Shown: positions 1 through 64,000, counted from the first letter of the stretch. The stretch: 64,000 nucleotides of DNA from Dehalococcoidia bacterium (GCA_965207225.1 CBDBLV010000005.1:416001-480000), one strand, 5' to 3'. Notes: a model not told the origin generated them from the letters alone. Translations and numbers: made by a program.

Positions 1-3000
1 AACTGGCTGTTGCAGTGTCCATCCGTGCAGGGAAAATGTCATCTATGGAACGGTCCGTATATGCCCAGTGACCATATTCGAGCTGCCAGGTAACGTCCAC
101 GGAGTTGATGGTGACATCATCGACGCAACCCGGCCTAAAGACGAAGCTTGAATGAACCCTTCTAGACGCCGTATTTTCTCGTTCTAAGGGGCCGAACACA
201 ACTCTTGGCGGGTCACAGGAGATGAACTCAGGATTGGCTTTAGCATGTTCGATGTCGTGGGATGTGACCGGTAGACGTTCGCTAAAGTCCCAACCAAACC
301 GCTGAACGAGGGCTACGGTTTGTGCCCATGCATCTGTAATGTTGACGAAGGAGTGTCCTGTGACTTCGTAAAAGATCCTCCTGACCTCATTGTATGTTCT
401 TATGAGAGCCGAATTTTGTATGCATTGAGACGTATCTGTGATATTTCTGCATTGCATGTCTAAAACCCACAGGTTATCGGCAACGACTCTATTGCGGGCA
501 TTCCAGGCTCTGTCTAGTTCGCTGCTACCAACAGTACCCTCAAACTTAACTAGGCTGCTGTATGCCAGGTCATGTTTTAGACAAGCATAGTCGTTTGGTA
601 CTGCAAAGTCCGGATTAAGATTTATGAGAGGTACCTCTGGAGAGCAAACAGAATCTCCCCAGCCTAGCCAGGTGTAAGGTCCATCTACTACGCGTGATTC
701 GAGTTCTTCAGTGCTTCGACTGTCATTCCAAAATGTATTGGACGTACGAATGAGCAAACAATTCAAGACGTCGATCTTGGTTCTCAAGTCAACGTTTGAC
801 TCCTGATAAGCCAACGGTATCGGGAGTGGGACGCAGTCAAGGCCCGTACCCAGTGGTTGGTAAGGATTCCTGCTCGGGGTGCCACTCGACAATTGCTCTG
901 GTCTCGATGCGAGTAAACGGCCGAGCAATTCCAGTGTCTCCCGGTCGCCTACGCGCTCCGTGAACTCTCGTCCATAAGCCGTATCCAACAAGGCGGAATA
1001 TTCACTATTGTTGGCCTTGAGATTCATCAATTGCTGTTGGTATTGTGTTTCGACTGCTGAGAACATCACGTAGGCTTGAGCGTGGCATAAGCCTCCCTCA
1101 TCCATTTTAGAACTAATATCATCTGTATAATCATCCAAGATGTCATCGAAGGACGTATATTGGTCGGAAGCAGCAAGGTCCTTGTTCATGCATGCCAACA
1201 GGGCGCTTTGGGCTGTGATATAAGAGGGAGATGTCTCGACGGCGGACTGCAGGTCCGCGAACATTTCGGAGACGATTGGTATTTCGCCCCAAGTGACATG
1301 CGTCTCTGCCGACGACTCGCTATTGTTGTAGGTGATAGTTACCTTATACCGCTTAGTCCCTCGAACCTGTTCCGTTTGATCTTGTCTTTCCTCCTCATCA
1401 GCTGAGACAATTTGCTGATTGGTACTGGATGCCAGATTAGTCCAATCGCCGTCCAACCATTGTTGCCATCGATAAGTTAAGGTCGCATTATGGGATTCTG
1501 TAGTGACAGCAGTTAGAGTTACATTGTCTTCAGGGCTGGGAAACAAGTCCTCCCCAATATCAATGTACACTGCAATGGGCCGCCACCGTATGGTCAATGC
1601 TACTGACTCCTCCCAAGGTGTGGCGTCGATGCTAGCAATGATCTTGAAAGTTCTCGTAGTCTCAGTGCTGGAAGACTCGGAAAGAGTAGCGGATGTGGAA
1701 GAGTGGTTAGTCCATGTTCCACCGCTGTACTCTTGCCATTGATAGGACAAAACGGAACTGGAAGGCGCGTTGGCAGTAGCAGTCAAGGTAACTGTTTGTC
1801 CCAGCACCGGATCTGAGACATCAACATCGATGGTTACGCAGACGAGAAGGCCGAGAGAGTCGAGATCGTTGTCAGTCGTGTAAGGAATCGTTGCCGGAAT
1901 GCAGCCGGTCAAGGAATTGCCGGCTAGATAAAGGGTGGTAAGGCTGGTCAGGTTAGAAAATGTCCCGGGTATTTGTCCCGATAGATTGTTGTAGCTGAGG
2001 TCCATGTACGTCAGGTTAGTTAGATTGCCCAACTCGGTGGGGATCAAGCCCGATATGAAGTTATAGTTTAGGTTAAGGTGCCGGAGGCTGGAGAGACTCC
2101 CCAACTCAGCCGGGATGGGATCCGACAGAGCGTTGTAACTGAGGTCGAGATATTCAAGGCTGGTTAGACTGCCCAACTCTGTTGGGATGATTCCTGACAG
2201 GGTGTTGTAGCTGAGGTCGAGATAATCAAGGCTGGTGAGATTGCCCAACTCGGTGGGGAGGGCACCTGACAGGAAATTGTAACTGAGGTCTAGAATGGCC
2301 AGGCTGGTTAGACTGCCCAACTCGGTGGGGATGGGACCCGACAGACTGTTGTAACTGAGATCCAGGAAGGACAGGCTGGAAAGACTCCCGAACTCGGTGG
2401 GTATGGAGCCCGACAACTGGTTGTGGCTAAGATCCAACGATGTGAGGCCGGTAAGACTGCCCAACTCGGTGGGTATGGAGCCCGATAATGTGTTGCCACC
2501 GAGGTCCAGCGATGTGAGGCTGGTTAGACTGCCTAATTCCGTGGGGATGGTGCTCCACAGGAAGTTGTCACTGAGGTCTAGCGATGTGAGGCCGGTAAGG
2601 CTGCCCAGTTCGGTGGGGATGGAGTCAGACAGGGTGTTGCCACCAAGGTCGAGGTAGGTGAGGCTAGTGAGACTGCCCAACTCAGTTGGTATGAAGCCCC
2701 ACAGTTCATTGCCACCGAGGTCGAGGTAGGTGAGGCTGGTTAGACTACCCAACTCGGTGGGAATGGAGTCCGACAAGTCGTTGCCACTGAGGTCCAACGA
2801 TGTGAGGCTCGTGAGACTGCCCAACTCGGTAGGTATAGAGCCCGACAGCTCATTACTACCGAGGTCCAGCGATGTGAGGCTCGTGACACTGCCCAACTCG
2901 GTAGGTATAGAGCCCGACAGCTCATTACCACCGAGGTCGAGGTAGGTGAGACCCGTGAGGCTGCCCAATTCGGTGGGTATGGAGCCTGACAACTGGTTGC

Positions 3001-6000
3001 CGCTAAGATCCAACGATGTGAGGCCGGTAAGACTGCCCAACTCGGTGGGTATGGAGCCCGATAATGTGTTGCCACCGAGGTCCAGCGATGTCAGGCTCGT
3101 TAGACTGCCTAATTCCGTGGGGATTGACCCCGATAGGTAGTAATCAGAAAGATCCAGCTCGGTGATACGATCGGTTGCTTGACCACTCTGGGGGTCTTGC
3201 ACTGAACTGATTATGACTCCTTCCCATGTCGTAATGGCATTATGAGTTCCCCAATTGAGAAATATAGGAGTGTTCCCCCTCAACGCATCGATTATTTTCA
3301 CGAGGCTTTCGCAGTCACCGACCAGTTCTTGGTTAGTGGCTGCATCGGGTATCACTACACCATTGGAGCATGCCGCCACGGATATCTCCGTCGGGGGCTC
3401 GATGGTCACGGGCACCTCTAAGGCCGGCGACCACTGGCTCCACGGTCCACAGTCGGTCCGGGAGGCGGTCTGGCAGTTCCTGCCCCGGGCCCTGTACCAC
3501 AGGCCCTGGTCGACGTCGTCGAAGTGTGCGGGGGAGGCCGTGGAGTCGTCGTTGGTGGCGGCCAGGGAGTAGGTCCCCGTCTCCATGTCCGAGGACTCCA
3601 GCTCGAACTGGTAGTAGTGGGTGGACTCACTACTCTGGGTATAGCCGAGGTCGAGGTTGTTGTCGTCCCCCGCCTCTATGCTCAGGTTCAGGTTGCTCGG
3701 GGGCTCGATGGTCACGGGCACCTCTAAGGCCGGCGACCACTGGCTCCACGGTCCACAGTCGGTCCGGGAGGCGGTCTGGCAGTTCCTGCCCCGGGCCCTG
3801 TACCACAGGCCCTGGTCGACGTCGTCGAAGTGTGCGGGGGAGGCCGTGGAGTCGTCGTTGGTGGCGGCCAGGGAGTAGGTCCCCGTCTCGGCATCCGAGG
3901 ACTCCAGCTCGAACTGGTAGTAGTGGGTGGACTCACTACTCTGGGTATAGCCGAGGTCGAGGTTGTTGTCGTCCCCCGCCTCTATGCTCAGGTTCAGGTT
4001 GCTCGGGGGCTCTAGTTCCTCGAGGTTGGTGGAGACGGTGAAGGTAGCGGCTTCGCCCCAGTCGGTCTCATAGGTTGTCCCGTCGCCGTAGGCCCTGACC
4101 CTGAGGGGGTACTCGGTGCCTGGGGAGAGCCCTGTGATGGTGCGGGTGCCGGCGGAGGTGTAGGTGTCTATCTCTATCCAGTCTGGTTGGGTGGGGTCCT
4201 TGAGAGCCTCGAACCCCAGGTACTCGAGGAGGTACTTCGTGGCCCCGGTGACCGGGTCCCAGCTCACGCTGATGGTTGTGGTCCCCGTGGCGGTGGCGGT
4301 GAAGTTCCCCGGTGCGGGAGGCAGGCAGAGGTCGGTGGAGTCGGTATGGGAAGAGGTGGGACTCCACGCCTGGGCATAGTCGATGCCGTCGCCGTAGGCG
4401 CTGATCCTGAACTGGTAGGAGACGTCGCACTCCAGGCCGGAGACCGCGTGGCTGGTACTGGAACCGGTGATGGTGTCGCTGGACAAGGTCCAGGCGGTGC
4501 CGTCGGTGCTGTACTCCACCCTGTAGCGGTCGATGCCGTCCTGGGTGTCCCACTCCAGGTCTATGCCGTACCTGGCCGTTGCGGCAGCGATGAAGCCTGT
4601 GGGCGCCGGGGGCGAATCGAGGTTGGTGGAGACGGTGAAGGTGGCGGCTTCGCCCCAGTCGGTCTCATAGGTTGTCCCGTCGCCGTAGGCCCTGACCCTG
4701 AGGGGGTACTCGGTGCCTGGGGAGAGCCCTGTGATGGTGCGGGTGCCGGCGGAGGTGTAGGTGTCTATCTCTATCCAGTCTGGTTGGGTGGGGTCCCTGA
4801 GAGCCTCGAACCCCAGGTACTCGAGGAGGTACTTCGTGGCCCCGGTGACCGGGTCCCAGCTCACGCTGATGGTTGTGGTCCCCGTGGCGGTGGCGGTGAA
4901 GTTCCCCGGTGCGGGAGGCAGGCAGAGGTCGGTGGAGTCGGTATGGGAAGAGGTGGGACTCCACGCCTGGGCATAGTCGATGCCGTCGCCGTAGGCGCTG
5001 ATCCTGAACTGGTAGGAGACGTCGCACTCCAGGCCGGAGACCGCGTGGCTGGTACTGGAACCGGTGATGGTGTCGCTGGACAAGGTCCAGGCGGTGCCGT
5101 CGGTGCTGTACTCCACCCTGTAGCGGTCGATGCCGTCCTGGGTGTCCCACTCCAGGTCTATGCCGTACCTGGCCGTTGCGGCAGCGATGAAGCCTGTGGG
5201 CGCCGGGGGCGAATCGAGGTTGGTGGAGACGGTGAAGGTGGCGGCTTCGCCCCAGTCGGTCTCATAGGTTGTCCCGTCGCCGTAGGCCCTGACCCTGAGG
5301 GGGTACTCGGTGCCTGGGGAGAGCCCTGTGATGGTGCGGGTGCCGGCGGAGGTGTAGGTGTCTATCTCTATCCAGTCTGGTTGGGTGGGGTCCCTGAGAG
5401 CCTCGAACCCCAGGTACTCGAGGAGGTACTTCGTGGCCCCGGTGACCGGGTCCCAGCTCACGCTGATGGTTGTGGTCCCCGTGGCGGTGGCGGTGAAGTT
5501 CCCCGGTGCGGGAGGCAGGCAGAGGTCGGTGGAGTCGGTATGGGAAGAGGTGGGACTCCACGCCTGGGCATAGTCGATGCCGTCGCCGTAGGCGCTGATC
5601 CTGAACTGGTAGGAGACGTCGCACTCCAGGCCGGAGACCGCGTGGCTGGTACTGGAACCGGTGATGGTGTCGCTGGACAAGGTCCAGGCGGTGCCGTCGG
5701 TGCTGTACTCCACCCTGTAGCGGTCGATGCCGTCCTGGGTGTCCCACTCCAGGTCTATGCCGTACCTGGCCGTTGCGGCAGCGATGAAGCCTGTGGGCGC
5801 CGGGGGCGAATCGAGGTTGGTGGAGACGGTGAAGGTGGCGGCTTCGCCCCAGTCGGTCTCATAGGTTGTCCCGTCGCCGTAGGCCCTGACCCTGAGGGGG
5901 TACTCGGTGCCTGGGGAGAGCCCTGTGATGGTGCGGGTGCCGGCGGAGGTGTAGGTGTCTATCTCTATCCAGTCTGGTTGGGTGGGGTCCCTGAGAGCCT

Positions 6001-7753
6001 CGAACCCCAGGTACTCGAGGAGGTACTTCGTGGCCCCGGTGACCGGGTCCCAGCTCACGCTGATGGTTGTGGTCCCCGTGGCGGTGGCGGTGAAGTTCCC
6101 CGGTGCGGGTGCACCGGGACAGGTGGAGGTAGTCCTGGATACTGAGGAGGACACGTTCCCGAACGTGGTGGAGAGTGGACTACCGTCTCCACGGGCACTG
6201 ACCCTGAAGTAGTAGGTTGTATTGCACTCCAGCCCTGACGCCACGGCGGTGGTGCCGCTGATGGTCGAGCTGACGGTCTGCCAGGAGCCGCTGGTGCCCA
6301 GCCTACGCTCCAGCTTGTAGCGGTAGGCGTCGGTGACTGCGTTCCAGCTGAGGCTCACGCTGCTGACGGTGTCCCCGGTAACGTGGAGTCCTCCCGGAGT
6401 GGGAGCATCGGGACAGGTGGAGGTAGTCCTGGATACTGAGGAGGAGACATCCCCGAACGTGGTGGAGAGTGGGTTACCGTCTCCACGGGCACTGACCCTG
6501 AAGTAGTAGGTTGTGTTGCACTCCAGCCCTGACGCCACGGCGGTGGTGCCGCTGATGGTCGAGCTGACGGTCTGCCAGGAGCCGCTGGTGCCCAGCCTAC
6601 GCTCCAGCTTGTAGCGGTAGGCGTCGGTGACTGCGTTCCAGCTGAGGCTCACGCTGCTGACGGTGTCCCCGGTAACGTGGAGTCCTCCCGGAGTGGGAGC
6701 ATCGGGACAGGTGGAGGTAGTCCTGGATACTGAGGAGGACACGTTCCCGAACGTGGTGGAGAGTGGACTACCGTCTCCACGGGCACTGACCCTGAAGTAG
6801 TAGGTTGTATTGCACTCCAGCCCTGACGCCACGGCGGTGGTGCCGCTGATGGTCGAGCTGACGGTCTGCCAGGAGCCGCTGGTGCCCAGCCTACGCTCCA
6901 GCTTGTAGCGGTAGGCGTCGGTGACTGCGTTCCAGCTGAGGCTCACGCTGCTGACGGTGTCCGCGGTAACGTGGAGTCCTCCCGGTGCGGGAGCATCGGG
7001 ACAGGTGGAGGTAGTCCTGGATACTGAGGAGGAGACATCCCCGAACGTGGTGGAGAGTGGGTTACCGTCTCCACGGGCACTGACCCTGAAGTAGTAGGTT
7101 GTGTTGCACTCCAGCCCTGACGCCACGGCGGTGGTGCCGCTGATGGTCGAGCTGACGGTCTGCCAGGAGCCGCTGGTGCCCAGCCTACGCTCCAGCTTGT
7201 AGCGGTAGGCGTCGGTGACTGCGTTCCAGCTGAGGCTCACGCTGCTGACGGTGTCCGCGGTAACGTGGAGTCCTCCCGGTGCGGGAGCATCGGGACAGGT
7301 GGAGGTAGTTGCGTCGCTGGTAGACGACCATTCTCCCCAGGTTTCCGTGTAGTCGTCTCCATCTCCAAAGGCCTTTACCCGGAAGTTGTACGAGGTGTTG
7401 CACTGAAGGGCCGTGACGGTGTATGGAGACGTCGTGATGCTGAGGCTGGCAATGGTCCAGGTAGACGCCGTCGAAGGCTTGTAGTCCAGCCGGTACTTGG
7501 CGAATCCGATGCGCGTATTCCAACTCACACGAACACTGGTTTGCCCCGTAGATGTAGCATTGACTCCTGTCGGCGCCGGTGGTGCAGTGATACAGCTGGG
7601 ACAGTTGGGATCTATATCGGAATTTTCCTGACCTTCCGAGGCCTGTTCACCGTCATGGGAGTCGGCGGTTACCGTGGCCACAAACAGTAGCGATACGCAT
7701 AGGATGAGAACCAGCAGTACCCCCGACAGGAGGTGGGTGTAGCGGATGGGCAT
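1..7753 (-). CDS. Giant secreted modular protein (>2580 aa, runs off left edge): signal peptide, FN3 repeats, plant-type LRR block, Ig-like segments, putative phospholipase A2-like domain
   Basis: Absent from the ORF track, consistent with no in-frame stop before position 1. ATG at 7753 gives MPIRYTHLLSGVLLVLILCVSLLFVATVTADSHD..CPSC..PPAP. The same frame reads LRRs (SLSSLRHLNLNYNFISGLIP near 2050-2100) and, by manual translation of 1-1920, stays open to base 2 with WGDSVCSP..YACLKHDLAYSSL..RNRVVADNLWVLDMQC. Confidence 0.9.
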   Translation of the reverse strand, partial: MPIRYTHLLSGVLLVLILCVSLLFVATVTADSHDGEQASEGQENSDIDPNCPSCITAPPAPTGVNATSTGQTSVRVSWNTRIGFAKYRLDYKPSTASTWTIASLSITTSPYTVTALQCNTSYNFRVKAFGDGDDYTETWGEWSSTSDATTSTCPDAPAPGGLHVTADTVSSVSLSWNAVTDAYRYKLERRLGTSGSWQTVSSTISGTTAVASGLECNTTYYFRVSARGDGNPLSTTFGDVSSSVSRTTSTCPDAPAPGGLHVTADTVSSVSLSWNAVTDAYRYKLERRLGTSGSWQTVSSTISGTTAVASGLECNTTYYFRVSARGDGSPLSTTFGNVSSSVSRTTSTCPDAPTPGGLHVTGDTVSSVSLSWNAVTDAYRYKLERRLGTSGSWQTVSSTISGTTAVASGLECNTTYYFRVSARGDGNPLSTTFGDVSSSVSRTTSTCPDAPTPGGLHVTGDTVSSVSLSWNAVTDAYRYKLERRLGTSGSWQTVSSTISGTTAVASGLECNTTYYFRVSARGDGSPLSTTFGNVSSSVSRTTSTCPGAPAPGNFTATATGTTTISVSWDPVTGATKYLLEYLGFEALRDPTQPDWIEIDTYTSAGTRTITGLSPGTEYPLRVRAYGDGTTYETDWGEAATFTVSTNLDSPPAPTGFIAAATARYGIDLEWDTQDGIDRYRVEYSTDGTAWTLSSDTITGSSTSHAVSGLECDVSYQFRISAYGDGIDYAQAWSPTSSHTDSTDLCLPPAPGNFTATATGTTTISVSWDPVTGATKYLLEYLGFEALRDPTQPDWIEIDTYTSAGTRTITGLSPGTEYPLRVRAYGDGTTYETDWGEAATFTVSTNLDSPPAPTGFIAAATARYGIDLEWDTQDGIDRYRVEYSTDGTAWTLSSDTITGSSTSHAVSGLECDVSYQFRISAYGDGIDYAQAWSPTSSHTDSTDLCLPPAPGNFTATATGTTTISVSWDPVTGATKYLLEYLGFEALRDPTQPDWIEIDTYTSAGTRTITGLSPGTEYPLRVRAYGDGTTYETDWGEAATFTVSTNLDSPPAPTGFIAAATARYGIDLEWDTQDGIDRYRVEYSTDGTAWTLSSDTITGSSTSHAVSGLECDVSYQFRISAYGDGIDYAQAWSPTSSHTDSTDLCLPPAPGNFTATATGTTTISVSWDPVTGATKYLLEYLGFEALKDPTQPDWIEIDTYTSAGTRTITGLSPGTEYPLRVRAYGDGTTYETDWGEAATFTVSTNLEELEPPSNLNLSIEAGDDNNLDLGYTQSSESTHYYQFELESSDAETGTYSLAATNDDSTASPAHFDDVDQGLWYRARGRNCQTASRTDCGPWSQWSPALEVPVTIEPPSNLNLSIEAGDDNNLDLGYTQSSESTHYYQFELESSDMETGTYSLAATNDDSTASPAHFDDVDQGLWYRARGRNCQTASRTDCGPWSQWSPALEVPVTIEPPTEISVAACSNGVVIPDAATNQELVGDCESLVKIIDALRGNTPIFLNWGTHNAITTWEGVIISSVQDPQSGQATDRITELDLSDYYLSGSIPTELGSLTSLTSLDLGGNTLSGSIPTELGSLTGLTSLDLSGNQLSGSIPTELGSLTGLTYLDLGGNELSGSIPTELGSVTSLTSLDLGSNELSGSIPTELGSLTSLTSLDLSGNDLSDSIPTELGSLTSLTYLDLGGNELWGFIPTELGSLTSLTYLDLGGNTLSDSIPTELGSLTGLTSLDLSDNFLWSTIPTELGSLTSLTSLDLGGNTLSGSIPTELGSLTGLTSLDLSHNQLSGSIPTEFGSLSSLSFLDLSYNSLSGPIPTELGSLTSLAILDLSYNFLSGALPTELGNLTSLDYLDLSYNTLSGIIPTELGSLTSLEYLDLSYNALSDPIPAELGSLSSLRHLNLNYNFISGLIPTELGNLTNLTYMDLSYNNLSGQIPGTFSNLTSLTTLYLAGNSLTGCIPATIPYTTDNDLDSLGLLVCVTIDVDVSDPVLGQTVTLTATANAPSSSVLSYQWQEYSGGTWTNHSSTSATLSESSSTETTRTFKIIASIDATPWEESVALTIRWRPIAVYIDIGEDLFPSPEDNVTLTAVTTESHNATLTYRWQQWLDGDWTNLASSTNQQIVSADEEERQDQTEQVRGTKRYKVTITYNNSESSAETHVTWGEIPIVSEMFADLQSAVETSPSYITAQSALLACMNKDLAASDQYTSFDDILDDYTDDISSKMDEGGLCHAQAYVMFSAVETQYQQQLMNLKANNSEYSALLDTAYGREFTERVGDRETLELLGRLLASRPEQLSSGTPSRNPYQPLGTGLDCVPLPIPLAYQESNVDLRTKIDVLNCLLIRTSNTFWNDSRSTEELESRVVDGPYTWLGWGDSVCSPEVPLINLNPDFAVPNDYACLKHDLAYSSLVKFEGTVGSSELDRAWNARNRVVADNLWVLDMQCRNITDTSQCIQNSALIRTYNEVRRIFYEVTGHSFVNITDAWAQTVALVQRFGWDFSERLPVTSHDIEHAKANPEFISCDPPRVVFGPLERENTASRRVHSSFVFRPGCVDDVTINSVDVTWQLEYGHWAYTDRSIDDIFPARMDTATAS
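1900..3165 (-). repeat. ~17 tandem 72-bp (24-aa) leucine-rich repeats inside the giant ORF
   Basis: Recurring gactgcccaactcggtggg units at 72-bp multiples; a near-identical block recurs 576 bp apart (about 2400-2550 vs 2980-3120). Boundaries approximate. Confidence 0.85.
3391..4012. repeat. 2 x 306-bp near-identical tandem repeat (FN3-like domain)
   Basis: tcgggggctc anchors at 3391, 3697 and 4003; shadow ORFs duplicated at 3418/3724. Confidence 0.93.
4020..6109. repeat. ~3.5 x 597-bp near-identical tandem repeat (two FN3 domains per unit)
   Basis: cgaggttggtggagacggtg at 4021, 4618, 5215 and 5812; identical shadow ORFs at 4068/4665/5262. Confidence 0.95.
6113..7309. repeat. 4 x 294-bp near-identical tandem repeat (one FN3 domain per unit)
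   Basis: aggtggaggtagt at 6121, 6415, 6709, 7003 and 7297. Confidence 0.95.
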
Positions 7754-8039
7754 CACCCCGTCAGGTTCTCCAACCTGATACGGAACTCCGGGGTCGATAG
7801 CCCACCGGCGTCGCAGGCCTGCATCACACCCCTCTGACCGCGGTGTCTCGAAGGACACGGGGCATACCGGGGCGGCGCTTTACGCAGAGTAGGAAGGTCG
7901 GCGGAAGCACAACTCGAACTGTATCGCCAGAGGTCCTGTACAACATTTCCAGTGCCCGTCCCTGCAGCCCTCAAATGCCACACCTCATCGTTATCGAAAA
8001 GGGCATCTCCTCCCGCGTTGCGCTTCCTTGAAGGACCGG

Positions 8040-8410
8040 TCTCCATCTCCAACTAGTCAATTCACATGATTGACCGGCCCTAGAATGGACACCTTGCTTG
8101 TCGTGAACAAGTGACATTTGCCACTCTGGTGCATAGGCATTTGTACCTTCCAAAGTACAGCAAACGCACCGCCAAAGATGGTGATAATGCCTGTCTTACG
8201 CGCTACGCTTCCTAGTGTCGCCTCGACCCGGTGAGCCTGGTAATCCGGGCCCTACCCTCCCAATCACGCAACCTATACTCACTCTTCACCCAGGCGGACA
8301 CCGGTACCAGCTCTATGTCTACCGGAGCACGTGCCACTTGCACTCATGCTCTACGAGGAAATCGAACTGATGGCGGACCCATTGGCTTGGAGCAGCAGGT
8401 CACCCAGTGT
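8040..8410. promoter_or_regulatory. Conserved non-coding region upstream of giant FN3 gene, copy 1
   Basis: Colinear similarity to 25645-26010, including a 58-bp block (8278-8335) with 3 mismatches to 25881-25938 and a shared gcataggcatttgtac. Confidence 0.75.
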
Positions 8411-8609
8411 CACAATATCAAGAGCCTTCACTCTGACCTTCACTCTAGCCGGATAGGGCGGCCTATTTGGCAACAAGTCTGAAAACCGGCAACTGAGCCT
8501 CCTGCAGGTCGGTCAATGGGGCGCTCAATCCTTCATAGCTACTGTAGTTCCATTCGGGTTTGCGCAACCTTGAGCATCAGATCCTCGGTTTTCTGAAGAG
8601 TGCTCTGGT

Positions 8610-10346
8610 CTATCTTGGAACCTTCACATGGACTGTCACGATATCCAGGCCATGGTATTTCCTATGGCGCAATGTGGACGCGTAGTGGCGCAGCAACCTG
8701 TATGAAATCTCTCGACTGTCCAGCAGATCCGGTGTTTCTAACGTATACGCCAGATGGTCTTCCAGATTCTCCGCGCTAGCCCCGGAAACGAACTCCAGCT
8801 CTGCCAGCCCTTCCTTAATCTGGGCGCTGATCGTCAGCCGCCGTTGCTCTACCCTTTCCTTGCTGTCAAGGTCGTCCGACAGCAAGTTCGTGAGGACCTC
8901 CTCTCCTACAAGTACAAGCCTGCCGCTTGAGGTAGTGTCCCAATTCGCCCTCAAGGCGATTTCGTTCAAGAACTCAGTCAACTTGGGCAGTTCTTTCACG
9001 TCGAGGGCGATTGTCAGCCTTTTGCTTCGAAGGCCGGTTGACTCGAGGAACAAAACCATGATCACTGCCAAAAGAGCGCCTGAAGTCACTCCGTTTCCTA
9101 ACAGTGCGCCTAAGAAACCCTCTCCGAGGAGATCCGGGAAGATCCATCCGTTTTGCAGGCCCACACCAATCCAGAAGGAAAGCCCTACAACCACCGCTTT
9201 CTTATGATCTATTCCGTCGTTCGCTACGATCCTTATACCCTGAACGAACAGCATTCCCAGGAGAAGGGTCATATAGGCGGCGGCTACCGGGGTAGGGATG
9301 GCTATCAGGAGTGCCGTTACTTTCGGCAGAAATGCAACAGTTGCAAATATTAATCCTATTGCGAGTCCCACACGCCGGGCACCGATTCCCGTTATCTCGG
9401 CAAGGGAAACACTCGTGGAGTAGGTTGTGGTCGGCAGAGTTCCGGCAAACCCCGAGAGCAGGTTGCCCACTCCGTCGGCGTTTATGGCTCCCTGTACGAC
9501 CCGGTAGTCCGTTGCCCGGCTGCTTCTACGCGATACAGCCTGAATAGCCACTCCTGCGCCAATGGTGTCAATGGAGCCCACCATGGTCACGATCAAGAAT
9601 GCTGGGAGGAGTGCCCAAAACTGGGTGCCCGGGGTGTAGTCCAGACCCGGCCAGGACCCAAATGGAACTCCCACCCATGGAGCATCGATTATCAGGTCTA
9701 GGTCATACGATCCGAACACCGCGAATACCACGCAACCAACTCCTATGCCAAACAGCAGCGACCAGATTCGACATGAAGGCGGGGCTCGCAGTTGGAGTGC
9801 GATTACAGACAAGAGCGTAGCCGAAACGGCTGCCGCGGCGCCTGCAGTGGGTACGTTGTCGGGCACCTCGGTGAATGCGTCGAACATCACAGGGAATATG
9901 GACGCTGAGATTAGCATCATTACAGAACCCGAGACGACAGGAGTGAATATTCGACGGAGCATCGGCAGCCGATATGCCATGGTGAAGTTCAACAAGGACG
10001 AGACCAGGACCAGGCTTGCCATTGTTGCCGGCCCGGCTTCCAGTAGAGCCGCAACGCAAACGGAGATGAAAGCTCCTGAGGAGCCCATGATCAGCACATG
10101 ACCCGCGCCCACACGTCCAACGCGAATAGCTTGCAATACAGTCGCAATACCGCTGATTAGCAGGGCTGCGAAGACAACCCAGGAGATGTAGCCGTCGGGC
10201 TGATCGGCAACCCGTGCAGCTATCACGACAGTGAAGACTATCCGAGATACCATCACCGCCGCGCCCTGGACCCCTGCGCCCAGGGTGACTAAAGGGGGAG
10301 GGATCTCGTTAGGCTCGTGACGAATATTTTCGTTGGCTTGCGCCAA
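8610..10346 (-). CDS. NCS2/xanthine-uracil permease-like protein with C-terminal RsbW/HATPase-like extension (paralog 1)
   Basis: 578 aa, multi-TM; NCS2-like motifs (ATVLQA..GAG, FTPVVSG, ADGVGNLLSG, ITG..ARRV, LLGMLFVQG); TTG start with AAGGAG RBS; C-terminal GEEVLTNL...SYRLLRHYASTLRHRKYHGLDIVTV. Confidence 0.88.
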   Translation of the reverse strand: MAQANENIRHEPNEIPPPLVTLGAGVQGAAVMVSRIVFTVVIAARVADQPDGYISWVVFAALLISGIATVLQAIRVGRVGAGHVLIMGSSGAFISVCVAALLEAGPATMASLVLVSSLLNFTMAYRLPMLRRIFTPVVSGSVMMLISASIFPVMFDAFTEVPDNVPTAGAAAAVSATLLSVIALQLRAPPSCRIWSLLFGIGVGCVVFAVFGSYDLDLIIDAPWVGVPFGSWPGLDYTPGTQFWALLPAFLIVTMVGSIDTIGAGVAIQAVSRRSSRATDYRVVQGAINADGVGNLLSGFAGTLPTTTYSTSVSLAEITGIGARRVGLAIGLIFATVAFLPKVTALLIAIPTPVAAAYMTLLLGMLFVQGIRIVANDGIDHKKAVVVGLSFWIGVGLQNGWIFPDLLGEGFLGALLGNGVTSGALLAVIMVLFLESTGLRSKRLTIALDVKELPKLTEFLNEIALRANWDTTSSGRLVLVGEEVLTNLLSDDLDSKERVEQRRLTISAQIKEGLAELEFVSGASAENLEDHLAYTLETPDLLDSREISYRLLRHYASTLRHRKYHGLDIVTVHVKVPR

Positions 10347-10846
10347 GCTCCTTTAGAAGGGCTTCGCTCTTGTCGGGTCCTCTAACCTGGTAACAACGGT
10401 ATAGTTGCCTGACACGAGGAGAGCCTGTGGACGGTGAGTTTGCAGCATCGAAGTTAGGTCTTGTTGTGGCTTGCCAGGCCGGCTTCTTGAATCGTCTGCT
10501 TGCATTTGCATTTAGAAGTCTTGGAAATGCAGACTCGAGCTGTCTACTGCCAAACGTCCTAATTCATGGGGGCGTTTGCTATACCTATGTAGGGGTACAG
10601 ATGCATTCAAATGGGGCGCATTGGCGCATCCGCTCCCATTTCTGGAATAAGCGCTACCAAGCCCCATATGCGGAAGCCATCACTACCAAAGAGTGGCAAT
10701 TACTTCGCCTGTTTCTAGTCTGTAGGTCCACAGATGGGTACGATTGCTACATACGTGAGTGGCATTTGCTCCTTGCAGACATGCGCCCTTGTGGCTAGAT
10801 TGCTTTTGACTGAGGCACATGTCCGCACAGGAATATCGAAAGCGCC

Positions 10847-12130
10847 ATGCATTCGCGACCTTTTGGAGCCGAAATGCCTAACGAATCCCACTACACCTGG
10901 GTGGTGAGGTCAGCCAGAAAGACAGCAGAAGCCATCTGGATAATCGATCAGAGCTCCAGTCAGGAAGACACCGATGGCTTGAGATACGTGGCGACCGTCG
11001 CCGTCAGGGTGCACTGGTTCATACTCCCAGTATTGATCTTTGAACTGCTGTATCAGCCCTATTACCTGTATGTTGGGATCGCCAGGTTTTTACCCTTTCC
11101 CCTGCTCCTCCTGGCACTGGTCGGGTTCAATGGGTACCTTCACTACCGGTTGCTGACGGCAAGGCCCGTTGCATGGCATATGCTTGTCGCCCTCTGCGTC
11201 CTGGACCTGGTCCTGGTGTCTGCTACGCTGGCGTTGAGCGAAGGGTTCAACCACTCCTTTCTTCACCTGTTCTATTATCCTGCACTTGCCGGGCTCGCAG
11301 CGCTCTTCTCTTCCTTCAGGGTTACCATGGCATGGGTGACGATGGCGTCCGTCGTTTACCTGACGATCAGCTTAACCGTCGGAGATGGCATAGACACGGA
11401 GGCAAGGGACGAGAAGGCATTGCTTGCCAGGATAGCGATCATGTACTTGGTCGTAGCGGCGGTTAACCTGGCAACGGGGTTCGAGCGCTCGAGATGGATG
11501 AGGTCCGTGGAACGAGAACGGGCCCTACAGCGGGAACGGGTGGACCTGTCCCGAGCCATTCACGACACGGCGGCACAGTCCGCCTACATGATCGGGCTGG
11601 GGATCGACACTGCGAGTGCGCAGGTGGGACAGGTGAGTCCGGAGGCGTTAGCGACCCTGCGGGAGACGTCCCGTCTCTCACGTTCCCTCATCTGGGAGCT
11701 TAGACAACCCATCAACATGGGGGGTATTTTCGAGGGCGGGGAATTGAATAGAGCTCTCAGGTCGCATGCGGCCAGCTTTACCAATGTGACATCGGTACCC
11801 GCCGAGGTGACTCACAGAGGGGTCGAGCCTCCGCTGTCGATGGAGGTGAAGAGCCTGCTCTTCTCGATAGCACACAACGCACTGACCAACGCCTATCGGC
11901 ATGCGGAAGCGAGTAATGTGGGCATCTTGTTGGATTTTACCGAGGGACAAAGCCGGCTGTCGGTCTCCGACGATGGGGTAGGGCTTCCGGATGATTACAA
12001 AGAACGAGGGAAGGGATTTGCAAACATGCAGATGGCAGCCGAGCAATTGGGCGGTCATCTTGTCATTGAGAAGAGGGGGCCCAGCGGCGGTGCGACGGTG
12101 ACCTGTCTAATACAACATTCGAGGGTCTAG
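10847..12130 (+). CDS. Membrane-bound sensor histidine kinase, HisKA_3 (NarX/UhpB) type
   Basis: Several TM helices; H-box RAIHDTAAQ, N-box HNALTNAYRHA, G boxes DDGVG and GKGFANM. Start codon uncertain. Confidence 0.92.
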   Translation: MHSRPFGAEMPNESHYTWVVRSARKTAEAIWIIDQSSSQEDTDGLRYVATVAVRVHWFILPVLIFELLYQPYYLYVGIARFLPFPLLLLALVGFNGYLHYRLLTARPVAWHMLVALCVLDLVLVSATLALSEGFNHSFLHLFYYPALAGLAALFSSFRVTMAWVTMASVVYLTISLTVGDGIDTEARDEKALLARIAIMYLVVAAVNLATGFERSRWMRSVERERALQRERVDLSRAIHDTAAQSAYMIGLGIDTASAQVGQVSPEALATLRETSRLSRSLIWELRQPINMGGIFEGGELNRALRSHAASFTNVTSVPAEVTHRGVEPPLSMEVKSLLFSIAHNALTNAYRHAEASNVGILLDFTEGQSRLSVSDDGVGLPDDYKERGKGFANMQMAAEQLGGHLVIEKRGPSGGATVTCLIQHSRV

Positions 12131-12143
12131 GAGGATAATCGGA

Positions 12144-12833
12144 ATGTCGGAGGATGGGCGCATAAGGGTAATGATCGTCGACGACCATTCGGTGGTGCGC
12201 GTCGGCCTGAAGCAAGTGCTAGAGCAATCCGGGGAGTTCGAGGTGGTGGGACAGGCGGCTGATGGGGAGGAGGCGGTCAGGGTGGCGACCGAGGTGTCCC
12301 CGGACGTGGTTGTCATGGACGTGATCATGCCGGGTAAGGATGGAGTGGAGGCGTGCCGGGAGATAATGGAGTCGGCGCCCGAAATACGGGTGGTTATGTT
12401 GACGGCCTCGACCGAGGTAGACGCCATTGTAGAGGCCGTGGCCGCAGGCGCTACCGGATTCCTTCAGAAAGAAACGGACAGGGAGAGACTGCTGTCCGCC
12501 GTGCGAGACGCTGTCTTGGGAGAACTCAGTGTCCCAGTTGAAGTTGTCAGACGTGCGTTTGAAGGAATACGTTGTACCGGAGTGAGAGGAGATCCCGCTG
12601 TTGCCGCCGGTTTAACTCAGAGAGAGCGGCAGATACTCGTCTCCTTCGCCCAGGGCATGTCCTACGCCCGAATCGCTCAGACGAGGGGCGTCAAGCCGGT
12701 AACCGTCCGAAACGCCGTTTATGGCATCCAGCAGAAGCTGAAAATAGGGACAATGCAGGGCCTCGTGCTGTGGTCCGTCAGAAATGGGCTGCTGGACAAC
12801 TATCAGGCATGCACTTCCCACATAAGTCAGTGA
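12144..12833 (+). CDS. NarL/LuxR-family response regulator
   Basis: REC domain (IVDDH, VVMDVIMPGKDG, LTAS, GFLQK) plus LuxR HTH (LTQRERQIL...KPVTVRNAV); AGGAGG RBS. Confidence 0.95.
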   Translation: MSEDGRIRVMIVDDHSVVRVGLKQVLEQSGEFEVVGQAADGEEAVRVATEVSPDVVVMDVIMPGKDGVEACREIMESAPEIRVVMLTASTEVDAIVEAVAAGATGFLQKETDRERLLSAVRDAVLGELSVPVEVVRRAFEGIRCTGVRGDPAVAAGLTQRERQILVSFAQGMSYARIAQTRGVKPVTVRNAVYGIQQKLKIGTMQGLVLWSVRNGLLDNYQACTSHISQ

Positions 12834-13310
12834 TAACCTACGTATGCGCGAAGCAAGTAGCCAGATAGCCTTCTGCCTACAGTATACAGAAGTACCAGCG
12901 AGAGCCCAATGCCTCAGTTAGCATTGTTCGATCAGCAACCAAAGAGACACGTGGCACAGAAATGATGGGCGATTATTCTGTTTCCACCGCTTTGACAGTG
13001 AGATATTGGATCATGGACGTCTCTTTAGATTTAGCCATTTCATACCCAAAGGACAATTCGATAATGAAACAAAGAAGTCCAACAAACCAGACTGCAACGA
13101 ATAAAGTATTGCCATAGCAGAATGATCGGGGTTCCTGGACCAACGATTTGATCTCGAACTGACCTAAATCCCTACCCACGAAAGGGTAACGGATTCGAAA
13201 AGCTTTCGTCAGATCACACCACTCTAGTCGTAAATTGTTGTCGCACCCTCACCCATCCCCCCCTTTGCTCCTCGAATGGTCTCCCCGGCAGGGTCTCCCT
13301 TCTTCATCCA

Positions 13311-16094
13311 TTACGGACTTTCCACGACGTCCGTGACCCTGACGGTCACTCTTATCGTACTCGCCGCTCCGTGGCTGTCGGTGGCCGCTGCGGTCAGTGT
13401 ATAGATTGTGGTCGTCTCAAAGTCCAGCACGCCCGCCACCGACAACTCCCCGCTTACGGAGTTCATCTGGAACTTCCCGCCTTCGTTCCCCGCCGTTATG
13501 GAATAGGTGAGTGCGCTCAGGTCTATGGCCTCCGCATATATGGTCCCAACCACATCACCCACCGACGCATCCTCAGCCACCCTGAATGTGTATGAGTTAA
13601 CGTAGAATGTCGGGGCACAACTCACCATGTCCTGGAATTCGGCGGTGTGAAAGTCGTTGTTGGGGGTCCCTAGCAGCCCTACGGGAATACATCCACCAAA
13701 GGAGTTCCCTGACAGGGCCACGTGAGTCAGGTTAAGCCGGCTCAGGCTCCTGGGCATACTGCCAGTCAATCGATTGTCCCTGAGCAGCAGTTGCTCAAGG
13801 CTCCCCATGTTGCCCAGTTCCGAGGGAATGCTGCCACTGAGGTCATTGTCGTTAAGGGCAAGTACCCTCAACGCGTTCAGATTGCCCAACTCTTCCGGTA
13901 TCTCCCCGCTCATCCGGTTGTCCTCAAGGTACAGCACCTGGAGCCTGCTGAGGTTACCCAACTCCTCAGGTATCCCTCCACTGAGCTGGTTCCCAAACAG
14001 GTACAGGTGGGTCAGTTGAGAGAGTCTACCCAACTCCGCAGGTATGCCGCCCGTGAGGTCGTTCTCGTCCAGGTCGATCCTGCTCAGCCCGCTCAACTCC
14101 CCAAGTTCGGTGGGTATGCTCCCGTTCAACCCCACGTCCGTCAGCCTCAGCATCCGCACCCGAGACGGGGTCCCATACACCCTGATGCCTTCCCAACTGC
14201 TTATGGCCGTTTCTCCATCCCAATCAATACTCCCGCTGCCGCTCAGCGTTCCCCTAGATCCGTACAGGTTTAAGCAGTCCTCCACCAGCCCCGGGTTGTC
14301 CGCGGGACTCGGCACAACCACCCCATTCCTGCATATCGACGTTACCGTTATTGTCACTGTTGCCTCGGCAGTCGCCCCACTGCTGTCCCGTACCTCTACC
14401 GTTAAGGTGTGAGCGGGCGTCGATGCGTAGCTCAACTCTCCAGCCACCGTTATCTGGCCCGTGCTCGACCCTACCGAGAACCCCCCTGATTCGTTGCCCG
14501 CAGTTATGGAATACGCCAAAGTGTCCCCTGCGTCCGGGTCTGTCGCCGATACGGTGCCCACTACCTCTCCTGTATCCTCGTCCTCTTCTACACTGAAGGC
14601 GTAGGACGAGGACACGAATGCCGGGGGCAGATTGCACGTGCCTGTCGTCAGCATCACAACCTCGGACCACAGCCCCGCCCTCTCGTTGTAGGTCGACCCG
14701 TCTCCATATGCCCCAATCCTGAACTCGTGGCCGCTCTCGCACAATAGGTCGGCCGCAGAGTATGTCGTTCCCGTGGCAGAATCGTCCAAGGTAGTCCAGT
14801 TCGTGTTTACGCTTATCCGGTTCTGCACGTGATATCCCGTGGCGTCGGTCACGGCGTCCCAAGACAGCTCGGCTCCAGTGTTGCCCGAGAGCGTCGCTGT
14901 CAGGCCGGCAGGCGCCGGCGCATACACCGCAGGCGGCTGGGAGGGCGTGAAGGTGTCCGTAGAGCCGTCATCTGGCGTGATGTCATCATATGCACCGATG
15001 TCCCGGTAGTACTGGTTCAACCCGCTCACATTCCCTATCCGGTCATCAGCGTAGGCATCGCTGGCCGCCGCCGTTGTGATCCGGCTCCTCAGGTTGGCCA
15101 GGGTCTGCGTATGCTCGGGGTCTCCCTCTGCCACACCGTACCTTACCGCCTGCACCACCCCCTGATCATCAAGTTGAAGATCCCACTGCTCTATTACCTG
15201 CCATGCCTCTATCGCTATAGTGTTGTGAGCTCCCATCGGCGCTAGGAACAATACGCTCTCTCGAGATTCGAATATGGTATCCAACACCATCTCTACGGTG
15301 GTTGCAATCTCTTCGAGATATGCCCCGTATTCCTCCTCGCTGAACAGAACCTCTTCTCCGAACTCTCCCTGTTCATGGGCAAGCTTGTAAAGATCGTAGG
15401 ACCGGGCCTCTCCCCGTCGGTCATAGGCAACCGTCAAGCTCTCAGTGTTTGTGATTGTTGGACCCAACAGATATTCGGATACCGTATAGTCCACATAGCA
15501 ACCCAGGAACATATAGTCTTCCGTCAACCCTCCCATCGCGAGAGACCGGAAGTTCGCTTTCACCGTCTCGGGATATATAGAATTGATTCGTTCGAGCTCT
15601 GCGTCGAACCGTCCTGCTATTACGGTCGGGGAGGGCAAAGGTGTAGGCTCTTCTATCTCCAGCCAAAATCGTATGGCTTCCTCTCGTTGGGCGAGACTCC
15701 TGGCAATCCCCCGCCACTGACATCGTACGCTGTCGCTGTCTGATGTTCCCCTGACCACGAGGTGTGCAGGTGATGCCCCAGCCAAAACCAACCCTGACTC
15801 CAGTACGTCCTCCACCGTGGCAGCAGGCTGAGGTTCAAAGGCAGCTCCCTGAGCAGCAGGCGGAGTAAACAGATCGATAGCAGTTACGTCTCTGGGTGTA
15901 CAATCAGCATCAAGGCCCTCGCAAGGCGACCAAATAGGCTCTTCCACAGATGTCGTTTCGGCTGGCGAGGCAATTTCCACAGATCCCACACCTGAGTCAC
16001 AGGCTAGAGAAATGGCAAGGGCAATTGCGAAGGGCGCAATCATCACGCTAGCCAGTACCCATGACCTCCGAGACTTGAAAATTCTCTTGATCAT
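13311..16094 (-). CDS. Putative lipoprotein: unknown N-terminal domain, FN3, cadherin, LRR, cadherin
   Basis: 927 aa; lipobox-like ISLAC; cadherin motifs (PAFVSSSYAFSVEED, ATDPD, LDFETTTIYTL); 24-aa LRRs of the LxLxxNxLxGxIPxELG type. Confidence 0.88.
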   Translation of the reverse strand: MIKRIFKSRRSWVLASVMIAPFAIALAISLACDSGVGSVEIASPAETTSVEEPIWSPCEGLDADCTPRDVTAIDLFTPPAAQGAAFEPQPAATVEDVLESGLVLAGASPAHLVVRGTSDSDSVRCQWRGIARSLAQREEAIRFWLEIEEPTPLPSPTVIAGRFDAELERINSIYPETVKANFRSLAMGGLTEDYMFLGCYVDYTVSEYLLGPTITNTESLTVAYDRRGEARSYDLYKLAHEQGEFGEEVLFSEEEYGAYLEEIATTVEMVLDTIFESRESVLFLAPMGAHNTIAIEAWQVIEQWDLQLDDQGVVQAVRYGVAEGDPEHTQTLANLRSRITTAAASDAYADDRIGNVSGLNQYYRDIGAYDDITPDDGSTDTFTPSQPPAVYAPAPAGLTATLSGNTGAELSWDAVTDATGYHVQNRISVNTNWTTLDDSATGTTYSAADLLCESGHEFRIGAYGDGSTYNERAGLWSEVVMLTTGTCNLPPAFVSSSYAFSVEEDEDTGEVVGTVSATDPDAGDTLAYSITAGNESGGFSVGSSTGQITVAGELSYASTPAHTLTVEVRDSSGATAEATVTITVTSICRNGVVVPSPADNPGLVEDCLNLYGSRGTLSGSGSIDWDGETAISSWEGIRVYGTPSRVRMLRLTDVGLNGSIPTELGELSGLSRIDLDENDLTGGIPAELGRLSQLTHLYLFGNQLSGGIPEELGNLSRLQVLYLEDNRMSGEIPEELGNLNALRVLALNDNDLSGSIPSELGNMGSLEQLLLRDNRLTGSMPRSLSRLNLTHVALSGNSFGGCIPVGLLGTPNNDFHTAEFQDMVSCAPTFYVNSYTFRVAEDASVGDVVGTIYAEAIDLSALTYSITAGNEGGKFQMNSVSGELSVAGVLDFETTTIYTLTAAATDSHGAASTIRVTVRVTDVVESP

Positions 16095-16250
16095 GGGCTC
16101 ACTTCCTCACTTACCTCGCAACTCTTTAGACTAGTGGCCTTCAACCAATCATCTTCCGATTCGATGGGTGCTCGGACTCTCGTTTTGACGCCCAAAATGT
16201 TCATAAGCTTGCGTGTAATTGGTAGCGCGTTGATTGAGATGATGCCTACA

Positions 16251-17522
16251 CTAGTTGGCCGTTTCAGCCAGGACCAGTTGGTTGTTACTGTCCCTATAAA
16301 CTAGATTGCGCATGTCCGAACCGTCGGGCGCCACGGAATAAACTATGTAGCCGCCCGGACCGACGTCCCTAACTACCGCTATTCTAGAACTGTCTGGCGA
16401 CCAGGTTGCAAAATTGCCCGTTCCGATCTCTCGATGGTTCGAGCCGTCCGTGCTCGCGACGAAAACCTTTCCGATTCGTCGTGATCCACCTGGCAGCAAG
16501 GAGAATAGCAATTTGGTCCCGTCCGGTGACCATGATAGGCTGACTCCCGGTTGAATTTCTCTCGAAAATTCAACAACTGGACGTTGTTCGGATCCGTCTG
16601 CATTGATAATGACTACCCTTGCCACTGGAGGCTCGCTCGTGTCCTCCTCCGGGTGCATGCTGAGAATGAACGCCATCTTCTGACCATCGGGCGACCAGGC
16701 CGGATGTCCCACTATTTCATTTACAAACTCATGCTTCTCACGAATCGGCGATTCATACACTCGACTCAGCCCCGAGGCATCCGCTTCTATGACATAAAGA
16801 ACGTGGCGCAGCTGTGGAATAGGCCTTAGGGGCCCGGCAGCGTTCTCTTGGCCCGTGAAAGCAAGCCTCTTGCCGTCAGGCGACCATACCGGACCCGCTA
16901 CATGCAGGGAAGAGCTGCGAAGGAGCCAACGCACGTCGGCTCCATCCGCAGCCATCGTGAATATTCCTGAGTCTTCAAAAAACTCCCCACTTTCACTGAA
17001 TCTAGCAAAGGCAATTCGCGTCCCATCGGGTGACCATGCTGGGTACAGATAATTGGGCTCCCTGCCGGCTTCCGTGGGACGTTGCCGGTCCGAGCCATCA
17101 ATCTTCCGTGTCTCGATTAAGAAAGGGAGATCTCTGTGTGCCTCGGGTGCGGTGTAGACAACGCGTTCACCGTCAGGGGAGATACTAGGATCGTATCCAT
17201 CCTCAACAATGAGGTCCAGATCAGAGCCATCCGATGCTACCACATAGATGCGATTCTCTAGCTCAGCCTGCGAATATTGCACAAACACGACGTGGCTTCC
17301 ATCGGCCGACCACTGGATATGTCGCAACGTTGGCCAGTAACGGCGTGCATCCTCGAAATTAAGAATATCTTGGTACCTAGCTTCGTCAGCGATATACCCT
17401 CCACCTCCGCAAAACGAGCCGGGACTTGACGCAAGAGTAAGCATAGATACCACAGCTAACCCAATAAGCGTCCTTAGATTAGGGGCGAGGACCTCAGCTA
17501 TATTGCTCCTTAGAAGTTTCAC
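16251..17522 (-). CDS. Secreted TolB-like (PD40) beta-propeller protein
   Basis: Repeated WSPDG..IAF and DGS motifs; N-terminal hydrophobic segment; start overlaps the giant gene's stop by 4 bp. Confidence 0.88.
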   Translation of the reverse strand: MKLLRSNIAEVLAPNLRTLIGLAVVSMLTLASSPGSFCGGGGYIADEARYQDILNFEDARRYWPTLRHIQWSADGSHVVFVQYSQAELENRIYVVASDGSDLDLIVEDGYDPSISPDGERVVYTAPEAHRDLPFLIETRKIDGSDRQRPTEAGREPNYLYPAWSPDGTRIAFARFSESGEFFEDSGIFTMAADGADVRWLLRSSSLHVAGPVWSPDGKRLAFTGQENAAGPLRPIPQLRHVLYVIEADASGLSRVYESPIREKHEFVNEIVGHPAWSPDGQKMAFILSMHPEEDTSEPPVARVVIINADGSEQRPVVEFSREIQPGVSLSWSPDGTKLLFSLLPGGSRRIGKVFVASTDGSNHREIGTGNFATWSPDSSRIAVVRDVGPGGYIVYSVAPDGSDMRNLVYRDSNNQLVLAETAN

Positions 17523-29100: not shown

Positions 29101-29359
29101 AGAGGAAGCCACTGCTTCCCCCGCAACTCCTGCGGCAGGAGCGGCGGACACCCCCACCCCTGCCCCCGACACGGAAACAGCGGATACCGCTACCCTCTCC
29201 GATGCGGACACTCCGTCCACTGCCCAGGACACCACCCCCACCTCACCTGCTGACGATGGCGGTTCGAGCACGGTGTTGCTCGTGGTGATAATCGTTGTGG
29301 TAGCCGCAATCTCCACAATAGGCATCGCCATAGTAGTCCGTCGTCGCCGCAGTACTTAG
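26135..29359 (+). CDS. Type I membrane surface protein: LRR array plus cadherin-like/Ig repeats, Pro/Thr linker, C-terminal TM
   Basis: 1074 aa; signal peptide; ~16 24-aa LRRs; repeats with PVNDPP..D and HDGSETT; TM followed by RRRRS. Confidence 0.92.
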   Translation: MRFFKLVLLATALMAVISLLGVSQARDSEVANAAILFSSHTCSNGISVDNPQDNTLLVQDCTILLNIRDTLAGNAQLNWNAGTPIQQWEGIRLGGTPLRVHGIDFPFRRVSGRIPSEIGNLTGLRTLSFRINRLEGTIPPELGALPELQELDLHGNSLTGPIPVSLAKLFKLKVLDLHANELEGTIPPEMGEMFNLERLIISSNELTGSIPPELGNLSNLTHLQLSQNQFTGTIPWELGNLIRLEVLYLWDNQLRGNLPSRLGQLPKLRSLIIRGNTFTGEIPREFANLTQLDSLDLAENQMSGQIPSWLSSLSRLDRINLTDNQFSGPIPAELGELADLQQLYLSTNNLTGTIPSSLGSLRELEGLHLRYNSLTGPIPPELGNLTKLTSLQIGHNNLTGEIPQELGNLSRLDALYLGYGSLSGTIPASLGNLSKLRFLQLEHNNLTGSIPPDIAQLSNLRSLLINNNMFSGVVPSELSSLSRLEKLDITSSGLTGCLPFFLAHDPDLDITHDGLPACARPAPTVREDGTITMPISALLFDTPLEGSAISGTTFSNVLNGSVSANQQELVFTHDGSETTTAGFSYVVTAGSRSITRDLVINVTPVNDPPTAVPDTLAMNEGQTGSIASSTLLANDVDPDNRDIHVSAVSSAVNGRVSLEDGIVTYVHDGSETTSGRFTYTVSDGIESDSAVVEIEVFPVNDPPIAVADSDRVVEGEMVSLPASTLIRNDVDPENDDLRITSVGEAVNGTVWLERTTVIYRHDGSETTMGGFTYTVSDGIASDRARVALSVIPSNDPPTGVTDALAIEEGGSITVPAARLLNNDTDPEGDRLTVTSAERAINGTVRVQGTSVTYEHDGSETTTGGFTYTLTDGELTAMADVAVSVAPVNDAPVAGRDSLMVDEGGVLSVDSLALLANDTDAENDSLTIVAVADPVNGMVFLDGTTIIYEHDDSDTLTGSFSYTVSDGIAADSITVEITVTPIDDAPTVTEEEATASPATPAAGAADTPTPAPDTETADTATLSDADTPSTAQDTTPTSPADDGGSSTVLLVVIIVVVAAISTIGIAIVVRRRRST

Positions 29360-29416
29360 CCCCATCCCCCCGCTCCACGGTCGTTCGGCTACAATGGCAC
29401 CGGTCCCTCCGGCCTT

Positions 29417-29428
29417 TGACATTTGTCA
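29417..29428. promoter_or_regulatory. Palindromic candidate operator TGACA-TT-TGTCA
   Basis: Inverted repeat 20 bp upstream of permease paralog 2; similar to GTGACATTTGCCAC at 8111-8124. Confidence 0.45.
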
Positions 29429-29448
29429 CCCGCCCGTAAGCCAGCACA

Positions 29449-31176
29449 TTGCGCGCAATCGACCAAATACGTTACGAGCCCCATGACAAGTCTCCCGTTC
29501 CCGTAACCCTTGGCGTGGCCGTCCAGGGCAGCGTGCTTGCACTGTCGAACACCGTCACCCTGGTCACCATCTTCGCCGTGGCCTCCGATGGCAGTGCAAC
29601 CTACCTTTCGTGGGCGGTCTTCGCGTCCCTCCTGATCGGTGGGCTGGCGACTGCTCACCAGGCCATCAAGTTCGGGCGCCTGGGCCCGGGCTATATCATG
29701 CTCATGGGCCCCGGGTCTCCCTTCCTGCCGGTCTGCGTGCTAGCCGTTGCCGAGGGTGGACTGCCCGTCATGTCCAGCCTGATAGTCGCCGCTTCCCTAG
29801 TCCAGTTCGCCCTGGCCTTCTGGCTTGCCAAGCTCCGCCGGGTCATTACGCCTGTCGTATCCGGTGTAGCCTTCATGATCATTGCCGTCGCCGCGATGCC
29901 TATAGCCCTCGCCCGACTCGAAGACGTGCCCGCCGACACCCCTTCGCTGGCTGGCCCCGTAGTGGGAGCGGCTACCTTGGCAGCTGCGACAATTCTCATG
30001 CTGCGCGGCTCGGGGGTCTGGCGACTCATGGCTATTCCCATAACCATCGTCGTGGGCTGCATCGTCGCCGTGCCCCTTGGCGTCTATGACTTCCAGCGTG
30101 CCCTTGACGCCCCCTGGTTCGGCCTCCCCGAGTTCTCGGCATGGCCCGGTTTCGGCCCCATCCTTGACCAGGACTTCCTCGCCCTTCTTCTCGTATTCCT
30201 TGTCGTGAGCGTGGTGGTCGGCATCAAGGCCGGGAACGAGGGCGCCGTGATCCAGCAGGCATCCTTTCATAGGCCGCGGGCCATAGACTTTCGCAGCGTC
30301 CAGGGCACATTGAACGCGGGCGGCGTGGGAATCCTGCTGTCGGGCATTGCGGGCACGCTCCCCACCATCATCTACCTCCCTTCGACGATATCCCTGATAC
30401 GTTTCACCGGCGTCGCCTCCCGACGCGTGGGTTATGCCGCCGGGGCAATGTTGATCGGGCTGGCCCTCCTCCCGAAGATTGTCGCTGCCCTCCTTACAAT
30501 CCCCCGACCCGTCACCGGCTCAATCCTGATGATCGTCATGGGGATGCTCTTCGTCGAGGGTGTTCGGACCGTCCTGCAGGACGGATTCAGCCAGCAAAAG
30601 GCCTTTATCGTCGGGATATCCCTGTCAATCGGGGTCGGGTTACAGGCGCAGAACATCCTCGCCGACCCCCTCGGCCCGACATGGGGCGTGGCCTTCGGGA
30701 ACAGCGTCGTCGTCAGCATCCTCGCCGCCGTCCTGATGTCGGGCATAACCCAGTTGACCGGCTACCGCAGCATGCGCCTCCAGACCGAGCTGGACATCGC
30801 ATCCCTCCCGGGTATTCAAGACTTCCTGCGCACTATCGGCGACAGGATAGGATGGAGCCAGGCTTCGATACAGCGCATGTGCTACGCTGGTGAGGAGACT
30901 CTGGCCAGCATGTTGCAGCTCCGCGACGACTACCAGGAAGACAAGCCCCCTCGCCTGGTCGTCATCGCCCGACCCGCGTCTGGTATGGTGGAGATGGAAT
31001 TCCTGGCGGTATTCTCGGAGGAGAACATTGAGGACCGTATCTCGTTCATGACCGAGCAGGCCGAGGCCCCTGACGTCGGCGAAATCTCCTTCCGGCTCCT
31101 CCGCCATCACGCCTCCTCCGTCCGCCACAGGAAGTATCATGGCATCGACATCGTTACCGTGCGGGTGGACGCATAA
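29449..31176 (+). CDS. NCS2-like permease with RsbW/HATPase-like C-terminal domain (paralog 2)
   Basis: 575 aa; IRYEPHD N-terminus, ITPVVSG, FTGVASRRVG, C-terminal SFRLLRHHASSVRHRKYHGIDIVTV. Confidence 0.88.
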   Translation: MRAIDQIRYEPHDKSPVPVTLGVAVQGSVLALSNTVTLVTIFAVASDGSATYLSWAVFASLLIGGLATAHQAIKFGRLGPGYIMLMGPGSPFLPVCVLAVAEGGLPVMSSLIVAASLVQFALAFWLAKLRRVITPVVSGVAFMIIAVAAMPIALARLEDVPADTPSLAGPVVGAATLAAATILMLRGSGVWRLMAIPITIVVGCIVAVPLGVYDFQRALDAPWFGLPEFSAWPGFGPILDQDFLALLLVFLVVSVVVGIKAGNEGAVIQQASFHRPRAIDFRSVQGTLNAGGVGILLSGIAGTLPTIIYLPSTISLIRFTGVASRRVGYAAGAMLIGLALLPKIVAALLTIPRPVTGSILMIVMGMLFVEGVRTVLQDGFSQQKAFIVGISLSIGVGLQAQNILADPLGPTWGVAFGNSVVVSILAAVLMSGITQLTGYRSMRLQTELDIASLPGIQDFLRTIGDRIGWSQASIQRMCYAGEETLASMLQLRDDYQEDKPPRLVVIARPASGMVEMEFLAVFSEENIEDRISFMTEQAEAPDVGEISFRLLRHHASSVRHRKYHGIDIVTVRVDA

Positions 31177-31224
31177 CCACATTTATAATGGTCCGACACG
31201 AAAGTCCCGAAAGGAGAAGTTCAA

Positions 31225-31512
31225 GTGAAGGCATATTTGGTCTCCGACAACGAAGTCACCGATCAGGCCCTGTTTGATGAGTTCGCCAGCGGCATCTTCG
31301 ACCTCATCGCGAGCTACGGCGGCAAGTACCTCGTTCGTGGCGGCGACACCCCCCACATCGACGGCCCCCGCACCCCCCACCGCACCGTCATCGTCGAGTT
31401 CGAAAGCATGGATCGGGCCCAGTCCATGACCGACTCCCCCGAATACCACGCCCTCGCCGAAAAACGTTCCCGCAGCAGCAACTCAACCACCTTCCTCGTC
31501 CAGGGAATCTAA
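31225..31512 (+). CDS. DUF1330-family protein
   Basis: 95 aa; YGGKYLVRGG, VIVEFESMDRA, SPEY motifs; AGGAG RBS. Confidence 0.88.
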   Translation: MKAYLVSDNEVTDQALFDEFASGIFDLIASYGGKYLVRGGDTPHIDGPRTPHRTVIVEFESMDRAQSMTDSPEYHALAEKRSRSSNSTTFLVQGI

Positions 31513-31526
31513 CCCCACCCCCTTCC

Positions 31527-31641
31527 GTCATTCCCGAGCAATCGGGAATCCATCCCCGGTGGGGTTCCGCTCGCCCTGAGCGTAGTCGAAGGGTCTCCCG
31601 AGCGGAACGGAGGGGCGCCCCCACCCCCTGCTATAATTTCA
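31527..31641. repeat. REP-like intergenic palindromic element plus promoter-like 21-mer
   Basis: GTCATTCCCGA-GCAA-TCGGGAATCC hairpin and CCCTGAGCGTAGTCGAAGGG; related copies at 32285 and 45059. Confidence 0.7.
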
Positions 31642-31691
31642 CACCTCGCCTCATATCCTCAAGCGCCAAATGCGCTTAGCAATAAGGCAGG

Positions 31692-32264
31692 TTGATGTTC
31701 AAACTCATAGCTCCTAGGGACCTGGGCCCGATCCCCGCCGCCGCTGCTACGGCCTTCCTGGCCCTGGCCGTCTTCGCTTGGACCGAGAGGACCGTCCTCG
31801 TCGACCCCGACCATATGTCCGTTCCCTACTGGCCCTGGAAGCTGTGGCAGATCGCTCCGCTGCTGATGGGGTTCGCCGGTGTCTGGTGGCTCTGGTTGAG
31901 CACCCGCCGAGTCCCCTGGGTGCGCAGCCTAGCACTGGGCGTATTGGCCCTGGTGGTGCTAGCCAACGGGTATGGCGACTGGTTTGGCGACCATTGGGGT
32001 AACGTGTGGCGCACGGTCAACCCACTCTTCATCGGCGCCTCCAGCGTGGCAGGGGTGGCCCTATGGCGCTCCGGACACCCTGTCGGACGCGTGGGAGCGG
32101 TGGTCTCTGTAGCGCTGGGCGGACTCGTATTCGCCAATGGCTACTTCGTAGACAACGGAGTCATCTGGCAAATCCTGAACCCCGTACGCATGCTCACCGC
32201 CCTCGCCTTGGCCGCCCTGGCAACCCAACCGCACCACCCCCGAACGCGTGGGACTATCGGATAA
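31692..32264 (+). CDS. Hypothetical Trp-rich integral membrane protein
   Basis: 190 aa, about 6 hydrophobic helices, internal duplication (ANGY..W..vNP twice); upstream TGcTATAAT. Confidence 0.7.
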   Translation: MMFKLIAPRDLGPIPAAAATAFLALAVFAWTERTVLVDPDHMSVPYWPWKLWQIAPLLMGFAGVWWLWLSTRRVPWVRSLALGVLALVVLANGYGDWFGDHWGNVWRTVNPLFIGASSVAGVALWRSGHPVGRVGAVVSVALGGLVFANGYFVDNGVIWQILNPVRMLTALALAALATQPHHPRTRGTIG

Positions 32265-32284
32265 CCGCTAACGCGCCACTCTCG

Positions 32285-32442
32285 GTCATTCCGGCCCACG
32301 GAGCCGGAATCCATCCCCGGCGGAAGGGCCGCTCACCCTGAGGCACTCGAAGGGTCGAGCTGGGGAGGTGTCCAGTCCTCTCTCTTTCGACGGGAGAGGG
32401 CTAGGTTTAGGGGGATTCTTTCCACCCCCTGCTATAATTTCA
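32285..32442. repeat. REP-like element cluster plus promoter-like 21-mer
   Basis: GTCATTCCGGC..GCCGGAATCCATCCCCGG, CCCTGAGGCACTCGAAGGG, CTCTC..GAGAGGG hairpin; CCACCCCCTGCTATAATTTCA identical to 31621-31641. Confidence 0.7.
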
Positions 32443-32757
32443 GAGACCTATGGTCATTGGCTCAGATGGCTAGAGCTCAGTCCTGATAGGGTTGGAAGTC
32501 CTCGCTCGGGGCTACGGTGGCTTACCAGACAATTCTAAGAGTCTTACTAGGCACGTCTCGCTCACATCCACAATTGGCGCCATGTTGATTTGGACTCAGA
32601 GTTCCGTATGCCCACCCTGATGTCTGGCATAGTTATCGAACTGAGCTAGAATATTCTTTGAATTCTGCCTTCTTAGTCCGTCTCGACATCCGCCCAACCT
32701 TACCTGCTTCTGGCTTCTGTACGATATCAAATCAGGTGAAACTTTAGGATACAACTA

Positions 32758-34860
32758 ATGAAAATTGTCAATTTGATGGTGGAGAATTTCCGCGCAATTG
32801 AGCAGGTCGAATTGATCGACTTGAGCGATATGGTTGTTATAGCTGGCCCCAACGGATGTGGTAAGTCGTGTATTCTGGATGCAATCCGTTTATTCAAATC
32901 CGTATACGGCGGCTACCAACCAAACGAGTGGCACTAATGGATGAACGAATTTCAGATAAACATTCGCAATCTACAGCGACTAGTGTCGCTGTTAAGAGAT
33001 CGTTCGAGACCATCCGTGATAGAAGCACAGGTGGAACTTGCTGATGGAGAAAGACAATTTATCAGGGACAATGCAAATGCAATGGTGGAAGAGTTAGCTT
33101 GGAAGACTGTGGCACCCGGGTCACAGGCGTGGGGCCGCTCTGCAAATGCATTGGCTACGGAACTTAGAGCATATCGGCCACAAGTTGCCAAACAAGTCGC
33201 AGACCTGCTACCCATAGTATTGGATCAATTGAATTATCGCTTATTGAGTGGTCGTTTGGAGATTGATCCTTCAGGTCAAGCGACAACTACCAAGAATATT
33301 CTTTTGGAGTTGGTGTTCTCTTCATTTCACCCGAAACACATAGGCGTCATCGATTTTCATGGGGCGCACCGGAACTATGCCCGTGAGGAACTTGGAGGAA
33401 TCAACCTCAATCTGGATCAAGAAGAAGAACGGCTGCGTACTACTTCTTTGTACAATGCCGCAAGCAAATATTCCAACATAAAGAGTGAAATGGCGGCCGA
33501 ATATGTCAAAAATAATCTAAGGGAAAAACGCTTTGGAAAGGACAAGCTCGGCGAGGCTTCACCACCGCTTACAGAGACACTACAGGAATTATTCACTAAT
33601 TTCTTTCCAGGCAAGACCTTTTTGGGTCCAGAGCCTACTAGTGACGGTAATCTGGGATTTCCCGTAGAGATCAGCGGTGGATCGACACATGATATTAATG
33701 ACCTGTCCTCTGGAGAGAAGGAAATCCTCTTCGGCTATTTGCGGCTGAGAAATTCTGCTCCAAGATACTCAGTAATTCTCTTGGATGAACCAGAGCTGCA
33801 CTTGAATCCTGCCCTTGTTCGTGGGCTACCGCAGTTTTACTACAAACATATAGGCAGAGAATTAGAAAACCAGATTTGGCTAGTCACTCACTCGGATGCT
33901 TTCCTCAGAGAAGCTATCGGGCATAAAGGAGTGCAGGTTTTCCATATGCGCCATGCATCCGTCTCGCGGGAAACAAAGAACCAAATTCACGAACTTCATC
34001 CGGGGGAAGAAGTGGAATCAACCATATTAGATTTGGTTGGTAATTTGGCCACGTATAGCCCTGGTGGGAAGGTAGTGTTCTTCGAGGGTGAGGATTCGGA
34101 ATTTGACTTACACATGGTTTCGCGTCTATTTCCATCCATCGAAAATGAAATCAACCTTGTTTCTGGGGGCAATCGGTTCAGGGTAGAAGCGCTGCACAAA
34201 ATTCTGGAACGGAGTGTGGAGGTAGGTAAAATACCGGTAAGAATATACTCTGTAGTAGATAAAGACACTGGCAATGTTGTTGCACCGACTGATGACTTTC
34301 GCCGCCACTTTACTTGGGATGTATACCACATAGAAAACTATCTGTTGGAGCCGAAATTCATCGATGAGGCCTTAGGCAGCCTAGGTGTCTCCCATAATGA
34401 TCTATCTTCATTAGGGAAAATAGATCAGACACTTAAGCAAATCGCCGAGAATCAAATCGGCAAACTTGTCAGTCACCGCATAAGGTCAGACATTAACGCA
34501 GAACTAATCAAGGAATTGAATCTGAATAACAATCCCTTTTCTGATGATATCGGCGCCGACTTACATAGGGCAATTGAAGATTCTGTAGAGCGCATAAATC
34601 AGAAACGCAATACAAGCCTCCCCCTCGCTGATATTCGTAGACGAGTAGAGATGCAACAGCAATCCCTCAGCAAGTCACTTAACACGGAGGATTGGAAGAA
34701 GCACTTTCGTGGACGGGACATCCTGCAGGAGTTTGCGGGCAAATACCTCCCTGGCCTGCGGTACATCTATTTTCGTGAGTTGATCATCAGCCATATGAGC
34801 ACTGAAGGATATCAACCACAGGGAATGAAATCCGTTCTTGATCAGATAGTTGACGATTAA
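32758..34860 (+). pseudogene. ABC-type ATPase with TOPRIM-like (OLD/DUF4435-like) domain, interrupted by in-frame TAA
   Basis: ATG 32758 gives MKIVNLMVENFRAI..GPNGCGKS (Walker A), then TAA at 32935-32937 in frame with the 32941 ORF carrying LSSGEK, LLDEPELHL, VTHS, FFEGEDSEFD, VVDKD, YHIENYLL. Lower GC than flanks. Confidence 0.8.
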
Positions 34861-34930
34861 GGGGCTTCTGCTTGCACGGAGTGAAATTAGTGCGTTAAAC
34901 ACAGAGTTCCTACCCCCCACCCCCAAGAAA

Positions 34931-35782
34931 ATGCCCACCCCCCTAACCCCGACGTTCGCCCTCGAATACACTGGACTCCAGATCTGGTCTCTCCTAGACG
35001 ACCGGCAAGTCCGGGCCCTAGATGACGTCCTCGCCACCCACGGTGTCCTCGTCTTCCGACGCCAGGCCCTCACCGAGCACGAGCTCGTCGCCTTCAGCAA
35101 CCGCTTCGGCACACCCGACGTCATCGTCCGCACCGACTGGGCCTCCGGCGCCAACCCCGAGATTATCCAGATATCCAACATGCGCAACGCCAGGGGTGAG
35201 ACCATCGGGGGCCTTGGGTCGGGGGAACTGGCCTGGCACACCGACCAGGCCTACATGGCAAAACCCGCCACCGGCGCCATCCCCTACGGCGTCGAAGTCC
35301 CGGAGGACGGGCCCCGAACCTACTGGGCCAACCTCCGCCTCGCCTACGAAGCCCTCCCCCCCGACACCAGGGCCCGCATCGAAGGCCGACGCGCCATCTT
35401 CAGCTACGCCGAGCGCTACAAGGACTACAACGACGAGACCGTCCCCACCGAAGAAATCCTGGCTAAGACCCCGAAGGTGACCCATGCCCTGGTCCAGACC
35501 CATCCGGTGTCCGGCGCCAGGACCCTCTACCTGGACCCGAGCACCATGGTCGGCATCGAAGGGATGGAGGAGGCGGAAGGTCGGGCCCTGCTCGACGAGT
35601 TAATCCGGCACTCCACCCGTCCCGAGTTCGTCTACGCGCACACCTGGCAGCCCGGCGACCTGATCATGTGGGACAACGGCTTCATGCTCCACCGCCGCGA
35701 CGCATTCCGCACCGACCAAAACCGCCTCCTAAAGCGCGCAACCATCCGCCTCTCCCCCGACCGCCACGTCGTCCCGGACTAA
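34931..35782 (+). CDS. TauD/TfdA-family Fe(II)/2-oxoglutarate dioxygenase
   Basis: HGVLVFRRQ, WHTD, HPVSG, WQPGDLIMWDN..LHRR. Start uncertain (ORF extends to 34850). Confidence 0.9.
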   Translation: MPTPLTPTFALEYTGLQIWSLLDDRQVRALDDVLATHGVLVFRRQALTEHELVAFSNRFGTPDVIVRTDWASGANPEIIQISNMRNARGETIGGLGSGELAWHTDQAYMAKPATGAIPYGVEVPEDGPRTYWANLRLAYEALPPDTRARIEGRRAIFSYAERYKDYNDETVPTEEILAKTPKVTHALVQTHPVSGARTLYLDPSTMVGIEGMEEAEGRALLDELIRHSTRPEFVYAHTWQPGDLIMWDNGFMLHRRDAFRTDQNRLLKRATIRLSPDRHVVPD

Positions 35783-35892
35783 GCGCGTCGGGGCTACTCC
35801 CGCCGACCCGCGAGGGTCCCACGGCCCGCCGCATCTTTCACCTACTGATGTCGGCTACGTGGTATCGCGTTCCCCGCGTCAGACACCCGCTG

Positions 35893-36234
35893 CTAAGGCG
35901 TATCGGGATTCTCGGGCTGATCATCGTAATAGCGTGACAGGAAAAGCAGCCCGTCATGGTATATGGCCCAGGTGTGCGCGTACAGGGTCTCCGACGTCCG
36001 GACGTTGGGGTAGATGTTGGTAATCCAGCGTCCGTCCTCCGTGACCAATGCAAACTCTTCGCCAAGCCGCCCACTGCTGAACGCAGGAATGTCGTTCAAG
36101 TTCGACCCTGCGAGTTGAGGGGCAAGGGGTGTGACCCGCAGAATGTCGTTCTCATCGGCCAGGGTCAGGCCCCACTGGCCGTCAATGCTCTCCTCATCGC
36201 TGTACAGGGCGATCGTGGCGTCCAGTCCATTGGC
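35893..36234 (-). pseudogene. In-frame 3' remainder (8th Cache-like repeat) of the multi-Cache lipoprotein
   Basis: After TAA at 36235-36237 the frame continues ANGLDATIALYSDEESIDGQW...WAIYHDGLLFLSRYY to the stop at 35893. Confidence 0.85.
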
Positions 36235-39200
36235 TTAGTAGTAGTCGATGGCCATTTGCACATACGCAATGGTATAGGCCGCAGGGTCATCAATCCGCTC
36301 GTAGTAACCCGAGGCGAAGAGCAATCCGTCCCGACGCACGGCATAGGAAATCTTGGGGACCTCATTTAGCGTTACAGGGTGGGGCCACAGGTATTCCACC
36401 CAGACTCCTTCCTCGGTGGCCTTGGCAAGTTCCTCGCCCAGCCTGTAGCCGTTTGCCCCTACCACATCGTTGATGTCCGTTCCTACCAGTTGGGGCAGCA
36501 GAGGGTGTACGTGATAGATGTCGTTCTCGTCGGTGGCGAAGAGATACCACTCACCCTCGAAGCTGGCGACGCTGTTGTAGTAGTTGAGCATGGATTCCAG
36601 GCCGTCCCGCTCGTAGCGCTCTATGGCCCGGTTCACGTACTGGACCGTGTATTCCATCGGGTCGGCGTCCCGCCAGGCCGGGGGCCCGGTTTCGGGCTCA
36701 CCGGCGTAGTAACCGGATGCGAATATCAACCCGTCGTGGCGAATGGCCCAGGTGACCTTTTGCTGTTCCTGCCGGGTCTCGGGATGAGGCCACAGGTATT
36801 CCACCCAGACGCCATCCTCGGTGGCCTGGGCTATCTCCCGGCCCAGCTCCTGCCCGTCGGACCCGACCACGTCCTTGATGTCGGTGCCGATGAGATGAGG
36901 GAAGATGGGATGGGCCACGTAGTTGTCATCCTCGCCGATGAGGAACAGGTAGAACTGTCCTTCAACGCTGTCTTGGCTGTTGTAGTGCGCAACGACAGAG
37001 TCGAGGCCCTCGCTATCGTATTTGGCTATGGCCCTGTTCACGTATTCCTTGACGGAGGCCGAAACGTCTGCCACTAGGATCGAGTGGCTGGTGGAGAACA
37101 CCAGGCCATCGTGACTGACGATGAGGACTCTCCGAGGTTCTTCCTGCTTGGTTGCCGGGTTTACGCCCCGGGTATCGACCCAGCTGCCTTCCTCGGTCGC
37201 GGCTTCTATCAACCCACCGAGGCCGGAAAATCTCGAACCCGGGCCAACGTATTGGCCTTGTAGGGCGGGTATGTTGCGGTATACCAGCAGCGTGCTTTCG
37301 GCTTCGTCCAGGAGGATAAGCGTCCGCCCGTTTTCGATGCTCTCCTCAGACCTGTAGAGTTCAACCGTGGCGTCCAGGCCGTTCTCTTCGTAGTACGCAA
37401 TGGCGTCATCGACAAAGGCCCGGCTTAGGTCGTCATCGCTGGGCGCATCGCTGGTGTCGGTGGGTGGCGGCGCGTCTGCGTCACCCTCGACGTAGTACGC
37501 AGAGGAGAAGACATATCCGTCGTGGCGGACAATCCAGAGGTACACCGTCAATTGCCCGGCTGCCCTGGGGTTGGGCCACAAGTACTTGAACCAGTGGCCT
37601 TGCTCGGTGGCGCTGAGCAGCGACTCGCCAATTGGCTCACCGGCCACAACTCCCCGGAACAGGCGAACATCCACTCCAACCAGCGCTTGCTCCGCCCCCG
37701 ATACGACTATGACGTTCTGGGGATTAACCATCAGTAGCCAGTAAGAGCCGTCAATGCTCTCCGGGCTGTTGTAGTGGGCAACCGTTGCCTCTAGGCCCTG
37801 GCTGTCGTAATAGTCCATAGCCTTCTGGACGTAGGCCTGTGTGTAGGCCACCGGGTCCGCGACCCCCGGATAGTAGCCCGACGCGAAGATCATCCCGTCC
37901 CGGCGCACCGCATACCCAACCTTTGGCACTTCCTTAAGCGTTAACGGGTGCGGCCACAGGTATTCGACCCACACGCCTTCTCCCTCCCCGGCCTTCGCCA
38001 GCTCCCTGCCCAACTCGTAGCCGTCGGAGCCCACGATGTCTTTGATGTCCGTGCCTATCAACTGGGGCAGCAGAGGGTGTACGTGATAGATGTCGTTCTC
38101 GTCGGTGGCAAAGAGATACCACTCGCCTTCAAAGCTGGCGACGCTGTTGTAGTAGTTGAGCATGGATTCCAGGCCGTCCCGCTCGTAACGCGCTATCGCC
38201 CGTTCCACGTACTCCATGGTGTACTCGCGCGGGTCAGCGCCCCGCCAGGCGGGCGGCTCCGTCGTCTCGCCCACCGTGTAGTAGCCGGACGCAAAGATGA
38301 GGCCATTGTGGCGGATGGCCCAGGTGGTCTTGGGCTCCTCCAGCCGCGAAATCGGGTTGGGCCACAGGTACTCCACCCAGATGCCTTGTTCAGTGGCCTG
38401 GGCTATCTCCTTGCCCAGTTCCTGCCCGTCGGAACCTACTACGCCCTTGATGTCGGTCCCTATCAGGTGCGGGAAAATGGGATGGGCCAGGTAGTTGTCA
38501 TCCGCGCCAATCAGGAACAGGTAGAAGATTCCCTCCAGGCTGCTGGGGTCGTTGTAGTGCGCAACCGTCGCTTCAAGCCCCTCACTCTCGTATAGGGCTA
38601 TTGCGCGGCTCACGTAATCCTTGGCGGCCTCCGCCACGTTCTCCTGGAGGGTGGAGTGGCCGGATACGAAGATTAGGCCGTCTTTAAGGACAAGGTAGTT
38701 CCGCACCGGGCCCTGTCTGGCTGAGCTGCCGGTGTCCATCTCCACCACATAGATCCCCTGTCCCTCATACCAGGCCCCGTCCTCTGTAGCGGGTCCCACC
38801 AAGAAATCGGCAGATTCGAGCTTGCTTCCCAGGAAATGATGATAGAACGGCATTGCCAGCAGGATGCCTTCATCCTTGCTGATTATGAACAGATACCGGT
38901 CTCCTTCAATGCTCTCTTCGCTCTTGTAATATTCGATCGTCGCGTCCCGGCCGTTGGCGTCGTAGTAGGCGATAGCCTTCTCTACGTAGGCCCGAGTTAA
39001 CTCGTCCGCATTCAACTCACCGGGTTCCGGTTCAGGCTCAGGCTCCGGCGTCGGCTCGGGTTCCGGCACGGGAGTTGCCGTAGGTTCAGGGACCGCCGTC
39101 GGCTCGGGCATTGCCGTAGGTTCAGGGACTGCCGTCGGCTGAGGAGCTGTGGTGGCCGTTGGGTCCGGCGCAGTCGTTGCAGTGGGTGCCTGGGTTGGGG

Positions 39201-39345
39201 CGGGGTCGTCGCCACAGGCAACTGCAATGGCTGCAATGGAAGCCACTATCAGAATCAAGAACAATACACTCGCGCCAATGGATATTGGCCTATGCTTCAA
39301 TGCCGTCCGGTTGGCCCGTATTTTGTTCTCTCGCTCGGTTCGCAA
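36235..39345 (-). CDS. Lipoprotein with tandem single-Cache-like domains and no signalling output domain
   Basis: Lipobox AVAC-GDD; Pro/Thr/Glu linker; repeats YV..AI..Y...G...YLF...HP...L.G..I.D....G..WVEYLWP.P...K......DG.IFASGYY resembling sCache_2. Confidence 0.85.
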   Translation of the reverse strand: MRTERENKIRANRTALKHRPISIGASVLFLILIVASIAAIAVACGDDPAPTQAPTATTAPDPTATTAPQPTAVPEPTAMPEPTAVPEPTATPVPEPEPTPEPEPEPEPGELNADELTRAYVEKAIAYYDANGRDATIEYYKSEESIEGDRYLFIISKDEGILLAMPFYHHFLGSKLESADFLVGPATEDGAWYEGQGIYVVEMDTGSSARQGPVRNYLVLKDGLIFVSGHSTLQENVAEAAKDYVSRAIALYESEGLEATVAHYNDPSSLEGIFYLFLIGADDNYLAHPIFPHLIGTDIKGVVGSDGQELGKEIAQATEQGIWVEYLWPNPISRLEEPKTTWAIRHNGLIFASGYYTVGETTEPPAWRGADPREYTMEYVERAIARYERDGLESMLNYYNSVASFEGEWYLFATDENDIYHVHPLLPQLIGTDIKDIVGSDGYELGRELAKAGEGEGVWVEYLWPHPLTLKEVPKVGYAVRRDGMIFASGYYPGVADPVAYTQAYVQKAMDYYDSQGLEATVAHYNSPESIDGSYWLLMVNPQNVIVVSGAEQALVGVDVRLFRGVVAGEPIGESLLSATEQGHWFKYLWPNPRAAGQLTVYLWIVRHDGYVFSSAYYVEGDADAPPPTDTSDAPSDDDLSRAFVDDAIAYYEENGLDATVELYRSEESIENGRTLILLDEAESTLLVYRNIPALQGQYVGPGSRFSGLGGLIEAATEEGSWVDTRGVNPATKQEEPRRVLIVSHDGLVFSTSHSILVADVSASVKEYVNRAIAKYDSEGLDSVVAHYNSQDSVEGQFYLFLIGEDDNYVAHPIFPHLIGTDIKDVVGSDGQELGREIAQATEDGVWVEYLWPHPETRQEQQKVTWAIRHDGLIFASGYYAGEPETGPPAWRDADPMEYTVQYVNRAIERYERDGLESMLNYYNSVASFEGEWYLFATDENDIYHVHPLLPQLVGTDINDVVGANGYRLGEELAKATEEGVWVEYLWPHPVTLNEVPKISYAVRRDGLLFASGYYERIDDPAAYTIAYVQMAIDYY

Positions 39346-39448
39346 CGTTCAACCCTCTATAGAATGAATAACTGGCATATCGCATCATAAACTCGATTGC
39401 AACATATTGGTTGTTGTTTCTATATGTTTGCTGCCAAGTAGCGTGGAA

Positions 39449-41188
39449 ATGTTACGGAAATCTCAGGGCCGACCCGAAATCCAGTACGAACCGGATGAAA
39501 AATGCCCGCCGTTGCTGGCGATAACTTCCGCTCTGCAAATCTTTGTACCCAACACAATCAGCCTTGTCATGCTCTCGGCGCTGGTTGTGCGTGCGTCCGG
39601 GGAATCGGAAGGTTACCTGTCATGGGTGACATTTACCGTGCTTGTAGTCACCGGGGCAAGCATGGTCCTGCAAACCCTCAGGCTGCGCTATTTGGGTTCG
39701 GGCCGTCTGATTGTTGCAAACTTCAACGTTCCGTTCTTGGCGGTCTGCGCTTTGGCGCTCCATGTCGGAGGGCCTGGATTGCTGGCCAGCTTAGTGGTGG
39801 TTTCCACGTTGCTTCAGGCAGTTCTAACCTTGCGCCTTGCCTCTCTTAGGCGAATTTTTACGCAAACGGTGAGCGGCATTGTGATCATGCTGGTGGCAGT
39901 CTCGGCAGTGCCTTTCATAGTCAGTAGAGGTGTCGTCCCGCCGGAAGGTGAATCGACCATGTTTTTCCTGGCTCCAGGAATGGCCGCTCTGGCCGCCGGG
40001 GTCCTTATGTCCCTGAGTGACGCGCCGGCCTCGCGTATGTGGGTTTTGCCGGCCAGCGTAGCCGTCGGTCTGATTGTAGCCGTGCCCCTGGGCCTTTTCG
40101 ATACTGACATAGTAGCTGCTGCTCCTTGGGTGAACCCCCTGCCCGATTACGCGTGGCCGGGTCTGGGTCTGACCTTCAACGCAGACTTCTGGGCCCTTCT
40201 CCCGGTCTTCTTGTTGGTGAATCTCACCGCCTTTATGAAAGTTGTGGGCGATCTGTCCGTTATTCACCGCGCTTCCTACCGTAATCAGTCTGCTATTGAC
40301 TTCCGAACTGTGCAGGGAGGCTTAAACGTCTATGGGGTGGGCACTCTCCTTTCAGGTCTCCTCGGGACCTTGACTGTTGCAGCGCCGTGGTCTGCCACCG
40401 TGGTCTATATCGGCTTCACCGGAGTCGCTGCCAGGACGGTCGGGATATACTTGGGGGTCCTGACCATACTGGTCGCCTTCTTCTCCAAGTTGCTCGCCGT
40501 ATTGGCCTCCATCCCCAGCCCGGTTGTTAGCGCGGTGTACGTCATCATCTTCGGTATGCTTTTTGTCGAGGGAGCCAAGACTGTATTCGGGGCCCAGGTT
40601 GACCGGAAAAAAGCTGCCATCACCGGAGTTTCCATGGTGTTGGGCTTGTCCGCACCGAGCTTCGGCGCACTATTCGAAGGGACAATTGTTCATTTGGTAG
40701 GAAATCCCATTGTGGTCGGCGGTATGGCGGCCATAATCATGACTATATACACCGAAGCATCAAGTTTACGTGCCAAAAAGCTGCGTATTGACCTGTCCCA
40801 GTCTTCGTTGCCTGCCGTTGACGATTTTCTCTGCCAGTTCGCCGACAGACATTCCTGGACTGAGGAAGGGAAAAACCGGCTGCGTCTGGTAGGAGAAGAG
40901 CTCATGCTGAGTTTGATTAATGAAGAGAACGACTCCCCGGTCGACCAGACGCGCACTTTGGTCGCCACAATTCGTCCTGTCAGCGGATCTGCCGAGCTTG
41001 AAATCGTGGTCGCTTCGGACGATGCCATCCAGGGAAATATCGAGAATCAAATTGCATATCTGAGCCAGGACCAGGCGCTGGAAGACGAACAGCAATTGTC
41101 CGTACGAATCCTCCGCCACTACGCATCATCGGTACACCACCGCAAATACTACGGAATAGACATAGTTGATTGTCGTGTGGAGCAATAG
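39449..41188 (+). CDS. NCS2-like permease with RsbW/HATPase-like C-terminal domain (paralog 3)
   Basis: IQYEPDE N-terminus, FTGVAARTVG, GEELMLSL, SVRILRHYASSVHHRKYYGIDIV. ATG 39449 chosen by alignment with paralogs (ORF opens at 39407). Confidence 0.87.
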   Translation: MLRKSQGRPEIQYEPDEKCPPLLAITSALQIFVPNTISLVMLSALVVRASGESEGYLSWVTFTVLVVTGASMVLQTLRLRYLGSGRLIVANFNVPFLAVCALALHVGGPGLLASLVVVSTLLQAVLTLRLASLRRIFTQTVSGIVIMLVAVSAVPFIVSRGVVPPEGESTMFFLAPGMAALAAGVLMSLSDAPASRMWVLPASVAVGLIVAVPLGLFDTDIVAAAPWVNPLPDYAWPGLGLTFNADFWALLPVFLLVNLTAFMKVVGDLSVIHRASYRNQSAIDFRTVQGGLNVYGVGTLLSGLLGTLTVAAPWSATVVYIGFTGVAARTVGIYLGVLTILVAFFSKLLAVLASIPSPVVSAVYVIIFGMLFVEGAKTVFGAQVDRKKAAITGVSMVLGLSAPSFGALFEGTIVHLVGNPIVVGGMAAIIMTIYTEASSLRAKKLRIDLSQSSLPAVDDFLCQFADRHSWTEEGKNRLRLVGEELMLSLINEENDSPVDQTRTLVATIRPVSGSAELEIVVASDDAIQGNIENQIAYLSQDQALEDEQQLSVRILRHYASSVHHRKYYGIDIVDCRVEQ

Positions 41189-41389
41189 CGGGCAGGACTT
41201 GTTAATCCTCCCTCCTATTTCGTAGCCAACGTACCTTAAATGGGCGCATGTGTTTCCCCCGGTAGTGCCAGGAGACCGGTGGTTGTAGCAACCACCTTCC
41301 GGCGCAAGTCACTCCCCATCCATACCGTCGCCTACAACCTCATATGCTAGCCCCCACCCGACTCCCCATCTACTTCTCGCGTGCCGCTT

Positions 41390-43165
41390 TTACCCTTCGG
41401 GCGGCGCTACCCGTACCTCTATCACCTCTATGTCGTGATACTGCCGGTGACTGACCGACGTCGCGTAATGCCGCAGCAATCGTAGTGGCGTGTCCCGACC
41501 TGTCCAACTCTCCAGGTCCACTGAGTCCAGTTCTGCCTCCCCGGGACCCGGAGTAGTCAGCAAGGCGATCCGGTCTTCAACGTTTTCCGAGTTGGCTGAT
41601 GCACTCACGAACTCCATCTCCGCTCCTGCCCCTTGGCTTTTGGCGGTAATCCTCAGCCTCTTTCCTCTTTCCACTCCCTTACCCTGCCCTCCTTCTAACA
41701 GGATGAGAAGCGTTTCTTCCGCTGCTGCGTGAAGCTTCCTAGTCATCGTCGAATCCCAGCCCCTCAGGTCGGAGAACTCTTTAAGGAAGTCCCTAATCCG
41801 CGGCAGCGCCTCCATACTCAATTCCGTCCGTAACCGGCGCTGTACCGCTCCCGTGCCATACTCCGTGAATATCGTAAGCAATACCAGGATCACGCCCCCG
41901 GATATGAATGCCTTCTCGAACACCGCTTCCCAAAGGTTCCCTATCGGCAAACTTACCAGCCCCGTCTGGAAACCCAGCCCCACGACCAGCGCCGTCCCGA
42001 TCACCAGACTCTTCCGAAAGTCCAGGGCGTTCTGGACTACCATCTTCATCCCCTCCACCAGCAGAGGGCTTATCAGGACCACCAGGAAAATCGCGGTTAC
42101 AGGGGGCGGCACCCCGATCAGCAGGCTCCAGGTCTGTGGGAAGAAGGCCACCGCGACCAGGAGGACTCCCGTACCGACCCCAATGTAGCGGGATGCACAG
42201 CCGGTCTGTTGTGCAATCGCCACTCCCCTCGGCCCAGTTGTAACCGGCAGCACTGCCGCGAAGCACGCCACCAGGTTCCCCAGTCCCGAGCATGCAGTCG
42301 TGCCCTGCACCCTCCTGTAATCTATCGCCCGGGACTCCCGCCAGGAGACCCGCTGCGTTGCCATCGCAACCGAGTTTCCCTGCAGCACCGCTATCGCAGA
42401 CAGGAACAGAAATGCCGGAAGCAGCGACCAGAAGGCCGACCCGAACCCGAACCCAAACCCGGGCCACCCGTCCAGCGGCAGCCCCGCGACCGAAGCCTCC
42501 CTCACGGGCCCAAAATCGAAAATCCCGAACCCTATCCCAACGATGGCCCCTGCAACTATGCCTATCAGGGATGCCCAGACCCGCCACACTGCAGACCCCT
42601 TCAGCAGAAGCCCCACTATCACCACGAAGGTGACCAGGATGCACACCGGTCCCGCTGCCGCGGGTGCATCTTCGGGCACGTCGTTCATGCTGCCGAACAC
42701 CACCGGGATGACCGTTATCACCAGGAGGATCAGCACAGCCCCGCTGAAAGCCGGGCGCACCAGCTTCCTCAGCAGGGAAAGGCGCAGGGACATCGCAATC
42801 TGAAACACCCCCGACACCAGTATCAGCGATGCCAGCGTCGGGGCTCCGCCCTCCTCCAGTGCAAGGATGCAAAAGGGTATGGCTGTCGGGGAAGGATATG
42901 CGTTCACCAGCATCCCCGAGCCGAACGGCCCGATACGATAAGCCTGCAGCACGGTCACCGCGCCGGTGATAGTAAGCATGGAGAACACCCCCCATGCCAC
43001 CTCCGCAGCCGAGCCATCTACCGCCTGGACCAGCACGATAGGAAAAACCGCCGCAGGTGCGATGACGAGCAACACTGTCTGGACGCTCAGCCCGACCGTA
43101 ACCGGCAGCGGGGGCCTTTCGTGTGCCTCGTATTGGAGAGTGGAAGTAGCTGGCCTGCTAGCCAT
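41390..43165 (-). CDS. NCS2-like permease with RsbW/HATPase-like C-terminal domain (paralog 4)
   Basis: LQYEAHE N-terminus, QTGCASRYIG, AAEETLL, LRLLRHYATSVSHRQYHDIEVI. ATG 43165 chosen by alignment (ORF opens at 43264). Confidence 0.87.
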   Translation of the reverse strand: MASRPATSTLQYEAHERPPLPVTVGLSVQTVLLVIAPAAVFPIVLVQAVDGSAAEVAWGVFSMLTITGAVTVLQAYRIGPFGSGMLVNAYPSPTAIPFCILALEEGGAPTLASLILVSGVFQIAMSLRLSLLRKLVRPAFSGAVLILLVITVIPVVFGSMNDVPEDAPAAAGPVCILVTFVVIVGLLLKGSAVWRVWASLIGIVAGAIVGIGFGIFDFGPVREASVAGLPLDGWPGFGFGFGSAFWSLLPAFLFLSAIAVLQGNSVAMATQRVSWRESRAIDYRRVQGTTACSGLGNLVACFAAVLPVTTGPRGVAIAQQTGCASRYIGVGTGVLLVAVAFFPQTWSLLIGVPPPVTAIFLVVLISPLLVEGMKMVVQNALDFRKSLVIGTALVVGLGFQTGLVSLPIGNLWEAVFEKAFISGGVILVLLTIFTEYGTGAVQRRLRTELSMEALPRIRDFLKEFSDLRGWDSTMTRKLHAAAEETLLILLEGGQGKGVERGKRLRITAKSQGAGAEMEFVSASANSENVEDRIALLTTPGPGEAELDSVDLESWTGRDTPLRLLRHYATSVSHRQYHDIEVIEVRVAPPEG

Positions 43166-43413
43166 CAGAGTTATGTCGCAGGGAGCAATTGGCCCTTGAC
43201 AGGACCGATTGGGTTGCGTCCGGGGCTGAGCGCGATTATACGCCCCACCCATCCCCTCCGCCATTAAGAGAATATTTGAATAGCTGTCGCTCCCATGCCC
43301 CGCTAAAAGATGGAGCGCCTCCCTTCCCCAACCCTGTTAAGATAGCGATAGCCCTCCGTCAACTCTGAAACAAACCCCGCCGACACCCTAAAAGACAAAA
43401 AGGGAGCCACCAA

Positions 43414-44478
43414 ATGGACGTAGGTATGATGATGCTCTTTTCCAGCTACGGCTGGGAAAACGGCTCCGACGCGCGGATGTGGGAGGAGGACCTCCGCCTC
43501 GCCGAAATCGCCGCCGACCTCGGATTCGACTGCGTCTGGTCCACCGAGCACCACTTCAACGACTACTCCTTCGTGCCCGACAACCTCCAGCTTATGACCC
43601 ACATCGCCGCTAGGCACCCCCACATTGACGTCGGCACCGCCGCCGTGATCCTCCCCTGGCACAACCCCCTCCGCGTCGCCGAGAACGCTAGCGTGCTGGA
43701 CATGCTGAGCGGCGGCCGGCTACGCCTGGGATTTGGCCGGGGCCTGGCCCGACGGGAGTTCAACGCCTTCGGCATCAGCATGGACGAGTCCCGCGGCCGC
43801 TTCGACGAAGCCGCCTTCATGATCGTCGACGCCCTGAATACCGGATTCATAGAAGGCGACGGCCCCTACTACAAGCAGGCCCGCACCGAGCTAAGACCCC
43901 GCCCACAGCACTCCTTCGACGGCCGTATCTATGCCGTCGCCGCCAGCGACGACTCCATCGCCTCAGCCGCCAGGCTAGGCGCCCACATCATCATGTTTGC
44001 CGACCGGCCCTGGGAAATGCGCATGCCGGGAATCGAGCGCGGCCGGGAGCTCCACCGTGAGTTCCACGGCACCGAGCCCCCCACCCTCCTCCTGACCGAA
44101 TTCACCGTCTGCGGCCCCGACCTCGAGGAGTGCGAGGAACACGCCCGCCAGTACCAGGGCAAGTTCGTCGAAAGCAACTTCTACCACTACGAGTTCCTTA
44201 GCGATCACTTCAAGTCCGTAAAGGGCTACAACGCCTACCAGCAGAAGGCCGAAATCGCCCGCTCCGCTGGCCTCGAAGGTGCCGTAAAAGGGTTCATGAA
44301 AGCCGCCAGTTGGGGCACACCCGACAAGATCCTCCGTGGCCTCGAGGAACGCAGGGCCTTGCTGGGCAACTTCGAAATGAACGTATCCTTCCGCTTCGGT
44401 GGTATCCCCTTCGAACTCGCCGAACGAAGCCTCAGGCTCTTTGCCAAGGAAGTCCTGCCCGTGGTCAAGTCCTGGTAA
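43414..44478 (+). CDS. LLM-class flavin-dependent oxidoreductase
   Basis: GFDCVWSTEHHF, PWHNPLRVAE, LDMLSGGR..LGFGRG, SLRLFAKEVLP. Confidence 0.93.
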   Translation: MDVGMMMLFSSYGWENGSDARMWEEDLRLAEIAADLGFDCVWSTEHHFNDYSFVPDNLQLMTHIAARHPHIDVGTAAVILPWHNPLRVAENASVLDMLSGGRLRLGFGRGLARREFNAFGISMDESRGRFDEAAFMIVDALNTGFIEGDGPYYKQARTELRPRPQHSFDGRIYAVAASDDSIASAARLGAHIIMFADRPWEMRMPGIERGRELHREFHGTEPPTLLLTEFTVCGPDLEECEEHARQYQGKFVESNFYHYEFLSDHFKSVKGYNAYQQKAEIARSAGLEGAVKGFMKAASWGTPDKILRGLEERRALLGNFEMNVSFRFGGIPFELAERSLRLFAKEVLPVVKSW

Positions 44479-44490
44479 CCCCCCCCACCC

Positions 44491-45042
44491 ATGCCCACCC
44501 CCGACTCCCCACAGCCCCCCGCCCCCAATACCTACTGGGTAATCCCCGGCTCCTTCGCTGCGGGCGAATACCCCGGCGACTTCGACCCGACTCGCGCCAG
44601 AATCAGAGTCCGACGCCTCTTGCGAGCGGGTATCAATCACTTCATCAACCTCACCGGCCCGAACGAACTTCCTCCCTACGATGAAATCGCCCGCGAAGAA
44701 GCCCAAGCCCTCGACCTCACCGTCGAACACCAGCGCCACACCATAGGTGACTTCAGCGTCCCAGACAGCCCCAAATTCATGGCCGCCACCCTGGACGCCA
44801 TAGACTCCGCCATCGCCGAAGGCAAGACCATCTACGTTCACTGCTGGGCGGGAGTCGGGCGCACGGGAACCGTCGTCGGGTGCTGGCTCGTCCGTCACGG
44901 CCGCACCGGCGAAGAAGCCCTCGCCCAGATCGCCGACTGGTGGCTCAACATGGACGAATTCAAGAGAGCCGCCAACCCCACCTCCCCCCAGACCCCCCAG
45001 CAAAGAAACTACGTCAGAAACTGGAACGAACCCCAGCGCTAA
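44491..45042 (+). CDS. Dual-specificity/protein-tyrosine phosphatase family protein
   Basis: CX5R motif VHCWAGVGRTG, IGDFSVP, C-terminal PQTPQQ. Confidence 0.9.
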   Translation: MPTPDSPQPPAPNTYWVIPGSFAAGEYPGDFDPTRARIRVRRLLRAGINHFINLTGPNELPPYDEIAREEAQALDLTVEHQRHTIGDFSVPDSPKFMAATLDAIDSAIAEGKTIYVHCWAGVGRTGTVVGCWLVRHGRTGEEALAQIADWWLNMDEFKRAANPTSPQTPQQRNYVRNWNEPQR

Positions 45043-45058
45043 GGTGCCTCCCCCCTCC

Positions 45059-45192
45059 GTCATCCCGACTCCGATCGGGTCGAATATGCGCCGAGCCGTG
45101 AATCCTTCCCTAGGATTGGCCTTCCGTTCACCCTGAACGGATTTAAAGTGTCGAGTCGGAGGGGTAGCGATGGACAACAGGATCAAGTCTGA
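45059..45192. repeat. Degenerate REP-like element
   Basis: GTCATCCCGACTCCGATCGGG and CCGTTCACCCTGA..GTCGGAGGG resemble the elements at 31527 and 32285. Confidence 0.5.
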
Positions 45193-45233
45193 CCTGATAT
45201 ACTCAGACTAGCTCTAATCCAAGGAGGCTAGTT

Positions 45234-45485
45234 GTGCAGAAGCAAATCGTAAAGGAGCATTCTCATCCTGCCTCCTACCGTGATCTCCCAATTACATATG
45301 GTCCCACCGAGATGGGGGTCTGGAGAGACTACGTCAAGGACTGGGAGAGGGATGCAGTATGGGTGAAGTTAGGCAGCGACGTCTTCATATTCCCTCCGGA
45401 TGCAGCCCTCAGATTCGCTAAGGCACTAAGGGACCATGCTTCCTATCTTGCTGATACTGAAGTACTAGATGAGAGAGAAGCGTGA
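45234..45485 (+). CDS. Hypothetical protein
   Basis: 83 aa; AAGGAGG RBS before GTG; overlaps next ORF (GTGA). Confidence 0.65.
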   Translation: MQKQIVKEHSHPASYRDLPITYGPTEMGVWRDYVKDWERDAVWVKLGSDVFIFPPDAALRFAKALRDHASYLADTEVLDEREA

Positions 45486-45694
45486 ATCAGGGAGAGCCGC
45501 AGCGTTGGAGCGAAGAGTCGCCTCTGGGGATAATGCGTGAGCATTACTCTACAAAAGCTGAGCTCGAAAGCCTGAGGACCGAGCTTCACAAAATGGAAAA
45601 TAGAATACTCAAATGGGTGTGGGGACAAGCCATCGTCGTAGCTGGGCTGATAGTTGGAGTGGCTTGGGCAATTGTAAGGCTCACTTCCACCTGA
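45482..45694 (+). CDS. Small coiled-coil protein with C-terminal TM helix (DUF1640-like)
   Basis: YSTKAELESLRTELHKMENRILKW followed by a hydrophobic tail. Confidence 0.65.
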   Translation: MNQGEPQRWSEESPLGIMREHYSTKAELESLRTELHKMENRILKWVWGQAIVVAGLIVGVAWAIVRLTST

Positions 45695-45717
45695 CCGGTT
45701 GCCCCACCCCACTCACC

Positions 45718-47605
45718 CCCAAATCCACCGCCTAAAGGTAGGAATCTGATTTTCTGACCTTTCGGTTGGGCCGGTGGGGGCGTCGATTGGCTACTGACAG
45801 GGTTAGCAGTGGTTTGGCGGGGCCGATGGTGGACGTATGAGGGTCTTGGGGTGCTGCTTTACGATGTTTTGCGTCGATTTTGAGCCGTTTGGCCTCGTAG
45901 GAGGACGCAGCGTCCCTACGACGGTTATCCACGTCGCTTGACCGATAGGCTGTGGCGCGGACCGTCTCAGATTCAGGGAGGGCCGTGAGCCAGCGCCGCT
46001 ATTCTCCGGTGTGCCCCGACCAGCAGCGGGAACGATGGATGACCTCGCGCCAGTCGGATCAGCAGCTTCCTGGCATGGTAGACCACTCGACCGGCAAGGT
46101 CGATCAGAGCGAAGCGCACCGCCTTGAGCCGCTTGGTCACCCACTCATCACCCAGCGCCAACTGCTTGACCGCCGAGTTCAGGTTGAACGCCAGCACCGT
46201 TATCGCCCACCACGCTGCGTTGGCTCCGAACTGTCCCGACGGCAGTCTCCCGCCCGCCAGGTCCTCCTTCAGCACACTATGGACCTCCTCGCCTTTCCCG
46301 CATCTCTCACGGTACCACCGCACAACCTCGTCTCCCGGAAGCTCCCGGTTCGTCACTATCCCGCTGATCTTGTACCAGCCGTGGTTCGGCATCTGCATGA
46401 CCGGAACCGACAGCTCAAACTCACTCTCCATGCCCGGTAGCGGCGGTCGCCTCAGAGGTTCTCTGACGGCTATGAAACGGTAGGCGGGACCCTCCTTGTA
46501 GCGACCTAATCGACTGGACATGAAGCCCACCTCGGCCCACTCCTGCCCCGTCTCCACCTCGAACTCCCCCATCATCCGGGGCAACTGACGCCACTCGCTC
46601 TCTTCCACCAGCGCCGCCTCATGCTTGAACTCGTCCGTGACGCGTACCCCAATCGCGAACTCGATCACTCCGAACCGTTCGTCTCTCCCCTCGGCGCAGT
46701 ACTCCAGAAGATCGTTCTGGTAGCCTGCCGTGTCGGACCGCAGCATCACCCGCTCCACTCCCTCGGGTACGCACTCCAACGCGTCTCGCAACACTCGTAG
46801 CTGCTCAAATCCCGCAGGAACGTTGCCGTCTCTGAACTCCGAGTGGACGACCAGGTCCGCCTCGGCCCAGTATGTCGTTAGCGGCTGATAGGCTTTGAAT
46901 CCCTTGTAGCAGTAGAGCGCCTCCTGCTTGTGAGTCTCGACCAGCGTCGCGTCCATATCCAGTGTCGCCTGCCTATGCCCGACGTGGCCCTGGACAAAGC
47001 CCACCATCTCGGCGTTGACCTTCCCAAGTCCGTCCAGCGCGTCGTTGGCCTGGGGTATGAACGCCGTATGAGGCTGCCTCGCCTCCTCCTGGGATGCGTC
47101 GTGGAACTGGCTCAGATACCGGAACACCGCCGATGGAGACGGCACATAGCGGTGTCGGTCACGCCGCCACCGGTTGCGCACCGCCCTGCGCTCCGAAGCT
47201 CGCTGCCGGTGGGTCTCCACCCTTCCCAACATCCGGCCAAGGCCCTCGTCCGCCTCCAGCACGCGAAGGTCGTCCACCCCTTCGCCGCCCGCCAGGTTCA
47301 ACAGCGTCAGTGAGGTGACCATCTGACGGTCCGTCCAACCCTGGCCTCCCTCTCTGACCCTCACGTGGCGTCTGATCGACTCGCCAAGGCCGATTGCCTC
47401 GGCCATCTCCAGGTAGACTGCCAACCCCGATAGCGCCGTCATGCCCCCGATGCGGTTCTCTGCCCTGTACTGGAACGGTAGGACTCCATGTTGCATAATA
47501 ACTGCACCTCGTTGGTGATGGTTTGGGATTGTCACTTACCATCTTAGTCAGCTTTGCAGCCGACTCCAACGAGGTATTCTCATTCAATTAGGCGGTGGAT
47601 TTGGG
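45718..47605 (-). mobile_element. IS1380-family insertion sequence, copy 1 (1888 bp)
   Basis: 18-bp perfect terminal IRs CCCAAATCCACCGCCTAA / TTAGGCGGTGGATTTGGG; flanked by TCACC at 45713-45717 and 47606-47610. Confidence 0.93.
45973..47535 (-). CDS. IS1380-family DDE transposase
   Basis: TLDMDAT, YQPL, FRDGN, RSDTAGY, YRERCGKGEE...LK, FGANAAW. Confidence 0.92.
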   Translation of the reverse strand: MTIPNHHQRGAVIMQHGVLPFQYRAENRIGGMTALSGLAVYLEMAEAIGLGESIRRHVRVREGGQGWTDRQMVTSLTLLNLAGGEGVDDLRVLEADEGLGRMLGRVETHRQRASERRAVRNRWRRDRHRYVPSPSAVFRYLSQFHDASQEEARQPHTAFIPQANDALDGLGKVNAEMVGFVQGHVGHRQATLDMDATLVETHKQEALYCYKGFKAYQPLTTYWAEADLVVHSEFRDGNVPAGFEQLRVLRDALECVPEGVERVMLRSDTAGYQNDLLEYCAEGRDERFGVIEFAIGVRVTDEFKHEAALVEESEWRQLPRMMGEFEVETGQEWAEVGFMSSRLGRYKEGPAYRFIAVREPLRRPPLPGMESEFELSVPVMQMPNHGWYKISGIVTNRELPGDEVVRWYRERCGKGEEVHSVLKEDLAGGRLPSGQFGANAAWWAITVLAFNLNSAVKQLALGDEWVTKRLKAVRFALIDLAGRVVYHARKLLIRLARGHPSFPLLVGAHRRIAALAHGPP

Positions 47606-47610
47606 TCACC

Positions 47611-49498
47611 CCCAAATCCACCGCCTAAAGGTAGGAATCTGATTTTCTGACCTTTCGGTTGGGCCGGTGGGGGCGTCGATTGGCTACTGACAGGGTTAGC
47701 AGTGGTTTGGCGGGGCCGATGGTGGACGTATGAGGGTCTTGGGGTGCTGCTTTACGATGTTTTGCGTCGATTTTGAGCCGTTTGGCCTCGTAGGAGGACG
47801 CAGCGTCCCTACGACGGTTATCCACGTCGCTTGACCGATAGGCTGTGGCGCGGACCGTCTCAGATTCAGGGAGGGCCGTGAGCCAGCGCCGCTATTCTCC
47901 GGTGTGCCCCGACCAGCAGCGGGAACGATGGATGACCTCGCGCCAGTCGGATCAGCAGCTTCCTGGCATGGTAGACCACTCGACCGGCAAGGTCGATCAG
48001 AGCGAAGCGCACCGCCTTGAGCCGCTTGGTCACCCACTCATCACCCAGCGCCAACTGCTTGACCGCCGAGTTCAGGTTGAACGCCAGCACCGTTATCGCC
48101 CACCACGCTGCGTTGGCTCCGAACTGTCCCGACGGCAGTCTCCCGCCCGCCAGGTCCTCCTTCAGCACACTATGGACCTCCTCGCCTTTCCCGCATCTCT
48201 CACGGTACCACCGCACAACCTCGTCTCCCGGAAGCTCCCGGTTCGTCACTATCCCGCTGATCTTGTACCAGCCGTGGTTCGGCATCTGCATGACCGGAAC
48301 CGACAGCTCAAACTCACTCTCCATGCCCGGTAGCGGCGGTCGCCTCAGAGGTTCTCTGACGGCTATGAAACGGTAGGCGGGACCCTCCTTGTAGCGACCT
48401 AATCGACTGGACATGAAGCCCACCTCGGCCCACTCCTGCCCCGTCTCCACCTCGAACTCCCCCATCATCCGGGGCAACTGACGCCACTCGCTCTCTTCCA
48501 CCAGCGCCGCCTCATGCTTGAACTCGTCCGTGACGCGTACCCCAATCGCGAACTCGATCACTCCGAACCGTTCGTCTCTCCCCTCGGCGCAGTACTCCAG
48601 AAGATCGTTCTGGTAGCCTGCCGTGTCGGACCGCAGCATCACCCGCTCCACTCCCTCGGGTACGCACTCCAACGCGTCTCGCAACACTCGTAGCTGCTCA
48701 AATCCCGCAGGAACGTTGCCGTCTCTGAACTCCGAGTGGACGACCAGGTCCGCCTCGGCCCAGTATGTCGTTAGCGGCTGATAGGCTTTGAATCCCTTGT
48801 AGCAGTAGAGCGCCTCCTGCTTGTGAGTCTCGACCAGCGTCGCGTCCATATCCAGTGTCGCCTGCCTATGCCCGACGTGGCCCTGGACAAAGCCCACCAT
48901 CTCGGCGTTGACCTTCCCAAGTCCGTCCAGCGCGTCGTTGGCCTGGGGTATGAACGCCGTATGAGGCTGCCTCGCCTCCTCCTGGGATGCGTCGTGGAAC
49001 TGGCTCAGATACCGGAACACCGCCGATGGAGACGGCACATAGCGGTGTCGGTCACGCCGCCACCGGTTGCGCACCGCCCTGCGCTCCGAAGCTCGCTGCC
49101 GGTGGGTCTCCACCCTTCCCAACATCCGGCCAAGGCCCTCGTCCGCCTCCAGCACGCGAAGGTCGTCCACCCCTTCGCCGCCCGCCAGGTTCAACAGCGT
49201 CAGTGAGGTGACCATCTGACGGTCCGTCCAACCCTGGCCTCCCTCTCTGACCCTCACGTGGCGTCTGATCGACTCGCCAAGGCCGATTGCCTCGGCCATC
49301 TCCAGGTAGACTGCCAACCCCGATAGCGCCGTCATGCCCCCGATGCGGTTCTCTGCCCTGTACTGGAACGGTAGGACTCCATGTTGCATAATAACTGCAC
49401 CTCGTTGGTGATGGTTTGGGATTGTCACTTACCATCTTAGTCAGCTTTGCAGCCGACTCCAACGAGGTATTCTCATTCAATTAGGCGGTGGATTTGGG
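47611..49498 (-). mobile_element. IS1380-family insertion sequence, copy 2 (identical, tandem)
   Basis: Same IRs, offset 1893 bp; followed by TCACC at 49499-49503. Confidence 0.93.
47866..49428 (-). CDS. IS1380-family DDE transposase (identical copy)
   Basis: Protein identical to 45973..47535. Confidence 0.92.
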   Translation of the reverse strand: MTIPNHHQRGAVIMQHGVLPFQYRAENRIGGMTALSGLAVYLEMAEAIGLGESIRRHVRVREGGQGWTDRQMVTSLTLLNLAGGEGVDDLRVLEADEGLGRMLGRVETHRQRASERRAVRNRWRRDRHRYVPSPSAVFRYLSQFHDASQEEARQPHTAFIPQANDALDGLGKVNAEMVGFVQGHVGHRQATLDMDATLVETHKQEALYCYKGFKAYQPLTTYWAEADLVVHSEFRDGNVPAGFEQLRVLRDALECVPEGVERVMLRSDTAGYQNDLLEYCAEGRDERFGVIEFAIGVRVTDEFKHEAALVEESEWRQLPRMMGEFEVETGQEWAEVGFMSSRLGRYKEGPAYRFIAVREPLRRPPLPGMESEFELSVPVMQMPNHGWYKISGIVTNRELPGDEVVRWYRERCGKGEEVHSVLKEDLAGGRLPSGQFGANAAWWAITVLAFNLNSAVKQLALGDEWVTKRLKAVRFALIDLAGRVVYHARKLLIRLARGHPSFPLLVGAHRRIAALAHGPP

Positions 49499-49512
49499 TC
49501 ACCCCCTCCCTG

Positions 49513-49542
49513 TTGACATCCCCTCCCCCCGTCCCTTAAACT
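49513..49542 (+). promoter_or_regulatory. Putative sigma70 promoter for the pyrG operon
   Basis: TTGACA (49513-49518), 18-bp spacer, TAAACT (49537-49542). Confidence 0.55.
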
Positions 49543-49795
49543 GTTCTATACCCTTGTGCAACCGGCTAGTCCTGACTCCGTCCTCGCACAAACTTTTCCG
49601 GTATTCCCAGCCCAGCCCCCAGACGCCGGAGATTGGTAAAATCCCGTAGCCTTCATCACCCGGACTTGTTATTGACCGGACTCATAGGGCAAGACCTTCG
49701 GCCTTGGCGAACATGCTGAGCCAGGTTGGGTTCCCTACCCCCTCCACCCCCCGACCATCGTTCTTTATTGACCGGCCCATCACCCCTCCCGAGGC

Positions 49796-51442
49796 TTGGT
49801 GTTGACCACTAAATTCATATTCGTTACCGGTGGAGTCGTCAGCTCTGTTGGCAAGGGCATCGCCGTTGCCTCCATCGGCCGCATCCTCAAGAGCTACGGC
49901 ATCAACGTATCCGTCCAGAAACTCGACCCCTACCTCAACGTAGACCCCGGCACCATGTCCCCCTACCAGCACGGCGAGGTCTTCGTCACCAAGGACGGCG
50001 GCGAGACCGACCTCGACCTCGGCCACTACGAACGCTTCATCGATATCGACCTCACCCGCACCTCCAATGTCACAGCCGGCTCCATCTATAGCTCCGTCAT
50101 CTCAAAGGAGCGCCGAGGCGACTATTTGGGAGGCACCATCCAGACCGTCCCCCACGTCACCAACGAGATTAAGGACCGCATGAGGGCCCACGCCGAGGAG
50201 AGCGGTGCAGAGGTCGTCATAGTAGAGGTCGGAGGCACCGTCGGCGACATCGAAAGCCTCCCCTTCCTCGAATCAATCAGGCAGATGCGCAACGACATCG
50301 GCCGCGAAAACGCCCTCAACATCCACGTCACCCTGCTGCCCTACATCTCCGCCACCGCGGAGCTCAAGACCAAGCCGACCCAGCACAGCGTCAAGGAGCT
50401 GCGCAGCATCGGCCTCCAGCCCGACGTCATCCTCTGCCGCAGCGATCATCCCGTCCCCCAGGAGATCAAGGACAAGATCACCCTCTTCTGTGACGTCGAG
50501 CCCCGCGCCGTCATCGGCGCACCCACCGTCGACACCATCTACGAGGTCCCCCTCCTCCTCCAGGAAGAGGGCATAGGCCAGCTCCTCATCGACAAGCTGG
50601 ACCTTCACGCCTCCGGCGCTCCGGACATGGATGGCTGGGCCGAAATGGTAGACCGCATCAAGCAGCCCAAGGAGTCGGTGCCTATCGCCATCGTAGGCAA
50701 GTACGTGGAGCTCCCCGACTCCTACTGCTCCGTCCGGGAGGCTCTGTACCACGCCGGCCTATTCCACGGCTGCGACGTGGAAGTTTCCTGGATTCACTCG
50801 GAGGACCTGGAGTCCAACGGGGTCCACGAAAGTCTCCAGTCCGTGAGAGGCATAGTCGTGCCCGGCGGCTTCGGCCCCCGAGGCGTCGAAGGCATGATCA
50901 AGACCGCCCGCTATGCCCGGGAGCGCGAGATCCCCTATCTCGGCCTCTGCCTCGGCATGCAGGTCATGGTCATCGAATACACCCGGCACGTCCTCAAATC
51001 CTCTGAACCCAACTCCACGGAGTTCGATCTCGAGACCGGAGAACCCGTCGTCTACCTCATGCCCGACCAGAAAAACGTCAAAGACATGGGTGGCACCATG
51101 CGCCTCGGTTCCTACCCCTGCAAGGCCGTCCCCGGCACTTGGGCCGAGCGGGCCTACGACGGCTACGTCGTTCAGGAACGCCACCGGCACCGCTTCGAAA
51201 TCAACAACGACTACCGGGAAGTCCTCCAGGAGAGCGGCATGGTCTTCAGCGGCCTCTCCCCCGACGGAAACCTCGTCGAAATCGCCGAGCTCGGAGGGCA
51301 CCCCTTCATGGTCGGAAGCCAGTTCCACCCCGAGTTCCGCTCCCGCCCCCAGCGTCCCCACCCCCTCTTCAGGGAATTCGTTTCCGCAGCCAGGGGAGTA
51401 GTAAGAGAAGGAGAGCAGAGACCCCTCCCGGCATTGCGCTAG
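49796..51442 (+). CDS. pyrG: CTP synthase
   Basis: [54 protein letters not shown]. Confidence 0.98.
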
Positions 51443-51485
51443 TCAGGTAGCTTTACAGCCAGTTTACAATTATGGGGATGTAGCT

Positions 51486-52136
51486 ATGCAGATTTGGCTC
51501 GACACCGCAGACATCGAAGAGATCCGGGAAGCCGCCCGGTACGGCGTTATCTCCGGGGTTACCACTAACCCTTCCCTCGCCGCTAAGGCCGGCCACCTTG
51601 ACCTGCGCGCCGCCATATTGGAGATATGTGACCTCGTCGATGGCCCCGTCAACGCCGAGGTCCTCAGCCTCAACGCCCGGGAGATGATCGAAGAGGGTCG
51701 TGAGATCGCCACCTGGGCCCCGAACGTCGTCGTCAAGGTCCCCATCGGCGAAGAGGGCCTCCAGGCCATTTCAACCCTCTCCTCCGAAGGCATAGCCGTG
51801 AACCAGACCCTCACTTTCTCCGTCAATCAGGCCCTCCTCGGGGCCCTCGCCGGCGCAACCTACATCAGCCCCTTCGTCGGCAGGCTCGACGATGCAGGCA
51901 ACGACGGCATGACCCTCGTCGCCGACATGGTGGAAGTATTCAAGGTGCAGAACCTTGACGCCAAGGTCCTCGCCGCCAGCCTCCGACACCCCCAGCACGT
52001 GGTCCAGGCCGCCATGGCCGGTGCCCACGTCTCTACCCTTCCCTACAAGGTCTTCAAGCAGATGTTCCTTCACCCCCTAACCGATATCGGCCTAAAGCGT
52101 TTTATAGATGACTGGCGAGGCCTGGTCCGGGTCTAG
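51486..52136 (+). CDS. tal: Transaldolase (TalC/Fsa family)
   Basis: LDTA, GVTTNPSL, AEV, VVKVP, SPFVGRLDD, LAASLR; Glu and Phe positions favour transaldolase. Confidence 0.93.
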   Translation: MQIWLDTADIEEIREAARYGVISGVTTNPSLAAKAGHLDLRAAILEICDLVDGPVNAEVLSLNAREMIEEGREIATWAPNVVVKVPIGEEGLQAISTLSSEGIAVNQTLTFSVNQALLGALAGATYISPFVGRLDDAGNDGMTLVADMVEVFKVQNLDAKVLAASLRHPQHVVQAAMAGAHVSTLPYKVFKQMFLHPLTDIGLKRFIDDWRGLVRV

Positions 52137-52181
52137 ACCCCCGACCTCACCCTTGCCGCAACTCCCCACCCCGAGCACCCC

Positions 52182-53498
52182 ATGAAAAGGAGATCCCCCC
52201 CCGCAGTGAGCCCCACCATCCTCGCAGAACCAACGCGCATTGATATCGCGGACCTTGAGGCCCTTCCACGCGAACGCCTCCTCGAACTCGCCCGAGAGGC
52301 CAATATCAACAACTACGCCTCCCTCAAGAAGGGCGAGCTCGTTTTCCGCCTCCTCCCTTCCCGCCTCGACGACCAGTACGTCATCATCTCCGGCGGCATC
52401 CTATCCCTCGCCGACGAGGGCTACGGCTTCCTCCGCCACGACGGCCTCAAGGCCGGAGTCAACGACGTATACGTCTCCCAGTCCCAGATTAGGCGCTTCG
52501 GCCTCCGCACCGGTGACCACGTCACCGGACAGATCAGGCCTCCCAAGGACAGCGAAAAGTTCTACGGCCTTCTTCGCGTCGAATCAATCAACGGCGCCGA
52601 CCCGAACATCGCCAAGATTCGTCCCTCCTTCGATGACCTCACCCCCATATTCCCCGAGGAGCTGATCAACCTGGAAGCCCCCGGCAACGGCCTCTCCGGC
52701 AGGCTGATGACCCTCATGTCACCCATCGGCCGGGGCCAGCGCGGCCTTATCGTCTCGCCGCCCAAGGCCGGCAAGACCATCCTCCTCAAGCACATCGCCA
52801 ACGGCATAACTACCAACTACGACAACATACGCCTCATGGTAGTCCTCATCGGTGAACGCCCCGAAGAAGTCACCGACATGAAGCGCTCCGTCAACGGCGA
52901 GGTCATCTCCTCCACCTTCGACGAACCCGTCGAGGACCACACCAAGGTGGCCGAGGTCGCCTTGGCCCGGGCCAAGCGCCTCGTAGAGGTCGGCGAAGAC
53001 GTCGTTATCCTCCTCGACTCCATCACGCGGCTCACCAGGGCCTACAACCTCGCCATTCCCACCAGCGGGCGCACCCTTTCCGGCGGCATAGACCCCGTTG
53101 CCCTCTACCCGCCCAAGCAGTTCTTCGGCGCAGCCCGCAACTGCGAAGAAGGCGGCTCCCTCACCATCATCGGTACCTGCCTGGTCGACACCGGCTCCCG
53201 CATGGACGAGGTCATCTATGAAGAGTTCAAGGGCACCGGCAACATGGAGGTCCACCTCGACCGCAAGCTCTCCGAGCGCCGCATCTTCCCCGCCATCGAC
53301 ATCCAGAAGTCCGGCACCCGACGTGAGGAGAAGCTCCTCGACGAGCAGACCCTCAAACAGGTCTGGCTCCTCCGCCGCATGGTCTCCATGATCTCCAACG
53401 ACCCCAACTCCTCCGCCGACGCCACCGAAAAAGTCCTCCAACGCATGGCCAAGACCACCTCCAACGCCGAATTCCTCACCAACCTCAAAACTGGCTAA
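52182..53498 (+). CDS. rho: Transcription termination factor Rho
   Basis: [55 protein letters not shown]. Confidence 0.98.
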
Positions 53499-53763
53499 CC
53501 CCCCATCCCCCCTCCCTAGTATTGAACTAGAGGCAGGGATCCGCGTTCTAGCGCCGACCTCTTCCCTCCCCTCCGGCCCACCCAGGATGCACCACGCCCC
53601 TGGTTTTCTACTCTAGGCATCGTTTAATCAAAACAGCTACGAGTTCAATCAACATTCAATCAAACACCGGCAGCATCTCGCTGCCCCCATCCAACCTTGA
53701 CTACCCAGCCTCCACAGGTATAGGGTGAACCTTGCCGATTTTGAATTCTCTCGGGGGATAAAC

Positions 53764-55404
53764 ATGGCCACCGTAACCGGAAGCTACCTCATCGCCAGGA
53801 CACTCAAGGAGGAGGGCGTCGACACCCTCTTCTATCTCATGGGTGGCCCCAACTTCGACATCGTCATGTCCAGTGAAGACCTCGGCATCAACACCGTAGA
53901 CTTCCGCCACGAGCAGGGCGCGGCCTTCGCCGCCCACGCCTACGCCCGGGTCTCCGGCAAGCCCGGCGTCTGCACCGCCGCCTCTGGCCCCGGCACCCTG
54001 AACCTCCTCACCGGCGTCTACACAGCTTCCATTGACAACTCCCCCATGGTCATCCTCGGCGGCGCAGGCCCCGTCCACGACATCGGCCGCGAGGCCTTCC
54101 AGGAAGTCGACCAGATGAACATCATGCGGCCCCTGTGCAAGTACCTCCACCAGCCCACCATGGCCGCCCGGTACCCGGAGGTCGTCAGTACCGCCTTCCG
54201 ACAGGCCATGTCCGGCCGCCCGGGCCCCGTCTACATCGACTGCGGCGCCGACGTTCTCTACGAGGAGATCGAAGAGTCCGATGCCGTGGCCCCTTCCCGC
54301 TACGAAAAGCGCAGCAAGCCCAACGCCGACCCCGCCGCCGTCGCCGAAGCCGTAGACATGCTCGCAAAGGCGGAGCGTCCCATGATCATGGCCGGCGGAG
54401 GTGTCGTCTTCTCCGGCGCCAGCCCCGAGCTCGAACGCCTCGTCGACATCACAAACATCCCCTTCTATACCGCCCCCATGTCCCGGGGCGTCGTACCCGA
54501 AGACCACGTCGTCTCCTTCCCGGGTGCCCGCAGCACCGCCATGCGGGAGGCCGACATCGTACTCGTCGTCGGCACCCGGCTCAACTGGATGATGAACTAC
54601 GGGCAGCGCCTCGGCCCTGACGCCAAGATCATCCAGATCGACATTGAAGCCAGCGAAATCGGCCACAACCGGGACGTTGCTCTCGGCATCGTAGCCGATG
54701 CTAAGCTCGCCCTCGCCCAGATCGTCGCCGAGGCCGAAGCCCAGGAAGCCAGCTTCGCCGGCGCCCTCGAATCGCCTTGGATAGTCAAACTCAACGAAGT
54801 CAACGACCAGCGCGCCGAAAAGATCGCCCCCCTCCTCAACTCCGATTCACAGCCCATCCATCCCCTGCGAATCTGCAAGGAAATCAGGGAGTTCCTGGAC
54901 CGCGACGCGATCCTCTGCGTGGACGGCAACGAGATCCTTCACTACGCCCGGCAGTCCATCCCCACCTTCGAATCAGGCCACAGGCTCAACGCTGGTGTCA
55001 CCGGTACCATGGGCGTGGGCCTTCCCTACGGCATAGGCGCCCAGCTCGCCAAGCCCGACAAGCAGGTCCTCGTCCTCCACGGCGACGGCTCCATGGGCAT
55101 GAACGCTATGGAGGTCGACACGGCAGTCCGCCACAACCTCCCGGTAGTAACCGTCGTCAGCAACAACGCAGGCTGGACCGCCCGCTCCCTCGACACCCGA
55201 AAGCCGGGCCGGGAGCTCGGCTTCACCGCCTTCCACGAAATGGCCGAGTCCCTCGGCGGCTATGGCGAAAAAGTCGAAGACCCCGCCGAGATCAAACCCG
55301 CCCTGGAGCGGGCCTACGCCAGCGGCAAGGCCGCCGTCATTAACGTCATCGCAGACCCCTATGCCCGCGCCGTCTCCAACTGGGGTGGCTCCCGCATGGA
55401 ATAG
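53764..55404 (+). CDS. Thiamine diphosphate-dependent enzyme (acetolactate synthase/oxalyl-CoA decarboxylase/2-hydroxyacyl-CoA lyase-like)
   Basis: RHEQGAAFAA, SGPG, AFQEVDQ, GTMGVG, GDGSMG..VSNN. Confidence 0.9.
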   Translation: MATVTGSYLIARTLKEEGVDTLFYLMGGPNFDIVMSSEDLGINTVDFRHEQGAAFAAHAYARVSGKPGVCTAASGPGTLNLLTGVYTASIDNSPMVILGGAGPVHDIGREAFQEVDQMNIMRPLCKYLHQPTMAARYPEVVSTAFRQAMSGRPGPVYIDCGADVLYEEIEESDAVAPSRYEKRSKPNADPAAVAEAVDMLAKAERPMIMAGGGVVFSGASPELERLVDITNIPFYTAPMSRGVVPEDHVVSFPGARSTAMREADIVLVVGTRLNWMMNYGQRLGPDAKIIQIDIEASEIGHNRDVALGIVADAKLALAQIVAEAEAQEASFAGALESPWIVKLNEVNDQRAEKIAPLLNSDSQPIHPLRICKEIREFLDRDAILCVDGNEILHYARQSIPTFESGHRLNAGVTGTMGVGLPYGIGAQLAKPDKQVLVLHGDGSMGMNAMEVDTAVRHNLPVVTVVSNNAGWTARSLDTRKPGRELGFTAFHEMAESLGGYGEKVEDPAEIKPALERAYASGKAAVINVIADPYARAVSNWGGSRME

Positions 55405-55469
55405 GAATCCCTCTGTCCCTACAGCACACCAGTGAATATCCCACAAGGGGTTGGGATGGGATGTCCGGC

Positions 55470-55506
55470 CCCCTCTCCCTCGATGGGAGAGGGTTGGGGT
55501 GAGGGT
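55470..55506. repeat. Intergenic palindromic repeat CCCTCTCCC..GGGAGAGGG
   Basis: Hairpin ccctctccc-tcgat-gggagaggg followed by ttggggtgaggg; related to about 32377-32412. Confidence 0.55.
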
Positions 55507-55568
55507 GAGTCGAATGTCCAAATGCTAGCTGTGCAATTGCCCTCACCCACCAGAAAAGACACCACCCC

Positions 55569-56852
55569 TTGAGCAACCAGACCCACCTAACCACCCCCGA
55601 GGCCCAACGCCTCGCCGATGGTGGCAGCCAGGGTCTGCTCTCCCGGGTCCACACCTTCGATTCCCTGAAGGAACCCAGCTACCGCTGGCTCTGGCTCGGG
55701 ATGCTTGGCTCCTTCGCCGGTATGCAGATGCAGATGCTGGCCCGGGGCTGGCTGGTCGTCGACAAGCTGGATGGCTCCGCCCTCGACTTGGGCATCGTCA
55801 CCTCCAGCAACGGCCTCCCCCTTCTCGTCCTTTCCCTCTTCGGCGGCGTAATCAGCGACAGGTTCCCCAAGCGCAACCTGCTGATAATCACCCAGTCCTG
55901 CAACGGCCTGATTGCCCTCCTGGTCGCCCTCCTCATCATCACCGACCGCGTCCAGATCTGGCACATGATCTTAGCCGCCATCCTGACCGGCACCGTCTTC
56001 GCCTTCAACATGCCCGGCCGCCAGAGCCTGATCCCAGAGCTTGTGAGCAAGGACAAGCTCTCCAATGCCGTGGCCCTCAACTCGGCAGGCATGAACCTGA
56101 ACAGGATCATAGCTCCGGGCATCGCCGGCATCCTGGTGGCAGTAATTGGCCTCGGCGGCGTCTACTTCATGATAGTGGCCTGCTACGCCTTCGCCGCCTT
56201 CACCATGGTATTGGTCCGACCCACCAGGCCCCCCACCCCGCCCCGCACTACCTCCATCATCCAGGACCTCAAGGCTGGCCTCCGTTACGCTAAGAACGAA
56301 CCCCGGATATCCAGCCTGCTCCTCCTGGCCCTCGTTCCCCTCCTCTTCGCCCATCCGTACCAGGCCCTCCTCCCCGTATTCGCCAAGAGCGTCCTGGGAA
56401 TCGAATCGGATGGCCTGGGCTTTCTCATGGGCGCCGTGGGTGTCGGGGCCGTTTCTGGCACCCTCGTCCTCGCTTCCCTCTCCGGCACCCGGAACAAGGG
56501 GCTGAAGATGATAGCCCTGCTGGTAGTGTTCGGGCTGGCCCTCATCCTCTTTGCCCGGTCCGGTTCCTTCTACCTGTCTCTGCCGGCCCTCTTCTTGGTC
56601 GGAGTCGGGAGCATGGGCTACAACGCCCTCAACCACACCCTGCTCCTTACCACCTCTACACCCGAGATGCGAGGCCGGGTCACGAGCATCTACATGATGA
56701 GCTTCGGCATCATGCCTCTTGGAGTCTTTCCCATGACCGCCGCTGCCGACGCCATAGGCCCTCCCAACGCGCTGACCATCGGCGGTGCAGGGCTTGTGCT
56801 GATAACCTTGCTGATGGTCCTATGGAGGCCCCAGATCCGGTCGCTGAGGTAA
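55569..56852 (+). CDS. MFS transporter (MFS_3-like)
   Basis: About 12 TM; GGVISDRFPKRNLL, PGRQSLIPELV, MRGRVTS. Confidence 0.92.
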   Translation: MSNQTHLTTPEAQRLADGGSQGLLSRVHTFDSLKEPSYRWLWLGMLGSFAGMQMQMLARGWLVVDKLDGSALDLGIVTSSNGLPLLVLSLFGGVISDRFPKRNLLIITQSCNGLIALLVALLIITDRVQIWHMILAAILTGTVFAFNMPGRQSLIPELVSKDKLSNAVALNSAGMNLNRIIAPGIAGILVAVIGLGGVYFMIVACYAFAAFTMVLVRPTRPPTPPRTTSIIQDLKAGLRYAKNEPRISSLLLLALVPLLFAHPYQALLPVFAKSVLGIESDGLGFLMGAVGVGAVSGTLVLASLSGTRNKGLKMIALLVVFGLALILFARSGSFYLSLPALFLVGVGSMGYNALNHTLLLTTSTPEMRGRVTSIYMMSFGIMPLGVFPMTAAADAIGPPNALTIGGAGLVLITLLMVLWRPQIRSLR

Positions 56853-56856
56853 CGGG

Positions 56857-57621
56857 TTAGTCGTCCAGGTCGTCGTCGTGGACGTGCGGAGCTGCAGAAT
56901 GCCCAACGTGCGCCCCGAGACTCTCCACCTGCCGGCGCTCGTCTTCCTCCCTGGGCGGAAGGGCATCTATCGCCTCCCGAAGCCTTGGCAGTTCCGAAGC
57001 CTCTTTCTTCGACTTTACGTCCACCACCACCCCCATCGCCCCCACGTGCCTCAGCGCCGAAAGGTCCCCGTCCGTCAGCCCCGGCCTGACCTGCACCAGG
57101 CACGGCTTGCTCACCACAGTCAGGATCGACCTCAGCGTCATCAGGTCGGAGATCATCAAATCCCCGTTGGCCTCGTGCTCTATTAGAAGGCAGTCGATTG
57201 GCACATCCTCCAGGATGCGCAGGTATGCCTCTTCGATAGAGGTCGAAACGGAAAGCACTTTGGTCACATTCTCTTCGTTCAGCAACGCCCCCTGGGAACT
57301 CTCGGCATCGAGCACCACGAAGTCGCTGCCCATCTCCCCTAGCCCCGAGACTTCGACCACCTTTATTCCGGGCGCCTGCACCCCCCACACCCCCGACTCG
57401 GGCAGACCTTGCGGAGCTTTAGCCTGCTCAGCCTCATCCGCCTTCACTATCACGCAGTCCGCCGGCCCCACCGCCCCCGCAACCGATTTCCCCGCCGATG
57501 CATCGAGCCGCACAATAAGGACCATCGGCGGTACGGGCGTATAAGTAGAAGAAGAGACAAAGCCCATCCGCCTCGGCGCTGGCTGACCGGCCTTGTCAAG
57601 TTTGTCCAGTAGTTTGCTCAT
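56857..57621 (-). CDS. Hypothetical protein, possibly a degenerate TIM-barrel/aldolase-like fold
   Basis: 254 aa ORF with GGAAGG RBS, coding-like composition and alternating beta/alpha pattern; fold call is tentative. Confidence 0.7.
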   Translation of the reverse strand: MSKLLDKLDKAGQPAPRRMGFVSSSTYTPVPPMVLIVRLDASAGKSVAGAVGPADCVIVKADEAEQAKAPQGLPESGVWGVQAPGIKVVEVSGLGEMGSDFVVLDAESSQGALLNEENVTKVLSVSTSIEEAYLRILEDVPIDCLLIEHEANGDLMISDLMTLRSILTVVSKPCLVQVRPGLTDGDLSALRHVGAMGVVVDVKSKKEASELPRLREAIDALPPREEDERRQVESLGAHVGHSAAPHVHDDDLDD

Positions 57622-57823
57622 TCAGAGTGGCCTTCCGATAGAAGTTAAGGTAGCTGGAACGGCCCGCTATGGTATAGGCGCACCGGAAGTAGTGTCAATC
57701 GAGATTTGGGTGAATAACAGCCCCCTTGCTCAAAGGAGTTAGGACTACCACTGTCAATCAATTCAGTTTGACTAGCAGGTAATAGGGATGACGAGTGAAA
57801 AGTGCTCTTGGTTAGCTCTTTGC

Positions 57824-58912
57824 CTAATCGTCGGCCCACTTGAGCCGGACTTTCAGATCATTAAGTTGGCTCCAAGGAATTTTCCCTTCATGTTGTAGCC
57901 GCCCTGCAACAATACCAGGTGCTATATGCTGCTCCCGCGCGAAATTGCGGACTCTGCTTGCAGTGAAGGGTTGGGACACGATGAAGTTATTCCAGTCATC
58001 GCGTGAAACTAGGAAATCGGACGCCCAATTGTCAGCTTCCACATCCTCGCTTGTTTTCTTGCCGTCGCGTTTATCTACGAAGACGTGTTTCTTGCCATGT
58101 AAGAGGATGTGAGCGGCTTCGTGGAAGAAACTATACCAGAGGTGATCGTGACTCATGTGTCGAGCACTGAGTTGGATGAGCGCCTTTTGGGGTGTCAGCC
58201 AACGAGCTGCCCCGCTAAGTGCAGTTTTAGTAAGTGGTTTAACTACTGTCAGAGCAACTCCAGATTGTGCGCAGAGTTTTTCCGCATCTGCGAGAACCTC
58301 AATGGATTCCACAGCAGTCAATTCACGGATTCTATGTAGAGCCCCCCTGAATCTTGATTCCTTGTAACTTGCACACTCAATCTGCTCTGCTTCCAACTCT
58401 CCTAGCCTGAGCCATGCTGCAAGGGCGTACTGGTTGCTCTTGAAACTGGGAGAATGCCGATAGGCGACTTGAGCGCTTGCGTACTTCTTTTCCCAGGAGG
58501 TCACAGAAGCTACGCCAAAGAAAGCCAACACTGAGGCCACTCTACCGGCTGGGGATGCAGGTTTCTCGATGGCCTTCCTTTTAGTGAGTTCGCCAATAGG
58601 GAACTGGCTAGACCAATCCAGCCACTCAGCTGCTCTTTGCCTTTCTGCCTCACGGGCTTGGTGAAGTTGATAGTCAGACTCTATCCCCAGCCAAATGCTG
58701 GCGTCCATTCCGAGAACCTTCTCGAACTGGAGCGCAGTCCTCGGCTCTACGGGAGCCTTACCAGCAATTATGTCACTGATTAGTTTGGGTGATCTGCCGC
58801 ATCGTCTGGCAAACTCTGCGTGAGACATTTCCCGTGCGTCAAGGTGGCTCTCCAGAACATGACCTGGCGAGACCGCATAATCGGGTTGGTAGTAATATGT
58901 GGCAGTTGCCAT
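57824..58912 (-). CDS. higA: HigA-family HTH antitoxin fused to ImmA/IrrE (M78) metallopeptidase
   Basis: AVSPGHVL..MSHAEFARRCGRSPKLISDII.GK HTH; FFHEAAHILLH; EADNWA. Confidence 0.88.
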   Translation of the reverse strand: MATATYYYQPDYAVSPGHVLESHLDAREMSHAEFARRCGRSPKLISDIIAGKAPVEPRTALQFEKVLGMDASIWLGIESDYQLHQAREAERQRAAEWLDWSSQFPIGELTKRKAIEKPASPAGRVASVLAFFGVASVTSWEKKYASAQVAYRHSPSFKSNQYALAAWLRLGELEAEQIECASYKESRFRGALHRIRELTAVESIEVLADAEKLCAQSGVALTVVKPLTKTALSGAARWLTPQKALIQLSARHMSHDHLWYSFFHEAAHILLHGKKHVFVDKRDGKKTSEDVEADNWASDFLVSRDDWNNFIVSQPFTASRVRNFAREQHIAPGIVAGRLQHEGKIPWSQLNDLKVRLKWADD

Positions 58913-58925
58913 TTCTCTCCCTTTG

Positions 58926-64000: not shown

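What the first reader, a model, noticed from the sequence alone, without database searches (positions are those of the whole stretch)
8610..43165. Four NCS2-fold paralogs fused to a conserved anti-sigma (RsbW/HATPase)-like tail: candidate transceptor family
Seen: four ~580-aa paralogs (8610, 29449, 39449, 41390) each have a ~140-aa C-terminal extension: L..l....LP.l..FL.......W.......l...(G/A)EE.L..l ... a(E/m)lEf.......N.Ed.ia.l ... (S)xRLLRH(Y/H)A(S/T)SVxHR(K/Q)Y(H/Y)GIDIV. Known: ordinary UraA/XanP/PbuX end soon after the last TM. The EExLxN helix and terminal helix/hairpin resemble HATPase_c_2 (RsbW/SpoIIAB), but glycine-rich ATP-lid boxes are absent. The same-fold SulP/SLC26 transporters carry STAS anti-anti-sigma domains, so this would be the mirror-image fusion. 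Inference: transporter-derived receptors signalling by partner switching. Their neighbours are a TCS, an LRR surface protein and a Cache lipoprotein, two of which lack cytoplasmic output domains.
Basis: partly seen in the sequence, partly recalled or inferred. Interest (0 to 1): 0.85.

Follow-up and report, generated by a model that had tools for sequence, protein, structure and literature searches.

The report
Permeases with dead anti-sigma-kinase tails
Four membrane transporters in this window each end in a degenerate copy of an anti-sigma-factor kinase domain that probably cannot bind ATP, and genomes with such transporters almost always also carry one complete switch module of that kinase type, which suggests the switch acts on the transporters rather than on a sigma factor.

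Summary
Four paralogs (six in the genome) are NCS2-fold permeases (PF00860, E 5e-47 to 1.5e-25) with a conserved ~140-aa C-terminal domain.

The tail has the RsbW/SpoIIAB/UsfX fold:
- VIA-align Z is 15-16 against these proteins and 7.6 or less against histidine-kinase ATPase domains.
- Foldseek gives E 1e-7.
- hhalign against Chloroflexota HATPase_c_2 domains gives probability 95.7%.

The tail is degenerate. In 126 non-redundant tails the G1 Asp is kept in 0, the N-box Asn in 6 and the G2 glycines in 0-2. The N-box Glu, which in RsbW contacts the STAS phospho-serine, is kept in 126 of 126.

The canonical nucleobase-binding residues are replaced, so the substrate is unknown.

The only recurrent neighbour is a DUF1330 gene (43 of 70 loci, one clade only), and no STAS or RsbW gene lies within 8 kb in 80 loci.

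However, all 33 tail-bearing genomes among 201 of the class also carry a stand-alone RsbW-type gene, against 19 of 168 without tails. That gene sits in a STAS / REC-PP2C / RsbW module with no sigma factor among the flanking genes scanned. Its kinase shares the tails' double-Glu motif.

Best reading (about 0.4): the tails are docking sites for that STAS protein.

Novelty: a new variant of a known kind.

The parts
8610..10346 (-). Paralog 1 (P0001, 578 aa): NCS2-fold permease with a dead RsbW-like tail
   Evidence: PF00860 E 4.6e-47. It falls in the tree clade without a DUF1330 neighbour. Its ortholog L001 is 92% identical and keeps the divergent histidine-kinase neighbour.
8610..9035 (-). Tail domain of paralog 1 (141 aa)
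   Evidence: AF2 model with pLDDT 75.6. VIA Z 16.1 to UsfX and 15.7 to RsbW. It is the only one of the four with Asn at the N-box Asn position.
29449..31176 (+). Paralog 2 (P0002, 575 aa): NCS2-fold permease with a dead RsbW-like tail
   Evidence: PF00860 E 3e-34. Full-length AF2 model with pLDDT 87.2 and pTM 0.83; tail strand beta1 starts 4 residues after the last TM helix. Foldseek: UraA TMt 0.84, UapA 0.77.
30751..31176 (+). Tail domain of paralog 2
   Evidence: Alignment A2. E482/E483, N526, R549, H553 and H560 are conserved across the family.
31225..31509 (+). DUF1330 gene (about 94 aa) 49 bp downstream of paralog 2 on the same strand
   Evidence: PF07045 E 2.8e-24. The same arrangement is found in 37 of 70 related loci.
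39449..41188 (+). Paralog 3 (P0003): the ORF is open from 39407, the likely start is ATG 39449
   Evidence: PF00860 E 2e-28. It sits on a long branch in the tree. It is convergent with paralog 4, and the same pair is seen in same-genus genomes G192 and G078.
40760..41188 (+). Tail domain of paralog 3
41390..43165 (-). Paralog 4 (P0004): the ORF is open to 43264, the likely start is ATG at 43165
   Evidence: PF00860 E 1.5e-25. Its tail has a 15-residue insertion in the loop before the last helix.
41390..41860 (-). Tail domain of paralog 4

Best explanation
Shown: the four genes (six in the genome) belong to a multi-copy family centred on Chloroflexota. Each member has a 14-TM NCS2/NAT-fold permease core, followed after a 4-residue linker by a RsbW/SpoIIAB-type GHKL domain. 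That domain has lost the ATP-binding Asp/Gly boxes and mostly the Mg-binding Asn, but keeps the N-box Glu in every member. The core lacks the canonical nucleobase-binding residues, so the 'purine/pyrimidine permease' name is not backed and the substrate is unknown.

Inferred: the tail is a pseudo-kinase docking module. The genome's single phosphorylatable STAS protein, when unphosphorylated, binds the tails through the same helix alpha2 face that RsbW uses for RsbV. That STAS is encoded in a STAS / REC-PP2C / RsbW module with no sigma factor among the flanking genes scanned. The tail would hold the STAS serine without being able to phosphorylate it. The true RsbW-type kinase switches STAS off and the REC-PP2C phosphatase, driven by a histidine kinase, switches it on. 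In this way one phospho-switch would gate, or read out, several permease paralogs at once.

Whether the signal flows to the transporter (regulated uptake) or from it (transceptor) is open.
For: Fold:
- Foldseek top hits are UsfX, SpoIIAB and RsbW, with E 1.3e-7 to 9e-5 and TMq 0.63-0.69; 19 hits reach E<=1e-3.
- An independent VIA-align search of 48,161 chains gives UsfX Z 16.1, RsbW 15.7, SpoIIAB 15.3, the Rv1364c RsbW domain 15.2, SiaB 12.0 and LvrC 11.5. The next hits, histidine-kinase CA domains, are at 7.6 or less.

Sequence homology:
- hhalign of 126 non-redundant tails against 31 Chloroflexota HATPase_c_2 domains gives probability 95.7, E 8.9e-9, over 128 columns.

Degeneracy (of 126 tails):
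- G1 Asp 0, N-box Asn 6, G2 Gly 0-2, N-box Glu 126, the preceding Glu 123.

Co-occurrence with the module:
- In 201 class genomes, the tail is present in 33 and PF13581 at E<=1e-12 in 52.
- All 33 tail genomes are among the 52, against 19 of 168 without tails. The nesting holds inside families f49, f54, f61 and f65.
- 49 of 50 genomes behind the related loci have such a gene. In 48 of them a STAS match lies within about 2 kb of it.
- Module content is STAS, REC+SpoIIE and RsbW. None of the 10 flanking genes scanned is a sigma factor.

Shared motif:
- The RsbW-like gene of all 7 tail-bearing genomes in a 61-genome phylum sample has the double-Glu N-box. None of 24 sequences from 23 tail-less genomes has it.
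- In the class sample it is present in 17 of 19 tail-bearing genomes and 3 of 19 tail-less ones.
- In B. subtilis RsbW, Glu49 bonds the phosphorylatable Ser56 of RsbV and Ser48 bonds Tyr53 (PMC7340262, passages).
- By these two residues align with the tail's E483 and E482.

Proximity:
- A tail permease lies 5-6.6 kb from the RsbW gene in G078, G116 and G175 (genus g1), in G146, G199 and G248 (g117), and in G023 (another family).
Against: - No binding was shown or predicted.
- In this genome the module is on another contig (C1:109-111 kb). The nearest tail copy is 80 kb away and none of the four window genes is near it.
- No STAS or RsbW gene lies within 8 kb of the permease in any of 80 related loci. 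Only 1 of 135 immediate neighbours is a SpoIIE phosphatase.
- Co-occurrence is confounded by shared ancestry. The tail-bearing families may form few clades, and 19 tail-less genomes also have RsbW-type genes.
- Two tail-bearing genomes (G080, G117) have only a D-E type, fused kinase. One genome, G282, showed none.
- The residue mapping onto RsbW goes through two low-identity alignments.
- The strongest gene neighbour, DUF1330, has no place in this model.
Confidence: 0.42

Rival explanations
1. The tail is only a structural or dimerising cytoplasmic domain of an ordinary secondary transporter. RsbW-type domains dimerise through alpha1 and beta1, and NCS2 permeases work as dimers. The tail would then play the role the STAS domain plays in SLC26/SulP, with no link to partner switching.
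For: The tail follows TM14 after 4 residues, the same place where SLC26 carries its STAS domain (recalled). RsbW dimerises via alpha1 and beta1 (PMC7340262 passages). UapA needs dimerisation to work (PMC4837479 abstract and passages). No partner-switching genes lie next to the permeases. The neighbourhoods are catabolic: luciferase-like monooxygenase, SDR, P450, amidase and aldo-keto reductase.
Against: It does not explain why the most conserved tail residues are polar (EE, N.ED, R.LRH, H) and map to the former nucleotide and STAS-contact face rather than to beta1/alpha1. It also does not explain the 33 of 33 co-occurrence with a RsbW-type gene or the shared EE motif.
Confidence: 0.25
2. Transceptor. 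Substrate binding or the elevator movement of the permease changes the tail's affinity for STAS. The permeases would then titrate STAS away from the RsbW kinase and pass nutrient information to an unknown RsbW target.
For: The same evidence as for the best explanation. In addition, the binding-site residues diverge among the paralogs, as expected for sensors of different ligands. There are 1-7 copies per genome.
Against: No target of the RsbW kinase is known here. None of the 10 module-flanking genes scanned is a sigma factor. Nothing in the core suggests loss of transport: it is as conserved as the tail. Sequence data cannot give the direction of signalling.
Confidence: 0.15
3. The former ATP pocket has become a small-molecule or metal site, built from Glu, Asp, His and Arg residues. 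It would give allosteric feedback on transport, with no protein partner.
For: Invariant or nearly invariant E482, E483, N526, E528, D529, R549, H553, H560 and Y563 lie in the segments that align with the N, G1 and G2 boxes.
Against: No ligand can be named. No coordinates were available to check that these residues cluster. The retained N-box Glu and the co-occurrence with the module are not explained.
Confidence: 0.1
4. The DUF1330 protein encoded next to most clade-A members is the tail's partner, or is a small regulator of the permease (compare GlnK with AmtB, recalled).
For: A DUF1330 gene is adjacent in 43 of 70 loci. 37 of these are immediately downstream on the same strand, including paralog 2.
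Against: The whole second clade (18 rows, including paralogs 1 and 4) carries the same tail with no adjacent DUF1330. Five of the six copies in this genome have none. DUF1330 could equally be an enzyme that acts on the imported substrate.
Confidence: 0.06

Closest known systems
NAT/NCS2 nucleobase-ascorbate permeases (UraA, UapA, XanQ/PbuX, SVCT1; Pfam PF00860)
   Same: PF00860 is matched above its cut-off. The 14-TM core/gate fold is shared: UraA TMt 0.84, UapA 0.77, SVCT1 0.69. UapA Q85 in TM1 is kept in 48 of 53 members.
   Different: - The family has a 140-aa cytoplasmic tail.
- The UapA Q408 position is S, T or A; none of 53 has Q or E and one has P.
- The N409 position is S in 37 of 53.
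- The F155 position is G in 30 of 53 and never aromatic.
- The E356 position is E in only 24 of 53, and is K, D, K and Q in the window's paralogs.
- Scores fall below the curated TIGR00801 and TIGR03173 cut-offs.
RsbW / SpoIIAB / UsfX anti-sigma serine kinases (Pfam HATPase_c_2, PF13581)
   Same: The fold and element order are shared (Z 15-16). There is profile-profile homology. The N-box Glu is retained in 126 of 126 tails.
   Different: The domain is fused to a membrane transporter. It does not match PF13581 itself. The G1 and G2 boxes are gone and the N-box Asn mostly so, so kinase activity is unlikely. It has family-specific N.ED and RLLRHYASSVRH..YH motifs. No sigma factor partner is known.
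SulP/SLC26 anion transporters with a C-terminal STAS domain
   Same: The 7+7 elevator fold is the same: SLC26Dg and BicA are hit at E 1e-9 to 1e-8. A partner-switching-type domain follows TM14. The genome also has two ordinary SulP-STAS proteins.
   Different: The fused domain is the kinase/anti-sigma half of the switch, not the STAS half. The core is NCS2 and not SulP by sequence.
Partner-switching modules with non-sigma outputs, such as SiaB-SiaC (PDB 6kko, a hit) and the STAS subunit MlaB of the Mla lipid transporter (recalled)
   Same: A STAS / PP2C / RsbW-type kinase set with no sigma factor among the flanking genes scanned. The proposed output is a non-transcriptional protein.
   Different: The proposed output is a catalytically dead copy of the kinase fold built into several transporter paralogs encoded elsewhere in the genome. 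I found no description of this in the searches.

Membership tests
NAT/NCS2 permeases (PF00860) | Match to Pfam PF00860 above the gathering score | tested here: met
   90-161 bits against a cut-off of 27 for all four.
NAT/NCS2 permeases (PF00860) | 14-TM core/gate fold like UraA and UapA | tested here: met
   AF2 model with pLDDT 87.2. Foldseek: UraA E 6e-15 and TMt 0.84; UapA TMt 0.77.
NAT/NCS2 permeases (PF00860) | NAT signature motif in TM10, [Q/E/P]-N-x-G-x4-T-[R/K/G] (motif recalled; the roles of Q408 and N409 come from PMC4837479 passages) | tested here: not met
   At the Q408 position: S 22, T 14, A 6, N 3, R 2, P 1 and V 1 of 53 as listed (the 7 commonest residues). At the N409 position, N in 3 of 53. 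Only the final T-G is kept (48 and 47 of 53).
NAT/NCS2 permeases (PF00860) | Substrate-binding Glu in TM8 (UapA E356) and the aromatic residue in TM3 (F155) | tested here: not met
   E in 24 of 53 family members, but K, D, K and Q in the window's four. The F155 position is never aromatic.
NAT/NCS2 permeases (PF00860) | Curated NCBIfam cut-offs for xanthine permease (TIGR03173) and NCS2 (TIGR00801) | tested here: not met
   113-197 bits against 414, and 93-164 bits against 292. Only P0001 passes NF037981 (42.5 against 40).
RsbW/SpoIIAB-type anti-sigma kinases (HATPase_c_2) | Bergerat/GHKL fold of the RsbW subtype | tested here: met
   Z 15.2-16.1 to UsfX, RsbW, SpoIIAB and Rv1364c, with rmsd 2.2-2.4 A over 103-118 residues. 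Histidine-kinase CA domains reach 7.6 or less. Foldseek E 1.3e-7.
RsbW/SpoIIAB-type anti-sigma kinases (HATPase_c_2) | Match to Pfam PF13581 | tested here: not met
   No Pfam family at E<=10 except a sub-threshold DUF222 hit. The PF13581 search of the genome does not list the tails at E<=1e-3. Profile-profile homology is nevertheless significant.
RsbW/SpoIIAB-type anti-sigma kinases (HATPase_c_2) | ATP-binding boxes: N-box Asn, G1 DxGxG, G2 GxG | tested here: not met
   Asn in 6 of 126, G1 Asp in 0 of 126, G2 Gly in 0-2 of 126.
RsbW/SpoIIAB-type anti-sigma kinases (HATPase_c_2) | N-box Glu that contacts the STAS phospho-serine (RsbW Glu49; PMC7340262 passages) | tested here: met
   126 of 126 tails. 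The alignment path is.
RsbW/SpoIIAB-type anti-sigma kinases (HATPase_c_2) | Binds a sigma factor and a STAS antagonist | not testable with these tools
   Needs binding assays.
Partner-switching system | STAS protein with a phosphorylatable Ser, a PP2C phosphatase and a RsbW-type kinase in the genome | tested here: met
   In G000 contig C1: STAS 132 aa (with an ...YISSAGLR... segment), REC+SpoIIE 386 aa, and RsbW-like 139 aa with intact N, G1 and G2 boxes.
Partner-switching system | Genes of the switch encoded together with the candidate output | tested here: not met
   None in the window and none within 8 kb in 80 loci. The distance is 80 kb or more in this genome. A permease lies within 5-6.6 kb of the kinase gene in only 7 genomes of 3 genera.
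Partner-switching system | Co-occurrence of the candidate output with the switch | tested here: met
   33 of 33 against 19 of 168 genomes. 49 of 50 genomes. 7 of 7 with an EE-type kinase. Not corrected for phylogeny.

The most novel reading that the evidence does not exclude
A sigma-less partner-switching module (histidine kinase, REC-PP2C, STAS, RsbW-type kinase) uses catalytically dead copies of its own kinase fold as its output. These copies are welded to a family of permeases. Unphosphorylated STAS is captured by the tails' retained Glu-Glu face, so one phospho-switch sets the activity of up to seven nutrient permeases at once. Alternatively, the permeases report their transport state by titrating STAS.
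Probability: 0.4. Interest if true: 0.85.

Novelty: new variant of a known kind. Interest (0 to 1): 0.72.

Why it matters
Partner switching is textbook biology for sigma factors, yet many STAS / PP2C / RsbW modules have no known output. A transporter family that carries a dead copy of the kinase as a built-in docking domain would give these modules a direct, post-translational output. It would also be the mirror image of the SulP-STAS fusion, whose STAS function is still debated.

The idea is directly testable with two small soluble proteins: the 140-aa tail and the 132-aa STAS.

The finding also shows that several hundred proteins named 'purine/pyrimidine permease' lack the nucleobase-binding residues and should not be used to infer purine uptake in these uncultured Chloroflexota.

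Tried and rejected
- Pfam and PDB sequence searches of the tails found nothing usable. One search gave only a sub-threshold DUF222 hit; one search gave 0 hits at E<=10.
- Complex prediction of the paralog-2 tail with its DUF1330 neighbour gave no verdict (score 0.00, controls not run). This says nothing either way. It used the only complex job, so the more relevant tail-STAS pair and the tail homodimer could not be folded.
- I looked for other architectures of the tail. The best 150 of 666 representatives are all about 580-aa permeases or fragments of them. P0180 and P0214 look like frameshifted calls. P0139 (144 aa) could be a stand-alone form but was not followed up. Hits beyond the best 150 were not visible.
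- I looked for a riboswitch upstream as a hint to the substrate. There is none in the window or in 5 loci at gathering thresholds.
- Neighbourhood survey. My greedy ORF caller found no permease ORF in 8 of 80 loci (L016, L018, L020, L026, L050, L065, L066, L076). 5 of 140 immediate neighbours longer than 700 aa were dropped, and 135 were scanned. Only the 25 commonest of 85 families were shown. The second-neighbour list was never scanned.
- The local STAS model was built from 20 closely related STAS proteins, so divergent STAS domains could have been missed.
- TCS, LRR and Cache as family-wide partners were rejected on the counts.
- The ESM Atlas feature search gave HATPase_c_2-containing clusters at 0.92. 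This is only a lead.
- Literature searches for the fusion returned nothing relevant: NCS2 + anti-sigma + C-terminal gave 0 papers; nucleobase + transporter + RsbW gave 6 unrelated papers; Xan_ur_permease + HATPase_c_2 gave 0. DUF1330 is only mentioned in passing in 10 papers (listing only).
- Expression data (look-up of sequencing runs, read laying) were not tried.

Full report
**1. The observation**

The window holds four ORFs at the stated places. Their translations all match Pfam PF00860 (Xan_ur_permease) over about residues 24-400, with E 4.6e-47, 3e-34, 2e-28 and 1.5e-25. They are 34-43% identical to the first.

Each runs about 140 residues past the last membrane helix.

The whole genome has six copies of the tail, four of them in this window.

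**2. The tail is a real, conserved domain**

- 576 proteins in the 5.8-billion-protein set match the tail at E<=1e-3. The best 120 all carry PF00860. The few that are named are called 'purine/pyrimidine permease' or 'hypothetical protein' of Chloroflexi/Chloroflexota.
- An exhaustive profile search finds 666 representatives at 50% identity, 430 of them at E<=1e-10.
- Among the best 150, the tail always sits at the C-terminus of an about 580-aa protein or of an obvious fragment.
- Across 53 full-length members the tail is as conserved as the membrane core: mean pairwise identity 0.454 against 0.458.
- Three of the seven invariant columns of the whole protein lie in the tail: E482, E483 and H560 in paralog-2 numbering.

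**3. Fold of the tail**

Pfam and PDB sequence searches were blank.

An AF2 model from the four-sequence alignment has pLDDT 75.6 and pTM 0.71. Its element order is beta-alpha-alpha-beta-beta-alpha-(loop)-alpha-beta-beta.

- Foldseek against the PDB puts the anti-sigma factors UsfX, SpoIIAB and RsbW first, with E 1.3e-7 to 9e-5 and TMq 0.63-0.69.
- A search that does not depend on Foldseek gave: UsfX Z 16.1, RsbW 15.7, SpoIIAB 15.3, the RsbW domain of Rv1364c 15.2, SiaB 12.0 and LvrC 11.5.
- After those there is a gap. Histidine-kinase ATPase domains reach 7.6 or less.

The tail therefore belongs to the RsbW subtype of the GHKL fold, not merely to GHKL ATPases in general.

Sequence agrees. I built a profile of 126 non-redundant tails and compared it with 31 HATPase_c_2 domains taken from Chloroflexota genomes (loci, alignment). 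hhalign gave probability 95.7%, E 8.9e-9, over 128 aligned columns. The ESM Atlas feature search also lands on HATPase_c_2-containing clusters, but this is only a lead.

**4. The tail is degenerate**

In the hhalign register, counted over 126 tails:

| Position | Kept in tails |
|---|---|
| G1-box Asp | 0 of 126 (A, S or V instead) |
| G2-box glycines | 0-2 of 126 (E/D, I/V/L, L/F instead) |
| N-box Asn | 6 of 126 (paralog 1 is one of them) |
| N-box Glu | 126 of 126 |
| Residue before the N-box Glu is also Glu | 123 of 126 |

ATP binding and kinase activity are therefore unlikely. This is an inference from motifs, not an assay.

New family-specific motifs (N.ED after beta3, RLLRHYASSVRH..YH in the last helix and hairpin) occupy the segments that form the G1 and G2 boxes in real kinases. 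I had no model coordinates, so I could not check that these residues cluster in space.

**5. The membrane core**

A full-length AF2 model of paralog 2 from a 53-sequence alignment has pLDDT 87.2 and pTM 0.83. The first tail strand (residues 442-447) begins four residues after the last TM helix (419-437). The model superposes on UraA (TMt 0.84), UapA (0.77) and SVCT1; SLC26 and BicA come further down the list.

The HMMER alignment to UapA, read together with passages of PMC4837479, shows the binding site is not canonical. In UapA, Q408 binds N1-H and C2=O of xanthine, E356 binds N7-H, and F155 helps coordinate the substrate. In the family (53 members):

| UapA residue | Residue in the family |
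|---|---|
| Q408 | S 22, T 14, A 6; never Q or E |
| N409 | S in 37 |
| F155 | G in 30; never aromatic |
| E356 | E in 24; K, D, K and Q in the four window paralogs |

The proteins also fall well below the curated NCBIfam cut-offs for xanthine permease and NCS2. The substrate is therefore unknown and probably not a canonical nucleobase. The paralogs differ from one another at these positions. No riboswitch was found upstream.

**6. Distribution**

- In one genome per species, 387 stretches encode relatives. The best 80 are mostly Dehalococcoidia/Chloroflexota MAGs. By record title there are also single Acidimicrobiia, Alphaproteobacteria, Gemmatimonadetes, Latescibacterota and Immundisolibacterales MAGs.
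- In a sample of 201 genomes of the class, 33 have the tail, with 1-7 copies each. They are concentrated in a few families: f1 8 of 9, f4 10 of 10, f49 4 of 9, f54 3 of 7.
- In a 61-genome phylum sample, 7 have it. That tally includes, as a negative, one genome (G038) flagged as unpublished.

**7. Neighbourhoods**

I clustered the ORFs of the 80 loci and scanned 135 immediate-neighbour ORFs from 72 loci against Pfam.

- The only recurrent neighbour is DUF1330: 26 of 135 ORFs, an undercount because wrong-strand ORFs were often picked.
- Nothing else occurs more than 3 times.
- SpoIIE occurs once, and a histidine kinase only in L001, the ortholog of paralog 1.

A dedicated DUF1330 profile finds the gene in 52 of 80 loci. 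Among the 70 loci with a full permease ORF it is:

- immediately downstream on the same strand in 37;
- immediately upstream on the same strand in 4;
- convergent in 2;
- distant in 3;
- absent in 24.

In the window it lies at 31225-31509, right after paralog 2.

On a FastTree of 74 permeases, the DUF1330 link belongs to one clade (43 of 54 rows, including paralog 2). It is absent from the other clade (0 of 18 adjacent, including paralogs 1 and 4). Paralog 3 sits on a long branch. DUF1330 is uncharacterised: its solved relatives 2fiu and 3lo3 are 'hypothetical', and the literature only mentions it in passing (listing).

Cache-domain proteins lie within 8 kb in 6 of 80 loci. LRR+Cache proteins occur in 5 loci.

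Local profiles of STAS (20 Chloroflexota sequences) and of RsbW found neither within 8 kb of the permease in any of the 80 loci, nor in the window.

**8. The link to partner switching**

Notes from earlier runs of this scan described similar dead-RsbW tails on transporters next to STAS/PP2C/kinase genes in other genomes. I treated these as leads and tested the idea genome-wide here.

The module in this genome:

- There is one canonical HATPase_c_2 gene (C1:111050-111424). There are stand-alone STAS genes at C1:109432 and C5:309172, plus two SulP-STAS transporters.
- The C1 genes form a module: STAS (132 aa), REC+SpoIIE PP2C phosphatase (386 aa), and a RsbW-like kinase (139 aa) with intact N, G1 and G2 boxes.
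- The module is flanked by an MMPL transporter, an MpaB-like oxygenase, Alpha-E, an ammonium transporter and an ATP-grasp gene. None of the scanned neighbours is a sigma factor.

Co-occurrence:

- In the same 201 class genomes, PF13581 at E<=1e-12 occurs in 52.
- All 33 tail-bearing genomes are among them, against 19 of the 168 without tails.
- The nesting repeats inside families: f49 tail 4, kinase 7 of 9; f54 3 and 4 of 7; f61 and f65 likewise. The one f1 genome without the tail (G242, 80% complete) also lacks the kinase.
- Of 50 genomes holding related loci, including the non-Chloroflexota ones, 49 have such a gene and all 50 have STAS. In 48 a STAS match lies within about 2 kb of the kinase gene (coordinates). 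The exceptions are G282 and G293.

Proximity:

- The kinase gene lies 5-6 kb from a tail permease in G078, G116 and G175 (the window's genus) and in G146, G199 and G248 (another genus).
- The fetched regions show the same module with a permease two or three genes away. In the second genus there is also a HAMP histidine kinase and a periplasmic binding protein.
- In G023, from a third family, the distance is 6.6 kb.
- In the window's own genome the nearest copy is 80 kb from the module.

**9. A shared motif on the STAS-contact helix**

- In the phylum sample, the RsbW-like gene of all 7 tail-bearing genomes has a double-Glu N-box, [R/K]xxLxxEE[L/I]..N. None of 24 sequences from 23 tail-less genomes has it; they read DE, SE, GE, AE, NE or RE.
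- In the class sample the double Glu is present in 17 of 19 tail-bearing genomes examined. The two exceptions, G080 and G117, have a 684-aa fused DE form.
- It is present in 3 of 19 tail-less genomes. 19 of the 33 tail-bearing genomes were sampled there; G000 and G045 were covered.
- The tails carry the same double Glu in 123 of 126.

Passages of PMC7340262 state that in the RsbV-RsbW complex:

- Glu49 of RsbW bonds Ser56 of RsbV, the residue that gets phosphorylated;
- Lys44 and Ser48 bond Tyr53;
- Asp42 bonds Arg84/Arg87;
- RsbW dimerises through alpha1 and beta1.

I aligned this genome's kinase to the 6m36 chain. That chain has 141 residues, so I took residue number as chain index plus 4. 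With that offset the paper's Arg23, Asp42, Lys44, Ser48 and Glu49 fall on R, D, K, S and E. Carrying this through the hhalign register places the tail's E483 on Glu49, E482 on Ser48 and the conserved R476 on Asp42.

This is a two-step mapping at low identity and should be read as an inference.

The tail profile does not score EE-type kinases better than other kinases. The shared motif is therefore not simply recent common descent.

**10. Reading**

What is shown:

- an NCS2-fold permease family of unknown substrate;
- a fused, degenerate RsbW-type domain that keeps the STAS-serine-contacting Glu;
- multi-copy expansion;
- strict genomic co-occurrence with a STAS / REC-PP2C / RsbW module that has no sigma factor among the flanking genes scanned.

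What is inferred: unphosphorylated STAS docks on the tails, so the module gates the permeases or the permeases titrate STAS.

Against this:

- there is no binding evidence;
- there is no adjacency in this genome or in the 80 loci;
- the co-occurrence is not corrected for phylogeny;
- DUF1330 is unexplained.

I put the docking model at about 0.4, a purely structural or dimerising role at 0.25, the transceptor direction at 0.15, a small-molecule site at 0.1 and a DUF1330 partnership at 0.06.

**11. Novelty**

Pfam (2025 copy), NCBIfam and the PDB have no model for the tail. Three full-text searches found no description of the fusion.

Partner switching with non-sigma outputs is known. A dead kinase domain built into transporters as the presumed output is a new variant of that kind.

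Noticed in passing
window 31225-31509 (+); loci L002-L080: A DUF1330 gene (about 95 aa, dimeric alpha/beta-barrel family of unknown function) sits immediately next to the permease in 43 of 70 related loci. This holds in only one of the two main clades. Its role (enzyme acting on the imported substrate, or regulator) is unexplained.
   Followed up: partly
window 36235-39345 (-), 35896-36234 (-); L132:11613-13487 (-): Large proteins made of repeated sCache_2 domains, with no other Pfam domain, lie next to permease copies. One has four-fold sCache_2 (7 domain hits in my local search) and lies beside paralog 3. A collagen-repeat plus sCache_2 protein lies directly upstream, on the same strand, of the genome's C1 copy. 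This recurs in only 6 of 80 loci, mostly close relatives.
   Followed up: partly
window 2-7858 (-), 13311-16094 (-), 16251-17522 (-), 17519-25366 (-), 26135-29359 (+): A cluster of very large surface-type proteins: a 2615-aa protein with 14 fibronectin type III hits, a second ORF of more than 2600 aa running off the window, two LRR+cadherin proteins and a PD40 beta-propeller protein. They are eukaryote-like repeat proteins interleaved with the permease paralogs.
   Followed up: no
window 45973-47535 (-) and 47866-49428 (-): Two 520-aa DDE_Tnp_1_4 transposase ORFs with identical Pfam scores lie in tandem, apparently two copies of one insertion sequence. They sit just beyond the paralog 3/4 pair.
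   Followed up: no
window 62672-62766 (-): A selenocysteine tRNA gene (Rfam RF01852, 66.4 bits).
   Followed up: no
window 32941-34860 (+), 34850-35782 (+): An AAA_21 + DUF4435 protein (an ATPase type common in defence-like systems) overlaps by 11 bases with a TauD-family dioxygenase gene.
   Followed up: no
window 43414-44478 (+), 44491-45042 (+): A luciferase-like monooxygenase lies divergent from paralog 4, followed by a dual-specificity protein phosphatase (PTP-SAK/DSPc) gene.
   Followed up: no
L133 (G000:C1:103000-117000): The genome's STAS / REC-PP2C / RsbW module is flanked by an MMPL transporter and an MpaB-like oxygenase on one side. On the other side are Alpha-E, an ammonium transporter and a circularly permuted ATP-grasp gene. 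In three same-genus genomes a tail permease follows the ATP-grasp gene; in this genome that position holds a 303-aa ORF instead.
   Followed up: partly
G023:C1:783541-783960; G010:C1:1594784-1595242; G226:C1:2776360-2776644: Some tail copies in other genomes contain an in-frame stop (TAG or TAA) or are short fragments. This suggests ongoing gain and decay of paralogs.
   Followed up: no
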